Shown here: piece after piece, positions 1 through 64,000 of the stretch
Layout: each line of letters opens with the position of its first letter
How positions within the stretch are numbered: position 1 is the first letter of the stretch
IMG/VR virus record: IMGVR_UViG_3300012948_000003
Span: 1 to 64,000 of that record
DNA length: 64,000 bases
Source of the DNA: a virus
Reading direction: 5' to 3' (one strand)
Notes under the pieces: model-generated
Database searches by the model: none
The model's input: the letters and a program-made list of their open reading frames with translations, nothing else
What the model was told of the DNA's origin: nothing
Translations under genes and position numbers: made by a program

Positions 1-75
1 AGCGTGAAGCGCTTGCAGCAAGAGCGGAACAGATCGCTCGCGATATGGCTGCGTATATGCAGCCGGGAGAATGAT

Positions 76-1278
76 ATGAAGAACCAACCAATAGACAAGG
101 TGGTTTCCGCAAGAGCAGGATTGATTCTCGATCATTGCTTCTTCGGAAGCCTCGCTTGTCATCTCCAGCTCGATGAGAACGAAGCCGAGAGCGGTGGCAT
201 TGCTGCGACAGACGGAGTTCGATTAATCTTCAATCCCGAGTGGGTGAAAGACGCACCGCGAAGTCATATGCTCAGTATGGTCGCTCACGAAGTACTGCAT
301 AACGCGGACGGCGACTTCTGGCGTGGCGAAGGGCGAGATCGAAAGCGCTGGCAATATGCTACCGATCATCGCATTAACAACATGCTAACGGATTGCGGAT
401 TCGTTATTCCGTCGAACTGGCTCTGTGATCGACAATACAGAGGAATGTCGGCTGAGCGCATCTATGATCTACTGCCGCCTGACTTCGATAAGGACGAAGA
501 CGGTGACGGACAGGGACAAGGTCAAGGCAAAGACAAACCCGGTCGTGGTAAACCCGGAGGTAAGCCGGGTAAAGGCAAGCCGCGTCCTTGTGGCGGCTGC
601 ATAGGTCCTCAGCCCGGCTCCGAAGCAGAAGCGCTCGGGCAAGACGCAATGAAGGCTCGCTGGGAAGAAGCAGTACTGCAAGCCGAGAAGACTGCGAAAA
701 TGATGGGGAACCTTCCGGGCGGTCTCGAACGAATGCTTGAACGGATTCGCAAACCGTTCGTCGATTGGAAAGCTCTCCTGTGGCGTTTCTTTCAAGATAG
801 CGCGAAGGCTGATTATCGATGGACACTGCCCAATCGTCGCTTCATCGGACAGGGGCTCTACCTTCCGTCGCTGAGATCAGAGCAGATGCCACCAATTATC
901 TTCGTGTTCGATACTTCAGCTTCGATTGATGAAGAGGAAGCAAATCAGTTCGCAGCAGAAGTAGTCGCAGCAGCAGAGTCGTGTAACCCTGAAGAGATCA
1001 TTGTTATTCACTGCGATGCAGCAGTACATAACGTTGAGCGCTTCTTGCCCGGTGAGCCAATCAAGGTTCATCCTGTCGGCGGAGGTGGCACCGACTTCCG
1101 GCCAGCCTTTAAGTATGTCGAGAAGGAAGGCATTGAAGCAGCATGTCTCGTCTACCTGACAGATATGTACGGGACTTTCCCTAAGACGGAACCTGACTAT
1201 CCTGTTATGTGGGCGAGTACGACATTCAATGCGAAGGCTCCTTTCGGTGAAGTCGTACCAATCAAGGATGACCGCTAG
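76..1278 (+). CDS. Metallopeptidase-like (HExxH) plus C-terminal VWA domain protein (DUF2201-type)
   Basis: AATDG...HEVLH motif; VWA MIDAS-like DTSASI, GGGGTDF and YLTD motifs. Start set at ATG 76, after GGGAGA. Confidence 0.85.
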   Translation: MKNQPIDKVVSARAGLILDHCFFGSLACHLQLDENEAESGGIAATDGVRLIFNPEWVKDAPRSHMLSMVAHEVLHNADGDFWRGEGRDRKRWQYATDHRINNMLTDCGFVIPSNWLCDRQYRGMSAERIYDLLPPDFDKDEDGDGQGQGQGKDKPGRGKPGGKPGKGKPRPCGGCIGPQPGSEAEALGQDAMKARWEEAVLQAEKTAKMMGNLPGGLERMLERIRKPFVDWKALLWRFFQDSAKADYRWTLPNRRFIGQGLYLPSLRSEQMPPIIFVFDTSASIDEEEANQFAAEVVAAAESCNPEEIIVIHCDAAVHNVERFLPGEPIKVHPVGGGGTDFRPAFKYVEKEGIEAACLVYLTDMYGTFPKTEPDYPVMWASTTFNAKAPFGEVVPIKDDR

Positions 1279-1296
1279 TCGGTCATCCTTTCTTTT
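1264..1296 (+). terminator. Intrinsic terminator-like hairpin
   Basis: 11-bp stem AAGGATGACCG/CGGTCATCCTT followed by TCTTTT, at the stop of the VWA gene. Confidence 0.6.
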
Positions 1297-1305
1297 AAAA
1301 GAAAA
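1288..1305. repeat. Dispersed palindrome copy 1 (17/18)
   Basis: CTTTCTTTTAAAAGAAAA. Confidence 0.95.
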
Positions 1306-1316
1306 TGGAGGACGCT

Positions 1317-1478
1317 ATGAAGATGAAAGTTTCGATCTACCTTAACGGTCGGTTCATCGGTCGCGTCATCTTCAATCGCAGCGACGAACAGCGCTGGCCG
1401 TTTAAGATGCGACCGAAGCTAACACTGCGAGACGCTAACGGAGCTGCATGGTTCTTCTATAGAAAGGAGAAGCAATGA
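1317..1478 (+). CDS. Small hypothetical protein (53 aa)
   Basis: GGAGGA RBS before ATG 1317; stop overlaps the next start (ATGA). Below the ORF-track length cutoff. Confidence 0.55.
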   Translation: MKMKVSIYLNGRFIGRVIFNRSDEQRWPFKMRPKLTLRDANGAAWFFYRKEKQ

Positions 1479-2056
1479 AGATTACCAACTACACGAAGAT
1501 CAACACAGCGACTCTCCGGACTATTGCAAAGAGAGTCGCTGACGTCGAGCTGGAGGAAGACCAGATCAAAATCCTTCACTTGATATTCAGGATGCACGGT
1601 GATCTCACTGCGTATCCACTCCCGGAGCAGGTCGTCTACTCCAACGAACTACGACAGGCTGCTGCTGAGATTCGACAGCGCTACACGCGGATCATTGTCA
1701 TCACGTCTCGCAGTCCAGTCGCGTTAGCTCACTCGCTTGCATGGGAGATGCTACAAGCGCAAGGCGAAGACATCGTACATCAACGTTCCGATTGGGATCG
1801 ATATCAATCGTGGAAGCCTTACGAGTGGGCGAAGGAATATTCACTCGCCGACAAACCTGTAAAGCAGAAGCCTGTCATCCCAATGCAGGAACGCCGCTAT
1901 CAACTCGTGCTCGAAGGCATCGAGCGCTGGAACCAGCGCCAGAAGGAAGCTAACGAGCGCTGGAACCGGGAGACTGAGCAATGCAAGAGACGCCTTGCCA
2001 AACTGCGCAAGCGTCAGCGATACTATGAACGAACTTTGAAAAGGAGACCTCAATGA
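1475..2056 (+). CDS. Hypothetical protein with C-terminal coiled coil
   Basis: AAGGAGA RBS; translationally coupled to neighbours. Confidence 0.75.
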   Translation: MKITNYTKINTATLRTIAKRVADVELEEDQIKILHLIFRMHGDLTAYPLPEQVVYSNELRQAAAEIRQRYTRIIVITSRSPVALAHSLAWEMLQAQGEDIVHQRSDWDRYQSWKPYEWAKEYSLADKPVKQKPVIPMQERRYQLVLEGIERWNQRQKEANERWNRETEQCKRRLAKLRKRQRYYERTLKRRPQ

Positions 2057-2466
2057 ACAACACAACCAAAGCTCTGTACAACGCTGTCGGCGTCTTAATC
2101 AAGACGCCTCGTATTCACGAGTTTCTTACCCAGTGGGACCCGAAGGCGCTCTCGCAAGCAACAGACGCATTCGTCCTCGCGACAGATACAGAAGACACTC
2201 TACCGAACTGCTTAACTCACGGCGGAACACCGCAAGAGGTTCTCGTCGAACAGCGGACTGCAATTCTGACTGGCTTACGTAGCGCACGTTACCATCTCGA
2301 AATGGCCGCACCGCATCCTCGCGATTATCTATTCCAGTCGAGTACCTACGAGAAGGCACAGCGAGTTTACGCGGATCGACTGAAGACGCTCGATGATATG
2401 ATCAACGAAATCGATACCGAGACGTACGTGATCTCGAACATGACACTCGGCAATCCTCGGAGGTGA
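2053..2466 (+). CDS. Hypothetical protein
   Basis: AAGGAGA RBS; ATGA overlap. Confidence 0.7.
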   Translation: MNNTTKALYNAVGVLIKTPRIHEFLTQWDPKALSQATDAFVLATDTEDTLPNCLTHGGTPQEVLVEQRTAILTGLRSARYHLEMAAPHPRDYLFQSSTYEKAQRVYADRLKTLDDMINEIDTETYVISNMTLGNPRR

Positions 2467-2469
2467 CCA

Positions 2470-2817
2470 ATGGCAAAGGTCGCAGAAGTGATGAACCTGA
2501 TCGATAGCGCAAAGGGGAAGTTCTTTGCGGTCACGTTCGTTGAACGCAAGACCGGAGAGGTTCGACATATGATCTGTCGCACTGGCGTACGCAAGTACGT
2601 CAAGGGTGTCGGACTGAAGTTCAATCCTCGGGAGCGTGGTCTCGTCGGCGTCTGGTCGGCGGATGCGCAAGGCTATCGATTCATTCCTTGCGAGATGGTA
2701 ATGCAGCTTGTCATCGCAGGGCAAACCTACAACTTCGAGATGCCTAACCGCATCTCGACTACGCAAGCTCTCCAGCTATCCAGTGAGATAGCTGGAGCAG
2801 CTAAGGAGACCCAATGA
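2470..2817 (+). CDS. SH3-fold (WYL-like) phage protein
   Basis: FFAVTFVERKTGEVRHMICRTGV...GYRFIP pattern typical of small phage SH3 beta-barrel proteins; GGAGGT RBS. Confidence 0.6.
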   Translation: MAKVAEVMNLIDSAKGKFFAVTFVERKTGEVRHMICRTGVRKYVKGVGLKFNPRERGLVGVWSADAQGYRFIPCEMVMQLVIAGQTYNFEMPNRISTTQALQLSSEIAGAAKETQ

Positions 2818-3080
2818 AGCAAAAGAAATTCTATGAAACAATTCTCACTGTGCAGGGAGACAATGAGTTCCCGGTTGATATGCTGCGCTACTCAAGCTGT
2901 TTCCCTGATAGCGAAGCCAGCAGCCGGGCTATCGAAGAGTCGTGCAATCCAATGATCGGCGATAAGACTCGGACAGTTGAGCTGCGACGACGAAGCGTTA
3001 ATCCGACGTTGCCTGCTAATGAAGAGGCGCGTTGGAACGCGTATCACTGGACAGTCCTCAGCGAACGCTCGATGCGCTAG
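2814..3080 (+). CDS. Hypothetical phage protein
   Basis: AAGGAGA RBS; FPVDMLRY motif. Confidence 0.7.
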   Translation: MKQKKFYETILTVQGDNEFPVDMLRYSSCFPDSEASSRAIEESCNPMIGDKTRTVELRRRSVNPTLPANEEARWNAYHWTVLSERSMR

Positions 3081-3088
3081 GAGGACTT

Positions 3089-3514
3089 ATGACTATAGAA
3101 GAAGCTGACAAAGTCTTAAAGGAGCTGAGTATAATTGACGAGCGGGATCATTACTTGCCGGACGAGACGGCTGCATTACGTCACCGTCTCGTTCCGACAA
3201 GACCGCTGAACGAGATCGTAATCATCGACACGCCCGGTGATTACTGCGGCAGCATTCTTATCATTGGCAGTCACGCCTTCGTCCTCTACAAGTTCTTGCG
3301 TACACACTGGCGTGGGGATATGCTTTCGATTCTGCGCAACGCAGAGCCGACAGACAACGCACTGACTTACTGCCGAGACTTCCTAGTCATCCTCAATCGT
3401 CTTGACCCGCCTTCAAACCACATCGGTCCCTCCGGGCGAATGTTCAGGTCCGACTACGCTACGTGGCCCGGTGGCATCGACACTCCTGTCTTTGGTATCA
3501 GGCGAATCGTTTAG
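3089..3514 (+). CDS. Hypothetical protein
   Basis: GGAGGA RBS before ATG 3089; last gene of the + strand block. Confidence 0.65.
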   Translation: MTIEEADKVLKELSIIDERDHYLPDETAALRHRLVPTRPLNEIVIIDTPGDYCGSILIIGSHAFVLYKFLRTHWRGDMLSILRNAEPTDNALTYCRDFLVILNRLDPPSNHIGPSGRMFRSDYATWPGGIDTPVFGIRRIV

Positions 3515-3703
3515 GTTCGCCTGATCACTCTTGCCGACTAATATATTCAATGCAGCTTTGACGTCGTTCTGATCGAGCGCAATAGTCGCAGCCTCAAGCC
3601 CGGCTAGCGCTTCAAAGCAGGATCGCATACCAGCGCCCGGCTCCTGTATCTGATTGTCCAGCACTTTCATCAATGTTTCTAGCGAATCAAGTACGCTTTT
3701 CAT
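3413..3703 (-). CDS. Hypothetical protein
   Basis: ORF continuing the - strand operon; its 3' end overlaps the convergent gene. Confidence 0.4.
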   Translation of the reverse strand: MKSVLDSLETLMKVLDNQIQEPGAGMRSCFEALAGLEAATIALDQNDVKAALNILVGKSDQANLNDSPDTKDRSVDATGPRSVVGPEHSPGGTDVV

Positions 3704-3851
3704 CTCGCCTCTTCTCCTCCAGCCTACGATCCTTCTGTTCGTCCACATACCGTTTGATCTTTTCTATCTCTTCCTGACCATGCGTATACGAACAATGAAT
3801 CTCAAGCAATCGTACAGAGTCACATTCGAAGTCACACCTGTCACATTTCAT
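3687..3851 (-). CDS. Small C2H2-type zinc-finger protein
   Basis: CDRC...LEIHCSYTH; ATGA coupling. Confidence 0.55.
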   Translation of the reverse strand: MKCDRCDFECDSVRLLEIHCSYTHGQEEIEKIKRYVDEQKDRRLEEKRRDEKRT

Positions 3852-4117
3852 CGCTGATCCTTCCCGGTGAATATCTTCGCCACTTCCCACTCCCAGTCTT
3901 CCGTAGGAGTTCCTATTGCATTCAGCAGCGTAGACGCCACACGTTCCCAGCAGTCTCGCATTAGCTCAGGCGCTTTGAATGAGGCGTCTGACTTATTCCA
4001 CTCAAGCTGTGCGCGGAGGTCCAGCTCGCTCTCCGGGATCACAGCAAGCATTTGATCTATGACTTCTGTTAGGTCCCTTTGCCGCGTTACTCTTCCGTCT
4101 CCCGCTCTTTCTTCCAT
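3848..4117 (-). CDS. Hypothetical protein
   Basis: Packed ORF downstream of recA. Confidence 0.6.
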   Translation of the reverse strand: MEERAGDGRVTRQRDLTEVIDQMLAVIPESELDLRAQLEWNKSDASFKAPELMRDCWERVASTLLNAIGTPTEDWEWEVAKIFTGKDQR

Positions 4118-5106
4118 TTCTTCCTCTCATCTTCCATAATCTCTGCCCGTAGGCTCGCCGCGTCGTCAGGATGCTCTTTAAGCCACTTTATAGCGGCATC
4201 CCTGCCCTGACCCAGCTTCGTTCCATCCCAGCTAAACCACGCCCCGCTACGCTCGATCTTATGCCGTTCCAGCGCCTCATCCAGCAGGTCTCCATCGAAT
4301 GAGATACCCTCTCCGAAGATCAAATCAAACTCAGCCTTCTTGAACGGTACCGCTACTTTGTTCTTTACGAAGTGACATTGTGTTCGCTTGCCGATCTGGT
4401 AATCTGCGTTGTCCTTGATCTGCTCTATTGACTTGATCTCGATGCGCATAGAAGCGTAGTAGCGCAGAGCCCGGCCACCGCTTGTCACTTCACCCGGAGG
4501 TCCTGAGAACTTCCCAGTTGGAATCTTTGATCTGAGCTGGTTGATAAAGAGCAGACATGCCTTCGAACGCTTCACGACCGCTGTCAGTTTCCTCAGCGCT
4601 TGCGACATCAGCCGTGCAAGAGGCGAGACATGCCTGTCTTCCATCTCGCCTTGAAGTACTTCCTCTGGCAGGAGCGCATCAACGCTATCGATCACGACAA
4701 GGTCTATCTCTCCGCTGCGGATCAGCGTCTCTGCAATTGTCAAACCCTCTTCACCGTTATCCGGCTGCGACAGGTGGACATCGTCAAGATTAATGCCCAG
4801 CTTTGCGGCATACTCGATGTTTAACGCGTTTTCCACATCAATGTAGGCTACGTTGCCACCCGCCTTCTGAACGTTCGCTACAAGGTGCAGAGCCAGCGTT
4901 GTCTTGCCTCCGCCTTCCGGACCGAAGACTTCACAGATTCGACCTCGGGGTACCCCTCCAATCCCGCTGGCAATATCAAAGCTCAAACACCCGAGCGGAA
5001 TCGCGTCAACTTCAGCAGGTGCATCCGAGAACTTCATAATCGATTCCGGACCATACACCTTTTTGATTTGCGCGATAGCCGCCTTTAGCCCGTCGCCTTT
5101 AGCCAT
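4087..5106 (-). CDS. recA: Recombinase RecA
   Basis: GGVPRGRICEVFGPEGGGKTT (Walker A), VVIDSV, ARLMSQALRKL, INQLR, GGRALRYYASMR, VKNKVA, GAWFS. Confidence 0.97.
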   Translation of the reverse strand: MAKGDGLKAAIAQIKKVYGPESIMKFSDAPAEVDAIPLGCLSFDIASGIGGVPRGRICEVFGPEGGGKTTLALHLVANVQKAGGNVAYIDVENALNIEYAAKLGINLDDVHLSQPDNGEEGLTIAETLIRSGEIDLVVIDSVDALLPEEVLQGEMEDRHVSPLARLMSQALRKLTAVVKRSKACLLFINQLRSKIPTGKFSGPPGEVTSGGRALRYYASMRIEIKSIEQIKDNADYQIGKRTQCHFVKNKVAVPFKKAEFDLIFGEGISFDGDLLDEALERHKIERSGAWFSWDGTKLGQGRDAAIKWLKEHPDDAASLRAEIMEDERKKWKKERETEE

Positions 5107-5235
5107 ACCAACCTGTAAGCCTCTCGCAACACTTCCTCAACGTAGCTGCAAGTCGGATTAGCGCCGTCTGCATTCGAGCTTCCCCGCAGCTCAGCTCGGA
5201 CTTCCTCGGCTGAGGCTCCAGCCTCTAGCATTGTC

Positions 5236-5487
5236 TTAGCGGTTTCCAGAAGCCACATCGCGTTCCTCTTTCAGAGCTTTGATCACTCTCGATTCAACCT
5301 GTACCCAGCTCCCAGTTGATATCGCTGCGACGATACGCGGCTGATAATCCACCGTGCCTTCTGTGATCAGGATATCACCACGGTGATTGATCGTTGCGCC
5401 CTTACCTTCAAACTTCACTACGCTGACTTTCTTCTCGCCCCTCTTCGGTCGGAGCGTTATCGTATACTCCCGTCTCTCGTATGCCAT
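5236..5487 (-). CDS. Hypothetical protein
   Basis: GAGGA RBS before MAYERRE. Confidence 0.55.
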   Translation of the reverse strand: MAYERREYTITLRPKRGEKKVSVVKFEGKGATINHRGDILITEGTVDYQPRIVAAISTGSWVQVESRVIKALKEERDVASGNR

Positions 5488-5899
5488 TGGTTTCCTCTGT
5501 AGGTAATATCTCATTGAATAGATATCCAGTTCGCTTGCTCTCAGTGTAGAGATCATTGTCAGATTTCTTCGCGTTACAGTTGACCTCAGACTTCTTACCG
5601 TGAGCTGCTGCAATGTTAGACTGCTTCAACGGACCGCCAGAGATATGCGGTACAACGTGCTCACCTTCTGCTTCATCCCACGCAAGAGCATTGTGACAGA
5701 TGTTACAGCGACCTCCCTGCTTCTCCCATGCGATCCGCACCATTGAACGCGGAATCTCTCGACGTGGGTCAACCTTCTCCGGACGCATCTTGATCCCGGT
5801 CTTCAGGAATAGCTTACAGGCGTCTCGCACTGGAGCTATGCCAGTCTGCCGGGCTTCCGCCATCAAGAGATCGAATACCTTCTGCGCTGCTGCATTCAT
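5408..5899 (-). CDS. HNH endonuclease-family protein
   Basis: QGGRCNIC...EHVVPHISGG...NIAAAH...CNAKKSD. Confidence 0.85.
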   Translation of the reverse strand: MNAAAQKVFDLLMAEARQTGIAPVRDACKLFLKTGIKMRPEKVDPRREIPRSMVRIAWEKQGGRCNICHNALAWDEAEGEHVVPHISGGPLKQSNIAAAHGKKSEVNCNAKKSDNDLYTESKRTGYLFNEILPTEETNGIRETGVYDNAPTEEGREESQRSEV

Positions 5900-6276
5900 T
5901 CCTCTACTGCCTCCGCTTCAATGTCTATCACCTGCCCTTCGAGCGCTTCTTTCGATAAATCAACTCCAACCTGTACGTGATACGCAGCCGGATCGTAATC
6001 GTTTCCACCACGTGCTGTATACTTCCACTCGGGCTGTCGTCGCCCGTGGCTCGCTGGAGCCTTGCTCGGAAGAAAACGCCCAGTGAATCCTATCAATCCT
6101 TGCCTCGATGCCGACTGCGCTACTGCGCCCCACGAGTTCTCTGAATGCGGCAGTGGCAGATCACGTTTGACGTAATCAGCTCGCCAGACCTCAACGAGAG
6201 CTGGACCGTGCGTACGTAGAAACTCTACAAGGTCCGCCACCGCATTCTTGTGCCATGTCTTGTCTTTGTACTTCAT
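5896..6276 (-). CDS. Hypothetical phage protein
   Basis: Coupled ORF; NSWGAV...GLI...SH..R...W pattern. Confidence 0.7.
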   Translation of the reverse strand: MKYKDKTWHKNAVADLVEFLRTHGPALVEVWRADYVKRDLPLPHSENSWGAVAQSASRQGLIGFTGRFLPSKAPASHGRRQPEWKYTARGGNDYDPAAYHVQVGVDLSKEALEGQVIDIEAEAVEE

Positions 6277-6623
6277 TAGTTCACTACGCTGTGCGCCTGA
6301 TTCTCTTCCGGACCTACTGCTCGTTTCTCCCCGTCTCTTAGTTGCCAGAATTTGTCTTGTACCGCACTGACCAGCTCCTTAATCGCTTGCCGACCTAACT
6401 CAGTGGGCGGATAGCGACTCGCTGACAGCTCTAGCAGACCCTTCCGATCTTCAGCATCAATCAACGCAGCGCATTCTGCGCAAGCCGCCCAGCGATCATC
6501 GTAAGAACAATTGAATGTCAGACGGTTAATCACCAGTTTGATCGTGAACGGCTTGCAATGATAGTCCGCTACTATCGGAGCCGGGTCACAACAGAAGTCA
6601 CAGTTGAGTGGGGCAGTTCTCAT
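6276..6623 (-). CDS. Hypothetical zinc-binding protein
   Basis: CDFC...WAACAECAALI. Confidence 0.7.
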   Translation of the reverse strand: MRTAPLNCDFCCDPAPIVADYHCKPFTIKLVINRLTFNCSYDDRWAACAECAALIDAEDRKGLLELSASRYPPTELGRQAIKELVSAVQDKFWQLRDGEKRAVGPEENQAHSVVN

Positions 6624-8056
6624 TTCGTTCTCACTTTCAACGCTTCGTCGCCTGTCGCACGAGCCATAATAAACTGGAAGCCTTCAGCTCGGGCTGCTTC
6701 AACTTCCTTCTCGAAGAGCGCGAACTGGTTCGGGTCCAGCTCCTGCATTCGGTCTACAAGGATCAACGGTACTTTACTCGCTTGCGTCCTGATCTTCGCT
6801 ATTTCTACCGCAATGCGTACGCGCCGGGCATCATTGGCTCGATCAAACGGGATGTAGTCCTGTACTGAATCTTCGAAAACATAGACCTCGCCTTCTCGTA
6901 TTTCGACACCCTGTATTGGCAGTGACTTTATCAACGACTCCTTGAGGTCGCCCAGTTCATCGAGAGACCGAGTTAGAATCTCCGATGCTGCCTCCGCCTT
7001 CTCCGCCTCGGTTTCGCGTTGTTTAATCAGATCGCGTAGAGACTGCGCCTTCATATGCACATCGCGCTTTGCTTCGATGTCGGCAATTGCTTTCTTGATC
7101 TCGTCACGTACCGGAGCCTGCTCCGCATCGAACGCCTTAAGCTGATCAGCAGCGTCGGTCTTTAACGTGTTGAGCGTTGCGGTCTGCTCGGTCTTGATGT
7201 CGTTCAGTTCTCTTATGCTGCGCATCTGTATCTCACCGACCTCTTGCTGCAAGGCTGCGATCTGTACTTCGAGCTGCTTGACTTGTGTATCTGTAGCCTG
7301 CTGCGCTTCGTTGTAACCGAGCCTGTATGCCTTCTCTGTTTCCGCCATCTTCTCTTCCATTGTAGTTCGTATGGAATCAACTCGAAGCTGGCGCTGACTC
7401 TCTTGTGTATCCAGCTCCTTCCGCTTTTCTTTTAAAAGAAAATCCCAGTCACCACCCTCCGCTTCCTCGGGGAGCGCTTTCCGGGCTTCCATTGCAGCGG
7501 CAGTAGCGGTCCTTGCTACTCGATTGATCCCGGTCCGCTCGTCATAGATCATCTTCGTTGTCGAAGCGATCACTTCGAGAGGATGCTTGCCATCGAGTGT
7601 ATCAAGGTGGAAGTTAACAGGCAGACAAGCATTGACCTGTTCCAGCGTCAGCTCCAGCGGCATCGACTCCAGCAGCAACTCTGCGCGATACTTCGGCGGA
7701 GCAATCAGGAAGTCTACCGGGTTCAGCGCAAAGCGATCCAGCAGTGAGTCTATGAAACGCTTCGAAGCTGAGATACGTCCGGTGTTAGGGAGTGAGACCT
7801 TACTGTCAGAGCGTGTCGCGGTAATCGTCTTCTCGATCTGCGTCCCGTCATCGAGTACCAGTACGACCTCGCCTTTCTTTTGTCCTTTGCGTAGCAGCGT
7901 GGCGTCGTGGCCGAATCCGAACGCTGCGCGAATAGCATTCAGGATCGACGTCTTACCGGAAGCGTTAGGCCCTTCGAGAACCGTTTCGCTGCCCGGCTTG
8001 ATCTCGATCTCCTGAATCCCGAGAATGTTCCGAATTAGTATCTGTGTTATTTTCAT
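6620..8056 (-). CDS. SMC/Rad50-like P-loop ATPase with coiled coil
   Basis: EGPNASGKTS Walker A, long central coiled coil, C-terminal LILVD Walker B. Confidence 0.85.
   Translation of the reverse strand: MKITQILIRNILGIQEIEIKPGSETVLEGPNASGKTSILNAIRAAFGFGHDATLLRKGQKKGEVVLVLDDGTQIEKTITATRSDSKVSLPNTGRISASKRFIDSLLDRFALNPVDFLIAPPKYRAELLLESMPLELTLEQVNACLPVNFHLDTLDGKHPLEVIASTTKMIYDERTGINRVARTATAAAMEARKALPEEAEGGDWDFLLKEKRKELDTQESQRQLRVDSIRTTMEEKMAETEKAYRLGYNEAQQATDTQVKQLEVQIAALQQEVGEIQMRSIRELNDIKTEQTATLNTLKTDAADQLKAFDAEQAPVRDEIKKAIADIEAKRDVHMKAQSLRDLIKQRETEAEKAEAASEILTRSLDELGDLKESLIKSLPIQGVEIREGEVYVFEDSVQDYIPFDRANDARRVRIAVEIAKIRTQASKVPLILVDRMQELDPNQFALFEKEVEAARAEGFQFIMARATGDEALKVRTK
7425..7442. repeat. 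Dispersed palindrome copy 2 (perfect; intragenic, read as FLLKE)
   Basis: TTTTCTTTTAAAAGAAAA. Confidence 0.95.
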
Positions 8057-8537
8057 TATCGTCCTTTGTCTTGCCATTGAGAGTAGCGATTAAGAACTTC
8101 GTGACCTCTTCCTGTATTCCGGGATTGTGCGATTCACGATTGCCTGCCACGTTCAAGACTGTAATCCGTTCTAGCCTAATCCAGTTCAGGAAGTCTGTTG
8201 TCACCTGCTCTTCCTCATGCTCAAACACAGGCAATGCAATCGGGAACCACGGCTTGTTATACAGCTTGCAGCATCGCTTCGTCGCTCGTGATCCTAATGA
8301 CCTGTCGTTGCCAAAGATCACTGTACCATTCGAGTTGGCGACATTGATCGAAGTACGATTCGGGTATGAACTCGACGGACTCTCCTCTGCTCCATACAAT
8401 GCAGCAAACTCGGGGTGATTGCCGTCTTCGGCTTTATAGCCTTTCGGCATCGTTCCGCCTGTCTCTAGACCGAGATGTTTGGCAGCAAGCCACCCACCTC
8501 GGTCTGCGCCTGTTTGACCACCAGAGATGATCTTCAT
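7965..8537 (-). CDS. SLOG-superfamily protein ('putative molybdenum carrier' type)
   Basis: KIISGGQTGADRGG...RT..NV..S.GT...LNVAGNRES. Confidence 0.85.
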   Translation of the reverse strand: MKIISGGQTGADRGGWLAAKHLGLETGGTMPKGYKAEDGNHPEFAALYGAEESPSSSYPNRTSINVANSNGTVIFGNDRSLGSRATKRCCKLYNKPWFPIALPVFEHEEEQVTTDFLNWIRLERITVLNVAGNRESHNPGIQEEVTKFLIATLNGKTKDDNENNTDTNSEHSRDSGDRDQAGQRNGSRRA

Positions 8538-8689
8538 ATAGCCCTCTTCAGCATCACTGCTGTCCGTTTCACCTTACCGCATTCGTAGCAACACTGTGCA
8601 AACTGTCCATCTTCCGTCTCGTATAGAATCCCGTAGTGATGCTCGTGTCCACTTACCCACGCAATGAATTTCGTTAGCAGTGTTTTCAT
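8534..8689 (-). CDS. Small hypothetical protein
   Basis: HEH...CYECG; ATGA coupling. Confidence 0.5.
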   Translation of the reverse strand: MKTLLTKFIAWVSGHEHHYGILYETEDGQFAQCCYECGKVKRTAVMLKRAI

Positions 8690-9297
8690 TTGTAGGACCT
8701 CAATTGCTCCCGGCGCTCCAGCAATTGTTCGATAAAGCAATTCACTGCGGTATCCAGCTTCGCAATGTACTGATTATCCCGGAGTACCCGTAATAGAACT
8801 GGTGGCATGTCTGGATGATAGCTTAGCCAGTCCCAGTTCTCTCGCCCGGTAATCCACATCGAGCCTTGCACCTGTGGGATGTAGACTGTTGGCATGTCCT
8901 GCGCGAGCATGTAGCTAACGTGCGTAGATGCTTTCGGACATTTGATCTCCAGCCCACCGTTGATCGCATCAACGAGACCATCAGGCGAGCAGCCGACTAG
9001 CTTACGTTCGTCCTTATAGATGAAACCTACTTGTGTCACCTCCCTGTCAGTGAGTAATTGATAATACAATCGAGCCTCGGGTTCTGTATTGGTACCGTGC
9101 TCCATCCACATCGTGCTTCCACTCGATTCGTATTTTTCTGTCAGATCGAACGCGAGTAGTTCGTACATGTATTTGACAGCTTGATCGGATGGCTTACCAG
9201 TCGGTGTGAGAATACGACCGAACTGGCTTGCTGTCGGAATACCACCGTGCGCCCGGACCCAATCTTCTGAGTGTTGTTCATACGGTTCGATAATCAT
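8686..9297 (-). CDS. YqaJ/lambda-exonuclease family protein
   Basis: TASQF, HGT..EPEAR, GCSPDGL, LEIKCP, YIPQVQ. Confidence 0.93.
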   Translation of the reverse strand: MIIEPYEQHSEDWVRAHGGIPTASQFGRILTPTGKPSDQAVKYMYELLAFDLTEKYESSGSTMWMEHGTNTEPEARLYYQLLTDREVTQVGFIYKDERKLVGCSPDGLVDAINGGLEIKCPKASTHVSYMLAQDMPTVYIPQVQGSMWITGRENWDWLSYHPDMPPVLLRVLRDNQYIAKLDTAVNCFIEQLLERREQLRSYK

Positions 9298-10103
9298 CGG
9301 CGGTCTCGTTTCTCTTCCAGCTTCTTCACTGCTCGTGAATACTGTGATGCAGGGAGATCGTCGATGTTATCAATGTTGAAGAACTGACAGAAGACGTCTC
9401 TGTTCGCGTTCGTCTCGTCTATCAGCGATTGAATAGTGAGAAACTGATCTTTAGTGATCCTCTCTCCAGCTCCGAGACTGCCGAGCCGGGCATCGATGTC
9501 CTGATCTGCGGTTGCAATTCCCAGTGCTCCTATTAGGGTGTAGCGTTGTAGGTAAGCCACTGTTGAACCTCGTGCCTGTACAACATTCTTCGAGCCCGAG
9601 TTATCCGCCATCGCTGACATTGGCGTCTTTTCACTGTGACCGAGTGAATGAGAGATAATGCACGTAACCGAGATTCTGTCTTCAAGGTCTTCGATCTCCC
9701 AGCGCTTTGACAGACCGCATTCAAGCATAGCCGGGCGGATCACTTCATCGATGTCACCGAGAGGCGCATAGAAGTAATCGGTAGTGCCGCCGCTGCGACC
9801 TTCGAACTTGACCTGCTTACGTCGCGGGATACGTGGTACGATAGATTGGAAGTGAGCGAGAGCTGCGAAGAATGCTGCTTTCGCCTGCTGTTGATTCCAG
9901 CGCTCTTGCAGCTCCATTAAGCGCCCTAGTTTCTCGACGTCGAGATTCTGCTTTACTGCGAGAGTGAGCAGCTCTGCGGGATTGTTAGGAACATCGATCT
10001 GCTGCATTGCCATTTGCGGCGGTGCTTCTACTGCTACCGGGACTGGCTCTGCTTGATCTAGCAGGCTCCCGTTTCTTATTCCGTTCTTTGTCGTTCTTGC
10101 CAT
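9294..10103 (-). CDS. erf: ERF-family ssDNA annealing protein
   Basis: LERLMELQERW-like motif, YAPLGDI, HSLGHSE, QARGSTVAYLQRYTL...DQDID; adjacent to the exonuclease. Confidence 0.85.
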   Translation of the reverse strand: MARTTKNGIRNGSLLDQAEPVPVAVEAPPQMAMQQIDVPNNPAELLTLAVKQNLDVEKLGRLMELQERWNQQQAKAAFFAALAHFQSIVPRIPRRKQVKFEGRSGGTTDYFYAPLGDIDEVIRPAMLECGLSKRWEIEDLEDRISVTCIISHSLGHSEKTPMSAMADNSGSKNVVQARGSTVAYLQRYTLIGALGIATADQDIDARLGSLGAGERITKDQFLTIQSLIDETNANRDVFCQFFNIDNIDDLPASQYSRAVKKLEEKRDRR

Positions 10104-10115
10104 TGAGTTGTTCTC

Positions 10116-10340
10116 CTACTCGACAGCAACACAGACTCGTGTTGCGCCGGGTAATGTCGTCGTTTCTTTCTTGCCACGTGCGATCTTTATCACAGTGATG
10201 TTTCGCGGGGCTTCTTCTCGATCTTCAACGATGTATGTAGGATCGGTTGGTAGTGGATCATCTATTGCCAGCTCTGTCTTGAATATCTTGCCGACTGGCA
10301 CGGTAGACAATGGAATAGATTCCGTATTGAACTGGCGCAT
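10116..10340 (-). CDS. Hypothetical protein
   Basis: AAAGGAGA RBS, partly supplied by the palindrome. Confidence 0.6.
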   Translation of the reverse strand: MRQFNTESIPLSTVPVGKIFKTELAIDDPLPTDPTYIVEDREEAPRNITVIKIARGKKETTTLPGATRVCVAVE

Positions 10341-10348
10341 CAAGTCTC

Positions 10349-10366
10349 CTTTCTTTTAAAAGAAAA
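10349..10366. repeat. Dispersed palindrome copy 3 (17/18)
   Basis: CTTTCTTTTAAAAGAAAA. Confidence 0.95.
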
Positions 10367-10379
10367 TTTGAGGAAGGAG

Positions 10380-10410
10380 AGGCGGAGGCGTATATCCGAC
10401 GCCCCCGCCT
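10380..10410 (-). terminator. GC-rich hairpin at the 3' end of the tRNA-like RNA region
   Basis: AGGCGG-A-GGCGT/ACGCC-C-CCGCCT inverted repeat; no clear U-tract. Confidence 0.4.
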
Positions 10411-10431
10411 GTTGTCTATTCTGGTAAATAG

Positions 10432-10599
10432 ATTGTCGTGACTTCACGTTGTCAATGGCGTTTAATCTAGTGATTCATTTCTCAGCAAGGCCGCTCTACC
10501 ACTAAGCTACCCCGGCATAAGATGGAGCCGGGGGACGGGATTCGGACCCGCGTCTGCCAAAGGCCGATCACCAGAGGTCGATCTGACAACCACGACGAT
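10432..10599 (-). ncRNA. Circularly permuted tRNA-like module 2 (YrlA/Y-RNA-like topology)
   Basis: - strand order: T-arm GCGGG-TCCGAAT-CCCGT, C, CCCCGGC, linker TCCATCTTAT, GCCGGGG, D-arm TAGCTTAGTGGTAGAGC. Enclosed by GTCGTG-GTTGTCA/TGACAAC-(bulge)-CACGAC. Confidence 0.75.
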
Positions 10600-10606
10600 A
10601 CTGAAC

Positions 10607-10756
10607 TTTTGAGGAATAGTCTAAGATTAAACCGGGCAGCGATTGCTCGCCGTGTCTACCATTCCACCACCCCGGCATAAGTAGTGCCGGGGGACAGGAG
10701 TCGAACCTGCAAGCCCGTTTCGTTAGATTAAGTCTCAAGCTCAGATTCCCTCAAAC
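10607..10756 (-). ncRNA. Circularly permuted tRNA-like module 1 (YrlA/Y-RNA-like topology)
   Basis: - strand order: T-arm GCAGG-TTCGACT-CCTGT, C, CCCCGGC, linker ACTACTTAT, GCCGGGG, D-arm TGGTGGAATGGTAGACAC. Closed by CGGGC/GCCCG and TTTGAGGGAAT/ATTCCTCAAA. Confidence 0.8.
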
Positions 10757-10759
10757 TGT

Positions 10760-11491
10760 TTAGGAAAGCAGAAACCCGAAGATATGCTCTCCTACGCTAA
10801 CATCAGGAGCGTCCGCACTATTCGCTTCCTCACGAGCAAACCTCACTGCTTTCAGAAGCGTCTCTACGCGCTCTGCTAGTACCGCTTTGCGCGGTGCTGG
10901 CAATGCTCCCGAGTGTTTTACTGTATCCCAGTATCCGACGAGTATGTCCTCAGTAATCATCTGAGTCTGCGCTGGGTGTTCCTTCGTTGCCTCGTACATC
11001 ACGATAGGTCGCTGCGTTTTCTTTGTACGATGCGTTGCGATAGCCGCAGTCTTATACAGACCGCTCGCACCGTCTTCGGTCCACTCGTCCGCCTCGTCCA
11101 GTACGGGCATCTTTTCGATGAACGTTCTGATGTCGGTCAGCTGCTTTTCAAGGAAGAGCAGATACGTTGCCGGAACCGACTTCAAGAGCGTCGAACCGTT
11201 CACAACGACATCCGCTCTTGCGTTGCAGTTCGCCCAGTCCTTCTGAGCCGTAACGTCCATCAGTTCCGTAGAAAGTCTCGCAACCTTCTTCAGTACAGCA
11301 TCTGCCTTGAGCTGTACTACCTTCCGCTCTGGCGGATAGTCTTCGGCGCTCTCGTCCTGACGTCGATACGTCTTCGCGAACCCGTTGAACAGGTCCGGTT
11401 TCTTTGAAGCCTGATGAAGCTCCGTCACCTCGCCGTATACTCGGCCCTTCACGCCTTTCTCGATTGCTACAATTTGATTTAGCTTTGCCAT
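10760..11491 (-). CDS. Uncharacterised helical protein (243 aa) directly upstream of the tRNA-like RNAs
   Basis: AAGGAGA RBS. KLNQIVAIEKGVK...VPATYLLFLEKQL...HPAQ...AREEAN looks like a conserved uncharacterised family (recalled, not searched). Confidence 0.8.
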   Translation of the reverse strand: MAKLNQIVAIEKGVKGRVYGEVTELHQASKKPDLFNGFAKTYRRQDESAEDYPPERKVVQLKADAVLKKVARLSTELMDVTAQKDWANCNARADVVVNGSTLLKSVPATYLLFLEKQLTDIRTFIEKMPVLDEADEWTEDGASGLYKTAAIATHRTKKTQRPIVMYEATKEHPAQTQMITEDILVGYWDTVKHSGALPAPRKAVLAERVETLLKAVRFAREEANSADAPDVSVGEHIFGFLLS

Positions 11492-11524
11492 TCAGTTTAA
11501 GTCTCCTTACGATTTGCGCATCGC

Positions 11525-11557
11525 GCCACTATATACCTAGTAATAGTGGCTTGTCAA
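11525..11557 (-). promoter_or_regulatory. Sigma70-like promoter with overlapping inverted repeat
   Basis: TTGACA (11557-11552), 18 bp, TATAGT (11533-11528); GCCACTAT-N10-ATAGTGGC overlaps it. Confidence 0.6.
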
Positions 11558-12074
11558 CGATTCTTTCTGGTACCGGAATTCCTACGCGTTTACAATCTTC
11601 CATAGTTAATTCTCTCATGGTTATTACCGTTCTCTCGGGCTCGCCTTGCTCAACATAGACTCGCCACGCGTCCCAGTGAGCAATCCTGCTGTCATTCACG
11701 ACCCAGCCTGCGATTTGCGCTGCGTCTCCTACTGCCCTTTGGACTTTGTCTTGATCCTTCCCGCTCTTTGCAAAGACTGGCGCATCAGCTCTAAGAACAC
11801 CTTTCTTATAATGCTTCTGAGGTCTACGGGTCCATATCATCAGTTTCATTTCTACTGCTTCATCAATCGGATATCGTGGACGATCTCGCAACATCACCTC
11901 TACTAGTTGCTCTCTCCACGGTCGGGACTTTTCTGAATCATCGAGTATCAATGTCTTGCCCGTCTTCTTATTCCTAACGATACGCTTCGAGCCTTGACTT
12001 TGAGCCGGGCCAAAGACCATCGCTTGATAGTAGACTTCCTCTACGCCGCTGCTTCTCTCAATTTGTCCCTGCAT
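11529..12074 (-). CDS. rusA: RusA-like Holliday junction resolvase
   Basis: GPAQSQGSKR...PWRE...DQDKVQRAVGDA...NDSRI. Confidence 0.85.
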   Translation of the reverse strand: MQGQIERSSGVEEVYYQAMVFGPAQSQGSKRIVRNKKTGKTLILDDSEKSRPWREQLVEVMLRDRPRYPIDEAVEMKLMIWTRRPQKHYKKGVLRADAPVFAKSGKDQDKVQRAVGDAAQIAGWVVNDSRIAHWDAWRVYVEQGEPERTVITMRELTMEDCKRVGIPVPERIVDKPLLLGI

Positions 12075-12451
12075 TTCACGTACTCATCTCTAGCTGCATT
12101 GACATAGATTGGTTCTAAAAGACCAACTGCTTCTTTATAGTCCAGCCCAATTCTCTCAAGAGCCTGTTCATCTGTCGCTGTTCGCAGCTCCATAACGAGC
12201 AGTACTGCCGCTGGGGCGAAGCAAGCCCAGCGGTGCTTGCATATTCTCTTGCGGCGATTCTGACCTTCCCAACACGTGCAGCTATAAGCCGTGACCGTGT
12301 AAATAAGATCATCGCCGTATCGCTGAGACCAGCATCGCATAGAATCATTGCCGTCATTTCCTGATTGAACATAACCGTTTCCTATGAGCCACTCCGCTCG
12401 TGCGATACGGTCTTCAAAAGTCTGACGTTTTAACCGGGAGGACTTCTTCAT
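12041..12451 (-). CDS. SWIM zinc-finger protein
   Basis: YTV...CTC...ICKH. Confidence 0.7.
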   Translation of the reverse strand: MKKSSRLKRQTFEDRIARAEWLIGNGYVQSGNDGNDSMRCWSQRYGDDLIYTVTAYSCTCWEGQNRRKRICKHRWACFAPAAVLLVMELRTATDEQALERIGLDYKEAVGLLEPIYVNAARDEYVKCRDKLREAAA

Positions 12452-13079
12452 CTATTCGCTCCGGACAATCATTGGGAGTAATCTCACAGAACCCACACTC
12501 GTTTGCTGACGGCACTTTGATTGCTGGCTTATCGGCAGCAAGACGCTTAATCACGGCTCCTAGTTCCGTAATGAAGCCTATATCAATCGTTTCTGCCGGG
12601 ATATCTACAATGTCACCGTCCGCATAGATCAAACGTCCACGAAACCTCTTACCACGGAAGCGCTCAAAGAAGCGGGGCAGAGCATACATATAAATCTGCA
12701 CCTGTGGCATATGCGAATCCCGTTGTTGACCGGACTTCATGTCATCGACAACATAATCGTCGCCGTATGTCCATACTAAGTCAGGTTTACCACCGAGCGT
12801 TGCGAACGTACCTTCAAGTGCGAATTTGTTCTGACCTTCGGTCCAAACCTCACAACCCTGCTTTTGGAGATCGGCACGAGACGCTTTCAGCAACGCTGTA
12901 TGCTCCCGTTTCCATTTCGCGAAGTTATATTTACTCTTCAGCTTCTGATAATCTTCGAAGTGAGCCTTGAACCATACTGCCCACTCGCAGCTATTGTCAC
13001 CCGACAAAAGAGGGGCGAGCCACGTTGCGTAGATGTAAGGAAACTCACGCTTGATCAAAGCATCTTCTCCTTGACCCAA
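12414..13079 (-). CDS. PD-(D/E)xK nuclease, Cas4/RecB-like
   Basis: GKPDLV, VDDMKSG, QVQIY; N-terminal Cys plus C-terminal CGFC-x6-C (Fe-S ligand pattern). Confidence 0.85.
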   Translation of the reverse strand: MGQGEDALIKREFPYIYATWLAPLLSGDNSCEWAVWFKAHFEDYQKLKSKYNFAKWKREHTALLKASRADLQKQGCEVWTEGQNKFALEGTFATLGGKPDLVWTYGDDYVVDDMKSGQQRDSHMPQVQIYMYALPRFFERFRGKRFRGRLIYADGDIVDIPAETIDIGFITELGAVIKRLAADKPAIKVPSANECGFCEITPNDCPERIDEEVLPVKTSDF

Positions 13080-13324
13080 TCTCTTCCGGCTTGCGTCAAG
13101 CGAAGACCAGCGATCTGCTTATACTGCTTACCGGACACTTCTTCTTCTTCGATCCGCAACAAGCCTTCTTTCTTTAACTCCCTCAACTGACTGAAGAGCG
13201 CTGACCATTCCGACTTCTCACCCTTCGCGGGAGTATCGGGATATTCGCTACAAAACTCCCTGAAGGACATGTCGTCCGTATAAGGGATCACTTCCAGTAT
13301 TGTGAGCTTCTCTCTGTCGTTCAT
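13055..13324 (-). CDS. Hypothetical protein, possibly winged-helix
   Basis: GGAGGT RBS; LRELKKEGLL...LRLTQAGR. Confidence 0.55.
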   Translation of the reverse strand: MNDREKLTILEVIPYTDDMSFREFCSEYPDTPAKGEKSEWSALFSQLRELKKEGLLRIEEEEVSGKQYKQIAGLRLTQAGRDWVKEKML

Positions 13325-13442
13325 CCTACCTCCGCTAGTTCCATACAATCGATGTGGTAGACGAGTTTGTTCGTCGGATTGTAGTAAGCGTCCTCACCTG
13401 CGAGACACCACTCGTCACAGTAGTCGCATATCTGATCGAACA

Positions 13443-13670
13443 TCAACTCGATGATATAGGCTGTCGCCACTTCGCGCTCACCTCAACGATTGCCAGTACA
13501 TTGTTCACTCGCGCCAAAGCCTCCCAGCGTTCATCCGTCTGGTTATAGATCGGGTCCGCCAGTAGCTCAACGTAGTTATTATCGTCGCTGACAAGCACCT
13601 TACCCGCAAAGCCTGTCAGCGTGTTGGTACCAGCTTCAAGGTCCGTTAGACTCACAGTTCTTTTTCTCAT
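13443..13670 (-). CDS. Hypothetical protein
   Basis: ATGA-coupled to dnaB. Confidence 0.5.
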   Translation of the reverse strand: MRKRTVSLTDLEAGTNTLTGFAGKVLVSDDNNYVELLADPIYNQTDERWEALARVNNVLAIVEVSAKWRQPISSS

Positions 13671-15097
13671 GCCGCTCCGCCTTTGCCCCAACTGGAACCG
13701 CGAGTACGTTTGTAAGTCGGCTCGGGTTCTTTCTCCCTTAGTGCTAAATCCTCAAAGCGTGTATACGACTTGATGAACATCAGCTCGACTTCGCCTTCAG
13801 CTCCGTCGCGTTGCTTTGCGAAGATCACCTTCACGACTCCTTGATTCTCGTCGGTAGGCTTATAGAGTTCCTCCCGGTACAGGAACATCACGATGTCCGC
13901 GTCCTGCTCCAAACTCGCCGACTCGGCAAGGTCCGAGAGCTGCGGCATATGATCCGGCCTATTGTCTACTTCGCGGCTTGCTTGCGCTACTCCTAACACT
14001 GGCACATTCAAGCTGCGACTGAGATCGGTAAGCCCAGCGCCGACTTCCTGTACTGCAATGCGCAAGTCCCTGTAACGTCTCTTATACATCAGGCGTCGAG
14101 CCATCAGCTGAATATAATCAACTACCACGAGATCGAGACCATACTTGCTCTTATGCTGACGACAACGGCTCGTTAGCTGTTCCGGTGATAGGTCCGGTGT
14201 ATCATCGACTACGAACTTCATGATTGCCAGTTTACGCAGTGTGTCCGCTATCCGAGCCCACTCTTCTCTGTTCATATACCCGGACCGCATCCGGTATGAA
14301 TCAACGCGTGACATCGAGCTGAGTATTCGCTGAACTATCTTCTCTGACGGAGACTCAATAGAAGCGAGATAAACAGAGCCGCCTCTCTCGGGCTCTGCTA
14401 CATTGCAACTTATATTCGTCACTAGCGATGTCTTACCGCAGCGCGGACGAGCAACGACCAGTGTGAGGCCCGGCGTAAGCCCGAGCGTCATTCTGTCGAT
14501 GTCCTTGTACCCGGTACTAAGACCTATTAACGCATTCGGATCAGCGCTCTTCTGCTCATAAAAATCCACCAGTCGTCCGCCGACGATAGCAACGTGCTCA
14601 GCTCCTTCATGAACGTGACGCGACTCTGCAAGTGCGAAGACCTGTTGCTCTGTAGTCTGGATTACGTCTTCGAACGGCAGACCATCGAGCAGCCGGGACT
14701 GCGCCTCTTCCATTACCGCGAGCAATCGTCGCTTAGCCGCTGCCTCAACGATCAATGCGGCATACGGCTTCATGTCCAATCGGGGTACGCCATCGATCAG
14801 CGATGCGATGTATGTTGCGCCACCGATTCCTTCGAACTGATCTAATCGACGCAATTCCGCACAGAGCGTAATCAGATCGATAGGCAACCCTGCCGCCATC
14901 ACTGTCATCATTGCTCGAAAGACTTTCGCATTGCGAGACGATAGGTCTTCCGGCTGAAACAAGACAACCGCTTCATCGAGCGCATCCTGATTCAGCAGGA
15001 CCTGTCCTAAGCAGCACTTCTCCGCTTCCAGCTCGAACGGTAAGCCTCTCCTATAAATCTTGTCTTCTATCGGATCAAACTCGGGGTCTTCAATCAT
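13667..15097 (-). CDS. dnaB: Replicative DNA helicase DnaB
   Basis: N-terminal EAE..CLG/PIDLITL domain; ARPRCGKTS, VVVDYIQLM, PQLSDLAESASLEQDADIVMFLYR, AKQRDG. Confidence 0.96.
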   Translation of the reverse strand: MIEDPEFDPIEDKIYRRGLPFELEAEKCCLGQVLLNQDALDEAVVLFQPEDLSSRNAKVFRAMMTVMAAGLPIDLITLCAELRRLDQFEGIGGATYIASLIDGVPRLDMKPYAALIVEAAAKRRLLAVMEEAQSRLLDGLPFEDVIQTTEQQVFALAESRHVHEGAEHVAIVGGRLVDFYEQKSADPNALIGLSTGYKDIDRMTLGLTPGLTLVVARPRCGKTSLVTNISCNVAEPERGGSVYLASIESPSEKIVQRILSSMSRVDSYRMRSGYMNREEWARIADTLRKLAIMKFVVDDTPDLSPEQLTSRCRQHKSKYGLDLVVVDYIQLMARRLMYKRRYRDLRIAVQEVGAGLTDLSRSLNVPVLGVAQASREVDNRPDHMPQLSDLAESASLEQDADIVMFLYREELYKPTDENQGVVKVIFAKQRDGAEGEVELMFIKSYTRFEDLALREKEPEPTYKRTRGSSWGKGGAA

Positions 15098-15299
15098 AGC
15101 GTTCTAATCCTTCCGGGTTTACAACCTGCGGGAATTCCCGTCCGATCCAAAGGACAGACACTTTTCCACTGAACCACACATCTGTCACTATACCGAGCAA
15201 GTTAGGACTCTCGATCCATCTGACTTTGTCACCGACTTCAAATGGCTTCTTGCCTGATTGTACCGTGATTCGCCGAAACTGACTCTTTGATATTGGCAT
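15090..15299 (-). CDS. Small SH3-like hypothetical protein
   Basis: FEVGDKVRW...GIVTDV. Confidence 0.55.
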   Translation of the reverse strand: MPISKSQFRRITVQSGKKPFEVGDKVRWIESPNLLGIVTDVWFSGKVSVLWIGREFPQVVNPEGLERYD

Positions 15300-15604
15300 T
15301 ACTTTCTGAACACCTTTCGCTTCTTAGGCGCTTTTTCTGTCTGACAGATACAGGGCTTCCATCCGTCTTCTTCTCGTACTGCGCCGATGTCTTTACACCG
15401 TTCGCACTTGAACTTCACCTCCTGAGCTAGATTGCCTGCTTGCTTCATAAGCCTGTCTACAATACTGTGAGCAACGTACGCGACATCAGCAGGACCCGCG
15501 CCCAGTCGGCGACGTATCCTGATCATCAGGTCTTCATCTGACTCGGCGTACTTACCACGCTCACCGTCAGTGAAGTCGTACTCATCTCTCATCTCGTCCG
15601 TCAT
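15299..15604 (-). CDS. Hypothetical protein with zinc-ribbon (CERCKD.G...KPCIC)
   Basis: Cys motif like that at the N-terminus of helicase loaders; located upstream of dnaB. Confidence 0.55.
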   Translation of the reverse strand: MTDEMRDEYDFTDGERGKYAESDEDLMIRIRRRLGAGPADVAYVAHSIVDRLMKQAGNLAQEVKFKCERCKDIGAVREEDGWKPCICQTEKAPKKRKVFRK

Positions 15605-15697
15605 TACTACCCTTCCACTGATAAAACTTGTACATCAGCCACATGCCAGTAAGAAGACCCAATGCATAGCCGGGCCAGAAGATGTAATGAAATTCGC

Positions 15698-16420
15698 TCA
15701 TTCAGGCAAGCCTCCATCGAGATTCTGCTGGCAGTAATCAATGTACCGAGTCCAGTTGCTTTGCACTGTAGCCGGGCGCGGTGCGGTACGCACGGTATGA
15801 TACTTTGCTCCCTCGATCTTAATCCACCAGACCGGGAATGCTTCTATTGCGTCGATCAGGTCCTGTGTATCATGATCCGGGAACATTGCTCTATCGGCAG
15901 CGATCAGCTTCTTCGCTGCTATCCCAGTCTCGCCTCTGTCCCGTGGCGTCATTAAACCAGAATCGAAGTTGCAAGTTCGCATCAATGCGCCGTAGACCGC
16001 TTTGTAGAGCCGGGAGTCGTCGCTCTCGGGTTCCGGCTTCGGTTCTGGAGCCGGGACATCTCTGGTTACCTGCTCGTCGGCAAGTACGACCAGTGACTTG
16101 AGCGTTCTGATCTTCGAGTAATTCAGACCGTACCATCGCGTCGAATCCGTTAGCAGAAGCGTATTGTCAGAGATAAACATGAAACCTCTGCTGCATAACG
16201 AATCAAGAGTCTTCTTAACCTGCGTAACGGTAGCCCACGGGAAGAGAGCTTCGAGCTGCTTTGTCTCCAGTGCAACCATATGCCGTCCCTGCTTACGAAC
16301 CCCGTGTTTGTTGATCTGCGTAATCATTGTCAGCAAGATAATCGACTCTGCTAGGCCAATCTCTCTCGCAAGCGGACCATAGCTCACGAGAACCTCACCC
16401 GGTGGATATAGAACTTTCAT
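15698..16420 (-). CDS. Putative replication initiator (N-terminal wHTH)
   Basis: LAREIGLAESIIL...FPW....VKKTLDSL...TRWY.LNY pattern of phage replisome organisers; upstream of dnaB. Confidence 0.6.
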   Translation of the reverse strand: MKVLYPPGEVLVSYGPLAREIGLAESIILLTMITQINKHGVRKQGRHMVALETKQLEALFPWATVTQVKKTLDSLCSRGFMFISDNTLLLTDSTRWYGLNYSKIRTLKSLVVLADEQVTRDVPAPEPKPEPESDDSRLYKAVYGALMRTCNFDSGLMTPRDRGETGIAAKKLIAADRAMFPDHDTQDLIDAIEAFPVWWIKIEGAKYHTVRTAPRPATVQSNWTRYIDYCQQNLDGGLPE

Positions 16421-16758
16421 GCTACGTATTTGGGCGAATCGTCCGATCCCTCAACGATAATGTTCTCCGGTCGTGCTAGAGCATAGCCAGCGCTAACGCC
16501 AGTTAAAAATAATGAAACTACGACGCCAATATCTTCTTCGGCACCTAACGCGAAGCCTGTTGCGAAATCAAGGAATGGTCCACTACGCAATAGGACTGGA
16601 ATCAGCTCTCGCGCTAGGTAAGCGCAGCGATCCGCCCCTCTGATTGCATCGCTCTCATCTATCCAATGATCCGACGTAGGCATACAGGTCGCAGCTCTAA
16701 AAGCGCGGTCTAGTTCTTCATCGGTGAACTCTGGCAGCTTTACGCTTAAATGGCTCAT
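16417..16758 (-). CDS. Hypothetical protein
   Basis: AAGGA RBS immediately after a palindrome copy. Confidence 0.55.
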   Translation of the reverse strand: MSHLSVKLPEFTDEELDRAFRAATCMPTSDHWIDESDAIRGADRCAYLARELIPVLLRSGPFLDFATGFALGAEEDIGVVVSLFLTGVSAGYALARPENIIVEGSDDSPKYVA

Positions 16759-16765
16759 AGTTTCC

Positions 16766-16783
16766 TTTTCTTTTAAAAGAAAG
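16766..16783. repeat. Dispersed palindrome copy 4 (17/18)
   Basis: TTTTCTTTTAAAAGAAAG. Confidence 0.95.
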
Positions 16784-17005
16784 TTAATCCCACACGTCAT
16801 CGGCAAAGATACTGTCCAGATTGCCGGGGCGATAGGGGCGTCGTTGAATATAGGTTGGAGTACCTTCGTGATCCACCAACTTGAAGCCAGCTTGGCATTC
16901 GCCGCACTGGGTGAACTGTGGGTACTCGCAGTCTTTCGCGGAACACGGCACCGTGCGACCGCAGTCGTCGCAACGGTGCTCGTGTGGTTTCGTCGGATCG
17001 AACAT
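16784..17005 (-). CDS. Small Cys-rich protein
   Basis: HRCDDC...C...C...CGEC; GAGGT RBS. Confidence 0.55.
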   Translation of the reverse strand: MFDPTKPHEHRCDDCGRTVPCSAKDCEYPQFTQCGECQAGFKLVDHEGTPTYIQRRPYRPGNLDSIFADDVWD

Positions 17006-17013
17006 AGCTGACC

Positions 17014-17946
17014 TCAAACAGTCGCAGCTGCTTTGCGTCTGCTGGCTGGCTTCGTGAAAGTAGACACCGTCGCTTTCGCAGCAGTGAGAGGCGACGACAG
17101 GTCACGGTGAATCGGCTTCTCGTTCGGCAATGGAAACAGCTCGGTCTCCAGTGGCGTAGTCGGTACCTTACGCATCGTCTGCTTCTCGTAGAATGCCTTC
17201 AGAGCCAACTCGGTCTTCTTGTAGGTCTCCATACGCGAAACGAAGCGCCGGGCAGACTTGCTGCTGCCAATGAGCCAGTTCCGTAGTGCAATCGCCGCTG
17301 ATGCCTGCTCGCGACTCGTGAAACCAGAGACAAGTATTTCAGCGAACTCGTCAATCATTTCATGTTCTTTCTGATGCGTGTAGTAAGCTCGCGCCAGCGG
17401 TCCCTGTACTGGAGCAATCGTGACTCGCGGTATGGTGTGTCCCACATTATCAAAGGCATGACAGACATAGTTAATACCTTCGTGCCACTCCATATAGTAG
17501 CGCTCTAAAATCAAGGTGTCGCTACGAGCAACCCGTTGCGCATCGCTGTCCCGGACTGAGGTCATCATTACCTTCGCGATAGCGATGTGCCGTGGAGTAA
17601 CGTCGATACCTCTGGCGATCTTAATCTGCTCGTACGCCTGCCGTACCGCAGGTTGATCCAGAACCATCTGCGAAGCAGGATCAAGACCGCGTACAACGAG
17701 CAGGAGCGCAGGCTTGTCGGCAACAATAATAGCGGTCAACCTGTGCTGTCCGTCTATCAGTCTGCCTCGCGTATCAAAGCCAATGCCCTGACAAGTCGCA
17801 TACCATTCGTCGCGCTTCACCATCTGACTATAGAGAGCAACTCGGGAAGGTTTCATATTACGATTCTTCCCTGCTGCCTTTAGCCAATCCTCCGCCATCT
17901 TCGGAGTCACTGTCATGAACTTACAACTGAGGTTTGATCGATCCAT
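17014..17946 (-). CDS. ParB/Srx-like N-terminal domain protein
   Basis: VTP.MA..WL...NR...LIDGQHRLTAI; AAGGAGA RBS. Confidence 0.8.
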   Translation of the reverse strand: MDRSNLSCKFMTVTPKMAEDWLKAAGKNRNMKPSRVALYSQMVKRDEWYATCQGIGFDTRGRLIDGQHRLTAIIVADKPALLLVVRGLDPASQMVLDQPAVRQAYEQIKIARGIDVTPRHIAIAKVMMTSVRDSDAQRVARSDTLILERYYMEWHEGINYVCHAFDNVGHTIPRVTIAPVQGPLARAYYTHQKEHEMIDEFAEILVSGFTSREQASAAIALRNWLIGSSKSARRFVSRMETYKKTELALKAFYEKQTMRKVPTTPLETELFPLPNEKPIHRDLSSPLTAAKATVSTFTKPASRRKAAATV

Positions 17947-17955
17947 TGGGTCTCC

Positions 17956-18231
17956 TTACGGATGTGCTTTCGCTCCGTTCTCGCTCAGATAACGCTGGTA
18001 CCTGATAACGTGCGAACAAGGCGACAATGCATTTCTGCAATCGCAGTGCAAAGTGCCATCCGGTTTTACGATTAGTATGTGCGGACTGAAGCCGCCAGAG
18101 ATTCGAAAGACTTCGTCCTGTGGTTCAATCCGATAGTAGGTGAGATCGAGATCATTGCGCGTTCGAAGGGAATCAACGATCCCGAGATATTCAATTTTCA
18201 GCTTGAGCGCCCGTTTGTATTTGCTAGCCAT
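17956..18231 (-). CDS. SWIM zinc-finger protein
   Basis: CDC...PCSH. Confidence 0.6.
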   Translation of the reverse strand: MASKYKRALKLKIEYLGIVDSLRTRNDLDLTYYRIEPQDEVFRISGGFSPHILIVKPDGTLHCDCRNALSPCSHVIRYQRYLSENGAKAHP

Positions 18232-18240
18232 AGTTTCCAA

Positions 18241-25542: not shown

Positions 25543-28500
25543 GGCTGCGCTCTCATTTCGTCGAACTTATCTAACAGCTCTTTTACCGCATCGACTCTCT
25601 TACCCGGTATCTTACCTTTGTCGGCGAGCTTACTGAAGCTCTCGATCTTAGCTTCGATGATATCATCCAACTGGTCACGCTCAGCCGGGCTGGCATCCTT
25701 CATGTAGATACCAACTGCATCCTCAAGGCTCATCTTATGGACGGCTCGCTGGAGAAACGTTGCGTCAGTCATTTTCGAGATAACCTTTGCATCGTCCGGA
25801 GTGAGTATGCCATCATCCACTGCCTTCTCGAATGCTTCGTTTGCTTCGTCGTCTTTGTCTGCCTTCATCAACCGGACGATCTCTCGCTCAGTGTTACGTC
25901 GCTCCTCTGAGTATTCCGTTGGCGGAGCCATCGGTGTCTGTCGCATAATACCCAATGCATGCTGTTCTGCTTTCGTCGGCAGCTCCGAGACAGGACGTAC
26001 CGGGATCGGCGACCAGTATGATTCTGTTTGTTTACGATCTAAGACAGTCCGCTCTGGTAGCTTCTGCCTGAGACCGGGAATACGAGCCATCGTCGGTCCG
26101 AGTAATCCTTCAGGCTTCCGTTGGATTACCCGTCCCTGTGCATCTCGATCAATGAACTGAGCTGCCGATGCCACTGCTGACGGCACGAATCGCGCTGCCA
26201 TCCCAGCAAGGTGTTGAGCCCCGGCTTTACCCGGCGCTACTTCACCACCCTTCAACGCGTGTACTTGTTCGGTTAGCGCTTGAACGCCTCGGAGTAACGG
26301 ATGCTCGCTGACCATTTGGAACATTCCCTGACCGAGTCCTTGAACGGTTCCTCGTTCGATTGCTTCGCCTATCGTTGCACCGAACGTGAGTAGCCAGCCC
26401 CAAAACGGAACCGCTCCAATCTGAATCGCATTGCCGCCAATGTAGAGCGCTCCTCGTTTCTTGTAGTCGTCTTGCATTGCACCTGTCATCAACCCGGCGC
26501 GTTGCATTCCGAGACCGAGAGCGACAAGACCGAGACCGATTGTTCCTTTCGAGACTGCCTTCAGGAAGTCTTGATGTTCTGGCAGGCTCATTACTCCCTT
26601 TTGAAAATCGTTGAAGTCTTTCAGCTTTGCCATTGCTGAAAGTCCGAGATAGTCTTTAAAGATAGTCGTCATCGCATTCACAGGTCGCTTGATAAACGGT
26701 ACTTCGGTAGTAACCGCTAGCTGTAGCATTGAGGCTAGCTTCTGCGCACCTTGCGAGTTTGGTGAGAACAACGGACGACCAGCGACTTCCCAGTCCTTCA
26801 CGTTCAGCAGCGCTCGCGCCAGTGCATTCTGCTGCGCACCAACACCTTTCGTTGCTTGCATCAATGCGTACTCGTGCAAGAGGTCTTTCGGATGCGCTAC
26901 CAGCAGGACCTGCTTACCTAAGCGCTTCGATACTGACATCGGAGTCTTTGCTTGATCAGCCTGAAAGTTGACAACGGTCTCTGCGAGCGTATCAAGAAGG
27001 TTAGCATATTGACCGCCGACCGCTGCCTGAATCTGCGCCACGAGAGGCGGGTTCTGTTTGTAGTGAGCTGCACGACTCTCCAGTGATCCTCCAAGCTGGT
27101 TAGGATCAACTCGTGCGATCATATTCGCGGCTTCTTCCAGCGCCGACTCATAATGAAATCCTCGGAAGAGATTCTCCTTTCCGCCATAGAGGCGATGCAT
27201 ATGATTTAGTAAGCCGTTAGCGACGGGGTCCCCAACATCCGTCTCTTTGTACCACGGTTGCATTAATGACGGCTTACCCTGTGCTATTTCTGCTGTTGCC
27301 TTCGCGCCTTTCTTCGCTCCTTCGATTGCAGCATTCATTACATTGCCGACAGTGAAGTCATATTTCGGAACCTGCCCCTTAGCTGCGGCACGAGTATTCT
27401 CTATCGCCGACGCTAAGAGATTCGCAGTCCAATCCATTCCTTGCTTTCCAGCGAGACCTGCTGCGACTTTGACCGCTCCAGAAGGAGTGAGGAATCCGGA
27501 GAAGTAGAGATTCCTTGCGATCTCTTTCTTCTCCTGCTTCATTCCTTTCATTACTGCCTGAAGTCTAGGAGGTATCTTGAGAGCGCCTTCTTCTTCTGCG
27601 CCGAACTGTTTTATCTGGCTCCAGATCGAATCAAGGTGCGGTTTGATCGCTGCGCCGAGTCGCTTGACCATTTGGTTCGACCAACCAGCAAAGGATTTTG
27701 TCAGCTTGTAGACATCGGCTCCAGTGATGAGTCCGACGTCACCGAAGAGCTGAAGGGGATTCATCGAAGTAACGTTGCCTACCATTGCTTGTCGGACTCG
27801 CGCCCGAGCTTCAGCAAGGAAGCGCGGTTCTCCACCGATGATCGGCTGACCTTCCGTCGTTAGGGATCGCTGCATCTCGGGATTGATCTCTACTGCACCA
27901 ACCTGAATCGGTTCCCGCATCCCTGTTTCTTCGCCAAACATTCCCTCTGTGACAGGTTTTTCTGCCGGATATAGATCGAGGACTCCTTTGCCCATTCTCG
28001 CGCCAAACTTCTTCGTTATCTTCGAGACGTAGTTCGGTATCATGCGGTCATAGAAGCCTTCGAATCCCTCCTTACGCGGCATGTAGGTCCCTTCGGGATT
28101 CGTCTGCATCTGCTTCCATATTTTTGCTGCTAATTCGTCGAGATGCTTCGTCCAGAGTTCAGGAGCATACTGCGACTCTTCACGCTTCAATGTCTTAGCA
28201 AGGATCGATCTAAGACCCTTCTCGGTCGATACGCCAGTAGCGCCCTCCATCAAGACGCCGCGTTGCCGGGCCTGCTCTTCGAGATTGATGTCACCAACCT
28301 GTCCTTGATGCTGTTCCTTTACGTTGACCTTGAATTGCCCTCGTCCTTCTGTTGATTTCTTCCAATCAATCCGTTCACTACCCCAACGATAGTACTGTTC
28401 GCTGCCGGGACTCCACGTAAGAAGGTCGTAACCGTTCTCAGCTGCATAACGCATCAAGCGTCTTAGGGCAAGCGTAGACCAGTCTTCGGTACTACCGACA

Positions 28501-31500
28501 AATGGAGCTGGCGGAATCTTAGTGCCGAGTCTGTCTTCTAAATTTTTTATCTCGCGATGCAGATCAGCCAGTTCTGTATCCCTTCTCCTGCCTTCTTTCT
28601 CTTCCAGCTCTCGACGGTAATCTTTCAGCTGTTGATCAGTAGCTCCTCGCTCCTTTGCCGACCGTAACGACTCTAACATATCGGCTGAGTCGTAATACCT
28701 CGACTGTTCCAGTTCGGTTACTAACCTTCGACGCTGAGCGAGCTGATTAGCCAATTCAGCGTCATAGTCTAACTTCCCAGTCAGCTCCCGGAGCTTCTCT
28801 ATTTCCTCTGGCGTTGCATTACCTTCCCTGCCGATGTACGGAGTACCATACTTCTTTTCGAGAGAAGAACGGTACTCCGCGTATTCCTTACGAGCCTGAA
28901 CAGCGGCTTCTGCTTGTTCCGGTTTAGCCGTTACTCCTTTACGACGTATTCCCTGACCGTAGTCGGACTGAAGCTCTTCGACATGAAACGCTCTCGCACT
29001 ATCACGTCCTTGAGCTTTCAATCGTTCAATGAGTTCAGGGAAGTCATTTCCTAAATCTTCTAAAAGAATATTCCGGTCAGTTGTTCTGGCATGTAGTATA
29101 TTGTACGGTTCGTCTGTCCAGTGCGGCTGTCTGAAGCGCCCGGCTATATGCGCCTTTGCTGCCGCTTCCATTCTAACCAACTTTGACTTTTCTTCAGGAG
29201 TCATACGGCTTGCGAGAGCGCTCTTCGCGAACACGTCTTGAGGGATGTCATATTTCTCCAGTAAGGAATTTCTGTAGTCCATGAACGCCTGATCGCCAAG
29301 CTCGGGCTCAGGGATTGAGATACGGAACTCTTTGTAATTTGTACCACCCGGCGTCTGATACCTCGGTCCGCCAAACCTTACTGTTTTCCCGGTATCAAGA
29401 TTGGCCGCGACAACTCCTTCTGCTTGCTCAAGGTTTCTATGCGAAGAACGGGTATTCGCTTGATTGACTTTATCTATGATATACTGCCGCATTTCCTCTT
29501 CAGTTGGAGCAGACAAGGTATATTGCACCGATCCGGGAGGGGCTTCTTTTGATAGCGCCTTCGTGCCGGGTCCTAGCGTGACCTTCGTGTCGGCGATCTC
29601 CGGTGGTACTGTTATTGTCCAGTGCCTCGCTTGCAGCTCCCGGTATCTTCCTGCAAGCTGATTTATACGTCCTACAAGATACGCTGCTCGCTGCCGATCT
29701 TCGAGAGTTTCGTCCGGAGTTCCAATACGTCGCTCCGTCTCGGAGTACTCTTGCTCGGCATCCATTTTCCGTTTCTTTATGTCTTCGAGCTTAGCTTCGT
29801 GACCTTCATCGCTGAGCGCCGGATAGTACCTGCCTGCGGGTTCTATTGTGACGCCTTCGGGCAGCTTCATTAGCGGAGGGTTGTCCATTACCCGGAACTG
29901 TCGTTGCTGGGTTTCTAGTTTTTCTTTTTCTTGCTCGTTGACAAGCATAACGGTCTCGATGTCCATTGCTCGTCTGCCGTATTTCTCTTCGCCGAGTTCC
30001 CTGATTAGCGGCTCGCGCCGGGCATATAGATCGTCCAGCTTCTTCCAGAGTTCCGCATGTTCCTTATCGAGCTGCGCTATCTTCTCCTGAGCCTTCTCAG
30101 CGTCCGGTCCTTGTGGCGGGACAATGTACATCGAGCGACCTTCGAGATTAGTAGCCTTCCTTACACGTGACAGGTTCTGCTCATCGAGATCATGCTCGTT
30201 GCCTTCCTTGTCGAGATGTTTCCAATCCAGTTTTGCCGCCTCTCCAGCAATTACTTCATTGATCTTGATCTCGTGCCTGTCGATCCAGTTCTTTGCTTCC
30301 TGCGGTGTTACCTTTGCATTCTCACGCTCTTCCTTTGTTGGCGTTTCACCTCGGGCAATCTTTGACTTCAGGTCTATTGCAGCTGCCGCTTTCTTTTTAA
30401 GGAAGGAATTGAATCGGGTTTCTTCCATCTCCGCATCAGAGATGCCCTGACCCTTAAGGAGCTTGCTTAGATCGGAAGCATCCATTGGCCCGGTCATCTT
30501 TGCTTCAAGTGTCTTACGGAGTGGCGAGTAGAACGCTGCACCTTGCCCGTGGAAGGCTTGTACTTGAGTCCAGAGGTCCTTAAGGATTGGCCGAACAGCT
30601 TCGCCAGCCTTCTTCAGCATCTCCTTCGACCAATCCTTAAAGTCTTTTATAGTGTGGTAGGCATCGTACCCGAGAACCATCGCGGACTTAAGTCCGTCGA
30701 TTGGATTGGCAGCGATGTTGAGTTGCCCTTCCTTACCGCTGATGTCGCGGCGGAAGCGCATAATGGTAGGATGATCAGTTGCGCGTCCGCCTAGCTCAAT
30801 GTTTCGAGCCACGTCGGGAGGGGCCACTGCTGCGGCTGGCTCGCGGCCAGCACCGACTTCAGGTACGGCACGTCCAGCCCTTCCTTCTGCGCGTTCTCCA
30901 GCAGCACCTTCGCCGACCAATAGTTCGGGGCCTCGCTCGGCTGCATACTCACTCCCAATTTTGCCAAATACTCCCTTTCCCGTTCCGACGCTGGCCGAAA
31001 TTTCTTTGGAATCATCTAATATCCTCCCAAAGGTCTCACGTCCTGCTTCACCCCTTCCGAGCGCTTTTTCTATCAGGCGTGAGACCTGACCGAAGTCATG
31101 ATACACATGAGACATAGCCGCTGTCAAATCCGACGAGAATCCCTCGTAATGATTACGCTGAAGACGATGGATCAGCTCATGCGTCATCGTTGCCGCCATA
31201 TGACGAGCATACTCTTGCGTCTCTTCGCCTTTCATATAGACGCCGAGATCGATCTTCTTTTGAATGTAGTCTGCGGTAGCGTATGGATTCAGAAGAACAA
31301 TATCCGGACCGGGTGTTTGAAACACCATCGGATGCGGCAGGTTGATCCCGTAATAGTTACTTGCATCGGGCGACTTGTGCGTTCCGAACCCGGCATAGTG
31401 AACATTTTGATAATCCTCATTCAAGGACATCAAGCGATTCCTTAAAATCTCCCATCCTTTCTGAAGCGCATTCGTCAAAGGCGCTGCATACGGGGCTTTA

Positions 31501-34500
31501 CTTAGCCTGTCTATTAGCTCTTTCGGCATCTGCCCGGTTGTATCCACTAGGCGATGCTGAAGCGGACCTGCCTGTGCCCAATACGCGTTCATCAGGTCAT
31601 TAGCTGTCTTTGGGAACTGAGGCTCGTCAGGCTCGGGGGTGTGAGCCTCTTTGATATCCGGGTACAGTCGTTTGAGCGCTTCTTCTTGAGAAAAACTTCC
31701 ATCTGCATGTGTTAAGACGAGACCATCGTCAGTTTTGACAATCCAATCTCCTTCGCGGATAACTCCACCTTCCTCCCAAGACCTCGCTCGTCTGAATGTT
31801 AAGCCCCACGGCGACAGGTCTACTGTCTTTTCTCTCGGACCAACCTCGAAAGACCGTCCGCCTTTGATCTTCGGAGCCTTCTTCAGTGTATCAGTATAGA
31901 GCTGATTCTCTCTTCGGATCGCTTCTCCGGTTAGGTCTCTTCTAACATAGTTTTTGACAGCTTCATCTGTCGCTCCTGATAAATCTTCCCGTGACGGCAG
32001 GAATGGATAATTTGTCGGGTCCTCTTCGGGATTCTTGTGAGCATGCACATCTACCATTATCCTGTTCGGAAGCATTACCGCTTCATTGGTTGGCAGGCTG
32101 ATCTCTTTGACGAACTGCGGCAAGCCGTTATTCAATACTTGTACGCGACCTAAGTACTGTGGGCTCATTTCATCAGAGCCGTAAATTTCTATATCAGCAC
32201 CGGGTACTGTCATACTGCGTATTAGCTTGACAGGGATATTGTCGGGATGCCTTGCATCTTCCGCTGTGATCTGCTTCCCGTTGATATTCATATCGAAGTC
32301 ATACGGAAGTCGATGACGCGCCAAAAACTCAGCTGCTTGAGTTGCCAGACCGTTAGTTCCGGTTTCCTCCATCTGGAACTTTGTATTCTCAGCTTCCTGA
32401 AAAGGCTCGCGTACTTGCAGCCGCAGGAGCGTACCTGTTGGTTCCGGTTTGTCTAAAACGCGAGTCTCAAACTTCAAGCCTCCTTCCATCGGACGAGACC
32501 ATTGCATATACGCTGGTCGGTCATCGCGGTGCAGGCTAGTAACAATAGACTCGTGGTACTTCCCAGTTTCAGGATCGCGATAGACCGTACGTACGTCTGC
32601 CTTTTCAGCATTCCCCATCAACGCGGCTATCGCGATGCCGAGTCCGCCTGAAGCGCCTTGCTCCTTTCCCCACGTGCCACCTATGTTGACGAATTGATTC
32701 TTTACGACATCTGGAGGCATTCCAGTGCCGTTATCTTGAATCCGTATCATTCGGTTAGCTGTATTGACAGTGAGTTCAATGTGTCCTCGTTCACCTTCCT
32801 TGAAGTCCATTCTGCGAAGCGCGTCTACTGCATTCTGTAATCCCTCCTTTACCATCGTCCGGGGAAGATTACCCTTGTAGAGTCCGCCTATCATAATCGC
32901 TTGCAGGCGTGGCTCAATCCCCATCCCGATCTCGCCCTCACGGACCTCGATCTTCGAAGGACGCTCCGGGAATGCTCTACTGAGAAGGACATTTTCTTCT
33001 GATGGATCGTAGGTGCCTATATTGCCAGTGGCGCTCTTGATCTGTTTAGGATCGAAGGCAATATAGGAATCTTCGGCTGTCGGCCACCGCTTCTTGAAAT
33101 CGGCATCAGTCATCCGGTTGCCAAACATGAAAGCAGCCATTAGGTCCCGGTTAACGCCTTCGCGACGATTCAGGTAAACGATTCCATCATAGCCTGAGTC
33201 AGTAATAATCTTTCTCAGCTTCTCATTGAGTCTTTGATGAACCGCTCCGCCTATTCCGGTTTTGGCATATACCCTGTCGAGCAGCTTATCGTGCTCGCGA
33301 TCCGAAATCAGTCCTGCATCGTAGAGCTGTGGGATTATTTCCTCTGGTCTGAAGTTACCGTTATCGACCATGCGCAACGGGTTCTTCATCGAGAGATAGA
33401 CGGGCATTACATTTGTTCCTTCGCCCTCTATTCCTTTTCTGCCCTGCTTCAACATCATTGTTTCGGCAAGGTCGTTGACTTGATTTTGAGTTCCGAAATG
33501 CGTACCTATTTCATCTGTATCGGCTCTTCGACCTTTCGTGTCGAAGGTATGGAAGTCTTCATTCGTGACGTGTTGCAGAACTTTCGGCGAACCATCGGGC
33601 TCCTTCAACCCTTCATAGTTACCTTCAGTGAATTTCTCCAGCGGTGTTCCTAACGCCTCTGCGCCCATTGGAACCTCTCTCATGAAAGGTCCGAGCTTAA
33701 GCCGTTCTTCCTTCTTCTTCGGGAATCTCTTCGCGAGTAGAGTACCCTCCTTTTCGTCTGGATGCGCAATCAGCGCAAGTTTTAGTTGTCTTTGTGCCTC
33801 CTGCGGAAATTCTTTTAAAAGAAAAGGGTGTTCTCCACGAACAGAGTCATATGCATCTTTCAGATAATCGACAGCAGCGGTCGCTTCTGGCGTCATCCGT
33901 CCAGCCTGAGCCCCCTCCAGACCTTTTGCCAGCGATCCAATAGGGTTCTCGTGAGACGCAAGAATGGACTTGACTGTGTCTATTGTATCTTCAAGGTCAT
34001 GTCCCGGCTTACGTGTAGGTAGGATTACTTTCGATATCTCTTCGATTGCGTCATCCAGCATCTTACGACGATCAGGCGTAGTCGTGTGATAGTCTCTCCA
34101 GAACTGAGTCCGTCGTTCTTCGACATCGGCAGGTACCTGACCAATCCTTCTAAATGGAGCTGTGGTCTTGAATGCTTTGACCTTCTTTGAAAGCAGAGGT
34201 TCGTCTTCGGTCGGATGCACTATTTGGTTCCGGTTGAAGATCAGCATCTCTTCTCGCGGACCCGGTCTCATATTCCGCATGATGATCGCGTCGTGACCTT
34301 CCGACTCTGCCCAGTCTCGTAGACCTTGAAGATCATTGCTATCCCGAACTTCATACTTGTTTCCATTATGCGAGTAGACGTCGAACGGTAAGGTCTGCGT
34401 GTTGGCAATAGGATCGACAAACATTCCCTCCGGTGTTTCATCGATTATGTTTAATCGCGGACTCAGCTTGCCATTAACTGTTTGCAGGACCTCTTCGGGA

Positions 34501-37500
34501 TCGATAATCAGCGGGTTCCTGACGCGGACCTGCGTACTAACGACGTGACGTCCGTAGTATCGCGCAGTGTCTTCATCCTGACCAAAGTAAATTCCCTTCC
34601 CGAGACTACCGGGATAGCCGGGCTCGCGCTCTTCGAGATTCTCTGGAGTAAGAGTGTCGTCGTCGCTGCCGTGATGCGCTTCGAGTATTTGTTCGTCCGG
34701 GAATCGTCTTGACAGTTCTGGTTCTTCGCCGGGCTTAGGCACGAGTGAGAGCTTCCGCGTCTTCGGAGTCAGTTGATCAAGAGTTTCTTCGACTAGGTTA
34801 CGTCCGACTGATCGATGCGAGCGTCCAGTGTTGATCGGTACTAGCTCGCCGTATTTCCGAACGTACTCTTCCTTGAGTCTATCAACTCCGCCGCGATAGC
34901 CTTCCTTGTATCGTTGATCGGCGTACCTGTCGAATGTCAAGAGGTATTGATTGTCTAGTTCTTTTAAGTCTTCAGGTGAGAGTGAGGCGAGCTTATCCTC
35001 TAAGCGCTTCTTTAAGAACTTCGCTCTACCGGGTAGGACTTTGCCACCGAAGCGCTTTGCGAGCTGAGGATTGTCCTCGTAGAACTGGTTTAGTTCTTCC
35101 TGCTCGTTGCGTTCCATTTCTTCAAGGTCTGCTTCGAGCGGAGACTTCCCGTAGGGATACGCTGGCTCAGTCGCTCCGTGATCTTGAGGAAATTCGCGAG
35201 ACTCGAATGGTAACTCTAGCTGTTCTGCCTGCGGTACTCCTCCTCGACCGCGCTGTCCCCGCCTTGTCGGTACGCCTCCAGCAATCGGTGGAGGCGATCC
35301 AGAGACTCCGGGGTAAGGCTCGACTCCGGTTGGTTGAACAGATCGGGGAGGTCCTCCTTCAGTCGCTGCTGTACTTCCTCCCGGCTCAAGATTTGCATAT
35401 CCTCTTTCCGTAGCGGATTCGGTCTGTAGACGCGCCCTCTTCTCTTCATAAAACCTCCGGTTCTCTTGTCTGACTTCTAACGCGGCTCGCTGTAATACGC
35501 TTTCTGCCGCATCGCCATAATGTTCGTTAAGAGTCCTGATAACATGTTTCACTAATCGCGCCTGTTCGTCAAGGGAAAGACGGAAATTTGGCGGCGCGGT
35601 AGGTTCGGCTAAATTTCTACTGCCGCCACCTACATGGCCTATTACTTCCATTGCTCGGACTATTGGATCATTGTCGTAACCTTTGGCGGCAAGTATCATA
35701 TCCATTTTTAAAGCCGCCAATTCGTCATGTGTCAGGTCGTTAATATCTTCTTTTTCAAACCCGAACAGTGCATTAGTAAAGCTCGCAACTCGTTCCCGAT
35801 CCTCAAGTCTCGGAAACGAATTACGAAGCACTGTCATTGCGGAATGAGTACCCTCATGACGAATAGTTGTAATAAACGCTCGTAATCCCTTCGCGCCTTC
35901 CATCCCCGGTTCTGTACCTGTATACGGGCTTACTATTTCATACGCTGGTTCGTTCTTTTGATAAGCGTCCACTAGATCGCGGTAAAGCGTATAAAGAGGA
36001 CTACTGGGAGGAAGATCGAAGAACTGTATTGTCTTCCCTAGTTCGTATGCCAGCTTACCGTAGCCATCGCGCTTCATACTTGCGCCGTCCGCCTCTTGAA
36101 CGTCCATTATCGTACCAAGAACTCGACCAGCAGCATCGTTCAGAAAAGCTCGACGTATTCGCCCCGGTCGTGGCGACTCTTCCGCCTGTCGCCTCTGTGC
36201 GAACTTCACCGATATTCTGCGAGAAGTGACATCGCGATCATCCAGCGCTCTGTCGGAAGTACTATTAAGCGATAGCAGCGGAGGCTCTGACGGTTCGCCT
36301 GCGAGATAGCCCGGCAGGTCTCGCTCAAGGTCATCCTGATTAATGAGCCGCTCACCAACCGGGACGCCTTGCGACGTATAACCTAATCCTCTCGCTTCGC
36401 TATGGCCCAGTGCCGCATACGCTACTCGCTCCGCATCCCACATGCGCTCTTGAACTTCAGCAGGCTTGATACGGAGCTGCCGTGCAACCTGTCGCCACGC
36501 TTCATCAGCGAGACGTCGCATCTTGATATTCTCTTGATTTAGTTTACCTCCCCACGGTTGATCGCTGATCGGTCTGCCGAAGTATCGCGCCATCGTGCGA
36601 GCATACCAGAGGTCCTTCGTGATCGGTCCGAACTCTCCCCAGCGATTCAAGATATAGCTTCCCTGCTTTGGAGAACTATCCCCTAACGCAAACACGCCGA
36701 AGGACGGATTGACTTTATCAAGATACTCGTGCTTCTTGATCTTCTTAGCAGCGTCCTTCCCGATCATATCAACGATCTCGCTCCACGGATGCTTTGTAGC
36801 CATCCAGTCGATTGCTGCACCGAGATCGCCATCGAACCTTGTAGTCAGTAGCTCATTGAACCGATTAAGGCTTCGGATATTGAATGCCTTCGTCAGCTTT
36901 GCCCGTTTCGTTGGATGACGTAATTCCTCATTGCCCTTCCGGATGAAAGTCTTCTTCCCGGTCGCTGCATCGATGTAGACTGGTTGCCTTATTTCTTTCC
37001 CGGTCACGGGATCGAACTTCAATCCTGCTTCTCTTCTAGGTACCCACTCTGTCGGAATCCAGTCTGCTTTCTGTCGCGTTCGAGTATAGTAATCGTATAC
37101 TGGCTTAAGTCCGCCGAGTCCGGTAGCTGTGCCTGTACGTACATATTCATCGAACGCTCGCATCCCGTATGCGGTGTCCATACCGGGAGGCTGAGCGCCG
37201 GATGCATACGCAGAAAGCATATGAAGGAAAGAAATCTCCGGATCGGTTAACTGACGATCATAGCGACCTTCCGCCCACTTCTGAAGCAACGGATTAGTTC
37301 TTTCGGTGATATCTGTCGAATAGAACGGCACATAGTCTCGTGCGATCCTTCTCCACGCTCTTATTTCAGCGAGTGTATGCTTGACGATTGCTTCTATTGC
37401 ACGGCGCTGACCAGAAGGCGTATTTAGATTCATTCCACGGGTAACAACCGGACGTCTCGCCCCGTATGCACCGAGCCACTCCTTTGATTTCTTCAGCGCC

Positions 37501-40500
37501 TGCTTCGCTCGACCTGTCCCAACGACCGGGAATGGAGGCTCACCTCGTAGGAAGCGCTCGATCTGTAGAAGCGGTGGTTCGATATCGGGTTCGGGTTCTT
37601 CGACCTCAGCCCATTGAGAGTCTCTCTCTGGCATAACAGGTCTGAAGTGTTTCATGAATAGGATATTGCCTTCGTCATCCCTCAGTTCCTGTTGTGCTCG
37701 CTTGTAGGCTTCGGGGAAATGCTCCTTTGCGACGTCTGGATAATTGGCAAGTAACTGCTCCCAGTCGGTCGGGTATTCCGGTTGCCCTGCATCCCGACGT
37801 CCTACGTTAATCGAATCCATGATTGACTTGAATTTCTCGGGACTAAAGAACGCAGGACCTTCAATGCCGATATCTGCCCACTCGACACGTGGCAGGTCTA
37901 AGTTCTTACCTCTCGCCGTCCAGTGGGATCGTCCTTGTTCATCACGAACAAGAGTCTCGCCATTAGGCAATCGTCCGATAGCAGTGACATTGCCCCAGTC
38001 TTTCCGCCAGCCCGGAATCATAGGAGCGTTCTCGCCCAGTTCACCATGACGTTGCTCAGCGAAAGCATCCTGTTGCTCTTTGGGCGTCATCGCCTTCGCT
38101 GGTGCTTCCGCTGGCTTCGGTGCTCCGACGAAGGCAGGGATACCTTTCTCGATCAGCTCTTCGCCGGGTATTACTGGCGGAGCTGGCGGAGGCAATGTTA
38201 CCGCTGGTGCTCTTGCTGCCGCCTCTGCCTCTTCGGCTGTCGGCTCACCTCGACCTCTGAATTCTTCTGGCTCCTCCCAGCCTTCGGGCAGCGGTCGTTC
38301 CGGTACTTCATATGATCGCGGAGTAAAGCCCAACGAAGCCATACGAGCCCTGTAGTCTTCCGGTGATTCACCCGCGAGACGGTACCCGGCAGTTGACACA
38401 CGTCGTTCAGGACCCGCGTAAGGTGCAGGAACCGTTTCGGGTCCTTGTATTACTTGAGGAGCTGCTGGCGTAGGCTCTTCCCATGCTCCGTACTGCTGAC
38501 GAAGATGTTCGAGCTGCTCCGGTGTTGCTACTGGTTCTTCCGGTGGAGGCACTGCGGGAACTTCTTCCGGAGCTGGCGCACGACGACCCGCTTCGAGTTC
38601 TTCTCTGCTACGCCATCGGACTTGATAGCCAGTTATGTAGTTTGGTACTGCGCCTCTTCTGGTGGTTCGCGTGACGATCTCGCCTCTAGCGCCTTCTGGC
38701 AGATTCGCTAGGAACCTTTCAGCTGATTCTCTGCTGTTGCGTCCATAGACAGGACTCATTCTGTAATCCGGGCGCACGTCGGTCACATCTGAGATATCAT
38801 AGCTTCGTAGGGTTCCGTCTTCACCGATTACCTGTACCTTACTTCCTCTTCGTCTGACTACTTGTAGCGGCTCACCAGTGCCTCTTGTAGTTCTTCCAGT
38901 GTAGTAGACGACCTGCCCTTGTAATGCTGGAGTAGGAGTCTTGATTCTCTCTGGTCCTACGAGCGCTACTGGAATATCCGGACGACCCGGAGACCTCCAG
39001 ACATTATCTTCTCTCTGATACGGATACCATTTGCCTCCCACTTCTATGAAGGTGGTCGGCGTTGGAACTGGCGAGACGAATGGTTCACGGGCTCCCGGAA
39101 GCTCTTCGCCCGGTAGAGGTCTCGCTTCGAAACCTCTCTCTGCTACTTCAGGAGGAGCTGGAGCTGGCGGAGGTGGACCTGTCGGTGGCATTATTCCACG
39201 ACCGCGCATGATGTGATGCAGCTCTTCGAGATTCAGCGGCGGAGTATCATCAGGCAATGAATGAAAGACCTGTCGCTCGACATCATGCAATGGTCGTCCG
39301 AACTGTTCTCGTTCGAGATTCTCCGCTTCCGCATGTGCGCGTTCTTCTGCTCGTGCTCGATGCCATGCTGGAGTCGCTACTTGTAGACGTGCCGTACCGG
39401 GAACTACTTCGAAGCCGCGACCAGCTTCTTCAGCTGCACGGGGTCCACGTATCCTTGCCTCTTCCGCTCGGAACGCATCAGCGAGTTGCTGCTTTCTCTC
39501 GATTGGAAGCGCTGCCGCTTCTGCTGGCGTAATTCCTTGCCCGGCGAGAAACTCATTGAGCCGATTCCTCAGCCTTAGCTGTGCGGCAGACGGAGGTCCG
39601 ACTCCCGGTTCTGGAACACCGTACGCCGCAAAGCCCGGACCTTGTATTGGAGCTTGCTCAGCTATTGCCCTGCCTCGCTCACGGGCTTCATAAGCGGGAC
39701 CATGTGGGCCAGCTAATGCTTCAGTACCGTACATTAGGATGGCGTTCATCAGAGCCTGACGTTGACCTTCCGGCGTTGATAGATCAGGTAATCGACCTGA
39801 TACGATTGCTTGTGGAAGTTCAAATCCTCCGGTTGCTAATGCACCTCGTGCCGCTAATCCTCTTATTCCTCCCCACGGTACTTCGCTGGTAAGAGCGCCT
39901 GCGAGTTTCGCCCCGGCAGCGGTCGTTATACCATGCATGACCGCTTCTCTGTACGGCAGTCCCTGACCGAGAGCTTGCGTAAAGCTCATAATGCCAAGTC
40001 CGACGTTACCACCTCCAGCAGCGAACAACGGAATCAGCTCCGCAGCTGCACCAGCTACTTGTTCTGGTGTAAGCGGACCGGGCTGAGGAGCGCCGGGTCC
40101 TGTTGCTCCGACTTCCTGCCACGCTCGACCTGCCGTGCCCAATGCTCGACCTAACGGAGCAAGCGGTCTCATCTGAGAATACCCCAGCCGAGCATCCTCT
40201 AATAATCTCCCTGCGCCAGACAGCATAGCTCCGCCACCGCGACCCATCGCACCACCTATAAGCTCCAACGGCCAATCTAGTACATCTCCGCCTCTTGCCG
40301 CCAATTGCTCTATGTATGGTAATGCTGCTCGACGTCGTTGCTCTGCTGCGGCAGCAGCTTCCTGCGCCTGTCGCGCTTGCGTTGCTTGCTGTTCTGCGGC
40401 TAGCCATTGCTCACGGCGAGCGGCGATTGCTTCCGGCGTCATCTCGGGCGCACCAGCAGCAGCCATTCGACGAAGCGTTCTGCTTATCGGTTGGGTTACA

Positions 40501-41270
40501 CCACTCAGTGCTTGAACTGCTTGAAGCGCAGTCTGATATTCAGGAGATGTTAAGAGCTTTCGAACATCAGGAGGGAGCTTTTGGAGGGAGGTAGGAATCT
40601 TAAAAGGTTTCTTCGGGGCAGTTATCGACGGCCATTGTATTCCGGTGTTAGGATCAGTATCATATCGTACAGAGTAACCCCACTCCTGCTTGAGTTGATC
40701 GGCAACATTCGCTGCACCTTCGAGATCGCCTCGGGCTTTTAAGCTCTCGAAGTTCTGCGCTACGAGTTCGTCGGGACGTGGTTTCCATGCTGGAGCAGGA
40801 GCTGCTGGCGGAGGTGCAACAGGCGGAGCCGCTGGCGGAGCAGCGCCTTCATCCGGTAAGGCATCAGGGCTGATAGACCCCATTGCCGCGACATGTACAT
40901 GATTAGAATGTTTACCTATAGCACCTACCGATTGACCGCCTCGCCATCCACCAACAGGATCGTGATACAGTTCTGCCAGATTCGGACCGTAAGTATCCCG
41001 GAGATGCTCGGTGAATGCTCTCATCGACTCGGGCGCACCTGTAAAGTCCCAGCCCTCACCAGCGACGTGCATCGAACCCGGTCTACCACCTACGGCGCGA
41101 TTATGCGCAGGCGTACGCTTTGCCGACGAGAGAGTCAGACCATAACCCTGAGCTTCTCGCGTCAGCGTCTCTTGAGGATTAGCCCCGAGGTCTGCCCACT
41201 GCGGCAAGTCCTCTGGATTAATCGGCGCTAATGCCTGCGGGTTTTGTTGGAATTGTGATGGGTCTTCCAT
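25539..41270 (-). CDS. Giant polyvalent virion-associated protein (5243 aa)
   Basis: Uninterrupted 15.7-kb ORF. M15-like peptidase motifs (SMH...WDF...HSNHVHV), two HExxH motifs, two ADP-ribosyltransferase-like segments, GHKL ATPase (EGLQNAVDA, IQDNGTGM). Confidence 0.85.
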   Translation of the reverse strand: MEDPSQFQQNPQALAPINPEDLPQWADLGANPQETLTREAQGYGLTLSSAKRTPAHNRAVGGRPGSMHVAGEGWDFTGAPESMRAFTEHLRDTYGPNLAELYHDPVGGWRGGQSVGAIGKHSNHVHVAAMGSISPDALPDEGAAPPAAPPVAPPPAAPAPAWKPRPDELVAQNFESLKARGDLEGAANVADQLKQEWGYSVRYDTDPNTGIQWPSITAPKKPFKIPTSLQKLPPDVRKLLTSPEYQTALQAVQALSGVTQPISRTLRRMAAAGAPEMTPEAIAARREQWLAAEQQATQARQAQEAAAAAEQRRRAALPYIEQLAARGGDVLDWPLELIGGAMGRGGGAMLSGAGRLLEDARLGYSQMRPLAPLGRALGTAGRAWQEVGATGPGAPQPGPLTPEQVAGAAAELIPLFAAGGGNVGLGIMSFTQALGQGLPYREAVMHGITTAAGAKLAGALTSEVPWGGIRGLAARGALATGGFELPQAIVSGRLPDLSTPEGQRQALMNAILMYGTEALAGPHGPAYEARERGRAIAEQAPIQGPGFAAYGVPEPGVGPPSAAQLRLRNRLNEFLAGQGITPAEAAALPIERKQQLADAFRAEEARIRGPRAAEEAGRGFEVVPGTARLQVATPAWHRARAEERAHAEAENLEREQFGRPLHDVERQVFHSLPDDTPPLNLEELHHIMRGRGIMPPTGPPPPAPAPPEVAERGFEARPLPGEELPGAREPFVSPVPTPTTFIEVGGKWYPYQREDNVWRSPGRPDIPVALVGPERIKTPTPALQGQVVYYTGRTTRGTGEPLQVVRRRGSKVQVIGEDGTLRSYDISDVTDVRPDYRMSPVYGRNSRESAERFLANLPEGARGEIVTRTTRRGAVPNYITGYQVRWRSREELEAGRRAPAPEEVPAVPPPEEPVATPEQLEHLRQQYGAWEEPTPAAPQVIQGPETVPAPYAGPERRVSTAGYRLAGESPEDYRARMASLGFTPRSYEVPERPLPEGWEEPEEFRGRGEPTAEEAEAAARAPAVTLPPPAPPVIPGEELIEKGIPAFVGAPKPAEAPAKAMTPKEQQDAFAEQRHGELGENAPMIPGWRKDWGNVTAIGRLPNGETLVRDEQGRSHWTARGKNLDLPRVEWADIGIEGPAFFSPEKFKSIMDSINVGRRDAGQPEYPTDWEQLLANYPDVAKEHFPEAYKRAQQELRDDEGNILFMKHFRPVMPERDSQWAEVEEPEPDIEPPLLQIERFLRGEPPFPVVGTGRAKQALKKSKEWLGAYGARRPVVTRGMNLNTPSGQRRAIEAIVKHTLAEIRAWRRIARDYVPFYSTDITERTNPLLQKWAEGRYDRQLTDPEISFLHMLSAYASGAQPPGMDTAYGMRAFDEYVRTGTATGLGGLKPVYDYYTRTRQKADWIPTEWVPRREAGLKFDPVTGKEIRQPVYIDAATGKKTFIRKGNEELRHPTKRAKLTKAFNIRSLNRFNELLTTRFDGDLGAAIDWMATKHPWSEIVDMIGKDAAKKIKKHEYLDKVNPSFGVFALGDSSPKQGSYILNRWGEFGPITKDLWYARTMARYFGRPISDQPWGGKLNQENIKMRRLADEAWRQVARQLRIKPAEVQERMWDAERVAYAALGHSEARGLGYTSQGVPVGERLINQDDLERDLPGYLAGEPSEPPLLSLNSTSDRALDDRDVTSRRISVKFAQRRQAEESPRPGRIRRAFLNDAAGRVLGTIMDVQEADGASMKRDGYGKLAYELGKTIQFFDLPPSSPLYTLYRDLVDAYQKNEPAYEIVSPYTGTEPGMEGAKGLRAFITTIRHEGTHSAMTVLRNSFPRLEDRERVASFTNALFGFEKEDINDLTHDELAALKMDMILAAKGYDNDPIVRAMEVIGHVGGGSRNLAEPTAPPNFRLSLDEQARLVKHVIRTLNEHYGDAAESVLQRAALEVRQENRRFYEEKRARLQTESATERGYANLEPGGSTAATEGGPPRSVQPTGVEPYPGVSGSPPPIAGGVPTRRGQRGRGGVPQAEQLELPFESREFPQDHGATEPAYPYGKSPLEADLEEMERNEQEELNQFYEDNPQLAKRFGGKVLPGRAKFLKKRLEDKLASLSPEDLKELDNQYLLTFDRYADQRYKEGYRGGVDRLKEEYVRKYGELVPINTGRSHRSVGRNLVEETLDQLTPKTRKLSLVPKPGEEPELSRRFPDEQILEAHHGSDDDTLTPENLEEREPGYPGSLGKGIYFGQDEDTARYYGRHVVSTQVRVRNPLIIDPEEVLQTVNGKLSPRLNIIDETPEGMFVDPIANTQTLPFDVYSHNGNKYEVRDSNDLQGLRDWAESEGHDAIIMRNMRPGPREEMLIFNRNQIVHPTEDEPLLSKKVKAFKTTAPFRRIGQVPADVEERRTQFWRDYHTTTPDRRKMLDDAIEEISKVILPTRKPGHDLEDTIDTVKSILASHENPIGSLAKGLEGAQAGRMTPEATAAVDYLKDAYDSVRGEHPFLLKEFPQEAQRQLKLALIAHPDEKEGTLLAKRFPKKKEERLKLGPFMREVPMGAEALGTPLEKFTEGNYEGLKEPDGSPKVLQHVTNEDFHTFDTKGRRADTDEIGTHFGTQNQVNDLAETMMLKQGRKGIEGEGTNVMPVYLSMKNPLRMVDNGNFRPEEIIPQLYDAGLISDREHDKLLDRVYAKTGIGGAVHQRLNEKLRKIITDSGYDGIVYLNRREGVNRDLMAAFMFGNRMTDADFKKRWPTAEDSYIAFDPKQIKSATGNIGTYDPSEENVLLSRAFPERPSKIEVREGEIGMGIEPRLQAIMIGGLYKGNLPRTMVKEGLQNAVDALRRMDFKEGERGHIELTVNTANRMIRIQDNGTGMPPDVVKNQFVNIGGTWGKEQGASGGLGIAIAALMGNAEKADVRTVYRDPETGKYHESIVTSLHRDDRPAYMQWSRPMEGGLKFETRVLDKPEPTGTLLRLQVREPFQEAENTKFQMEETGTNGLATQAAEFLARHRLPYDFDMNINGKQITAEDARHPDNIPVKLIRSMTVPGADIEIYGSDEMSPQYLGRVQVLNNGLPQFVKEISLPTNEAVMLPNRIMVDVHAHKNPEEDPTNYPFLPSREDLSGATDEAVKNYVRRDLTGEAIRRENQLYTDTLKKAPKIKGGRSFEVGPREKTVDLSPWGLTFRRARSWEEGGVIREGDWIVKTDDGLVLTHADGSFSQEEALKRLYPDIKEAHTPEPDEPQFPKTANDLMNAYWAQAGPLQHRLVDTTGQMPKELIDRLSKAPYAAPLTNALQKGWEILRNRLMSLNEDYQNVHYAGFGTHKSPDASNYYGINLPHPMVFQTPGPDIVLLNPYATADYIQKKIDLGVYMKGEETQEYARHMAATMTHELIHRLQRNHYEGFSSDLTAAMSHVYHDFGQVSRLIEKALGRGEAGRETFGRILDDSKEISASVGTGKGVFGKIGSEYAAERGPELLVGEGAAGERAEGRAGRAVPEVGAGREPAAAVAPPDVARNIELGGRATDHPTIMRFRRDISGKEGQLNIAANPIDGLKSAMVLGYDAYHTIKDFKDWSKEMLKKAGEAVRPILKDLWTQVQAFHGQGAAFYSPLRKTLEAKMTGPMDASDLSKLLKGQGISDAEMEETRFNSFLKKKAAAAIDLKSKIARGETPTKEERENAKVTPQEAKNWIDRHEIKINEVIAGEAAKLDWKHLDKEGNEHDLDEQNLSRVRKATNLEGRSMYIVPPQGPDAEKAQEKIAQLDKEHAELWKKLDDLYARREPLIRELGEEKYGRRAMDIETVMLVNEQEKEKLETQQRQFRVMDNPPLMKLPEGVTIEPAGRYYPALSDEGHEAKLEDIKKRKMDAEQEYSETERRIGTPDETLEDRQRAAYLVGRINQLAGRYRELQARHWTITVPPEIADTKVTLGPGTKALSKEAPPGSVQYTLSAPTEEEMRQYIIDKVNQANTRSSHRNLEQAEGVVAANLDTGKTVRFGGPRYQTPGGTNYKEFRISIPEPELGDQAFMDYRNSLLEKYDIPQDVFAKSALASRMTPEEKSKLVRMEAAAKAHIAGRFRQPHWTDEPYNILHARTTDRNILLEDLGNDFPELIERLKAQGRDSARAFHVEELQSDYGQGIRRKGVTAKPEQAEAAVQARKEYAEYRSSLEKKYGTPYIGREGNATPEEIEKLRELTGKLDYDAELANQLAQRRRLVTELEQSRYYDSADMLESLRSAKERGATDQQLKDYRRELEEKEGRRRDTELADLHREIKNLEDRLGTKIPPAPFVGSTEDWSTLALRRLMRYAAENGYDLLTWSPGSEQYYRWGSERIDWKKSTEGRGQFKVNVKEQHQGQVGDINLEEQARQRGVLMEGATGVSTEKGLRSILAKTLKREESQYAPELWTKHLDELAAKIWKQMQTNPEGTYMPRKEGFEGFYDRMIPNYVSKITKKFGARMGKGVLDLYPAEKPVTEGMFGEETGMREPIQVGAVEINPEMQRSLTTEGQPIIGGEPRFLAEARARVRQAMVGNVTSMNPLQLFGDVGLITGADVYKLTKSFAGWSNQMVKRLGAAIKPHLDSIWSQIKQFGAEEEGALKIPPRLQAVMKGMKQEKKEIARNLYFSGFLTPSGAVKVAAGLAGKQGMDWTANLLASAIENTRAAAKGQVPKYDFTVGNVMNAAIEGAKKGAKATAEIAQGKPSLMQPWYKETDVGDPVANGLLNHMHRLYGGKENLFRGFHYESALEEAANMIARVDPNQLGGSLESRAAHYKQNPPLVAQIQAAVGGQYANLLDTLAETVVNFQADQAKTPMSVSKRLGKQVLLVAHPKDLLHEYALMQATKGVGAQQNALARALLNVKDWEVAGRPLFSPNSQGAQKLASMLQLAVTTEVPFIKRPVNAMTTIFKDYLGLSAMAKLKDFNDFQKGVMSLPEHQDFLKAVSKGTIGLGLVALGLGMQRAGLMTGAMQDDYKKRGALYIGGNAIQIGAVPFWGWLLTFGATIGEAIERGTVQGLGQGMFQMVSEHPLLRGVQALTEQVHALKGGEVAPGKAGAQHLAGMAARFVPSAVASAAQFIDRDAQGRVIQRKPEGLLGPTMARIPGLRQKLPERTVLDRKQTESYWSPIPVRPVSELPTKAEQHALGIMRQTPMAPPTEYSEERRNTEREIVRLMKADKDDEANEAFEKAVDDGILTPDDAKVISKMTDATFLQRAVHKMSLEDAVGIYMKDASPAERDQLDDIIEAKIESFSKLADKGKIPGKRVDAVKELLDKFDEMRAQP
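33808..33825. repeat. Dispersed palindrome copy 9 (16/18; FLLKE in the giant protein)
   Basis: AATTCTTTTAAAAGAAAA. Confidence 0.9.
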
Positions 41271-41287
41271 TTTCTTTTAAAAGAAAA
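41270..41287. repeat. Dispersed palindrome copy 10 (perfect; fills the whole intergenic gap)
   Basis: TTTTCTTTTAAAAGAAAA between the stop at 41288 and the ATG at 41270. Confidence 0.95.
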
Positions 41288-42958
41288 TTATTGTTGAACT
41301 GGCACAGGCACGAGCTGTCCATTTGCTCCGGGCCTGAAGACCACTACAAGCGTCTTCCCCGTGTTAGGATCACGGTAGAGGTGAGGCTGTCCATCACCCG
41401 CATTCTGGCGCGTTGCTGGCGTTGGTTGAGCTGCGCCTTGAGGTGCGCCTTGCGCTCCGCCTTTCGGTGGAGTTGGTGCGGCTTTTTGTAATTCGTTTAA
41501 TTTAGCGGCTCGATCCGCTTTCTGTCTCGCAATCTCGGCTTGAATCCTCCCTTCTAACTCTTGCTCCTGCTGCTCCTTTGTCGGACCGCCAGTCTTCGAT
41601 TTATCGCGGAATCCTAGCAGCGGAGGCTTCAAGTCTTTTCGATCTCGGACCTGTTTCTCAATCTTCGCATCGGAGTTCGCTTCATTAAAAGCCGCCACTC
41701 TATTCTGATGCGCTATCTGCGCGTCATGGTATCGTTGCTGCTCCGCAAGACTCGCCCCGGCACGTTGAGCCTTTCCTGCCTCAGCTGCCGCAGCGCGTTG
41801 TGTTTTTCCTGCTTCAACCGTTTTCTGAGCCGAGACAAGCGGTTTACCTTCATCGTCGGTTGCTAGTTCGCCCGATGTCACATCTCTAAAGTTGAAGTTT
41901 TCATCAACCTTAATAGCGCCGTTTATGAACTTCCGGCGAAGCCTACCCGGAATACCTAATTGAGCTGCGGCATACTCCAGCTGTTCCGGAGTAGTTAGCA
42001 TCCCGGCATTGTAGTCCGCTCTGATCGAATGCTTTCGATCTCTTTCATTCATCTGATCCCAGCGAGCGATCCTTGCTTTAGTCTGTTCTTCCGTTATATC
42101 GACCTTTCTCTCTGCGAGTCGCTGTTGCTGTTGCTTCAACAATTCGTAGTATTGCTGCTGTTCGGTCTTCGGAGTCATCAGACCTGTTATCGGATCGACT
42201 CCGGTCAGTTGTGCTATGTGCGCAGCGTTAGCAAGACGAGCATTTCTTATCTGCTGCTCCGCTGCTGCTGGTCCTGCGTGGTACTGAGCTTGCTGATTAT
42301 ACCAAGCTCTCGTGGTCATATTCGGATCGACAGCTCCGAGAATAGCGCCACCAATATTACCGAGCGCAAGACCCTTCAACGCTCCCATCAAGTGACCCTT
42401 AAAACCATGTACTGGTTCTGGCGTATGCGAGATCGCATCTAGATAGCGCTGCGTTAACGGACCCACTCCGGTAGCCTGTCGGACAGCTGCAAGCTGAGCA
42501 AGAGTCTCTGGCGGTAACGGTGAACCCCACGGCGTAGTCTGCCTGCCCATTAGACCATACTGAAGACGTGCTCGCGCTAAATCGTTCTCGTCATGAATTC
42601 CATAAGCACCGTAATCAAGCGGTGCTGGAGGAGTTCCGATATCAGGCATGGGAACAGTAGTAGGCATACCAGTAGGAGCGCCACCGATATTCATAGCAGC
42701 AGGGAATGCTGGCAGAGCTGGAGGACCTGCTTCGCCCGATGCTGCTTTAGCTCGCATTCCTACTTCTTCAGGCGATAGGGCTCCGCTAGCCAGCGCAGCT
42801 TTAACCCCCATCCCCACTTCTGGCGCTGCTGGCGCTGGAGCTATTGCTCGTTGATCGGGCTCTGGTTCTGGCGTATAGGTTGCCGCAAGGTCAGCGCCCG
42901 GCTCGTAGGCTTGCGCTAGCGCAGCCAGTGTGTATGGATTTAAGGTAGGAGGTGTCAT
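41288..42958 (-). CDS. Putative internal virion/ejection protein
   Basis: A/P/Q-rich with coiled coil; precedes the giant protein. Confidence 0.65.
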   Translation of the reverse strand: MTPPTLNPYTLAALAQAYEPGADLAATYTPEPEPDQRAIAPAPAAPEVGMGVKAALASGALSPEEVGMRAKAASGEAGPPALPAFPAAMNIGGAPTGMPTTVPMPDIGTPPAPLDYGAYGIHDENDLARARLQYGLMGRQTTPWGSPLPPETLAQLAAVRQATGVGPLTQRYLDAISHTPEPVHGFKGHLMGALKGLALGNIGGAILGAVDPNMTTRAWYNQQAQYHAGPAAAEQQIRNARLANAAHIAQLTGVDPITGLMTPKTEQQQYYELLKQQQQRLAERKVDITEEQTKARIARWDQMNERDRKHSIRADYNAGMLTTPEQLEYAAAQLGIPGRLRRKFINGAIKVDENFNFRDVTSGELATDDEGKPLVSAQKTVEAGKTQRAAAAEAGKAQRAGASLAEQQRYHDAQIAHQNRVAAFNEANSDAKIEKQVRDRKDLKPPLLGFRDKSKTGGPTKEQQEQELEGRIQAEIARQKADRAAKLNELQKAAPTPPKGGAQGAPQGAAQPTPATRQNAGDGQPHLYRDPNTGKTLVVVFRPGANGQLVPVPVQQ

Positions 42959-42959
42959 C

Positions 42960-45293
42960 TTACACTCCTTGCGGTCGTGTATAGTAATCCGGAATGGTGA
43001 ATCCGAATTCCTTCGCCCGTTCCTGTAAGAGCGTTAGGTCCTGCTTCATGTTTTCGGTATCGTAAGCTAAGCGGTAGACGTCATCCATGTCTTTGTCTTG
43101 AAAACCGGACTGCACAGGATGATCGTGATAGACCACTGCGTCCTCAGCCCAAATGTATCTGCTGATCATCTTGCAGCGTTCTGTCAGTTCGTTGTCACAT
43201 CCGAGATGCTTGTAGCCAGTATGAAAGAACTCACCACCTAGCATCGGCAGGAGCTTCTTTGATGCAAGCCAGTGCGTTGCAAATTCTCCGTGCCAGTACT
43301 TGTCGTTCAATCCAACTAGTCCATCCATATCAGGGAAGTTCTTAATCATCGCCTTCAGTGCATTCAGTAAGAAGTTCGGTCGCGGAACGCAGTCATTACC
43401 GAGAAACATCACAAGGCTTCCCGTGGAACGATCAACGCCGCGCTTGAGCATCTTCGGTGCGCCTTGACGATCTTCGAAGGAATCATTCTCCACTAAGACT
43501 TCGTAATTTGGGTAGCCTGCGTGAGTATCGATCAGTTTCGCGAGACGCTTGAGTTTCTCTGGACGTCCGAGCGTAGGGATTACGATTGATATCTTCGGAC
43601 CGCATACACAGACGAGATACTGGAATTCGTTCATCACCCGTCTGATTCTATCTGATTGCTGACAGAAGAATACCGGGTCCTCCCAGTATTGCTTTATTAG
43701 ATTCTTTGCTTCTTGTTCTGTGTAAACAACGTGATGAAACTCGGACGGCATATTCAACGGGATTGATGCAATAAACAGCTTCGAGTTCCTTGATGCCCAA
43801 ATAAGAAAAGGTCTCGGATCATGTAGGTGTTCGATTGTTTCAAAACTGACGACCGCATCAACCTGACAACTGTCCGGGAGACCCTGTTCGAGATCGGCAA
43901 TCCAGTAGCCGGGACCATACTTTTCCTCGGCAACCTTAATCGCTACAGGCTCTATATCGCATCCTTGATATTCGCTCGCAGCCAGAATCGTCTTTCCGTA
44001 GCCATCACCAGAAGCCGCATCAAGCACCTTTAACCCCGAGGTGAACGACGCGGCAAAGTTATATCGTGCAAGATGCTCAGTCTCGACATCTTCAAGAGGT
44101 GTCTTGCCCGGAATATAGCGCTCACCAGTCCATTCCAGCTCGGTCGGATAGAACCACTTCTTTTCAGAGAGATACTTCGGATTGTTCGGCTGATAAGCAA
44201 GCGCTTGATCGTAATGGAGCTTTGCGCCTTCCTTATCTCCGAGACGCCAGAGCGCCCAGTACAACATCTCGTGCGGGATGTGTTGGTAGTGCGCGAGATT
44301 GTTCGCATAGAACCCGTGCCACTTTACTGTTAATGCGGCTGAGGCGTATGCCGCTGTCTTTTGAAAGTCGTCTTTTCTCCACCAGTACTCCGCCAGCCTG
44401 ATAAGAGGCTCACGCCGGGTCCCGTCAGTATCGAAAGCACGGTGATACCAAACAAGCGCTTCCTTCTCTCGTTCCAACATTATCAGCGCGTCACCGATGT
44501 AGATCATGCTCTGCGCTTGTTCCGGGACCCAGCGATTCATTGCAATGTGTCGTGAGAATTCCTTGATCGCTGAGAGTGGTCGCTTGCTCCAAAGTAGCTC
44601 GCGAGCAAAGTAATGACTATTACGGTCCTTCTCTGGATTCAAATGACAATCAAGCGCGAGCCCGGCGAGATATCGTCCCCTACGCTCAGAGGGTTCCTGA
44701 AAGTGCTCTAAGAGAACCTCGTTCGTCGGCAAGAATGCAGTCTTTCCTTCGCCAGCTAGAACTTCATGCACGATCCCGGCCCAGTGAAACTTTCGGCGAT
44801 CATAGCACTTTGAGTGAGTAAATCTTATCGCTGGATTACCATACTGATCATGCGAGAATATGAAGTCGTACTCCAGACGCTCAGCGCCTTCCTTGAAGGC
44901 TTTTACTATTGGTAATAGATGAAAGTTAGTGAATGCTTCATCGCAGTCTGGCATCCAGACGATATCATTCGATGCCAATCCTGCCGCATAGTTACGCGCA
45001 GCTGAATAATCGAAGAGCTGAGTTCCTTCGTGTACTATTTCTTCTTCTGGCTCAACTATGCACGTCTGATTAATAGATGCAGCGAGATCGGCATCTATCG
45101 TTGTAATAAACTTCTCGCCAACTTCGTCAACAACGCAACCCAGCCCGGTCGCTACTGCAACAGTATCGTCGGTGGACCCGGTATCCACCAGAACTACCTC
45201 TCCGCCTAAGACGCGGAATTCCTCCAGCGATGCTAGTAATCGCGGGAGCGTCTGTGATTCATTCCGGGCAATAAGAACTATCGAGAAATTCAT
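42960..45293 (-). CDS. Multidomain glycosyltransferase: GT2 + TPR + SAM methyltransferase + GT2
   Basis: IARNES/VDTGSTD/FDYSAARN/DCDE; TPR-like helices; VLDAASGDGYG, VSFETIEH; second SIVIPTLGR/FLGND domain. Confidence 0.9.
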   Translation of the reverse strand: MNFSIVLIARNESQTLPRLLASLEEFRVLGGEVVLVDTGSTDDTVAVATGLGCVVDEVGEKFITTIDADLAASINQTCIVEPEEEIVHEGTQLFDYSAARNYAAGLASNDIVWMPDCDEAFTNFHLLPIVKAFKEGAERLEYDFIFSHDQYGNPAIRFTHSKCYDRRKFHWAGIVHEVLAGEGKTAFLPTNEVLLEHFQEPSERRGRYLAGLALDCHLNPEKDRNSHYFARELLWSKRPLSAIKEFSRHIAMNRWVPEQAQSMIYIGDALIMLEREKEALVWYHRAFDTDGTRREPLIRLAEYWWRKDDFQKTAAYASAALTVKWHGFYANNLAHYQHIPHEMLYWALWRLGDKEGAKLHYDQALAYQPNNPKYLSEKKWFYPTELEWTGERYIPGKTPLEDVETEHLARYNFAASFTSGLKVLDAASGDGYGKTILAASEYQGCDIEPVAIKVAEEKYGPGYWIADLEQGLPDSCQVDAVVSFETIEHLHDPRPFLIWASRNSKLFIASIPLNMPSEFHHVVYTEQEAKNLIKQYWEDPVFFCQQSDRIRRVMNEFQYLVCVCGPKISIVIPTLGRPEKLKRLAKLIDTHAGYPNYEVLVENDSFEDRQGAPKMLKRGVDRSTGSLVMFLGNDCVPRPNFLLNALKAMIKNFPDMDGLVGLNDKYWHGEFATHWLASKKLLPMLGGEFFHTGYKHLGCDNELTERCKMISRYIWAEDAVVYHDHPVQSGFQDKDMDDVYRLAYDTENMKQDLTLLQERAKEFGFTIPDYYTRPQGV

Positions 45294-45294
45294 A

Positions 45295-47232
45295 TTACGC
45301 TTGCAACTTAACGATAAGTGCTCTTCTAGTCGAAGAAGTAAACGTACCTAAAGTGGAAGGCAAGGCACCGCCGCTGATATTGTTTGAGGTTGTAAATTTT
45401 ACGGGGACCGACCCTTGAGCAACATTCATGTACGACGTATTCTCGGTAAAGAAATTCACCGCTACCACAGCGGTGTCGTCGCAGGCAACGGCTTGAATGT
45501 ACCATCCGGGCTCAAGGGTCACGTCCGCGCCGAGCGTAGTGGTCTTCACTGCGACAGCTCCGGTACCTACGTCGATTTGTCCACTATTAATAAGCAGGCT
45601 TGTTCCGTCATGGTTGTATATGCCAATGTACGCCTTCTTTCCGGCAGACGCCTGCTGCAACCAGAAACATAATTGATGCACAACCAGCTTTAAAGGTAAC
45701 CAAAATCTGACAGCTGTTATATTATTCGCCGATTCAAACTGCGTCTGAGTTACTGCCGCAGTATCACCTATTTCTAGTGCTGGTATAAACCACGACTCTG
45801 ACGAGTTAGATGCATTCGTGCCAGTCGCCCCAGTATAACCCGTGTAACCCGTGTATCCGGTCGCACCTCCAGCACCTCCGGAGCCAGCAGGCCCAGTATA
45901 TCCGGTATATCCGGTATATCCCGTATATCCTGTGTATCCGGTTGGTCCGGTATAGCCCGTGTAACCCGTATAGCCTGTAAAGCCACTATTCGGTCCAGTG
46001 TACCCGGTATAGCCTGTTGCTCCGGTGTTTGTTGCTACCCCGGAAGGACCAGTGTAGCCAGTGTAGCCCGTTGGTCCAGTGTAACCCGTATAGCCTGTGT
46101 ACCCCGTGTACCCAGTCGCCCCGGTGTTTGTTGCCGAACCCGCAGTGCCTGTGTATCCAGTATAACCAGTGTAGCCTGTGTAGCCAGTTGCACCTGTATT
46201 CGTCGCGGAACCAGCAGTGCCAGTATACCCTGTATATCCGCTGTACCCGGTTGGACCCGTGTACCCGGTTGGACCCGTGTAGCCAGTGTACCCGGTCGGT
46301 CCGGTGTAGCCAGTTGCTCCAGTGTATACTGCTGTGCCCGGAACTCCGGTGTAACCAGTATAACCTGTCGGTCCGGTTCGACCAGTGAAGCCAGTATAAC
46401 CAGTATAGCCTGTATATCCGCTAGGCCCGGTGTAACCAGTGTATCCCGTGTACCCAGTCGGTCCAGTGACAGTAGACGCAGCTCCACCTGCGCCTGTGTA
46501 ACCCGTATAGCCCGTGTATCCGGTATAACCCGTCCTGCCAGTGTAGCCCGTGTACCCTGTGTAACCAGTGTAACCGGACGGACCCGTGTAACCAGTCGTT
46601 CCAGTATAACCAGTCGGACCAGTTACCGTCGAAGCAGCTCCACCCGGCCCAGTGGGACCTGTCGGTCCAGTTACGGTAGATGCAGAACCTGTCGGTCCAG
46701 TGTAACCAGTAGGACCCGCAGGTCCTGTAGCGCCGAGACTTACAGCTGCTATTTTAGCATCAATTTGCGTTTTTGTATAGGTAGCAAGGTCTAAGTTAAC
46801 AGCTACAGCGACTGTATAAATACTTAAGTCCGCCCATGTCGCGCAGGTCCCCGCTGGAGCGCAGGAAGTAGTGCTGATGATTACTGGCGGGACCTCGATG
46901 TCCTGCATCCCGGCAACTACACCGATAAGAGCACCGCTATCTCTGTACCAGTAGAAAGTGTATGTTGCTAACTGAGTGATGGCGGTAGCATCCGTAGTTG
47001 ACTTAAGCGTGAACGCAGGAACCGTTACAGTACTGACGCCATCGAATGTACAAGGGATATCGAGATAGTATTGTCCGTTCTCAGGAGACCCACCCGGAAC
47101 ATAAACTGGCGAAGCATCGCTCGTCAGGAAAGACGTAGAAGCAAACACGCGAAGGCGTGGTGGCGCAGCAGCCGTCACACCAACTGCGTGAAAGTCCAAA
47201 ACAGTTTGAGCCTGTACGTGGATGTCAGCCAT
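45295..47232 (-). CDS. Collagen-like fibre protein with Gly-Tyr-Thr/Gly-Pro-Thr repeats
   Basis: About 300 aa of G-X-T triplets between globular N- and C-terminal domains. Confidence 0.85.
45820..46735 (-). repeat. 9-bp-period coding repeat (G-Y-T/G-P-T triplets)
   Basis: Codon-degenerate tandem triplets with recurring [13 protein letters not shown] interruptions. Confidence 0.9.
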
Positions 47233-47249
47233 TTTCTTTTAAAAGAAAA
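47232..47249. repeat. Dispersed palindrome copy 11 (perfect; fills the whole intergenic gap)
   Basis: TTTTCTTTTAAAAGAAAA between the stop at 47250 and the ATG at 47232. Confidence 0.95.
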
Positions 47250-47594
47250 TCAAGAGCTTCGATATGCGACTACCTTCTGAAGGAATGCACGGGCTCGCAT
47301 GATCTCAGCATCGAAATCATTCCCGTTAACGACTGGCGCATAGATATGGTGACACATGAATCCACCGAGAGAGTAACTCTGCAAAGTACATGTGCTGGTG
47401 TCGCTAGGAATATCGCAAACGAAGATCACATTCCGGGAGAAACCGGGAATACCGAGTTCGACCGCATCGAGTTCAAGAGGCTCTAGTGCATCTACATCTG
47501 TTTCGTCGCCACTGAGAGATAAAATATTCACGTTCGCCGACGTTCCCGTCACGAACATATACGCACTTGCTGTAACGTGATCATAGCCTGCCAT
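47250..47594 (-). CDS. Hypothetical virion protein
   Basis: Coupled ORF in the structural operon. Confidence 0.6.
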   Translation of the reverse strand: MAGYDHVTASAYMFVTGTSANVNILSLSGDETDVDALEPLELDAVELGIPGFSRNVIFVCDIPSDTSTCTLQSYSLGGFMCHHIYAPVVNGNDFDAEIMRARAFLQKVVAYRSS

Positions 47595-48625
47595 TAGTAT
47601 GCCGCTGCTAACTGTGGGTTAGTAATGTCGTCAATCGTTACGAAGTACACATTGTCACCCGCAGCAATTGCCAGAGTTGTGTTAATCAGTTCGAGATCGG
47701 TCGGTGGATTATCCAACACAAGTTGAGCAACTAAGGACGGCGAAGTAGGAGTCCCGACATTGTAAATCTTTAATTTCGAGTTTGCCTGATCGGCAATAAA
47801 TAAATACGAACCCACTACGCGACAGGCAGCATACTGACTCTCAACGACCGGAGGCGGAGGCGTGACCATAAACGCTGTGACGGACTTATCCGAGTCCATC
47901 GTCAGCGATTGGGGATTAGTCGAACCTCCTAAGTCTCCTTCCCAATGATCAAAGTCATACGGACCTCCGGGAACTGCCGTTACTTCAACTACCGTGTCGG
48001 GAACATACGATCCACCCGGAGGAGAAAGTGTCACTGAACCGGAGCCTAACGGATCAACTCCGGTAGCTAAGTTATAAGCCGTCGTTGAAGTAAAGTACGC
48101 TGTAACGGCTTTAGGTGCGTCCACCAGCAGCGTCTGAGGATTAGTTGTGCCAGTTAAATCTCCGTCCCAGTGATCAAACGTATATCCCGGCGCAGGCGTA
48201 GCTGTTATTACGACATTAGTACCATCATCCGAAAAAGGCGGCGATACGCTGGAGATAGCTCCATAAAAGTGATTAGCACCACAGGTTCCTAGAGGAGAAA
48301 AGGCAATCGACCCTCCACCTACGGGAGCTACCGTTTTTGTAACCTCTACGCATTCTCTAAAATAAGCATAAATAGTGATTACTCTTTCAGTGTCAGGATT
48401 GGGAGGACTCGTAAAAAAGGATACAGGATTACTATTGTCCTCGTAATAACCAGTCCCGCTAAAAATCGGATCATTAATTAAACAAGTTGTAAACACCCAC
48501 CCGCTTGCGGCGATATAGGACTCGGAGACCCCATCTGTGTCTAGTACCGTTTGATCGCCGGGACTAGCTGACCCTGATCCGACTATGTGGACGGTTACAT
48601 AAAAATTTCTACCGAGATCAGACAT
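47594..48625 (-). CDS. Protein with InlB-B-like beta repeats and an LVIVD-like C-terminus
   Basis: Two TA.P..GY.FDHW.GDL.G.TNP repeats; YLFIAD...LKIYNV. Confidence 0.75.
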   Translation of the reverse strand: MSDLGRNFYVTVHIVGSGSASPGDQTVLDTDGVSESYIAASGWVFTTCLINDPIFSGTGYYEDNSNPVSFFTSPPNPDTERVITIYAYFRECVEVTKTVAPVGGGSIAFSPLGTCGANHFYGAISSVSPPFSDDGTNVVITATPAPGYTFDHWDGDLTGTTNPQTLLVDAPKAVTAYFTSTTAYNLATGVDPLGSGSVTLSPPGGSYVPDTVVEVTAVPGGPYDFDHWEGDLGGSTNPQSLTMDSDKSVTAFMVTPPPPVVESQYAACRVVGSYLFIADQANSKLKIYNVGTPTSPSLVAQLVLDNPPTDLELINTTLAIAAGDNVYFVTIDDITNPQLAAAY

Positions 48626-48634
48626 CGCGCTTCC

Positions 48635-49258
48635 TTACGGATATACCTGTACCATCGCTGAAGGATCACTTACATTAACAATCGCTATCTTGCCGCTGCT
48701 ACTACCGCCGACTACGTAAACATAGACTCCTTGCGCATCGAGCCCACTTGCCACGAATCCTACGTCGAGCTGTTGAAGCGATTGCGGATTCCACGGATCA
48801 AATACAGAGAGTGAGATTAGGTTCTGTCCGACATCACCGTCATTGCAACCGAAGATATAAGGACCATGCAATATAAATCGACGTATAGCTTGCGGAAGGA
48901 TCAGTTCACTAAGCAGACTGAAATTTCCGTCACCCTTCACCCTGTATATCTTCAGCGCTGCCTGTCCACTGTCTAGCCCCGCAACATACACGAACTCGTT
49001 CATAGCGCGAGTCGTGTAGCATTCCGTCATTTCCGTATCAATAGTAGCGATTGCCGATAAAGCATCGGATACAGGTACGCAGGTATCGCCGCTGTCGCCC
49101 GGCGGTTCTCCTCCTGTTCCGGGCTTGATCTTCGTTACGTTCGTTATGTCCTGTTGGGTGAGCTTCAGATCACTCAGTGCAGACTCGATCATGTTCTGCA
49201 CTGTCGGATAGTCAATACTGCCGCCTCTGTCGCCAGTCTTAGAACCCTGTCGTCCCAT
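48635..49258 (-). CDS. LVIVD-repeat-like virion protein
   Basis: FVYVA...LKIY, YVYVV...IVNVSDP. Start moved to MGRQG, just after the upstream stop. Confidence 0.65.
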   Translation of the reverse strand: MGRQGSKTGDRGGSIDYPTVQNMIESALSDLKLTQQDITNVTKIKPGTGGEPPGDSGDTCVPVSDALSAIATIDTEMTECYTTRAMNEFVYVAGLDSGQAALKIYRVKGDGNFSLLSELILPQAIRRFILHGPYIFGCNDGDVGQNLISLSVFDPWNPQSLQQLDVGFVASGLDAQGVYVYVVGGSSSGKIAIVNVSDPSAMVQVYP

Positions 49259-49259
49259 T

Positions 49260-50972
49260 TTATACTCGTACTGGATGCACGATTTCTTCGCATTCGACGC
49301 CGTACAGCTCGGTACCTCCTGAATCGGAGCCACTCAGACCTACTGCATAGCTCTTGACGTCAGGGATATTGAGATGATGAAACGTCCCGTGACTGGTACC
49401 TGCTACAAGATTGGAGCCGTAACCACTCGGTGTCGTAATATCAAGATCGGTAAAGATATCGAGTCGGCAACTCGCGCTCACCATTGCACGAGCACCAATG
49501 ACGGTCTTTATGAACGCGGCAAAGTTATCACTCTGGAGCTGACTGACGATTGACCACGTTGTTCCGCTCCCAGTCTCCAGCTGGTAGAGATCGCCACCAG
49601 CATTAGAGAACAGCGCTCGACCGCCAACCGTGTCTGTAACAGCAGTTACAATCGACGCGGGGAAAGTGAACGGCGTATGCCACTGCCGCAGGTACCGACA
49701 ATAACCAATACCAATTGTGCCCTTGACATAGAAAACAGAATCGCTAGCAGGATCATAAACAACAATGCAATTCGAAGCATTGTATCCGTTTGTATCGAAG
49801 AACTTCATTACTGGTTCGGCGAATGCTGTCGCTTCGTCACCCGGATCGCCACCACCAGCAAGACTATCTCGTACGGGACCTCTCGTGCCGACCCATGCGA
49901 AGATTTCAGGACCGACAACGCAGAGTTGATTGGCCGATACCAATCCAGTCGTCGGCCAGATCGGACGAATGTTTAAAGGTGAGATGTCGCTTTGGCTAGC
50001 GGTCACAAGGTTCAGCGATGAAGCAGTCGCGATCAGTACAGCTCCTTCAATACCGCTTCCCTTCACCGCTGTTACTGTGCCGCCACCCGGAACAAACACA
50101 ACAAACCGGGCCGGGAACGACTCGGGCTTATTCGGATACGAAGGTGATAGTCCTGCCCCGCCATAGCAACCAACAGCAACAATGACTGCATTGATAGCGC
50201 AGCAGAATGTACACGGAGGCGGGAGATCATTATCCAACGGCGCAAGATCGCCGAGCATTCCGTCTGTCCATCCAGCGTGAGGATAACCGTCTACTTGAAG
50301 ATTGAATGGAACAACGAGATCGACAAGGTCTACATCCATCAAATGATATAGTGGACCAATCTCACCGAAGCCTTGCTTTGTAGCGTAGATTCCAACTCGG
50401 TCCGTGCCTGTCGGGAACGACGGTAGCGCCGTGATCTGAATAGTATGATAACGAGTGAAGACCGCATTGGACGGCGGACCAACTGAACTCTCGCCACCAG
50501 TAATCGATCTGATAGCAGTGAGCCCAATCGAGTATAGACCTTTGGTGAATGCCTCTTTCGGTGAGGCGAGATTAACTTCTATTGTAGGTGCGCCCGGTGC
50601 AGCCATCCCGGCTTGCACTGCCGACGCGCCAGTCCAGATCGTAATCGTCCCGCCCATCACTGAGCCGACCGATGATCCATCAACGAACGCTTCGCCAGCT
50701 CCCGCGTAGAAGTAGATGCCGTCACCGAACGCCTGTACAATACTTCCGCCACCCGTGAGACCACCCCATGTATCAGCAACGTTCAGTAAAGGATTAACAC
50801 CTCCGCTATTTGCAACAGAGCTGCCAAAGCCTCTAGCACTGACCAGAAGACCCGAGCCGCGATTCCAGACATTTTGACCTCCCAGCAGACACTCCGGGAC
50901 TCCCATGACTTTCGCCGTGGTCGGCCAGTATCCTCGCGGCCATGCGAATCTCGACTGTGAACGTTCAGGCAA
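49260..50972 (-). CDS. Putative tail/stabilisation (nozzle-like) protein
   Basis: Beta-rich 570-aa ORF following adaptor-like genes. Confidence 0.6.
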   Translation of the reverse strand: MPERSQSRFAWPRGYWPTTAKVMGVPECLLGGQNVWNRGSGLLVSARGFGSSVANSGGVNPLLNVADTWGGLTGGGSIVQAFGDGIYFYAGAGEAFVDGSSVGSVMGGTITIWTGASAVQAGMAAPGAPTIEVNLASPKEAFTKGLYSIGLTAIRSITGGESSVGPPSNAVFTRYHTIQITALPSFPTGTDRVGIYATKQGFGEIGPLYHLMDVDLVDLVVPFNLQVDGYPHAGWTDGMLGDLAPLDNDLPPPCTFCCAINAVIVAVGCYGGAGLSPSYPNKPESFPARFVVFVPGGGTVTAVKGSGIEGAVLIATASSLNLVTASQSDISPLNIRPIWPTTGLVSANQLCVVGPEIFAWVGTRGPVRDSLAGGGDPGDEATAFAEPVMKFFDTNGYNASNCIVVYDPASDSVFYVKGTIGIGYCRYLRQWHTPFTFPASIVTAVTDTVGGRALFSNAGGDLYQLETGSGTTWSIVSQLQSDNFAAFIKTVIGARAMVSASCRLDIFTDLDITTPSGYGSNLVAGTSHGTFHHLNIPDVKSYAVGLSGSDSGGTELYGVECEEIVHPVRV

Positions 50973-51399
50973 CGTTTATATCCTCGTCGGCTGTCGCGTT
51001 AGTGTGTCCGCACATAAAACAGACGTACTGCCAAACTACTTTGCCATAGCGCGGACTCCAGTAACGAAACTGCTTGAGATAGTTTTTACCGCGTTCGAAC
51101 TTTGGTTTTGCGTTCTCGTTTCGGGTGTAATCAGCCCTGTCGATCATGTATTCACAGTTGCATCGCGCTGCGTCGTCTGCCCTCTCTGCGATCATCAACT
51201 TCTTGATCCACTCTTGTTCAGGATCACCTGCAACCTTTAGCGCGTCTTCAAAGCGACCTAGTCTACAGAGCGACTGGACAAGCGTTACTCGCGCATGTGC
51301 TTCCTGTCGTTGCGCAAGCAAGAGCATTGTCTCGTCGCGTGTAAGACCCTTCATTTGAGCCGGGGAATGCGGTTCTTCTACTGGAGTGTAGGTATGCAT
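50965..51399 (-). CDS. Hypothetical protein with Cys motifs
   Basis: CNC...CFMCGH. Confidence 0.6.
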   Translation of the reverse strand: MHTYTPVEEPHSPAQMKGLTRDETMLLLAQRQEAHARVTLVQSLCRLGRFEDALKVAGDPEQEWIKKLMIAERADDAARCNCEYMIDRADYTRNENAKPKFERGKNYLKQFRYWSPRYGKVVWQYVCFMCGHTNATADEDINVA

Positions 51400-51400
51400 A

Positions 51401-52012
51401 TTAACCTGTCGGCTGAGCAAGAGCTTCGGTTGTCTGAGAAGGCGTTTCCGCTTGTCTTATTACTTCCGCTAGGCTGGATGTTTCTAGCATCATAGCAACG
51501 CCTATATCGATCAAGTTGTCATAGAGCTGACCAGCTACAGTCAGGTTAGCATCAGTGATCTCAGGCGACTGATTAGCGTAGAGCTGCACTGCTGTTTCAG
51601 AGGGAATAGCGCCACCGCTATCCCTGACAATTAGCTTTCTGTTAAACACCGTATAGAAGTAGAAGTCCGAAGTCGGTGGCGGATTCTCTAAGTCGTGCAT
51701 ATTCGGTAGGAACTGAAGCGAGTAAGTTACACTGGTCATTGTTATTCGCCAACGCTGCCGGGCTGATTCGGACAACAGAATAACCGGACTTTGCGAAACG
51801 AGATCGACCTCTCCGCCGACGAGCGTCAGAGACCATTGGTGAAACAGAGTCGGATAGATTCCGTCATCAGCGGCTACGCGATCACCGAGACGCTGCAATG
51901 CCGCATTTAACGTACTCTGGATCGCGACTCGCCAGATTCCGGCAGCAGGCTGCGGTGCGCCCTTCGTTAGCCTGAACCAGACATTGTCAACATACTGTGC
52001 GCTTGTAGCCAT
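51401..52012 (-). CDS. Putative head-tail adaptor protein
   Basis: Size, position, and helical N-terminus followed by beta-rich region. Confidence 0.5.
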   Translation of the reverse strand: MATSAQYVDNVWFRLTKGAPQPAAGIWRVAIQSTLNAALQRLGDRVAADDGIYPTLFHQWSLTLVGGEVDLVSQSPVILLSESARQRWRITMTSVTYSLQFLPNMHDLENPPPTSDFYFYTVFNRKLIVRDSGGAIPSETAVQLYANQSPEITDANLTVAGQLYDNLIDIGVAMMLETSSLAEVIRQAETPSQTTEALAQPTG

Positions 52013-52013
52013 C

Positions 52014-52700
52014 TTATGCCGCCTTTGCTGCTACTGCTTCACTTGCTGCTTCAAGCGCTCCGATATCGCCAGCTGCGATTGCCTGAAGCATCGCTTGAAA
52101 CTGCTGTCCCCATGTTCCCTGTGGACCTGCGTTCTCACCTTCGACTGGAACTAGCATTGCCATAGCGCCGACCGTCACTGCCCAGCGAGATTCATCGGGA
52201 GCCTGACATGCGCTTGTCTGAGTATAGTTCGGAGCTTCTACATCGACACTGACTGTGCCACCACCGCTCTGTGCGGCAATCGCTGCTCCGTTATGGAATA
52301 TCCTGCGCCCTTCGATTCGATAGTGCGGATCAAAGTCCAGCGAGAGCACGTTATCAATCTCGTGCTGAATCTCTGACAACTCCCATGCAACACCTGCTCG
52401 TGTTCCCGGTGAGGTACCACCAGTAACCACAAACCTGACGTCTCCAATCGGACCAGCTGTGCCAGTGATCAATCCGCCATGCGCGACACCAGTCTGGATC
52501 GCATAGTACGATGAAGCGCGAGCATTGTTACGGTTCTTCATATACGCTGCTACAACAGCATCGTCGGCGCTCAGGACAGCATCGACGATCTGCTGTGTTG
52601 CCCAGCGTGGATCGATCACCGTAGCCGAGTAAGCTCCGGGTGTACCAGCGTTCAACAGTAGAACGCAGTCAGTACTGACTACCGACAGAGAGACACTCAT
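52014..52700 (-). CDS. Putative virion structural protein
   Basis: Coupled ORF in the structural operon. Confidence 0.55.
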   Translation of the reverse strand: MSVSLSVVSTDCVLLLNAGTPGAYSATVIDPRWATQQIVDAVLSADDAVVAAYMKNRNNARASSYYAIQTGVAHGGLITGTAGPIGDVRFVVTGGTSPGTRAGVAWELSEIQHEIDNVLSLDFDPHYRIEGRRIFHNGAAIAAQSGGGTVSVDVEAPNYTQTSACQAPDESRWAVTVGAMAMLVPVEGENAGPQGTWGQQFQAMLQAIAAGDIGALEAASEAVAAKAA

Positions 52701-53023
52701 TGTTTCACCTTCGCAACAGAGGACGGCACAACGAAAGCTGTCCCGCATTCCTTACAGGTCTCAATGAAACATCCAGTCTCTTTCAGGTACTGGACGTGCG
52801 CTTCATAATCACTTTGAAAGTCCTGTATCTCGCGTATTGCTGCGACTCTGCGACGATAGCGCTCGTCGAACATCGGCGGCTCCCACTCGGAAGCTGCCTT
52901 TCCACACTTCGGGCAGGTACCCGGAGCAGCTGGCTTCATAGCGCCTTCCGGATACACTGTTGTATTTGCAACGTTCAGGAATCCGTCGCCGTGCGGTTCG
53001 AGATTTGGATTTTCTTTTGACAT
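52697..53023 (-). CDS. Zinc-ribbon hypothetical protein
   Basis: CPKCG...CKECG. Confidence 0.6.
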   Translation of the reverse strand: MSKENPNLEPHGDGFLNVANTTVYPEGAMKPAAPGTCPKCGKAASEWEPPMFDERYRRRVAAIREIQDFQSDYEAHVQYLKETGCFIETCKECGTAFVVPSSVAKVKQ

Positions 53024-53025
53024 GG

Positions 53026-53043
53026 TTTTCTTTTAAAAGAAAA
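53026..53043. repeat. Dispersed palindrome copy 12 (perfect)
   Basis: TTTTCTTTTAAAAGAAAA. Confidence 0.95.
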
Positions 53044-53046
53044 TGC

Positions 53047-53075
53047 TTGACATCAGGGATGTCTCGGGTTACTAT
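53047..53075 (+). promoter_or_regulatory. Sigma70-like promoter for the + strand insert
   Basis: TTGACA, 17 bp, TACTAT. Confidence 0.6.
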
Positions 53076-53169
53076 GCTGCCTACGGTAACGGGCTCCTGA
53101 TTTTCACAATACAAACGAGCGAAGCTATACCTTGTTCTGTGGAGCCCGTTGCCTTATAAGGAGACCTCA

Positions 53170-53502
53170 ATGTCCACAATCGGCAAAATCGTTCAAATTG
53201 CAACTACTGTTGGGCGCGGCGTACACGGTGAGCCTGCGCTCATTATGCATGCGCTCGACGAAAACGGCATCCTTTGGCGGAAGACAGAGTGTGTCAATGC
53301 CGTTGATGCGTGGTTCCCTGTCAACCTTTCCACCCCGCCTCTTCCGGGCGGACCTCTCGGGACCGTCAACAACTACGAGTACGGCATCTATCAGGACGGC
53401 GAAGTCTTCATCCAGACCACGCCTGATCAGATGCGAGCCAACGACGGCAAGGTCTATTTGACTTACGGTGAACTCCTGTCCTTACTCAGCCTGATCAGCT
53501 AA
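53170..53502 (+). CDS. Hypothetical protein (moron-like)
   Basis: AAGGAGA RBS; opposite strand to the virion operon. Confidence 0.65.
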   Translation: MSTIGKIVQIATTVGRGVHGEPALIMHALDENGILWRKTECVNAVDAWFPVNLSTPPLPGGPLGTVNNYEYGIYQDGEVFIQTTPDQMRANDGKVYLTYGELLSLLSLIS

Positions 53503-53831
53503 TGCCGGATTCTCTGTCCAATCTCCGCGAGCTGCAACGTCAGCGTAATAAGGCACGTCTGCTCTGGCGAGCGGTCAAACGTCTTCAGGGACCCTGCAAA
53601 AAAGGTGTTCCCAACCATATTGTCGCACGTAGGAAGATCGGCGGCATATGGTTTTCAGCAGAGGATCGTGCTGGTTCGCATTGCACCATGTATCTCGACA
53701 CATCGGGCTGGTGTTCAGTCTGCCTGCGAGCATGGGATCAGTGGAAGCGGTACTTCGATTCCGTAGAACGTATCCATCGACTTCTGAACGACGACGAACA
53801 CGGGACCACGATTACTTATAGTCAGTTCTGA
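53502..53831 (+). CDS. Hypothetical Cys-containing protein
   Basis: TAATG coupling; C...HC...CSVC. Confidence 0.55.
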   Translation: MPDSLSNLRELQRQRNKARLLWRAVKRLQGPCKKGVPNHIVARRKIGGIWFSAEDRAGSHCTMYLDTSGWCSVCLRAWDQWKRYFDSVERIHRLLNDDEHGTTITYSQF

Positions 53832-54573
53832 TATTGCTCGCCCGGCTCTGTCCGAATACCCGCCTTCGCATTGGCTGCTCTCTCCTGAATCCTTCCCAGC
53901 GCTGCGCTTCGAATACCGGGAGCCACTGATCGCACTTCTTCTTCGCTGTCAACGCAAGGAGCTTTTGTCGTTCGTCTAATCCCTTCGCGGGATCGGCAAT
54001 CGACGCGAATAAGTTCTGTGCGATATCTGCTATAAGGAAGAAGTTCTGTTCTTCGATAGGAAATGCCGTTGTATCATCGAAGACAGGCGGAACGATTGAT
54101 GCACCTCGCGTGTAGTACACTCGATACGTACAGGCTTGCAGATGTGCCGGGAGCCACGCCATCTTCCAGACTCCTGATTCATTGAAAGGCGCAAATCCCA
54201 TTGCCACGTGAGGACTCCACCATGAGCCGCCGATTTGAAGCGTGTCTGGTCCGTGCCAATACATACTTAGCTGCTCCAACTTGATAATGTCTACTGTGCG
54301 TCGTATGTGGTACGGATTGTTATCGTCGATGCTATGAATCAGGAACGCCTGCTCGAAACCATCGGCAGTAATGTTCATCTCTGTCGTTGGTCCAGCCGGG
54401 ATATTCATGTCCCAACGACCGATGACCCATGCTTCATTCGTGAGGTTCAGTAAGGCGCGGTAGTACGATACCACTTGCCAGATTTCCATTAGGATATCTG
54501 CGTCGTGGATCACTGCTTCATTCGGCTTACCGAGAGCACGTCTGACCTCTGAGATCATCGTCGCAATTTGCAT
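53812..54573 (-). CDS. Putative head-tail connector/adaptor protein
   Basis: MISEVRRALGKP N-terminus typical of adaptor proteins; position. Confidence 0.55.
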   Translation of the reverse strand: MQIATMISEVRRALGKPNEAVIHDADILMEIWQVVSYYRALLNLTNEAWVIGRWDMNIPAGPTTEMNITADGFEQAFLIHSIDDNNPYHIRRTVDIIKLEQLSMYWHGPDTLQIGGSWWSPHVAMGFAPFNESGVWKMAWLPAHLQACTYRVYYTRGASIVPPVFDDTTAFPIEEQNFFLIADIAQNLFASIADPAKGLDERQKLLALTAKKKCDQWLPVFEAQRWEGFRREQPMRRRVFGQSRASNIRTDYK

Positions 54574-54585
54574 AGCGTTCCTTTG

Positions 54586-54617
54586 TAAAAACGGGATAGG
54601 CGCGAAGCACCTATCCC
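54586..54617 (-). terminator. Intrinsic terminator with UUCG loop
   Basis: GGGATAGGTGC-TTCG-CGCCTATCCC then GTTTTT on the - strand. Confidence 0.7.
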
Positions 54618-54766
54618 AGTGATAGTGGTACTTGTCCCTACCTCATATGACCGTTCATACAAAGCTGGACCCCGTTTGCTGATGAGTCGTATTGCAGGAA
54701 CTCATCAAGTTGTGTGTACGCATAAAGAACACCGGACTTGCGTCCGTCTACCTAGTTACAGGCAGC

Positions 54767-55939
54767 TCATTGATGTTTGGCTTGTATCTTCTCCACCAAC
54801 GCATCGAGATCGATTTCGGGTTCTCCGTTGTTGCTTTCGACTATCGTGGCCGCTGAGGGATCGACAGGACTCGCTGCATCGAGCATTGAGGCTGCTGCTG
54901 CTGCTGCGACACGCGGACCAACGATTGAATCCGGTACTGGAGCGCTCGGTCTGAATTCATACGAGCAGAATCGACACCTGCGCGGAGGTCCACCAGCTAT
55001 CGTGTTCAAGTATTCACCACACTCGGGGCACTGGACTTTTTCTCCAGCAGGAGCAGCAGCGACATTTGCTCCTGCAACGCCACCGACAATCTCCCGGACA
55101 AGAGTTCGAATCTCTTCGACGCCGATAGGATTCTTTCCAACTCCCTCCAGTGTACGCGACAATGCGGTACGTTCCGGCTTACGACCGAGCAGCCACATAA
55201 GCGTCTGGTCATAAGTGTCGTAGACTTGTTTCTGCCCGGCGCGGATCGCTTCCTCTTTCTGAGCAAGAATCGAGTTCGCTTGCGCTTCAAAGATATCGAT
55301 TGCCGGAATTAGCTTTGACACGATTGCATCGAGCCAAAGTTCCCTCAGATGTGGCTTTGCGCTCAGAATCGGCATCGCTCGCTCTGCGCTGATATTCGTT
55401 GACAGCGTTTCCGCTGCTTCCATCAGCCATTGACGACGCAGAACCAGCATTCCACGTTGCTCCAGAATGCTCCTGAACTCGGTCGGAAAGGTCCGCTCAA
55501 GAACTTTTGACGGTTCGATCAGCCTGTTCAGCTGCTCGTGCTCGACTTCGTTTGTATCAAAGCTCTCGATTCGAGTGAGCCCATGCATGATCATAATCCG
55601 ATCTGCCAGCAATGTGTCCAGAGTCGTCTGAGCCGGAATCTCGATTGACTCGTGCTGATCGGTTGTGATCCCGAAGAAATTCTTGATCTCTCGGGTCTTT
55701 CGAGCAGCGCCCTCTGGTAACAGACCTCGCCGGGTCCAGTGCTGCGTGTTACCAATCGCAAAGACCTCGCCAGCCCGGATCGAGTCAAACGAAAGCGTCA
55801 TACGTCGCAGGTCATCAATCGACAAACCGGGCAAGTACACATAGTACGGACCCGGTCCGCTCGTGTTCACGTCTCGCTCGATAATTGTCCGCATCGGCAT
55901 ATCGGGCGGACCTTGTTGTATTACTTCATGAGTCGCCAT
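54767..55939 (-). CDS. Hypothetical protein with C-terminal zinc ribbon
   Basis: AAGGAGA RBS; CPECG...CRFC. Confidence 0.75.
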   Translation of the reverse strand: MATHEVIQQGPPDMPMRTIIERDVNTSGPGPYYVYLPGLSIDDLRRMTLSFDSIRAGEVFAIGNTQHWTRRGLLPEGAARKTREIKNFFGITTDQHESIEIPAQTTLDTLLADRIMIMHGLTRIESFDTNEVEHEQLNRLIEPSKVLERTFPTEFRSILEQRGMLVLRRQWLMEAAETLSTNISAERAMPILSAKPHLRELWLDAIVSKLIPAIDIFEAQANSILAQKEEAIRAGQKQVYDTYDQTLMWLLGRKPERTALSRTLEGVGKNPIGVEEIRTLVREIVGGVAGANVAAAPAGEKVQCPECGEYLNTIAGGPPRRCRFCSYEFRPSAPVPDSIVGPRVAAAAAASMLDAASPVDPSAATIVESNNGEPEIDLDALVEKIQAKHQ

Positions 55940-55984
55940 AAGTCTCCTTGCTTTTAAAGTAAATGGTGGTTACTATTCTTGTAG

Positions 55985-56194
55985 ATGCGCTACACGAAAG
56001 CACAACAAGAACAGATTAGACGTGCGACAGAGCGCCTTTTAAATCCCGAAGGTCCACTTCCTGAGAAACATACCTGTAGTCACCCCGAACGCGACTGGAA
56101 CGAACTAACGTACAAGCAGAAGTCTAAGCGAGATGCCTGTGCGCGTTGCCGCTGGTTCAGACGAGTTGCCCGGCAGCACCGGGTCTATGAATAA
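55985..56194 (+). CDS. Small basic Cys/His protein
   Basis: HTCSH...CARC; fills the gap between - strand genes. Confidence 0.4.
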   Translation: MRYTKAQQEQIRRATERLLNPEGPLPEKHTCSHPERDWNELTYKQKSKRDACARCRWFRRVARQHRVYE

Positions 56195-57041
56195 TGAAGG
56201 TGTCTACTCCCTTGCGACTGGTAAACTTTGCCTTATGCGATTTGTAGGCATCACGGATTCGCAATCTCATTTCCTCGCGTTCTTTCTCGGATCGCTTCTC
56301 GTGAGCATCTGCTAGCCGCTTCAAGTTCTGATACATCGTCAATTCATCGGGAGCCTCGGTCCAATCATGTCGGTAAGGCTCGTCAAGATTCTTTCTCCAT
56401 AAGCTCTCGACATAAAGCATATCCAGATCGGAAGGTGGACGAAAGAGACCAAAGCATTTCCGGCGCTCCTCCTTTGCCTTGTCACAACACCTTCGACCGC
56501 GTTCGTGTACCCAAATCGGATGAAACCCGAGATAGTAGATTCCTTCCCGAGGGAAAGCGCCCATGTCAGCGGCGGGATTCCTTACTTCATCAAGTACACG
56601 TCTGCGAGCTTCCTCCCACGAACCGATAAGAGTCGGAGCGAACCATTGCGAAATCCAGAAACGCGGGATGCCGATCTCTTCTTTGTAAAGCATCAGCGGA
56701 TACGGAAGACCTGCCACTTCGCCGAGCTTTACTTCGGTCCGAGCCCGATCCATTGTATTCGATCCTACTTTCAGATCGAACTTACGCGTACGTATCCAAC
56801 GTCCTGTATCACGATCCGTGTAGTCGATTGCCCACCCGACTTGTCTATCGCGAGAATAGGCAAGATATTTCAGCGCGGAAGTATAAGGCGTCCACGTTGC
56901 AGTTGATCCCCATTCTAGTCGCAGCTTAGGCAGACCGTTTGGTGTTAATCCGGCTATGCGGACTAACTCACGCTGCCATCGATCTGTGATTGGTGGTGGC
57001 GAGAAGTTCTGCTGTGGAGGCCAAATGTCGAGTGGATTCAT
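56157..57041 (-). CDS. Hypothetical protein
   Basis: 294-aa ORF, ATGA-coupled. Confidence 0.7.
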   Translation of the reverse strand: MNPLDIWPPQQNFSPPPITDRWQRELVRIAGLTPNGLPKLRLEWGSTATWTPYTSALKYLAYSRDRQVGWAIDYTDRDTGRWIRTRKFDLKVGSNTMDRARTEVKLGEVAGLPYPLMLYKEEIGIPRFWISQWFAPTLIGSWEEARRRVLDEVRNPAADMGAFPREGIYYLGFHPIWVHERGRRCCDKAKEERRKCFGLFRPPSDLDMLYVESLWRKNLDEPYRHDWTEAPDELTMYQNLKRLADAHEKRSEKEREEMRLRIRDAYKSHKAKFTSRKGVDTFIIHRPGAAGQLV

Positions 57042-58051
57042 ACAGCTACCTTTTCTTTTAAAAGAAAACGAGCAAGCAGCTCTGAGTCGTTAGCAGGATC
57101 GTATGTTGCTTCAAAGATATCGCGTATCGTCAAACACATTCGTTCATAGTGGTCTTCTGGCATTTCAGTGATCATCTTCGCTGCTTCCTCTACGGAATGC
57201 TTGTCGAGATCGATACAGGAGATGCCGTCGCTCCAGAAGATCGAAGCACGTTGTCCTTGATAATAGCTGGCGTGACCTATCAGGGGTCTACCTATCGCTG
57301 CCCAGCAATGCAAAACATGTCCGAATCCGTCACCTGTCGGCTTGTCGTGATAGGCCCAGTCAGCAAGCGTCATCTCTTCTGCTATTGCTGCCACTGGGGT
57401 CAGGAATCCGTCCGGGCAATCGTGACCATAAGACCGGAACATAAATTTAGGCATCAGCGCTCGAAGCCTACAGAACGGTTCCCAGCATTCCGGAATCAAT
57501 GGAAGCAGATTCAGGAACGATGTCACACGCTGCGTGTATCGCGGTGAGCGATAACGGAAAATCGAATCGGAGTCAAACTCCTGACTAATATGCAATCCAC
57601 GTCCGCCGAGAGGTATCATTGTCGAATCAAGCGCGAGTGGATCGAGCTGCCAGTTCACTGCCTGACGTGCATTACCGATATGATAGAGATACTTTGCGCC
57701 GATCTCATTTGCGAAGATACGGAACCCGAGCTGATTCTCCTGTACGGTTGCGATAACACAGTCCCACCTCATACTCCGCGCCCGACTAAGAGTAATGCCG
57801 TAGATCGGACGTTCAGGGTGGCACGAATCAAAGGTCAGGAAGATTCCGGGCTCAATCTCACGGAAAGCAGCGGTATTCAAAAACTGCTTCGCTAATCTAT
57901 CGTCACCGTATGCCTGACCAAACTTCCAGTAGTCCGCATCCCACCAATCGCGACCGACAGGCACATAGAGTCGATAATTCAGTCTGTCTTCGAAGAGCCG
58001 CTGTAATGAGTACAGCAAGTCTGCGTGATGTCTATCCGCTAGAACATTCAT
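57038..58051 (-). CDS. Glycosyltransferase-like protein (GT-B)
   Basis: DGFGHVLHCWAAIGRPLI resembles the GT4 E-x7-E region; lies in the GT cluster. Confidence 0.65.
   Translation of the reverse strand: MNVLADRHHADLLYSLQRLFEDRLNYRLYVPVGRDWWDADYWKFGQAYGDDRLAKQFLNTAAFREIEPGIFLTFDSCHPERPIYGITLSRARSMRWDCVIATVQENQLGFRIFANEIGAKYLYHIGNARQAVNWQLDPLALDSTMIPLGGRGLHISQEFDSDSIFRYRSPRYTQRVTSFLNLLPLIPECWEPFCRLRALMPKFMFRSYGHDCPDGFLTPVAAIAEEMTLADWAYHDKPTGDGFGHVLHCWAAIGRPLIGHASYYQGQRASIFWSDGISCIDLDKHSVEEAAKMITEMPEDHYERMCLTIRDIFEATYDPANDSELLARFLLKEKVAV
57051..57068. repeat. Dispersed palindrome copy 13 (perfect; FLLKE; 10 bp before the next start)
   Basis: TTTTCTTTTAAAAGAAAA. Confidence 0.95.
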
Positions 58052-59055
58052 CCTAAGAATTCCTTCCACTGCTTTGCTATGGTTTCCTTACCGAACAGCT
58101 CGATTGCACGAGCACGTTGCGCTGCGGACACCTTTGCGGAGTACTCCGATGAAGAAAGTAACTCCACCAGCATATCGTGCGCATTGGTCGGACTATTCGC
58201 CCAGTGTCGTGCTATTTCATGTCCTTCGAATAACTGCGGACTGTAAGGAAAGACCTGCATACGTAACGGACCAATAGAGACAACCGGGATACCAGTCATC
58301 ATCGCTTCTACCAAACCGAGTGTATAGGCTGCTGGCTGCGTTCCAGTGTACAAATAGGCTCGATAGAGCCGAAGCGCAGCCTTCATCTCTTGCAAGGAAA
58401 TCTCACCCGGTCCTTCAATGAACTCCGATCCCGGTCCGATTGCTTTATGAGGAAGACCACGTGTTGCTTCGTCCCAAAAGCTCCAGTTCGTAAAGGGCTC
58501 GCGCTGACGGAGCTGCTGCGTAATATTAATAACGCATTCATACTCGCCGCCGCCCCAACCTGTCCATTCATCCGGGTCCTTATAGAAACGAATCAATGCG
58601 TCACGACCAGCATAGGAAGGGATGTTTTCTTCCTTCGGCGAATAGCGCACAATCTGTAAGCCTTGCTCGCGGAACGGCTTCATCATTTTCTCGTTGTTCT
58701 CTACCGACTGCCCGACTGTTCGCCAGATCACTCGCTTGTGTTTTATGCGATCCCACTGCGGGACCAACCACGTATGTTCCCGATGGTGAATGATGATTGT
58801 CTCGCACCAGTCGAGTACCGCATCCGGGACGTGCTGCTTCGCTGCTTCGAGATTGTCAGGAGTTCTTAGTGTATCAACTACCTCCTTCAAGTCGGGATGA
58901 TAAGGCGCATCAGGTATCGCCGGGCGCTTTGGATCATGCGGCATATGCGGATTAATATAGCCTCCCAGTGAGAACACATCGTAGCCCAGCTCGGATAGAA
59001 GTTTTACCTGATCGTATTCTTCTATCGAGTGAGCCAGCATCAAGAGAACTCTCAT
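58048..59055 (-). CDS. Glycosyltransferase (GT4-like)
   Basis: LGLVEAMMTGIPVVS. Confidence 0.85.
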   Translation of the reverse strand: MRVLLMLAHSIEEYDQVKLLSELGYDVFSLGGYINPHMPHDPKRPAIPDAPYHPDLKEVVDTLRTPDNLEAAKQHVPDAVLDWCETIIIHHREHTWLVPQWDRIKHKRVIWRTVGQSVENNEKMMKPFREQGLQIVRYSPKEENIPSYAGRDALIRFYKDPDEWTGWGGGEYECVINITQQLRQREPFTNWSFWDEATRGLPHKAIGPGSEFIEGPGEISLQEMKAALRLYRAYLYTGTQPAAYTLGLVEAMMTGIPVVSIGPLRMQVFPYSPQLFEGHEIARHWANSPTNAHDMLVELLSSSEYSAKVSAAQRARAIELFGKETIAKQWKEFLG

Positions 59056-59056
59056 A

Positions 59057-60043
59057 TTATTCCTTCCAGTTGACGAGCGCTTGAAATGCGCTATCCCAGT
59101 AGTTGTAATGATCCATACCGAACGACAGGTCCTGAATAAATCGGCTGAGCGCTTGACCGTAATCGCGATGAAGTTGTTCTATGCCGCCGCGATGCGTTCG
59201 CCACGCTCGTCGCCAGAACGCGCAGCGCTTAGGGTAATCCGTGGTGTCTGTCAGGGCATCTCGCAGTCGTTGCTGGTAAACTGCTTCGGGTTGACCACTA
59301 AGAAATTGATTACCGTAGCCGGATGAAAGCGAGCCAACGTGAAACCACGGTATATTTCCCCAGTGGGTGATACACCAACCGTCAGCACGATACTGTGGTC
59401 TGTGTTCAATGCGTACGCCCATGTCTCGGAGTTGAAAACTGGCGGACACGAAGGTATCCCCACTGACAGGTTCCACGGGTACATAACCGAGACCTCCTAT
59501 TTTCTCACCCGGTTTCCAGTTACGAGCATCGAAGAAGTGATCCGTCTTCAGCAGGATGTCGCGGCTCGCAAACAGGAAGCAAGGCCAGAGCGCATGACCA
59601 GTGTCGCCTGATCCATCCGTCGTTGGCGGATCACCCCATTTACTGTTCGCCGCATCAAGTATCTGAGCACTGGCGCAAGTACGTGGACTCCCGACGACGT
59701 CGGCTCTACCGGATTCGATTATCTCGAACGCATCACGAATCGCTTCTGGTTGCCGCACGTACGCATCGTCTTCACAGAACATTACGTGATCCGCTTTGGT
59801 GTTTTCTACCAGCTCAGTGATAATCCTGCCGTGAGCTACGCGGATCGGATCGTGTCGTATCATTGTGGCATGTGGCGTTTCGGCAACCAGCTTGTACATG
59901 TAATCAATCACTTCAGGATCGGATTGACCACACATAATGACTTCGAGCTGATCGACTTCATTAGCCCAAACCTCTGCGTAGTTGCGTAGCCAGTAAGCGT
60001 TCAGGAACGGGTCCTGACCTAACGGAAGCAGCGCTGCTCTCAT
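59057..60043 (-). CDS. Glycosyltransferase (GT-A/GT2-like)
   Basis: VMFCEDDAYV DxD-like motif. Confidence 0.7.
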   Translation of the reverse strand: MRAALLPLGQDPFLNAYWLRNYAEVWANEVDQLEVIMCGQSDPEVIDYMYKLVAETPHATMIRHDPIRVAHGRIITELVENTKADHVMFCEDDAYVRQPEAIRDAFEIIESGRADVVGSPRTCASAQILDAANSKWGDPPTTDGSGDTGHALWPCFLFASRDILLKTDHFFDARNWKPGEKIGGLGYVPVEPVSGDTFVSASFQLRDMGVRIEHRPQYRADGWCITHWGNIPWFHVGSLSSGYGNQFLSGQPEAVYQQRLRDALTDTTDYPKRCAFWRRAWRTHRGGIEQLHRDYGQALSRFIQDLSFGMDHYNYWDSAFQALVNWKE

Positions 60044-60774
60044 CGTTTTATCGCCGTGAATCCACCGGGTCCTGCTTCCGGTCCATCGAATGTAATATCA
60101 TGCGAAGGCTCAAGCAGTGCTCTGAACTGATCTTGAGTTCTGCCTCCAATCGGATGCCATTCGCCGACAATGATCGACAGGTCTTTTACTGCCGGATCAA
60201 GCAACGTAGACCACTCGCCACCTTCGGAGTCGATCTTCACGAGACAGAGCGGACCATATTCTTCAACAATCGAGGCAATCGAACGACACGGAATAATGCC
60301 CTCTTCGTAAGTAAGACCTTCTCCTGCCGCATCGTACATCAGTGTCGAATTACCGACGAACGCATGATGCTCAGCATTAGTGTTTCCGCGAAACCGCCAG
60401 CGGACTTTTACCGAGTCAATGCCCGGCGCTGCTGATGCTTCGTGAAGCACCGAGACTCGATCTGTTAATCCATTGGCGTAGATATTCAGCCGGATCATCT
60501 CTGCGTTCTCGGGAACTGGCTCCTGACAGATCACTTTCAGCTTTGGATTGTCGAGCGCTAATGCAATCGCTACCGATCCGACATACGCTCCGATATCAAG
60601 CGCAGTCCCTTCCAGCGTCAGCTTACCAACGTGATATTCGTCTACTGACATTGAAGAATAAATCGTGTTCCAGTCGTTTGTATCCTTGCGGTAGTGTATC
60701 CACGCGGGATTCCACCGGGGCGTCCGGAACTCAGCAGCGGCTTGAGCATAGTAGAGACGCGGAGTTGCCGTCAT
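60040..60774 (-). CDS. FkbM-family methyltransferase
   Basis: LDIGAYVG, EPVPEN, VKIDSEGGE, GEWH. Confidence 0.9.
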   Translation of the reverse strand: MTATPRLYYAQAAAEFRTPRWNPAWIHYRKDTNDWNTIYSSMSVDEYHVGKLTLEGTALDIGAYVGSVAIALALDNPKLKVICQEPVPENAEMIRLNIYANGLTDRVSVLHEASAAPGIDSVKVRWRFRGNTNAEHHAFVGNSTLMYDAAGEGLTYEEGIIPCRSIASIVEEYGPLCLVKIDSEGGEWSTLLDPAVKDLSIIVGEWHPIGGRTQDQFRALLEPSHDITFDGPEAGPGGFTAIKR

Positions 60775-61934
60775 ACTATCCTCCCCATTGCCATCTCTCC
60801 TGCTTGATCGATACTATTCAGGAAGGGCTTCCAGTAGTGATCGCGTACATACGGTTCAGAGAGTTCCGCCTTCACGCGTTCGTACGTCCTTTGTCCCTCT
60901 TGCAGGCACTTCCGGTTCAAGTACAGCTCGCGTAATGCTTCGTAGATTCCCTTGATACTCGGGATTGCTTGCCAGCAGCCAAGCAGATTCCAGAACGGTT
61001 GGCTTGAAGGAACCTTAATACCATTGAAAAGGTATTCAGGGCTCGCGCCAAAGTCGTGAACGATGATCGGTACGCCGCAAGCCTGCGCCTCCATCTGCAT
61101 CAGACCAAACCCCTCAGCGAAGCTCGCACCGAGCAATACATCGGCACAGCGATACATCTGCGCCATCCGTCCATCTGAGAGTCCCATCGCGATATCGTAC
61201 TCAGGAGTATTCGCTGTGCAGTCTTCTAAGCCGAGACTGAGCACGAGATCGTTCATATCCAGCCCACCTTGCCCGGTCGTAGGTTGCAGCGCTGTATGCA
61301 AGAGAAGCTGTGAGTCAGGAAACTCTTTGTGAAATTCGGCGAATGCTGCCATCTGTTCCGGGAATGCTTTTCTCGACGGATAGTAGTAGTTCGCCGCAGC
61401 AATGAGCACCGTGAACTTGTCCTTGACGCCCATCTCTTCTCGCGCTGCTGTTTTATCGCCGGGACAATAGATGTCCGTATTGATCGCATGAGGAATATAC
61501 GTGCTTCGTATACCCGCTCTCGACATCTCGCGTTCTCCGAAACGAGACATCGCTAACACGTACCGCGCTTCGCTGAGAATCATCTGCAATCTGCGCGGTA
61601 CTGGAATGGAATCGACCGGGCTATAGGTGATCCACGGAACTCCAGCAAAGCTCTGAGGAAACTCTGGAGACAATGTCCATACATCATGGAATGACAGGAC
61701 CACATCGATCTTGTATGTTCGGACGTGATCTCCAACGATGTCGTGGCCCCACGGGTCTCTGAAGATCGGGAGATGTAGAATTCCGTTGATTGTTGTCGGG
61801 CCACCTTGTATTCCAAAGTGAGGCATGCATAGGACTGTGTGACCTAATTCCTGAAATGCCTTAATCAAGTATCGCGACTGACTACCGTAGCCCGTGTTGA
61901 CGTGAGCACCATTGCTCGATAAAAGTATTCGCAT
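60771..61934 (-). CDS. Glycosyltransferase (GT4)
   Basis: TGYGSQ, IPHAINT, RKAFP, EGFGLMQMEAQACGVPII. Confidence 0.92.
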   Translation of the reverse strand: MRILLSSNGAHVNTGYGSQSRYLIKAFQELGHTVLCMPHFGIQGGPTTINGILHLPIFRDPWGHDIVGDHVRTYKIDVVLSFHDVWTLSPEFPQSFAGVPWITYSPVDSIPVPRRLQMILSEARYVLAMSRFGEREMSRAGIRSTYIPHAINTDIYCPGDKTAAREEMGVKDKFTVLIAAANYYYPSRKAFPEQMAAFAEFHKEFPDSQLLLHTALQPTTGQGGLDMNDLVLSLGLEDCTANTPEYDIAMGLSDGRMAQMYRCADVLLGASFAEGFGLMQMEAQACGVPIIVHDFGASPEYLFNGIKVPSSQPFWNLLGCWQAIPSIKGIYEALRELYLNRKCLQEGQRTYERVKAELSEPYVRDHYWKPFLNSIDQAGEMAMGRIV

Positions 61935-61950
61935 AAACCTCTATTTAGGA

Positions 61951-61968
61951 GAGGGGCCGAAGCCCCTC
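61951..61968 (-). other. C(UUCG)G hairpin between genes
   Basis: GAGGGGC-TTCG-GCCCCTC; no U-tract. Confidence 0.55.
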
Positions 61969-61972
61969 CCGG

Positions 61973-62254
61973 TTAGCTGTATCTGCTTTCCAACCTGATC
62001 TGATACGTTGTCGCAGTTGTCGTGCCGGGCAGCTTCATAATCAGCTTGCTGCCAACAACCCAACAACTCGAAGGAGGGCTCCCACCGAACGACTGCACGA
62101 TAAAGTCAGTGATAGTCGTCAAGTGTCGTGCTTGAATCGTACCAGTGCCTATATCAGCAGCGAGAGCGGTGGCAGTCCAACGTTCGATTTTCCGCGAGCC
62201 TGCATAATCCGGCTGAAGCGCAGAGTCAGGAGAAATCGAAGAAGCAAAAGCCAT
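61973..62254 (-). CDS. Small putative capsid-associated protein
   Basis: GGAGGA RBS; immediately after the capsid gene. Confidence 0.6.
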   Translation of the reverse strand: MAFASSISPDSALQPDYAGSRKIERWTATALAADIGTGTIQARHLTTITDFIVQSFGGSPPSSCWVVGSKLIMKLPGTTTATTYQIRLESRYS

Positions 62255-62289
62255 AATGTTTTCCTCCAGCCCAAAGGGCAGTTGACTCC

Positions 62290-62315
62290 TTGAGGCTGGC
62301 CGAAGCCAGCCTCAA
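62290..62315 (-). other. C(UUCG)G hairpin after the capsid gene
   Basis: TTGAGGCTGGC-TTCG-GCCAGCCTCAA. Confidence 0.65.
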
Positions 62316-62323
62316 TTACCGAA

Positions 62324-63583
62324 CTACGCAAACGCGATTGCCGGGCTCGGAAGATTGGTGATGTCAGTGTTGGTAATAACCCAGTGACATCCGAATCTCG
62401 TTGCCCCGAGGTCGTACTTACAGCCAATGAACCCGGTCCATTGATCGTAGTACGTGCCGCCAGAGGTATACATTCTGGTCGTCAAACCGTCCTCAGCGTA
62501 TGCGCCGAATTTCTTCAGCTCATACACATTGATTTCGGCTGGATTGATCCCGTAGGTTCGATCCGGATCGATTGAAACGTAATCCTCCCATGCGAGGTCG
62601 CCAAACTGAACGTCCTTGAAATCCATGCGAAGGACCCCGCCTCCGCCTTCGTAACGAAGCAGGTTGTAGCCATTGCTCATGAAGCCTGCCTTGTTGGTCG
62701 GCGAAGAAAGGATCGTTGTGTTGCCTGCCTGCTCGGTCCTGTAACGGAGCGAGTAGTGAATCTCAACGAGCAGCGCAACCTGAAGACGCTGAGTTGTGGC
62801 GTTCAGCACGACAGCTTTGAGATAAGGTCTGTTCGAACGAAGCTGACCCTGAATCTCGCCGCTATCATTGTTTACGATATCAGTCAACCCGTGCGGAGCT
62901 TTTAGTGCGGAGTTCTCGTAAACGATGTAATCACCGCTCTGCCACGCGGCGTTCACTGTATCGCAAGTTACAACATTGGTGGAGCGGTTGTTGCCGCCCG
63001 GATCGGCGACTACCGAAGTACCCGCTCGGGCAACGCCAGTGGTCGGGTTAACCGCATTCAGACGAGCACCTTCTTTGATCTTGAAAGACCCAAAGGTTGA
63101 TCCGCCTGTTACGGTTGTGGAGCACGTGAAGTTGCCGTTGGAGCCCGAGGTCGGCGCTCCAGAGATGTACGCAATCGCACCAGTGCGCGTACCCGCGATC
63201 TGGAAATCGAGCGTCTTCTTCGCAGCTTCGGTCTGAAGCAAGAAGAGATCGCTGATTTTGTCGATCAACGCATCACCGCTGATATTATTGAATACATCAC
63301 CGCTGATTAAGAAGGATGTCGCATACCGAGCTGGGAACACCCGCATGTCGTTGAACTGTGGATTGTCCGCAGTTGGGAATGCGCCACCTTCACCCATGTA
63401 TCCGTCTGACGCCGGGGGACGGTCGTAGAACGGGATACGGTAACCCCGTTGATTCACTTCTATTGGTTTGCCCTTATAGAAGCGATTGTACAGTGTGTGA
63501 GCCTGCTCGAACTGTTGCTCGATCTCAGGATTCACTGCTGTACGGACAACGGCTTCAAACTGACTGAATACCATTTCGGCCAT
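62324..63583 (-). CDS. Major capsid protein
   Basis: AAGGAGA RBS before MAEMV; 419 aa; GEGGAFP N-arm, GLTDIV; lies after a scaffold-like gene and before a stable hairpin. Confidence 0.75.
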   Translation of the reverse strand: MAEMVFSQFEAVVRTAVNPEIEQQFEQAHTLYNRFYKGKPIEVNQRGYRIPFYDRPPASDGYMGEGGAFPTADNPQFNDMRVFPARYATSFLISGDVFNNISGDALIDKISDLFLLQTEAAKKTLDFQIAGTRTGAIAYISGAPTSGSNGNFTCSTTVTGGSTFGSFKIKEGARLNAVNPTTGVARAGTSVVADPGGNNRSTNVVTCDTVNAAWQSGDYIVYENSALKAPHGLTDIVNNDSGEIQGQLRSNRPYLKAVVLNATTQRLQVALLVEIHYSLRYRTEQAGNTTILSSPTNKAGFMSNGYNLLRYEGGGGVLRMDFKDVQFGDLAWEDYVSIDPDRTYGINPAEINVYELKKFGAYAEDGLTTRMYTSGGTYYDQWTGFIGCKYDLGATRFGCHWVITNTDITNLPSPAIAFA

Positions 63584-63602
63584 GATCCGTATCTCCTTAT
63601 AC

Positions 63603-64000
63603 CTAGAAACGGGGCAGACCCGGCATACCGCGATTCTGCGCTTCACGTAGTCGCGCTCGGACCGCATCGCGGGTCGCCTGAATATCTCCCGATGGAGCCG
63701 GAGGACGGTTCGTAACCGGAGGTATTGCCGTACCACCTGTTATCTCGCGCCTGCCGTGTTGTAAGTCCTTTGTCTTCTGGTCCTGCCTTTGCGTTGTCCT
63801 TCGAATCGGACCGAGTAATCGATCAGCTGCTTGCGATATCGCTTGAGCGCGATAGTTGGTGACCACCGTGAGCGCATCGAGACCCGACTTGTCCCAGCGA
63901 TCTCGATCTCTCGGGTCCTTCGCAGCTGCCGCTTGCTTGAACCACTTTTCAGCTCTCGCTGTAGCGTTTTTGTAATCCGGGTTAGCTTCCAAAGCAGCCT
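63603..64000 (-). CDS. Putative scaffolding protein (5'-truncated by the window edge)
   Basis: Helical region with Pro-rich linker and charged C-terminal helix, directly upstream of the capsid gene. Confidence 0.5.
   Translation of the reverse strand, partial: AALEANPDYKNATARAEKWFKQAAAAKDPRDRDRWDKSGLDALTVVTNYRAQAISQAADRLLGPIRRTTQRQDQKTKDLQHGRREITGGTAIPPVTNRPPAPSGDIQATRDAVRARLREAQNRGMPGLPRF

Follow-up and report, generated by a model that had tools for sequence, protein, structure and literature searches.

The window analysed here is a 64-kb stretch of the genome of an uncultured lytic phage (G000), whose whole genome measures 104,444 bp (CheckV 100%) and is about 90% coding. An AT-rich palindrome with the core TTCTTTTAAAAGAA occurs in the window in 13 exact copies, where none is expected, and 100 dinucleotide-preserving shuffles gave no copy of the core. 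Eight copies are perfect 18-mers, four differ at a single outermost base and one (33808) at two outer positions; the exact scan and the shuffles thus bear out an earlier note on this DNA, which had reported the 13 cores and eight perfect copies at these positions. The same note had described the copies as lying both inside and between genes. Only two of the 13 (7425 and 33808) are deep in genes and two (23945 and 57051) are in last codons, while the others either lie between genes or include part of a start codon. No additional degenerate copies with up to two mismatches were found in the window, and no decayed ones. Across the whole genome the exact scan returned 25 cores and the reversed-sequence control returned none. 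These palindromes are spaced more evenly than random (CV 0.56, p about 0.002), a property that is absent in the relative described below and is not general.

Table 1. Palindrome copies in the window, and the candidate binder gene with its neighbour.
Positions	Strand	Feature	Context
1288..1305		Copy (CTTTC...AAAA)	After terminator-like hairpin 3' of ORF 4-1278; ATG of ORF 1305-1478 (+) begins with the final A of the copy
7425..7442		Perfect copy	Deep within ORF 6620-8077 (-; AAA_15/SMC-like ATPase); read F-L-L-K-E
10349..10366		Copy	8 nt upstream of small-ORF ATG (-); AAAG end merges into GGAG Shine-Dalgarno; GC-rich hairpin upstream
16766..16783		Copy	Adjoins TAA of ORF 16784-17017 (-); 7 nt upstream of ATG of ORF 16417-16758 (-)
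19585..19602		Perfect copy	10 nt upstream of ATG of sliding-clamp gene 18414-19574 (-); downstream of ParB-fold gene
21424..21441		Copy	10 bp upstream of -35 of promoter-like TTGACA-N17-TAGAAC, 21385-21413 (-), heading operon 21124-21351 + 19832-21127; sequence read directly
21856..21873		Perfect copy	Between back-to-back promoters: TTGACT-N17-TATAAG at right edge (+; gene ATG 21925) and TTGACT-N17-TATACT 16 bp leftward (-)
23945..23962		Perfect copy	Last codons of ORF 22971-23993 (+), read FLLKE; last A in ATG of ORF 23962-24522 (+)
33808..33825		Copy, two outer mismatches	Deep within 5243-aa ORF; read FLLKE
41270..41287		Perfect copy	Whole gap from TAA of ORF 41288-42958 (-) to ATG of 5243-aa ORF 25539-41270 (-); no Shine-Dalgarno
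47232..47249		Perfect copy	Whole gap from TGA of ORF 47250-47594 (-) to ATG of tail-fibre ORF 45295-47232 (-)
53026..53043		Perfect copy	2 nt upstream of ATG of ORF 52697-53023 (-); 3 bp upstream of -35 of promoter TTGACA-N17-TACTAT (53047-53075, +)
57051..57068		Perfect copy	Last codons of ORF 57038-58069 (-), FLLKE; 9 nt upstream of ATG of ORF 56157-57041 (-)
19832..21127	-	ORF, 431 aa, candidate binder	ParB/Noc/KorB-type HTH DNA-binding domain, residues about 46-169
21124..21351	-	ORF, 75 aa	Overlaps start of ORF 19832-21127; pair conserved in G001; conserved CxC...H residues

A sister phage with the same arms and a different centre

Alignment-based scans found a single close relative, a sister phage (G001) of 104,058 bp with a TerL identity of 57%. 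It lacks TTCTTTTAAAAGAA and instead carries 57 copies of TTCTTCCGGAAGAA, in which the arms are identical and the centre is CCGG rather than TTAA. In this close relative conservation, a point on which the earlier note had asked for a check, fails for the exact motif and holds for its arms. The contexts of the copies match between the two phages, but orthologous site positions are mostly lacking, indicating that sites turn over. More distant TerL relatives (below 45% identity) showed no such palindrome, megablast against GenBank phages gave no match, and neither did single-protein searches for related loci. Among the matches listed, no bacterial or archaeal genome and no other viral contig had more than one copy of the exact 18-mer, and the 14-mer of the sister phage was likewise limited to one copy wherever it occurred outside that phage. 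Because the independently assembled relative carries an analogous motif, these data argue against an assembly artefact.

Turnover between the two phages might also be expected if the palindromes were selfish elements or recombination hot spots that mark the boundaries of exchangeable gene cassettes. However, neither genome showed enrichment of sites at junctions between conserved and variable genes (Fisher p = 1), the core is strictly conserved with no decayed copies, and the association with promoters is specific. We rejected this cassette-boundary or mobile-element reading for the absence of junction enrichment and consider it extremely improbable.

Placement at gene boundaries, start codons and promoters

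Copies at gene boundaries make up 20 of 25 in G000 and 47 of 57 in G001, both genomes being about 90% coding, and several occupy exactly the space that separates one gene's stop codon from the ATG that follows. An ORF-opening ATG lies within -1 to +12 nt of 18 of the 25 and 23 of the 57 copies, compared with 13.5% of random positions. In eight copies of G000 the last A is shared with the ATG, which leaves no room for a Shine-Dalgarno (SD) sequence, and on either side of the palindromes the outer flanks are rich in A when read on the sense strand. SD-less starts are found in about half of the called genes of G000. The earlier note had missed this tight association with start codons, promoters and the edges of genes.

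The proximity to start codons, the shared A and the A-rich flanks could reflect a translation-initiation cassette in the mRNA, in which the A-rich 3' half acts as an unstructured SD-independent leader (with GGAAG serving as a weak SD in G001) or the element is the operator of a translational repressor. An RNA element, however, needs no perfect palindrome through its centre, yet this is kept in both phages, and its hairpins are marginal. In addition, some copies lie deep within genes, copies directly upstream of a -35 box are absent from the downstream mRNA, and SD-less starts are common anyway. We regard such a cassette as improbable.

A subset of the copies is followed by a sigma70-like promoter whose -35 box lies 0-16 bp away, and about one site in six is directly upstream of the -35 of a host-type promoter. 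At ten of 23 strong intergenic promoters the centre of a site fell 10-36 bp ahead of the -35, where 0.96 such promoters were expected, and none of 5000 permutations reached ten (p < 0.0002). When the remaining copies were checked for hidden weak promoters none were seen, and no conserved -10-like element was found at a fixed distance after the motif. For terminator-like hairpins the automated finder was too unspecific, and these were relied on for a few clear cases only.

Copy number and placement upstream of genes resemble those of phage promoter sets, and at some copies (1288 and 81992 in G000; 22320 in G001) a preceding terminator-like hairpin and a following ATG leave no space for a separate promoter. 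The motif might then be a phage-specific promoter, or a middle or late activator site replacing the -35, with transcripts starting at or just past its end to give leaderless or short-leader mRNAs. A perfect palindrome, however, gives no direction, the -10-like element is missing, the CCGG centre of G001 melts poorly, and an ATG 0-10 nt away is too close for an upstream activator. The searches detected neither a sigma factor nor a phage RNA polymerase, cryptic forms of the latter included; the giant ORF is a polyvalent ejected-type protein. Promoter function of this kind seems to us only slightly more than negligible in probability.

Pausing of RNA polymerase offers a further reading. Both phages conserve a NusG-family gene (98724-99320 in G000; Pfam NusG, E 3e-9) that heads the leftward array, the palindrome reads identically on the non-template strand in either direction, and several sites abut SD-less ATGs. 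The copies might therefore be ops-like pause and recruitment sites at which small non-template-strand hairpins load an RfaH-like factor, here the phage NusG paralogue, giving processivity over the ~95-kb one-directional array and help for SD-less starts. Known ops sites are asymmetric, single per operon and located in leaders, whereas 25-57 copies are present here. A bubble hairpin does not require a palindromic centre, sites upstream of a -35 are not transcribed from those promoters, and nothing ties the NusG paralogue to the motif. We consider this very unlikely.

A probable duplex-DNA site and a candidate binder

Palindromy runs through the centre of the motif in both phages despite their different centres, while the outer pairs are complementary only at the rate expected from independence, with no compensatory pairing. 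The minimum free energy of the RNA hairpin is -4.4 kcal/mol in G000 and -2.1 kcal/mol in G001 (z = -0.03 compared with shuffles). An intrinsic terminator or other structured RNA was rejected on account of the weak hairpins and the outer positions without co-variation. With a palindromic centre in either phage, no co-variation of the outer positions and only weak hairpins, the sequences favour duplex DNA, read by a dimer, as the form in which the palindromes act. The earlier proposal of sites for a dimeric protein acting genome-wide is supported on these grounds of symmetry and weak folding.

Two candidate binders had been named previously. One of them, ORF 17014-17946, showed no Pfam ParB signal and only a weak Atlas lead, has no homologue in G001, and was set aside. 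The case for the other, ORF 19832-21127, has strengthened: it has a ParB/Noc/KorB-type domain, an orthologue in G001 (34% identity), and flanking palindrome copies in both phages. Its product continues in long helices (coiled coil) at about 197-396 and a Lys-rich, disordered tail. In the structure model only about 45 residues are predicted to precede the DNA-binding domain, the first 16 of them disordered and modelled with low confidence. ParB_N/CTPase (PF02195) gave nothing at E <= 0.01 in both phage genomes (controls positive in 11 of 14 genomes), and ParA-type ATPase (PF13614) gave nothing over the cut-off in either (controls 14 of 14). A search of bacterial and archaeal genomes found no member of the family of this ORF, and a fold comparison of the 75-aa product of the overlapping ORF gave no clear assignment and no KorA-like match. 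ParB-family sites are palindromes of 13-16 bp without a spacer, the same size class as the motif in G000 (PMC7383237, PMC11790492). In the literature searched, no ParB-like protein of a phage was found to be connected with palindromes spread over a genome.

We infer that the product of ORF 19832-21127 binds the palindromes. The wider reading, that a homodimer of a sequence-specific protein encoded by the phage, most likely this one, docks at them, is in our judgement about evenly poised between right and wrong. The dimer may instead come from the host or be another protein of the phage, for example a small regulator that escaped recognition. The symmetry and placement are indifferent to the binder's identity, about two thirds of the proteins of G000 are without annotation, and the link to ORF 19832-21127 consists of fold and co-occurrence in only two genomes. 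Against this, no second conserved DNA-binding-fold protein was found among the proteins scanned. A host factor would have to differ between the hosts of the two sister phages exactly at the site centre, and the 18-mer is single-copy in the bacterial, archaeal and other viral matches listed. A different binder is therefore unlikely in our view, while still deserving consideration.

Proposed role and comparison with known systems

The product of ORF 19832-21127 would come from an early operon of the sigma70 type, with a palindrome beside the promoter. If this product is the binder, it would occupy about 25 sites in G000 and 57 in G001, protein and site having diverged together between the two phages (TTAA to CCGG). 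The sites would favour tiny intergenic spacers because an invariant sequence of 14-16 bp is presumably tolerated almost nowhere else. What binding would do is speculative. At sites directly upstream of a -35 the bound protein may modulate initiation, most likely by repression as KorB does; KorB represses from an operator 4 bp upstream of the -35 or natively directly upstream (PMC11790492). The promoter-distal majority could be insulators or roadblocks, or anchors organising the phage DNA. As a tentative and rather doubtful extension, a clamp-less ParB-fold coiled-coil protein might punctuate a strictly lytic chromosome, docking at close to one gene boundary in three to five and limiting transcription units by repressing early host-type promoters and insulating or road-blocking between genes. 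It would perhaps also bridge sites into a phage nucleoid, with the following gene using the same 18 bp as its SD-less leader.

Dozens of identical palindromes without an assigned binder or function were already known in lytic phages (Cluster O). The present analysis adds a sister phage in which the site arms are kept and the centre switched, a conserved candidate binder with a ParB/Noc/KorB DNA-reading domain and neither a CTP clamp module nor a ParA, and, for some of the sites, a statistically solid association with the stretch immediately preceding the -35 box. Should the binding prove true, the ParB DNA-binding module, known from partition, nucleoid occlusion and plasmid regulons, would gain a further use in controlling or organising the chromosome of a virulent phage along its whole length. 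The switch from TTAA to CCGG would then be a two-point natural experiment in co-evolving specificity of ParB-family site and protein, and motif and protein could find practical use as an orthogonal DNA-protein pair.

Several functions suggested in the earlier note were not sustained. Partition of the parS type is not supported, since the sites are dispersed and neither a ParA nor a ParB CTPase domain was found; the likeness to ParABS lies in the ParB-type HTH domain of the candidate and the 16-bp-class palindrome it would recognise. Nothing links the palindromes to packaging. Stoperator-like prophage silencing is not supported either: the sites are symmetric, and searches of both phage genomes found no tyrosine or serine integrase and no lysogeny genes. 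Cluster A stoperators are asymmetric, oriented with transcription and bound by the monomeric immunity repressor of temperate phages (PMC6550527, PMC9283540), and Cluster K start-associated sequences are asymmetric, similarly oriented and immediately upstream of start codons (PMC3203893). Like the G000 sites, both occur by the dozen as brief, nearly identical sequences in narrow gaps between genes, and many G000 copies also lie immediately upstream of start codons, but the sites of our phages are perfect palindromes and no lysogeny genes were found with them.

Noc of Bacillus subtilis, which binds NBS sites, is a CTPase of the cell that carries a membrane-targeting helix and keeps division from occurring across the nucleoid (PMC7383237, PMC8429893). 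No CTPase domain was detected in the phage protein and no such helix was evident in the low-confidence model of its first 16 residues; the phage sites are concentrated at gene boundaries. KorB of the IncP-1 plasmid RK2, acting at OB operators, has a CTPase N-domain, forms a sliding clamp locked by KorA and also partitions the plasmid together with IncC (ParA) (PMC11790492). The phage candidate differs in having no detected CTPase domain or ParA and a long coiled coil as its C-terminal half, and its replicon is a lytic phage with 25-57 sites; as with OB, the palindromes are dispersed over the replicon and a subset is directly upstream of a -35.

The Cluster O mycobacteriophages, which look non-temperate and also encode proteins with ParB-like domains, carry the 17-bp dyad repeat TGTTCGG-N3-CCGAACA in 30 or more invariant copies genome-wide, mostly intergenic or at the 5' ends of genes and mostly off promoters, with about one third inside genes; the authors predicted binding by a dimeric protein and saw no close link to start codons (PMC4351075). 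The repeat of Cluster O differs in sequence, in its 3-bp variable spacer, in its intragenic third, and in having neither a start-codon link nor a proposed binder, and shares with the two phages described here the dispersed, invariant palindromes that are mostly intergenic and mostly off promoters.

Copies of the palindrome and their placement

An exact scan of the window (G+C ~52%) confirmed all 13 copies of the core TTCTTTTAAAAGAA that the earlier note had located, compared with none in 100 dinucleotide-preserving shuffles. Its count of eight perfect 18-mers was likewise borne out; four of the remaining copies carry one outermost mismatch and one carries two, and no further degenerate copies were found in the window with up to two mismatches allowed. 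The whole 104,444-bp viral record (G000), complete according to CheckV and represented by its initial 64 kb in the window, holds 25 exact cores, and its reversed-sequence control holds none. The motif family is carried by two genomes only, G000 and its sister phage, G001. Spacing of the copies in G000 (CV 0.56) was more even than random gene-junction placement (0/5000 permutations), an evenness absent from G001 (CV 1.06).

In a map of rough, home-made gene calls, on which the placement counts rest, 20/25 copies in G000 were intergenic or at gene edges, in a genome that is ~90% coding. An ORF-opening ATG lay within -1 to +12 nt of a motif end in 18/25 copies, compared with 13.7% of random positions, and in eight of these 18 the motif's final A doubles as the A of the ATG. 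When copies are oriented by transcription, the stop codon is often overlapped by the upstream arm, and the Shine-Dalgarno (SD) sequence, if any, begins in the motif's final bases (AAAG/GAG). The outer flanks on both sides are A-rich on the sense strand, which leaves the inner 14-16 bp as the genuinely symmetric part. Every in-frame copy reads F-L-L-K-E. The simplest explanation for the squeeze between stop codon and ATG is a site tolerated only in the spacers of a compact genome, and the A-rich arm may have a second role as an SD-less leader.

Positions of individual motif copies and of other features in G000 and G001 (window coordinates unless indicated)
Feature	Position	Observation
Motif copy	16766	abuts stop codon
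Motif copy	21424	10 bp upstream of -35 of promoter-like site heading the operon with ORF 19832-21127
Motif copy	21856	between back-to-back promoters
Motif copy	41270	spans entire gap from stop codon to next ATG
Motif copy	47232	spans entire gap from stop codon to next ATG
Motif copy	53026	3 bp upstream of -35 box of promoter 53047-53075
Motif copies outside the window	69046, 76786	listed with the copies in stop-to-ATG gaps or abutting stop codons
5243-aa ORF	25539-41270 (-)	M15 peptidase, two ART-PolyVal matches, HATPase domain
243-aa protein	10760-11491 (-)	end-to-end Pfam DUF7873 match, E 2e-100
k-mer GAGCGAGCCA	22549-22910; G000 82632-83642, 98607	three clusters
NusG paralogue, G000	G000 98724-99320 (-) = L046:14724-15320	198 aa, Pfam NusG E 3e-9; gene heads ~95-kb leftward array
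NusG paralogue, G001	G001 102447-103079	weakly conserved; three motif copies around it
Tandem 15-bp repeats, CTCGGACTTGCG-containing unit	L061 1-115; L066 about 3869-4048	both G001 ends, within direct terminal repeats; 7 and 12 copies, respectively

The phage and the sister motif

G000 is a tailed phage, with annotated genes for large and small terminase, tail fibres, a DnaB-like helicase, a sliding clamp, a UvsX-like recombinase, ERF/YqaJ recombination proteins, RusA and a DnaD-like loader. Between ~99 kb and ~4 kb, nearly all of its genes lie on the minus strand. The 5243-aa ORF is a 'polyvalent' ejected-type giant protein, and its G001 counterpart (2887 aa) shows partial similarity only. 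Neither a tyrosine/serine integrase nor ParA nor a ParB_N domain was detectable in G000 or G001 by searches that were positive in control genomes, and the phage therefore looks strictly lytic. Because a search for a phage RNA polymerase or sigma factor detected none and consensus-like sigma70 promoters were found in the phage genome, transcription is probably carried out by the host RNA polymerase.

TerL homologues showed 55-72% identity. G001 (TerL 57% identity) is complete at 104,058 bp, has direct terminal repeats and shares 45 proteins in synteny with G000. No copy of the G000 motif was found in G001, and the commonest k-mer there is a different palindrome, TTCTTCCGGAAGAA; CTTCCGGAAG is present 57 times. 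The arms TTCTT/AAGAA are common to both phages, whereas the centre is CCGG in G001 and TTAA in G000. Placement at gene boundaries recurs in G001 (47/57 copies), an ATG lies 0-7 nt past many copies, and a copy sits just upstream of seven strong promoters. A rival explanation is that the dispersed copies are a mobile element; site positions are mostly non-orthologous between the two phages, and no enrichment of sites was found at junctions with variable genes.

Candidate binder and reading of the sites

ORF 17014-17946, which the earlier note had put forward as a ParB-like binder, was rejected: it has no Pfam ParB signal, a 14%-share Atlas lead only, and no homologue in G001. The other candidate, ORF 19832-21127 (-; 431 aa), has a ParB fold. 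No Pfam or PHROG match was found for it, and its family is small: 1.8 billion representatives yielded ~14 full-length members. With the family profile, one and the same stretch of the protein matches Noc (E 0.003) as well as Spo0J, and the top Foldseek matches of an AlphaFold model made from the family alignment (mean pLDDT 81; ~90 for residues 20-165) were ParB, Noc, Spo0J and KorB structures. The putative recognition helix lies around MSVSR.YG.PN, at residues ~104-116. The remainder of the model is made up of long helices plus a disordered, Lys-rich tail; a CTPase domain gave no signal and has no room in the model. G001 keeps this ORF at 34% identity, together with a 75-aa gene that overlaps it upstream and has conserved CxC...H residues, and motif copies flank the candidate gene on both sides in both phages. 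The rival is that a different protein binds the palindromes.

ParB-family domains, as dimers, recognise 13-16-bp palindromes without a spacer. The parS site is TGTTTCAC-GTGAAACA and the NBS is TATTTCCC-GGGAAATA (PMC7383237), and the OB core lies inside TTTTAGCGGCTAAAAG (PMC11790492). The motif (TTTCTTTT-AAAAGAAA in G000, TTTCTTCC-GGAAGAAA in G001) shares size and symmetry class with these sites. We infer that the ParB-fold protein, made early, would dock on the sites as a dimer.

Two rivals would have the motif act as an RNA or translation element, or as an ops-like site at which the phage's conserved NusG paralogue would act. We favour a motif read as duplex DNA by a two-fold symmetric dimer, because the palindromic centre is kept in both phages, when a hairpin needs no self-complementary loop, and because the variable outer positions pair only at the rate predicted by independence, with no compensatory changes. 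Two further points in favour of duplex DNA are that hairpins folded as RNA are of marginal stability (-4.4 kcal/mol in G000; -2.1 kcal/mol in G001, a value at shuffle level) and that copies upstream of -35 boxes would fall outside the downstream transcript.

Promoter-proximal sites and known systems

A second setting for copies is right next to promoters, on their upstream side. With G000 and G001 pooled, 10/23 strong intergenic promoters had the centre of a motif 10-36 bp upstream of their -35, compared with 0.96 expected when motifs were redistributed among non-coding and gene-edge positions alone (10 was reached in 0/5000 permutations). Promoter-adjacent copies make up only 12-18%, relaxed criteria included. 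A further rival reading takes the motif itself as a phage-specific promoter. The listed TTG start of ORF 21874-22353 (+), at 21874, belongs in fact to a promoter (21874-21902), as its -35 hexamer; the true start is likely the in-frame ATG at 21925, which has GGAG ahead of it.

The operator from which KorB represses lies 4 bp upstream of a -35 box or, in its native setting, immediately upstream of one (PMC11790492). By analogy, and speculatively, the bound ParB-fold protein would modulate initiation at promoter-proximal sites. At the promoter-distal majority it might, again speculatively, insulate, road-block or organise DNA through its coiled coil.

A non-exhaustive literature search found no paper on an orphan ParB-fold protein with a genome-wide palindrome in lytic phages. 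Among the closest published phenomena are the 17-bp palindromes of Cluster O mycobacteriophages, with 34 invariant copies, mostly intergenic and most away from promoters, for which a dimeric binder is predicted (PMC4351075). Stoperators and start-associated sequences are intergenic or start-proximal like the present motif, but asymmetric. The present case lacks the defining properties of a ParABS system, of a CTP clamp and of stoperators, and we therefore file it as a variant of the dispersed-operator or ParB-site kind; KorB-OB of RK2 and Noc-NBS resemble it in fold, site class, dispersal and position upstream of -35 boxes.

What the first reader, a model, noticed from the sequence alone, without database searches (positions are those of the whole stretch)
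10432..11557. Tandem circularly permuted tRNA mimics behind an uncharacterised gene: candidate new ribonucleoprotein
Seen (- strand): promoter, 243-aa gene, then two ~150-170-nt modules starting 4 nt after the stop. Each has tRNA parts in permuted order (T-arm, acceptor 3' strand CCCCGGC, 9-10-nt linker ending CTTAT, acceptor 5' strand GCCGGGG, D-arm) and no anticodon loop. Each is closed by a long bulged stem, and both carry the same extra C between T-stem and acceptor. Their T- and D-arm sequences differ but still pair. Known: this topology occurs in bacterial YrlA Y RNAs, which partner Ro60/Rsr, and in two-piece tmRNA genes. No Ro60/TROVE gene is in this window. Inference: the adjacent protein may bind these RNAs as an undescribed RNP, for example a decoy for tRNA-targeting defence nucleases or an RNA-repair adaptor.
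Basis: partly seen in the sequence, partly recalled or inferred. Interest (0 to 1): 0.85.

Follow-up and report, generated by a model that had tools for sequence, protein, structure and literature searches.

The report
Double tRNA-mimic RNA beside DUF7873
Right after an unstudied phage gene (DUF7873) lies a folded RNA of about 300 bases carrying two back-to-front tRNA look-alikes; the same gene-RNA pair recurs in hundreds of bacteria and many phages without the Ro60 protein that normally partners such RNAs, so it is probably an undescribed RNA-protein system.

Summary
On the minus strand a sigma-70-like promoter and a 243-aa DUF7873 gene (10760-11491) are followed by two tandem circularly permuted tRNA-like modules (about 10599-10752 and 10452-10587).

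- **Membership.** Covariance models built from other genomes, without the window, hit both modules full-length (86.8 and 94.6 bits). Nothing else in the 64 kb matches.
- **Gene-RNA link.** The RNA follows the gene in about 96 % of 170 homologous loci. It is present in 55 of 55 gene-positive Streptomyces genomes (Fisher p 1e-26). It is the only strong hit in each of five complete bacterial chromosomes.
- **Structure.** Covariation is very strong and includes the tRNA elbow pair G19-C56.
- **Ro60.** Ro60/TROVE is absent from this 104-kb phage and from 4 of 5 isolate phages. It is uncorrelated with the gene in Streptomyces.
- **Closest known.** YrlA has the same topology, but the match is only 32.6 bits against a cut-off of 69, and there is no Ro60.
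- **Protein.** DUF7873 folds confidently (pLDDT 96.8) but has no informative structural relative.

The gene-RNA linkage is shown. Physical binding, RNA processing and function are inferred only.

I found no publication or Rfam family describing this pair. This scan has already noted the same pair on other DNA (84 notes, at least 70 genomes).

The parts
11528..11557 (-). Sigma-70-like promoter TTGACA-18-TATAGT upstream of the DUF7873 gene
   Evidence: Consensus scan, 11 of 12 matches. It is a consensus match only; transcription was not shown.
10760..11491 (-). DUF7873 gene, 243 aa
   Evidence: PF25283 at 335.7 bits over 1-242 of 244 positions. The family has 2,325 clusters at 50 % identity. The AlphaFold model has pLDDT 96.8.
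10599..10752 (-). RNA module 1: permuted Leu-type tRNA-like domain on a long bulged closing stem
   Evidence: Model R2, built without the window, hits 10602-10744 at 86.8 bits, E 5e-18. Fold; sequence.
10694..10710 (-). Module 1 T-arm (GCAGG TTCGACT CCTGT)
10670..10692 (-). Module 1 acceptor stem (CCCCGGC / GCCGGGG) closed by the linker A-CTACTTAT
10452..10587 (-). RNA module 2: permuted class-I tRNA-like domain with the closing helix P2 and conserved AUCGAC / CUGA / UUAAACG loop motifs
   Evidence: Model R1, built without the window, hits at 94.6 bits, E 1.3e-19, full length. Rfam YrlA gives 32.6 bits. Fold.
10535..10551 (-). Module 2 T-arm (GCGGG TCCGAAT CCCGT)
10510..10533 (-). Module 2 acceptor stem (CCCCGGC / GCCGGGG) with the linker T-CCA-TCTTAT, that is, discriminator U plus an encoded CCA
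10381..10409 (-). GC-rich hairpin after module 2, a probable end of the transcript
   Evidence: Seen in the sequence. It does not meet the U-tract rule of the strict terminator scan.

Best explanation
**Shown.**
- The window holds one member of a widespread two-part cassette: a DUF7873 gene followed on the same strand by a structured non-coding RNA of about 300 nt.
- The RNA has two tandem, circularly permuted tRNA-like heads. Module 1 is tRNA-Leu-like and module 2 is class-I-like.
- Each head is an L-shaped tRNA mimic. Its acceptor stem is closed by a linker, and its anticodon stem continues into a long helix carrying conserved internal loops.
- The pairing of gene and RNA is near-obligate and does not depend on Ro60.

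**Inferred.**
- Gene and RNA are co-transcribed from the promoter at 11557-11528.
- DUF7873 binds, or acts on, the conserved closing-helix loops, much as Ro60 grips the stem of a Y RNA.
- The two tRNA-like heads dock tRNA-recognising enzymes such as RNase P, the CCA-adding enzyme, modification enzymes and perhaps LeuRS. They would act either to recruit those enzymes or to titrate them.
- The frequent N-CCA directly after the acceptor 3' strand, and G1 in 92 % of modules, suggest that RNase P and 3' processing can open the linker to give base-paired pieces with a tRNA-like end.

**Odds.**
- The cassette being a real, functional, Ro60-independent gene-RNA unit: about 0.9.
- The protein physically binding or processing the RNA: about 0.55.
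- The cellular role is unknown. General RNA metabolism or stress handling that phages have borrowed fits the distribution best.
For: - **Membership.** R1 and R2 hits in the window at 94.6 and 86.8 bits, from models that exclude the window.
- **Linkage.**
  - Module 2 is found downstream on the same strand in 86 of 90 viral and 78 of 80 bacterial loci. Module 1 is found in 80 of 90 and 63 of 80.
  - Among 101 Streptomyces genomes, 55 have the gene. All 55 have the RNA adjacent, and only 2 genomes have the RNA alone. Fisher p 1e-26.
  - In five complete chromosomes the only strong hit is the one beside the gene.
  - No other neighbouring gene is conserved.
- **Structure, on 100 module-2 RNAs.**
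  - 94 % of cells are paired, against 56 % in shuffles and 33-48 % with slid partners. The covariation score is 0.95 against 0.22.
  - The elbow pair G19-C56 covaries (CG 91, UA 8, GC 1) although it was not part of the model.
  - The anticodon-like stem averages 5.15 bp against 2.65 for permuted partners, with tRNA geometry in 64 of 100.
- **Processing hints.** CCA is encoded in 35 of 95 module-1 and 41 of 95 module-2 copies. The module-1 discriminator is A in 84 of 95. G1-C72 occurs in 92 %. 56 of 90 viral loci sit among tRNA genes, and all 206 of those tRNAs are on the same strand.
- **Ro60 independence.**. In Streptomyces the odds ratio is 1.8, p 0.17.
Against: - There are no transcript, binding or processing data of any kind.
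- DUF7873 is near-neutral (median pI 6.5), so it is not an obviously basic RNA binder.
- It has no structural relative that would indicate RNA binding or catalysis.
- Exceptions exist.
  - Gene without RNA: L064/L065 and L140.
  - RNA without gene: L178 and L179.
  - RNA inverted (L110) or 1.3 kb away (L100).
- In far relatives (under about 35 % identity) often only one module or only the tRNA-like core is recognisable. Two of nine such loci showed no clear module.
- An earlier in-house check priced the binding claim at only 22 in 100 (note e1-2703945).
- The hairpin that ends the unit lacks a clear U-tract.
Confidence: 0.55

Rival explanations
1. These are ordinary YrlA-type Y RNAs that work with the host's Ro60 (Rsr). 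DUF7873 would be an accessory factor or merely a neighbour.
For: The topology is the same. Rfam YrlA matches module 2 full-length at 32-38 bits in the window and in eight other loci. One carrier phage, Rhizobium RHph_Y65, does encode TROVE 5.5 kb away. 34 of 55 gene-positive Streptomyces genomes also have TROVE.
Against: Scores are half the gathering threshold. The closing-helix motifs (AUCGAC / UUAAACG) differ from the YrlA consensus. TROVE is absent from this phage and from 4 of 5 isolate phages. 21 of 55 gene-positive Streptomyces lack TROVE, and there is no significant association (p 0.17). TROVE is never adjacent to the gene. RHph_Y65 has a separate YrlA-like hit next to its own TROVE gene. 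The host of this phage is unknown, so host Rsr cannot be excluded here.
Confidence: 0.1
2. The RNA is a stand-alone tRNA decoy or sponge, or the RNA half of a toxin-antitoxin-like pair. Under the sponge reading it acts without binding DUF7873, and adjacency reflects co-regulation. Under the antitoxin reading the RNA neutralises the protein.
For: RNA-only loci exist (L178, L179). The heads keep acceptor, T, D and elbow features that tRNA enzymes and acceptor-end-targeting toxins recognise. The cassette moves between phages and chromosomes as a compact unit.
Against: Co-occurrence is near-perfect across phyla, with fixed order and strand. That is stronger than co-regulation usually gives. The two modules are not identical repeats as in ToxI-type antitoxins. 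DUF7873 has no nuclease or toxin signature and no PADLOC match.
Confidence: 0.15
3. The modules are a cis-acting 3' UTR device. tRNA-like punctuation would set the 3' end or the stability of the DUF7873 mRNA through RNase P or RNase Z.
For: The RNA starts within about 10-20 nt of the stop codon, with no promoter or terminator in between in the window. G1 and an encoded CCA suggest RNase P and 3' processing.
Against: Two elaborate domains with conserved unpaired motifs and a 9-bp covarying closing helix are far more than a processing signal needs. The RNA persists without the gene (L178, L179), inverted (L110), 1.3 kb away (L100) and duplicated (L165).
Confidence: 0.1
4. They are circularly permuted or split tRNA genes that mature into decoding tRNAs. 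Alternatively they are att-site remnants of tRNAs.
For: The arms are genuinely tRNA-like in sequence. Permuted tRNA genes exist in some algae (established knowledge).
Against: There is no anticodon loop. The anticodon-like stem runs on into a long helix whose ends are the RNA's termini. ARAGORN and Rfam tRNA find nothing. The halves of one module are complementary to each other and covary across 100 loci. The cassette lies at unrelated sites without integrases.
Confidence: 0.02

Closest known systems
YrlA, the bacterial and phage Y RNA-like RNA bound by Ro60/Rsr (Rfam RF02553; Chen et al. 2014, PMC4201824)
   Same: Both are circularly permuted tRNA mimics with the order T-arm, loop-closed acceptor stem, D-arm. 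In both, the 5' and 3' ends pair into a long stem. Both are often present in more than one copy and are encoded next to a protein partner. M. smegmatis YrlA is cut by RNase P in vitro and is cleaved and receives CCA in vivo (PMC4201824). That parallels the encoded N-CCA seen here.
   Different: The match reaches only 32.6 bits against a gathering score of 69. No Ro60/TROVE is present in the genome, and TROVE shows no association elsewhere. The partner gene is DUF7873, a 245-aa protein with a different and unmatched fold. The RNA has two fixed, non-identical heads, Leu-type and then class-I. The closing helices carry their own conserved motifs.
Two-piece (permuted) tmRNA with SmpB
   Same: The gene order is permuted, with the acceptor 3' strand plus CCA lying before the acceptor 5' strand. 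Maturation by cleavage within the linker is plausible. A small dedicated protein partner is often encoded nearby.
   Different: ARAGORN finds no tmRNA. Rfam tmRNA scores only about 6 bits. The D-arm is complete, no tag reading frame or pseudoknot series is evident, and there are two heads.
[quoted passage not shown]
   Same: They are bacterial non-coding RNAs that keep the acceptor/T-loop elbow of tRNA and lack an anticodon arm.
   Different: They are different Rfam families (RF02924, RF02926, RF03030). None matches the region even at E 10. They are single-headed and have different connectivity. The preprint does not mention DUF7873 or permuted or tandem forms.

Membership tests
DUF7873 (Pfam PF25283) | Protein scores above the Pfam gathering cut-off over the full-length profile | tested here: met
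   335.7 bits against a cut-off of 27, covering 1-242 of 244 positions
DUF7873-associated double tRNA-mimic RNA (models R1 and R2 made here) | Full-length match to both module models, on the gene's strand and immediately 3' of a DUF7873 gene | tested here: met
   R1 gives 94.6 bits at 10452-10587(-). R2 gives 86.8 bits at 10602-10744(-). Both models were built without the window.
YrlA / Ro60 Y RNA system (Rfam RF02553) | Reaches the Rfam gathering score of 69 bits | tested here: not met
   32.6 bits for module 2 and no hit for module 1. Other loci score 32-38 bits.
YrlA / Ro60 Y RNA system (Rfam RF02553) | Permuted tRNA-like topology with paired 5' and 3' ends | tested here: met
   with covariation
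YrlA / Ro60 Y RNA system (Rfam RF02553) | Encoded within about 4 kb of a Ro60/TROVE gene (the criterion of Chen et al. 2014) | tested here: not met
   No TROVE in the 104-kb genome. It is absent from 4 of 5 isolate phages and is never adjacent in 101 Streptomyces genomes.
YrlA / Ro60 Y RNA system (Rfam RF02553) | The RNA stem is bound by Ro60 | not testable with these tools
   This needs immunoprecipitation or a binding assay. The host of this phage is unknown.
tRNA | Cloverleaf in normal order with an anticodon loop | tested here: not met
   ARAGORN finds 0 genes. Rfam tRNA has no match in the window or in the whole genome.
Two-piece tmRNA | Detected as a permuted tmRNA carrying a tag reading frame | tested here: not met
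   ARAGORN finds none. Rfam tmRNA scores 6.6 and 5.7 bits against a gathering score of 47.
tLRNA families (skipping-rope, DUF2693-FD, salivarius-1) | Match to RF02924, RF02926 or RF03030 | tested here: not met
   None is listed for 10300-10850 at E up to 10.
Type III toxin-antitoxin (ToxIN-like) | Array of near-identical RNA repeats next to an endoribonuclease toxin | tested here: inconclusive
   The two modules differ in their T and D arms. DUF7873 has no PADLOC match and no nuclease-like structural match. Toxicity was not tested.

The most novel reading that the evidence does not exclude
After RNase P and 3' processing open the linkers, the heads would become anticodon-less tRNAs ending in CCA and held together by the long helices. 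Module 1 keeps features that, from established knowledge, LeuRS uses. These are the A73 discriminator, a Leu-type D-arm and an intact elbow. LeuRS does not read the anticodon. Module 1 could therefore be charged with leucine. DUF7873 would then use or sense an aminoacylated tRNA mimic outside the ribosome, as an amino-acid donor, a charging sensor, or bait for enzymes that attack tRNA acceptor ends.
Probability: 0.07. Interest if true: 0.9.

Novelty: new variant of a known kind. Interest (0 to 1): 0.72.

Why it matters
Y RNA-type tRNA mimics have so far been tied to Ro60. Here the same RNA architecture, doubled, travels with a different and structurally unmatched protein. It occurs in at least about 600 bacterial species of several phyla and in many cultured phages (Arthrobacter, Gordonia, Rhodococcus, Rhizobium, Ralstonia, Vibrio, Klebsiella, cyanophages).

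The region is left unannotated in every deposited phage genome I inspected, and Rfam has no family for it.

If the pair forms a particle, it would be a second, independent family of tRNA-mimic ribonucleoproteins. It would also be directly testable in genetically tractable hosts such as Streptomyces, or Gordonia and Arthrobacter with their phages. It may help explain why such RNAs sit inside phage tRNA clusters. At the least, it deserves an RNA family model, so that genome annotation stops missing it and stops miscalling it as odd tRNAs.

Tried and rejected
- **Rfam.** A gathering-threshold search of the whole window gave nothing. ARAGORN also gave nothing.
- **Protein family libraries.** PHROGs, PADLOC and NCBIfam gave no family for the protein.
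- **Sequence search against PDB.** An HMM search of PDB sequences found nothing.
- **Structure searches.**
  - Foldseek against PDB and BFVD, and VIA-align wide, gave no informative match.
  - The best hit was 3kdq, a protein of unknown function, at Z 8.9 and rmsd 7.6 Å.
  - The remaining hits were generic helical hairpins.
  - The ESM Atlas gave only unnamed clusters.
- **Cross-module fold (note e1-6024779).** It is rejected as a conserved feature. The acceptor stems of the two modules are identical only in the window and in L009 among the loci I read closely.
- **ARAGORN 'tRNAs' after the gene in Streptomyces.** They are artefacts of an extra hairpin that mimics the acceptor strand.
- **Conserved protein neighbours.** None were found.
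- **Seeding searches.**
  - The 76-sequence alignment was too diverse to seed search for related loci.
  - Single far-relative seeds found few loci.
- **Papers not held.**
  - Burroughs & Aravind 2016 and the 2020 Ro60 review could not be opened.
  - No held paper mentions DUF7873.
Full report
**What is in the window**

On the minus strand, a sigma-70-like promoter (TTGACA-18-TATAGT, 11557-11528) precedes a 243-aa ORF at 10760-11491. That ORF is a full-length member of Pfam DUF7873 (335.7 bits).

Two modules with tRNA parts in permuted order follow the stop codon.
- Module 1:
  - T-arm 10710-10694
  - one extra nucleotide
  - acceptor 3' strand CCCCGGC at 10692-10686
  - linker A-CTACTTAT
  - acceptor 5' strand GCCGGGG at 10676-10670
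  - a tRNA-Leu-type D-arm
- Module 2:
  - T-arm 10551-10535
  - one extra nucleotide
  - CCCCGGC at 10533-10527
  - linker T-CCA-TCTTAT
  - GCCGGGG at 10516-10510
  - a class-I D-arm

Neither module has an anticodon loop. Each is closed by a long bulged helix. A GC-rich hairpin at 10381-10409 ends the unit. ARAGORN and Rfam at gathering thresholds find nothing. At a permissive threshold, module 2 matches Rfam YrlA end to end, but at only 32.6 bits against a gathering score of 69.

The window is part of a 104,444-bp viral record estimated to be complete. That record has no TROVE/Ro60 gene, no RtcB and no tRNA gene. The cassette lies in a replication and recombination module. The neighbouring genes are DnaB, a PD-(D/E)XK nuclease and RusA on one side, and Erf and YqaJ on the other.

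**Is it more than chance, and is it conserved?**

The first five viral homologues (34-51 % protein identity) and eight cultured phages were examined. The eight are Arthrobacter Mimi, Gordonia Phendrix and Keelan, Pseudanabaena Pam2, Rhizobium RHph_Y65, Ralstonia RSL1, Vibrio D517 and Klebsiella FBKp24. All carry such modules directly after the gene. Their acceptor sequences differ but remain complementary. The deposited annotations leave this stretch empty.

A strict pattern scan gave these counts:
- at least one module within 700 nt downstream in 149 of 171 loci
- at least two modules in 95 of 171 loci
- 0.008 expected per equivalent stretch elsewhere in the same loci

I then built covariance models for module 2 (R1, 36 sequences) and module 1 (R2, 45 sequences), leaving the window out.
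- Both hit the window uniquely and full-length, at 94.6 and 86.8 bits.
- R1 found module 2 on the gene's strand just downstream in 86 of 90 viral and 78 of 80 bacterial loci.
- R2 found module 1 in 80 of 90 and 63 of 80.

**Reverse test**

In five complete bacterial chromosomes of 3.8-11.5 Mb, the only strong full-length R1 hit is the one beside DUF7873.

In 101 Streptomyces genomes:

| Comparison | Counts | Statistic |
|---|---|---|
| DUF7873 gene | 55 of 101 | |
| RNA (R1, E ≤ 1e-8) | 57 of 101, including all 55 gene-positive genomes, always adjacent | Fisher p 1e-26 |
| TROVE | 56 of 101 | |
| Gene and TROVE (both / gene only / TROVE only / neither) | 34 / 21 / 22 / 24 | OR 1.8, p 0.17 |

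TROVE is never adjacent to the gene.

No other neighbouring gene is conserved. In complete chromosomes the flanks are ordinary cellular genes without phage hallmarks. In phages, 56 of 90 loci lie within 2.5 kb of tRNA genes, and all 206 of those tRNAs are on the same strand.

**Exceptions**
- Gene without RNA: L064/L065 and L140.
- RNA without gene: L178 and L179.
- One inverted copy (L110), one copy 1.3 kb away (L100), and one duplicated RNA pair (L165).
- Far relatives (about 27-37 % identity):
  - Seven of nine still have at least one module. Often only the tRNA-like core is recognisable, and often only one head.
  - The Microcoleus phage is ambiguous.
  - Prevotella phage Lak-A1, where the protein match is partial, shows no module.
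  - The rule is therefore very strong among relatives above about 40 % identity. It is looser and less well sampled beyond that.

**Structure**

These results come from an Infernal alignment of 100 module-2 RNAs, one per locus.
- The proposed structure pairs in 94 % of cells. Shuffles give 56 % and slid partners 33-48 %. The covariation score is 0.95 against 0.22.
- The 9-bp closing helix P2 and the D-stem were not used to pick the sequences. Both show up to six pair types per position.
- T-loop C56 and D-loop G19 pair in all 100 sequences and covary (CG 91, UA 8, GC 1). This pair was not in the model. It is the tRNA elbow interaction, so the heads very probably fold into the tRNA L-shape.
- An anticodon-like stem averages 5.15 bp, against 2.65 ± 0.13 for permuted partners. 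In 64 of 100 sequences it has the canonical spacing of one nucleotide after the D-stem and a 4-nt variable loop.
- Conserved unpaired motifs sit in the closing helix. AUCGAC is on the 5' side, and CUGA and UUAAACG are on the 3' side. They are natural candidates for a protein-binding site.
- Module 1 has a Leu-type D-arm with a 3-bp stem. Its discriminator is A in 84 of 95 loci. Module 2 has U (52) or G (37) as discriminator.
- CCA directly follows the discriminator in 35 of 95 module-1 and 41 of 95 module-2 copies. Window module 2 (T-CCA) is one of these.
- G1-C72 occurs in 92 % of module-2 RNAs.
- These features point to RNase P and 3'-end processing at the linker. Chen et al. reported this kind of processing for M. 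smegmatis YrlA (PMC4201824). This is an inference and was not shown here.

**The protein**

DUF7873 is a large family: 5,681 clusters at 90 % identity and 2,325 at 50 %. It is almost always a stand-alone protein of about 245 aa. The AlphaFold model is very confident (pLDDT 96.8). It shows four long helices and long beta-hairpins.

Nothing informative came from any of these searches:
- PDB sequences
- PDB structures
- viral models
- PADLOC, PHROGs and NCBIfam
- the ESM Atlas

The family is near-neutral, with a median pI of 6.5. A few polar residues are highly conserved: D85, N88, K116, K158, H172, Q175, D182 and N224. Neither RNA binding nor catalysis can be read from the sequence or the model.

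**Interpretation**

The genetic unit is well established. It consists of DUF7873 plus a double-headed tRNA-mimic RNA, it is independent of Ro60, and it is present both in bacterial chromosomes of several phyla and in phages.

The likeliest mechanism is a ribonucleoprotein. The protein would hold, or process, the conserved closing-helix loops, and the heads would engage tRNA-recognising enzymes.

The rivals, each with evidence in its own section of this report, are:
- use of host Ro60
- an independent decoy, or a toxin-antitoxin-like RNA
- a cis-acting 3' UTR device
- true permuted tRNA genes or att remnants

**Known or new?**

- No held paper mentions DUF7873.
- Papers on YrlA tie it to Ro60.
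- The October 2026 preprint on three tRNA-mimic families concerns other Rfam families, none of which matches here.
- An earlier in-house note says that Burroughs & Aravind (2016) raised the idea of Ro-independent tRNA-like partners. I could not open that paper.
- This scan has already noted the same pair on other DNA, in 84 notes from at least 70 genomes. Earlier follow-ups reached the same reading.
  - the covarying elbow pair
  - the genus-wide co-occurrence and TROVE tables
  - the exceptions
  - the far-relative sample
  - the fact that this carrier phage has no tRNA genes at all

Noticed in passing
L173:6744-6769 and equivalent positions in about 14 Streptomyces loci: A CCCCGGCC...GGCCGGGG hairpin lies just after the DUF7873 stop codon. 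Its 3' arm copies the module-1 acceptor 5' strand. ARAGORN therefore calls spurious 88-nt 'tRNAs' with varying anticodons that end at the module-1 acceptor 3' strand. It could be an alternative-pairing switch or just a lineage-specific terminator.
   Followed up: partly
L014:41-115 (Rhizobium phage RHph_Y65, about 138.8 kb): This phage carries both the DUF7873 cassette and, 5.5 kb away, a 529-aa TROVE protein. That TROVE gene has its own separate YrlA-like hit (37.3 bits) about 0.9 kb upstream. The two systems therefore coexist in one genome.
   Followed up: partly
Streptomyces genomes G001, G010, G011, G024, G041, G044, G064, G071, G092, G097, G104: TROVE and DUF7873 lie on the same contig, consistently 65-140 kb apart. 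This suggests that both sit in one conserved chromosomal region. The likeliest cause is synteny rather than functional linkage.
   Followed up: no
L165:6170-7040: In a Ktedonobacterales genome the whole two-module RNA is duplicated in tandem (R2, R1, R2, R1), about 0.9 kb downstream of the gene.
   Followed up: no
L178:1971-2102 and L179:2016-2152: Two Streptomyces genomes keep a strong module-2 RNA (86 and 75 bits) with no DUF7873 within 2 kb and no module 1. They may be decaying loci, or cases where the RNA works with a gene encoded elsewhere.
   Followed up: partly
window 6620-8537 (-): A circularly permuted YpsA SLOG-domain gene (190 aa) overlaps the start of an AAA_15 / AbiEii-like ATPase gene (485 aa), just downstream of the recombination genes. 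The pair looks like a defence or counter-defence module.
   Followed up: no
window 25539-41270 (-): A single open reading frame of 5,243 aa, a giant phage protein.
   Followed up: no
L007:572-1100 (Gordonia phage Phendrix): A phage-encoded tmRNA (Rfam, 89 bits) lies in the same tRNA cluster that holds the DUF7873 cassette. It falls in a stretch with no annotated feature in the record.
   Followed up: no
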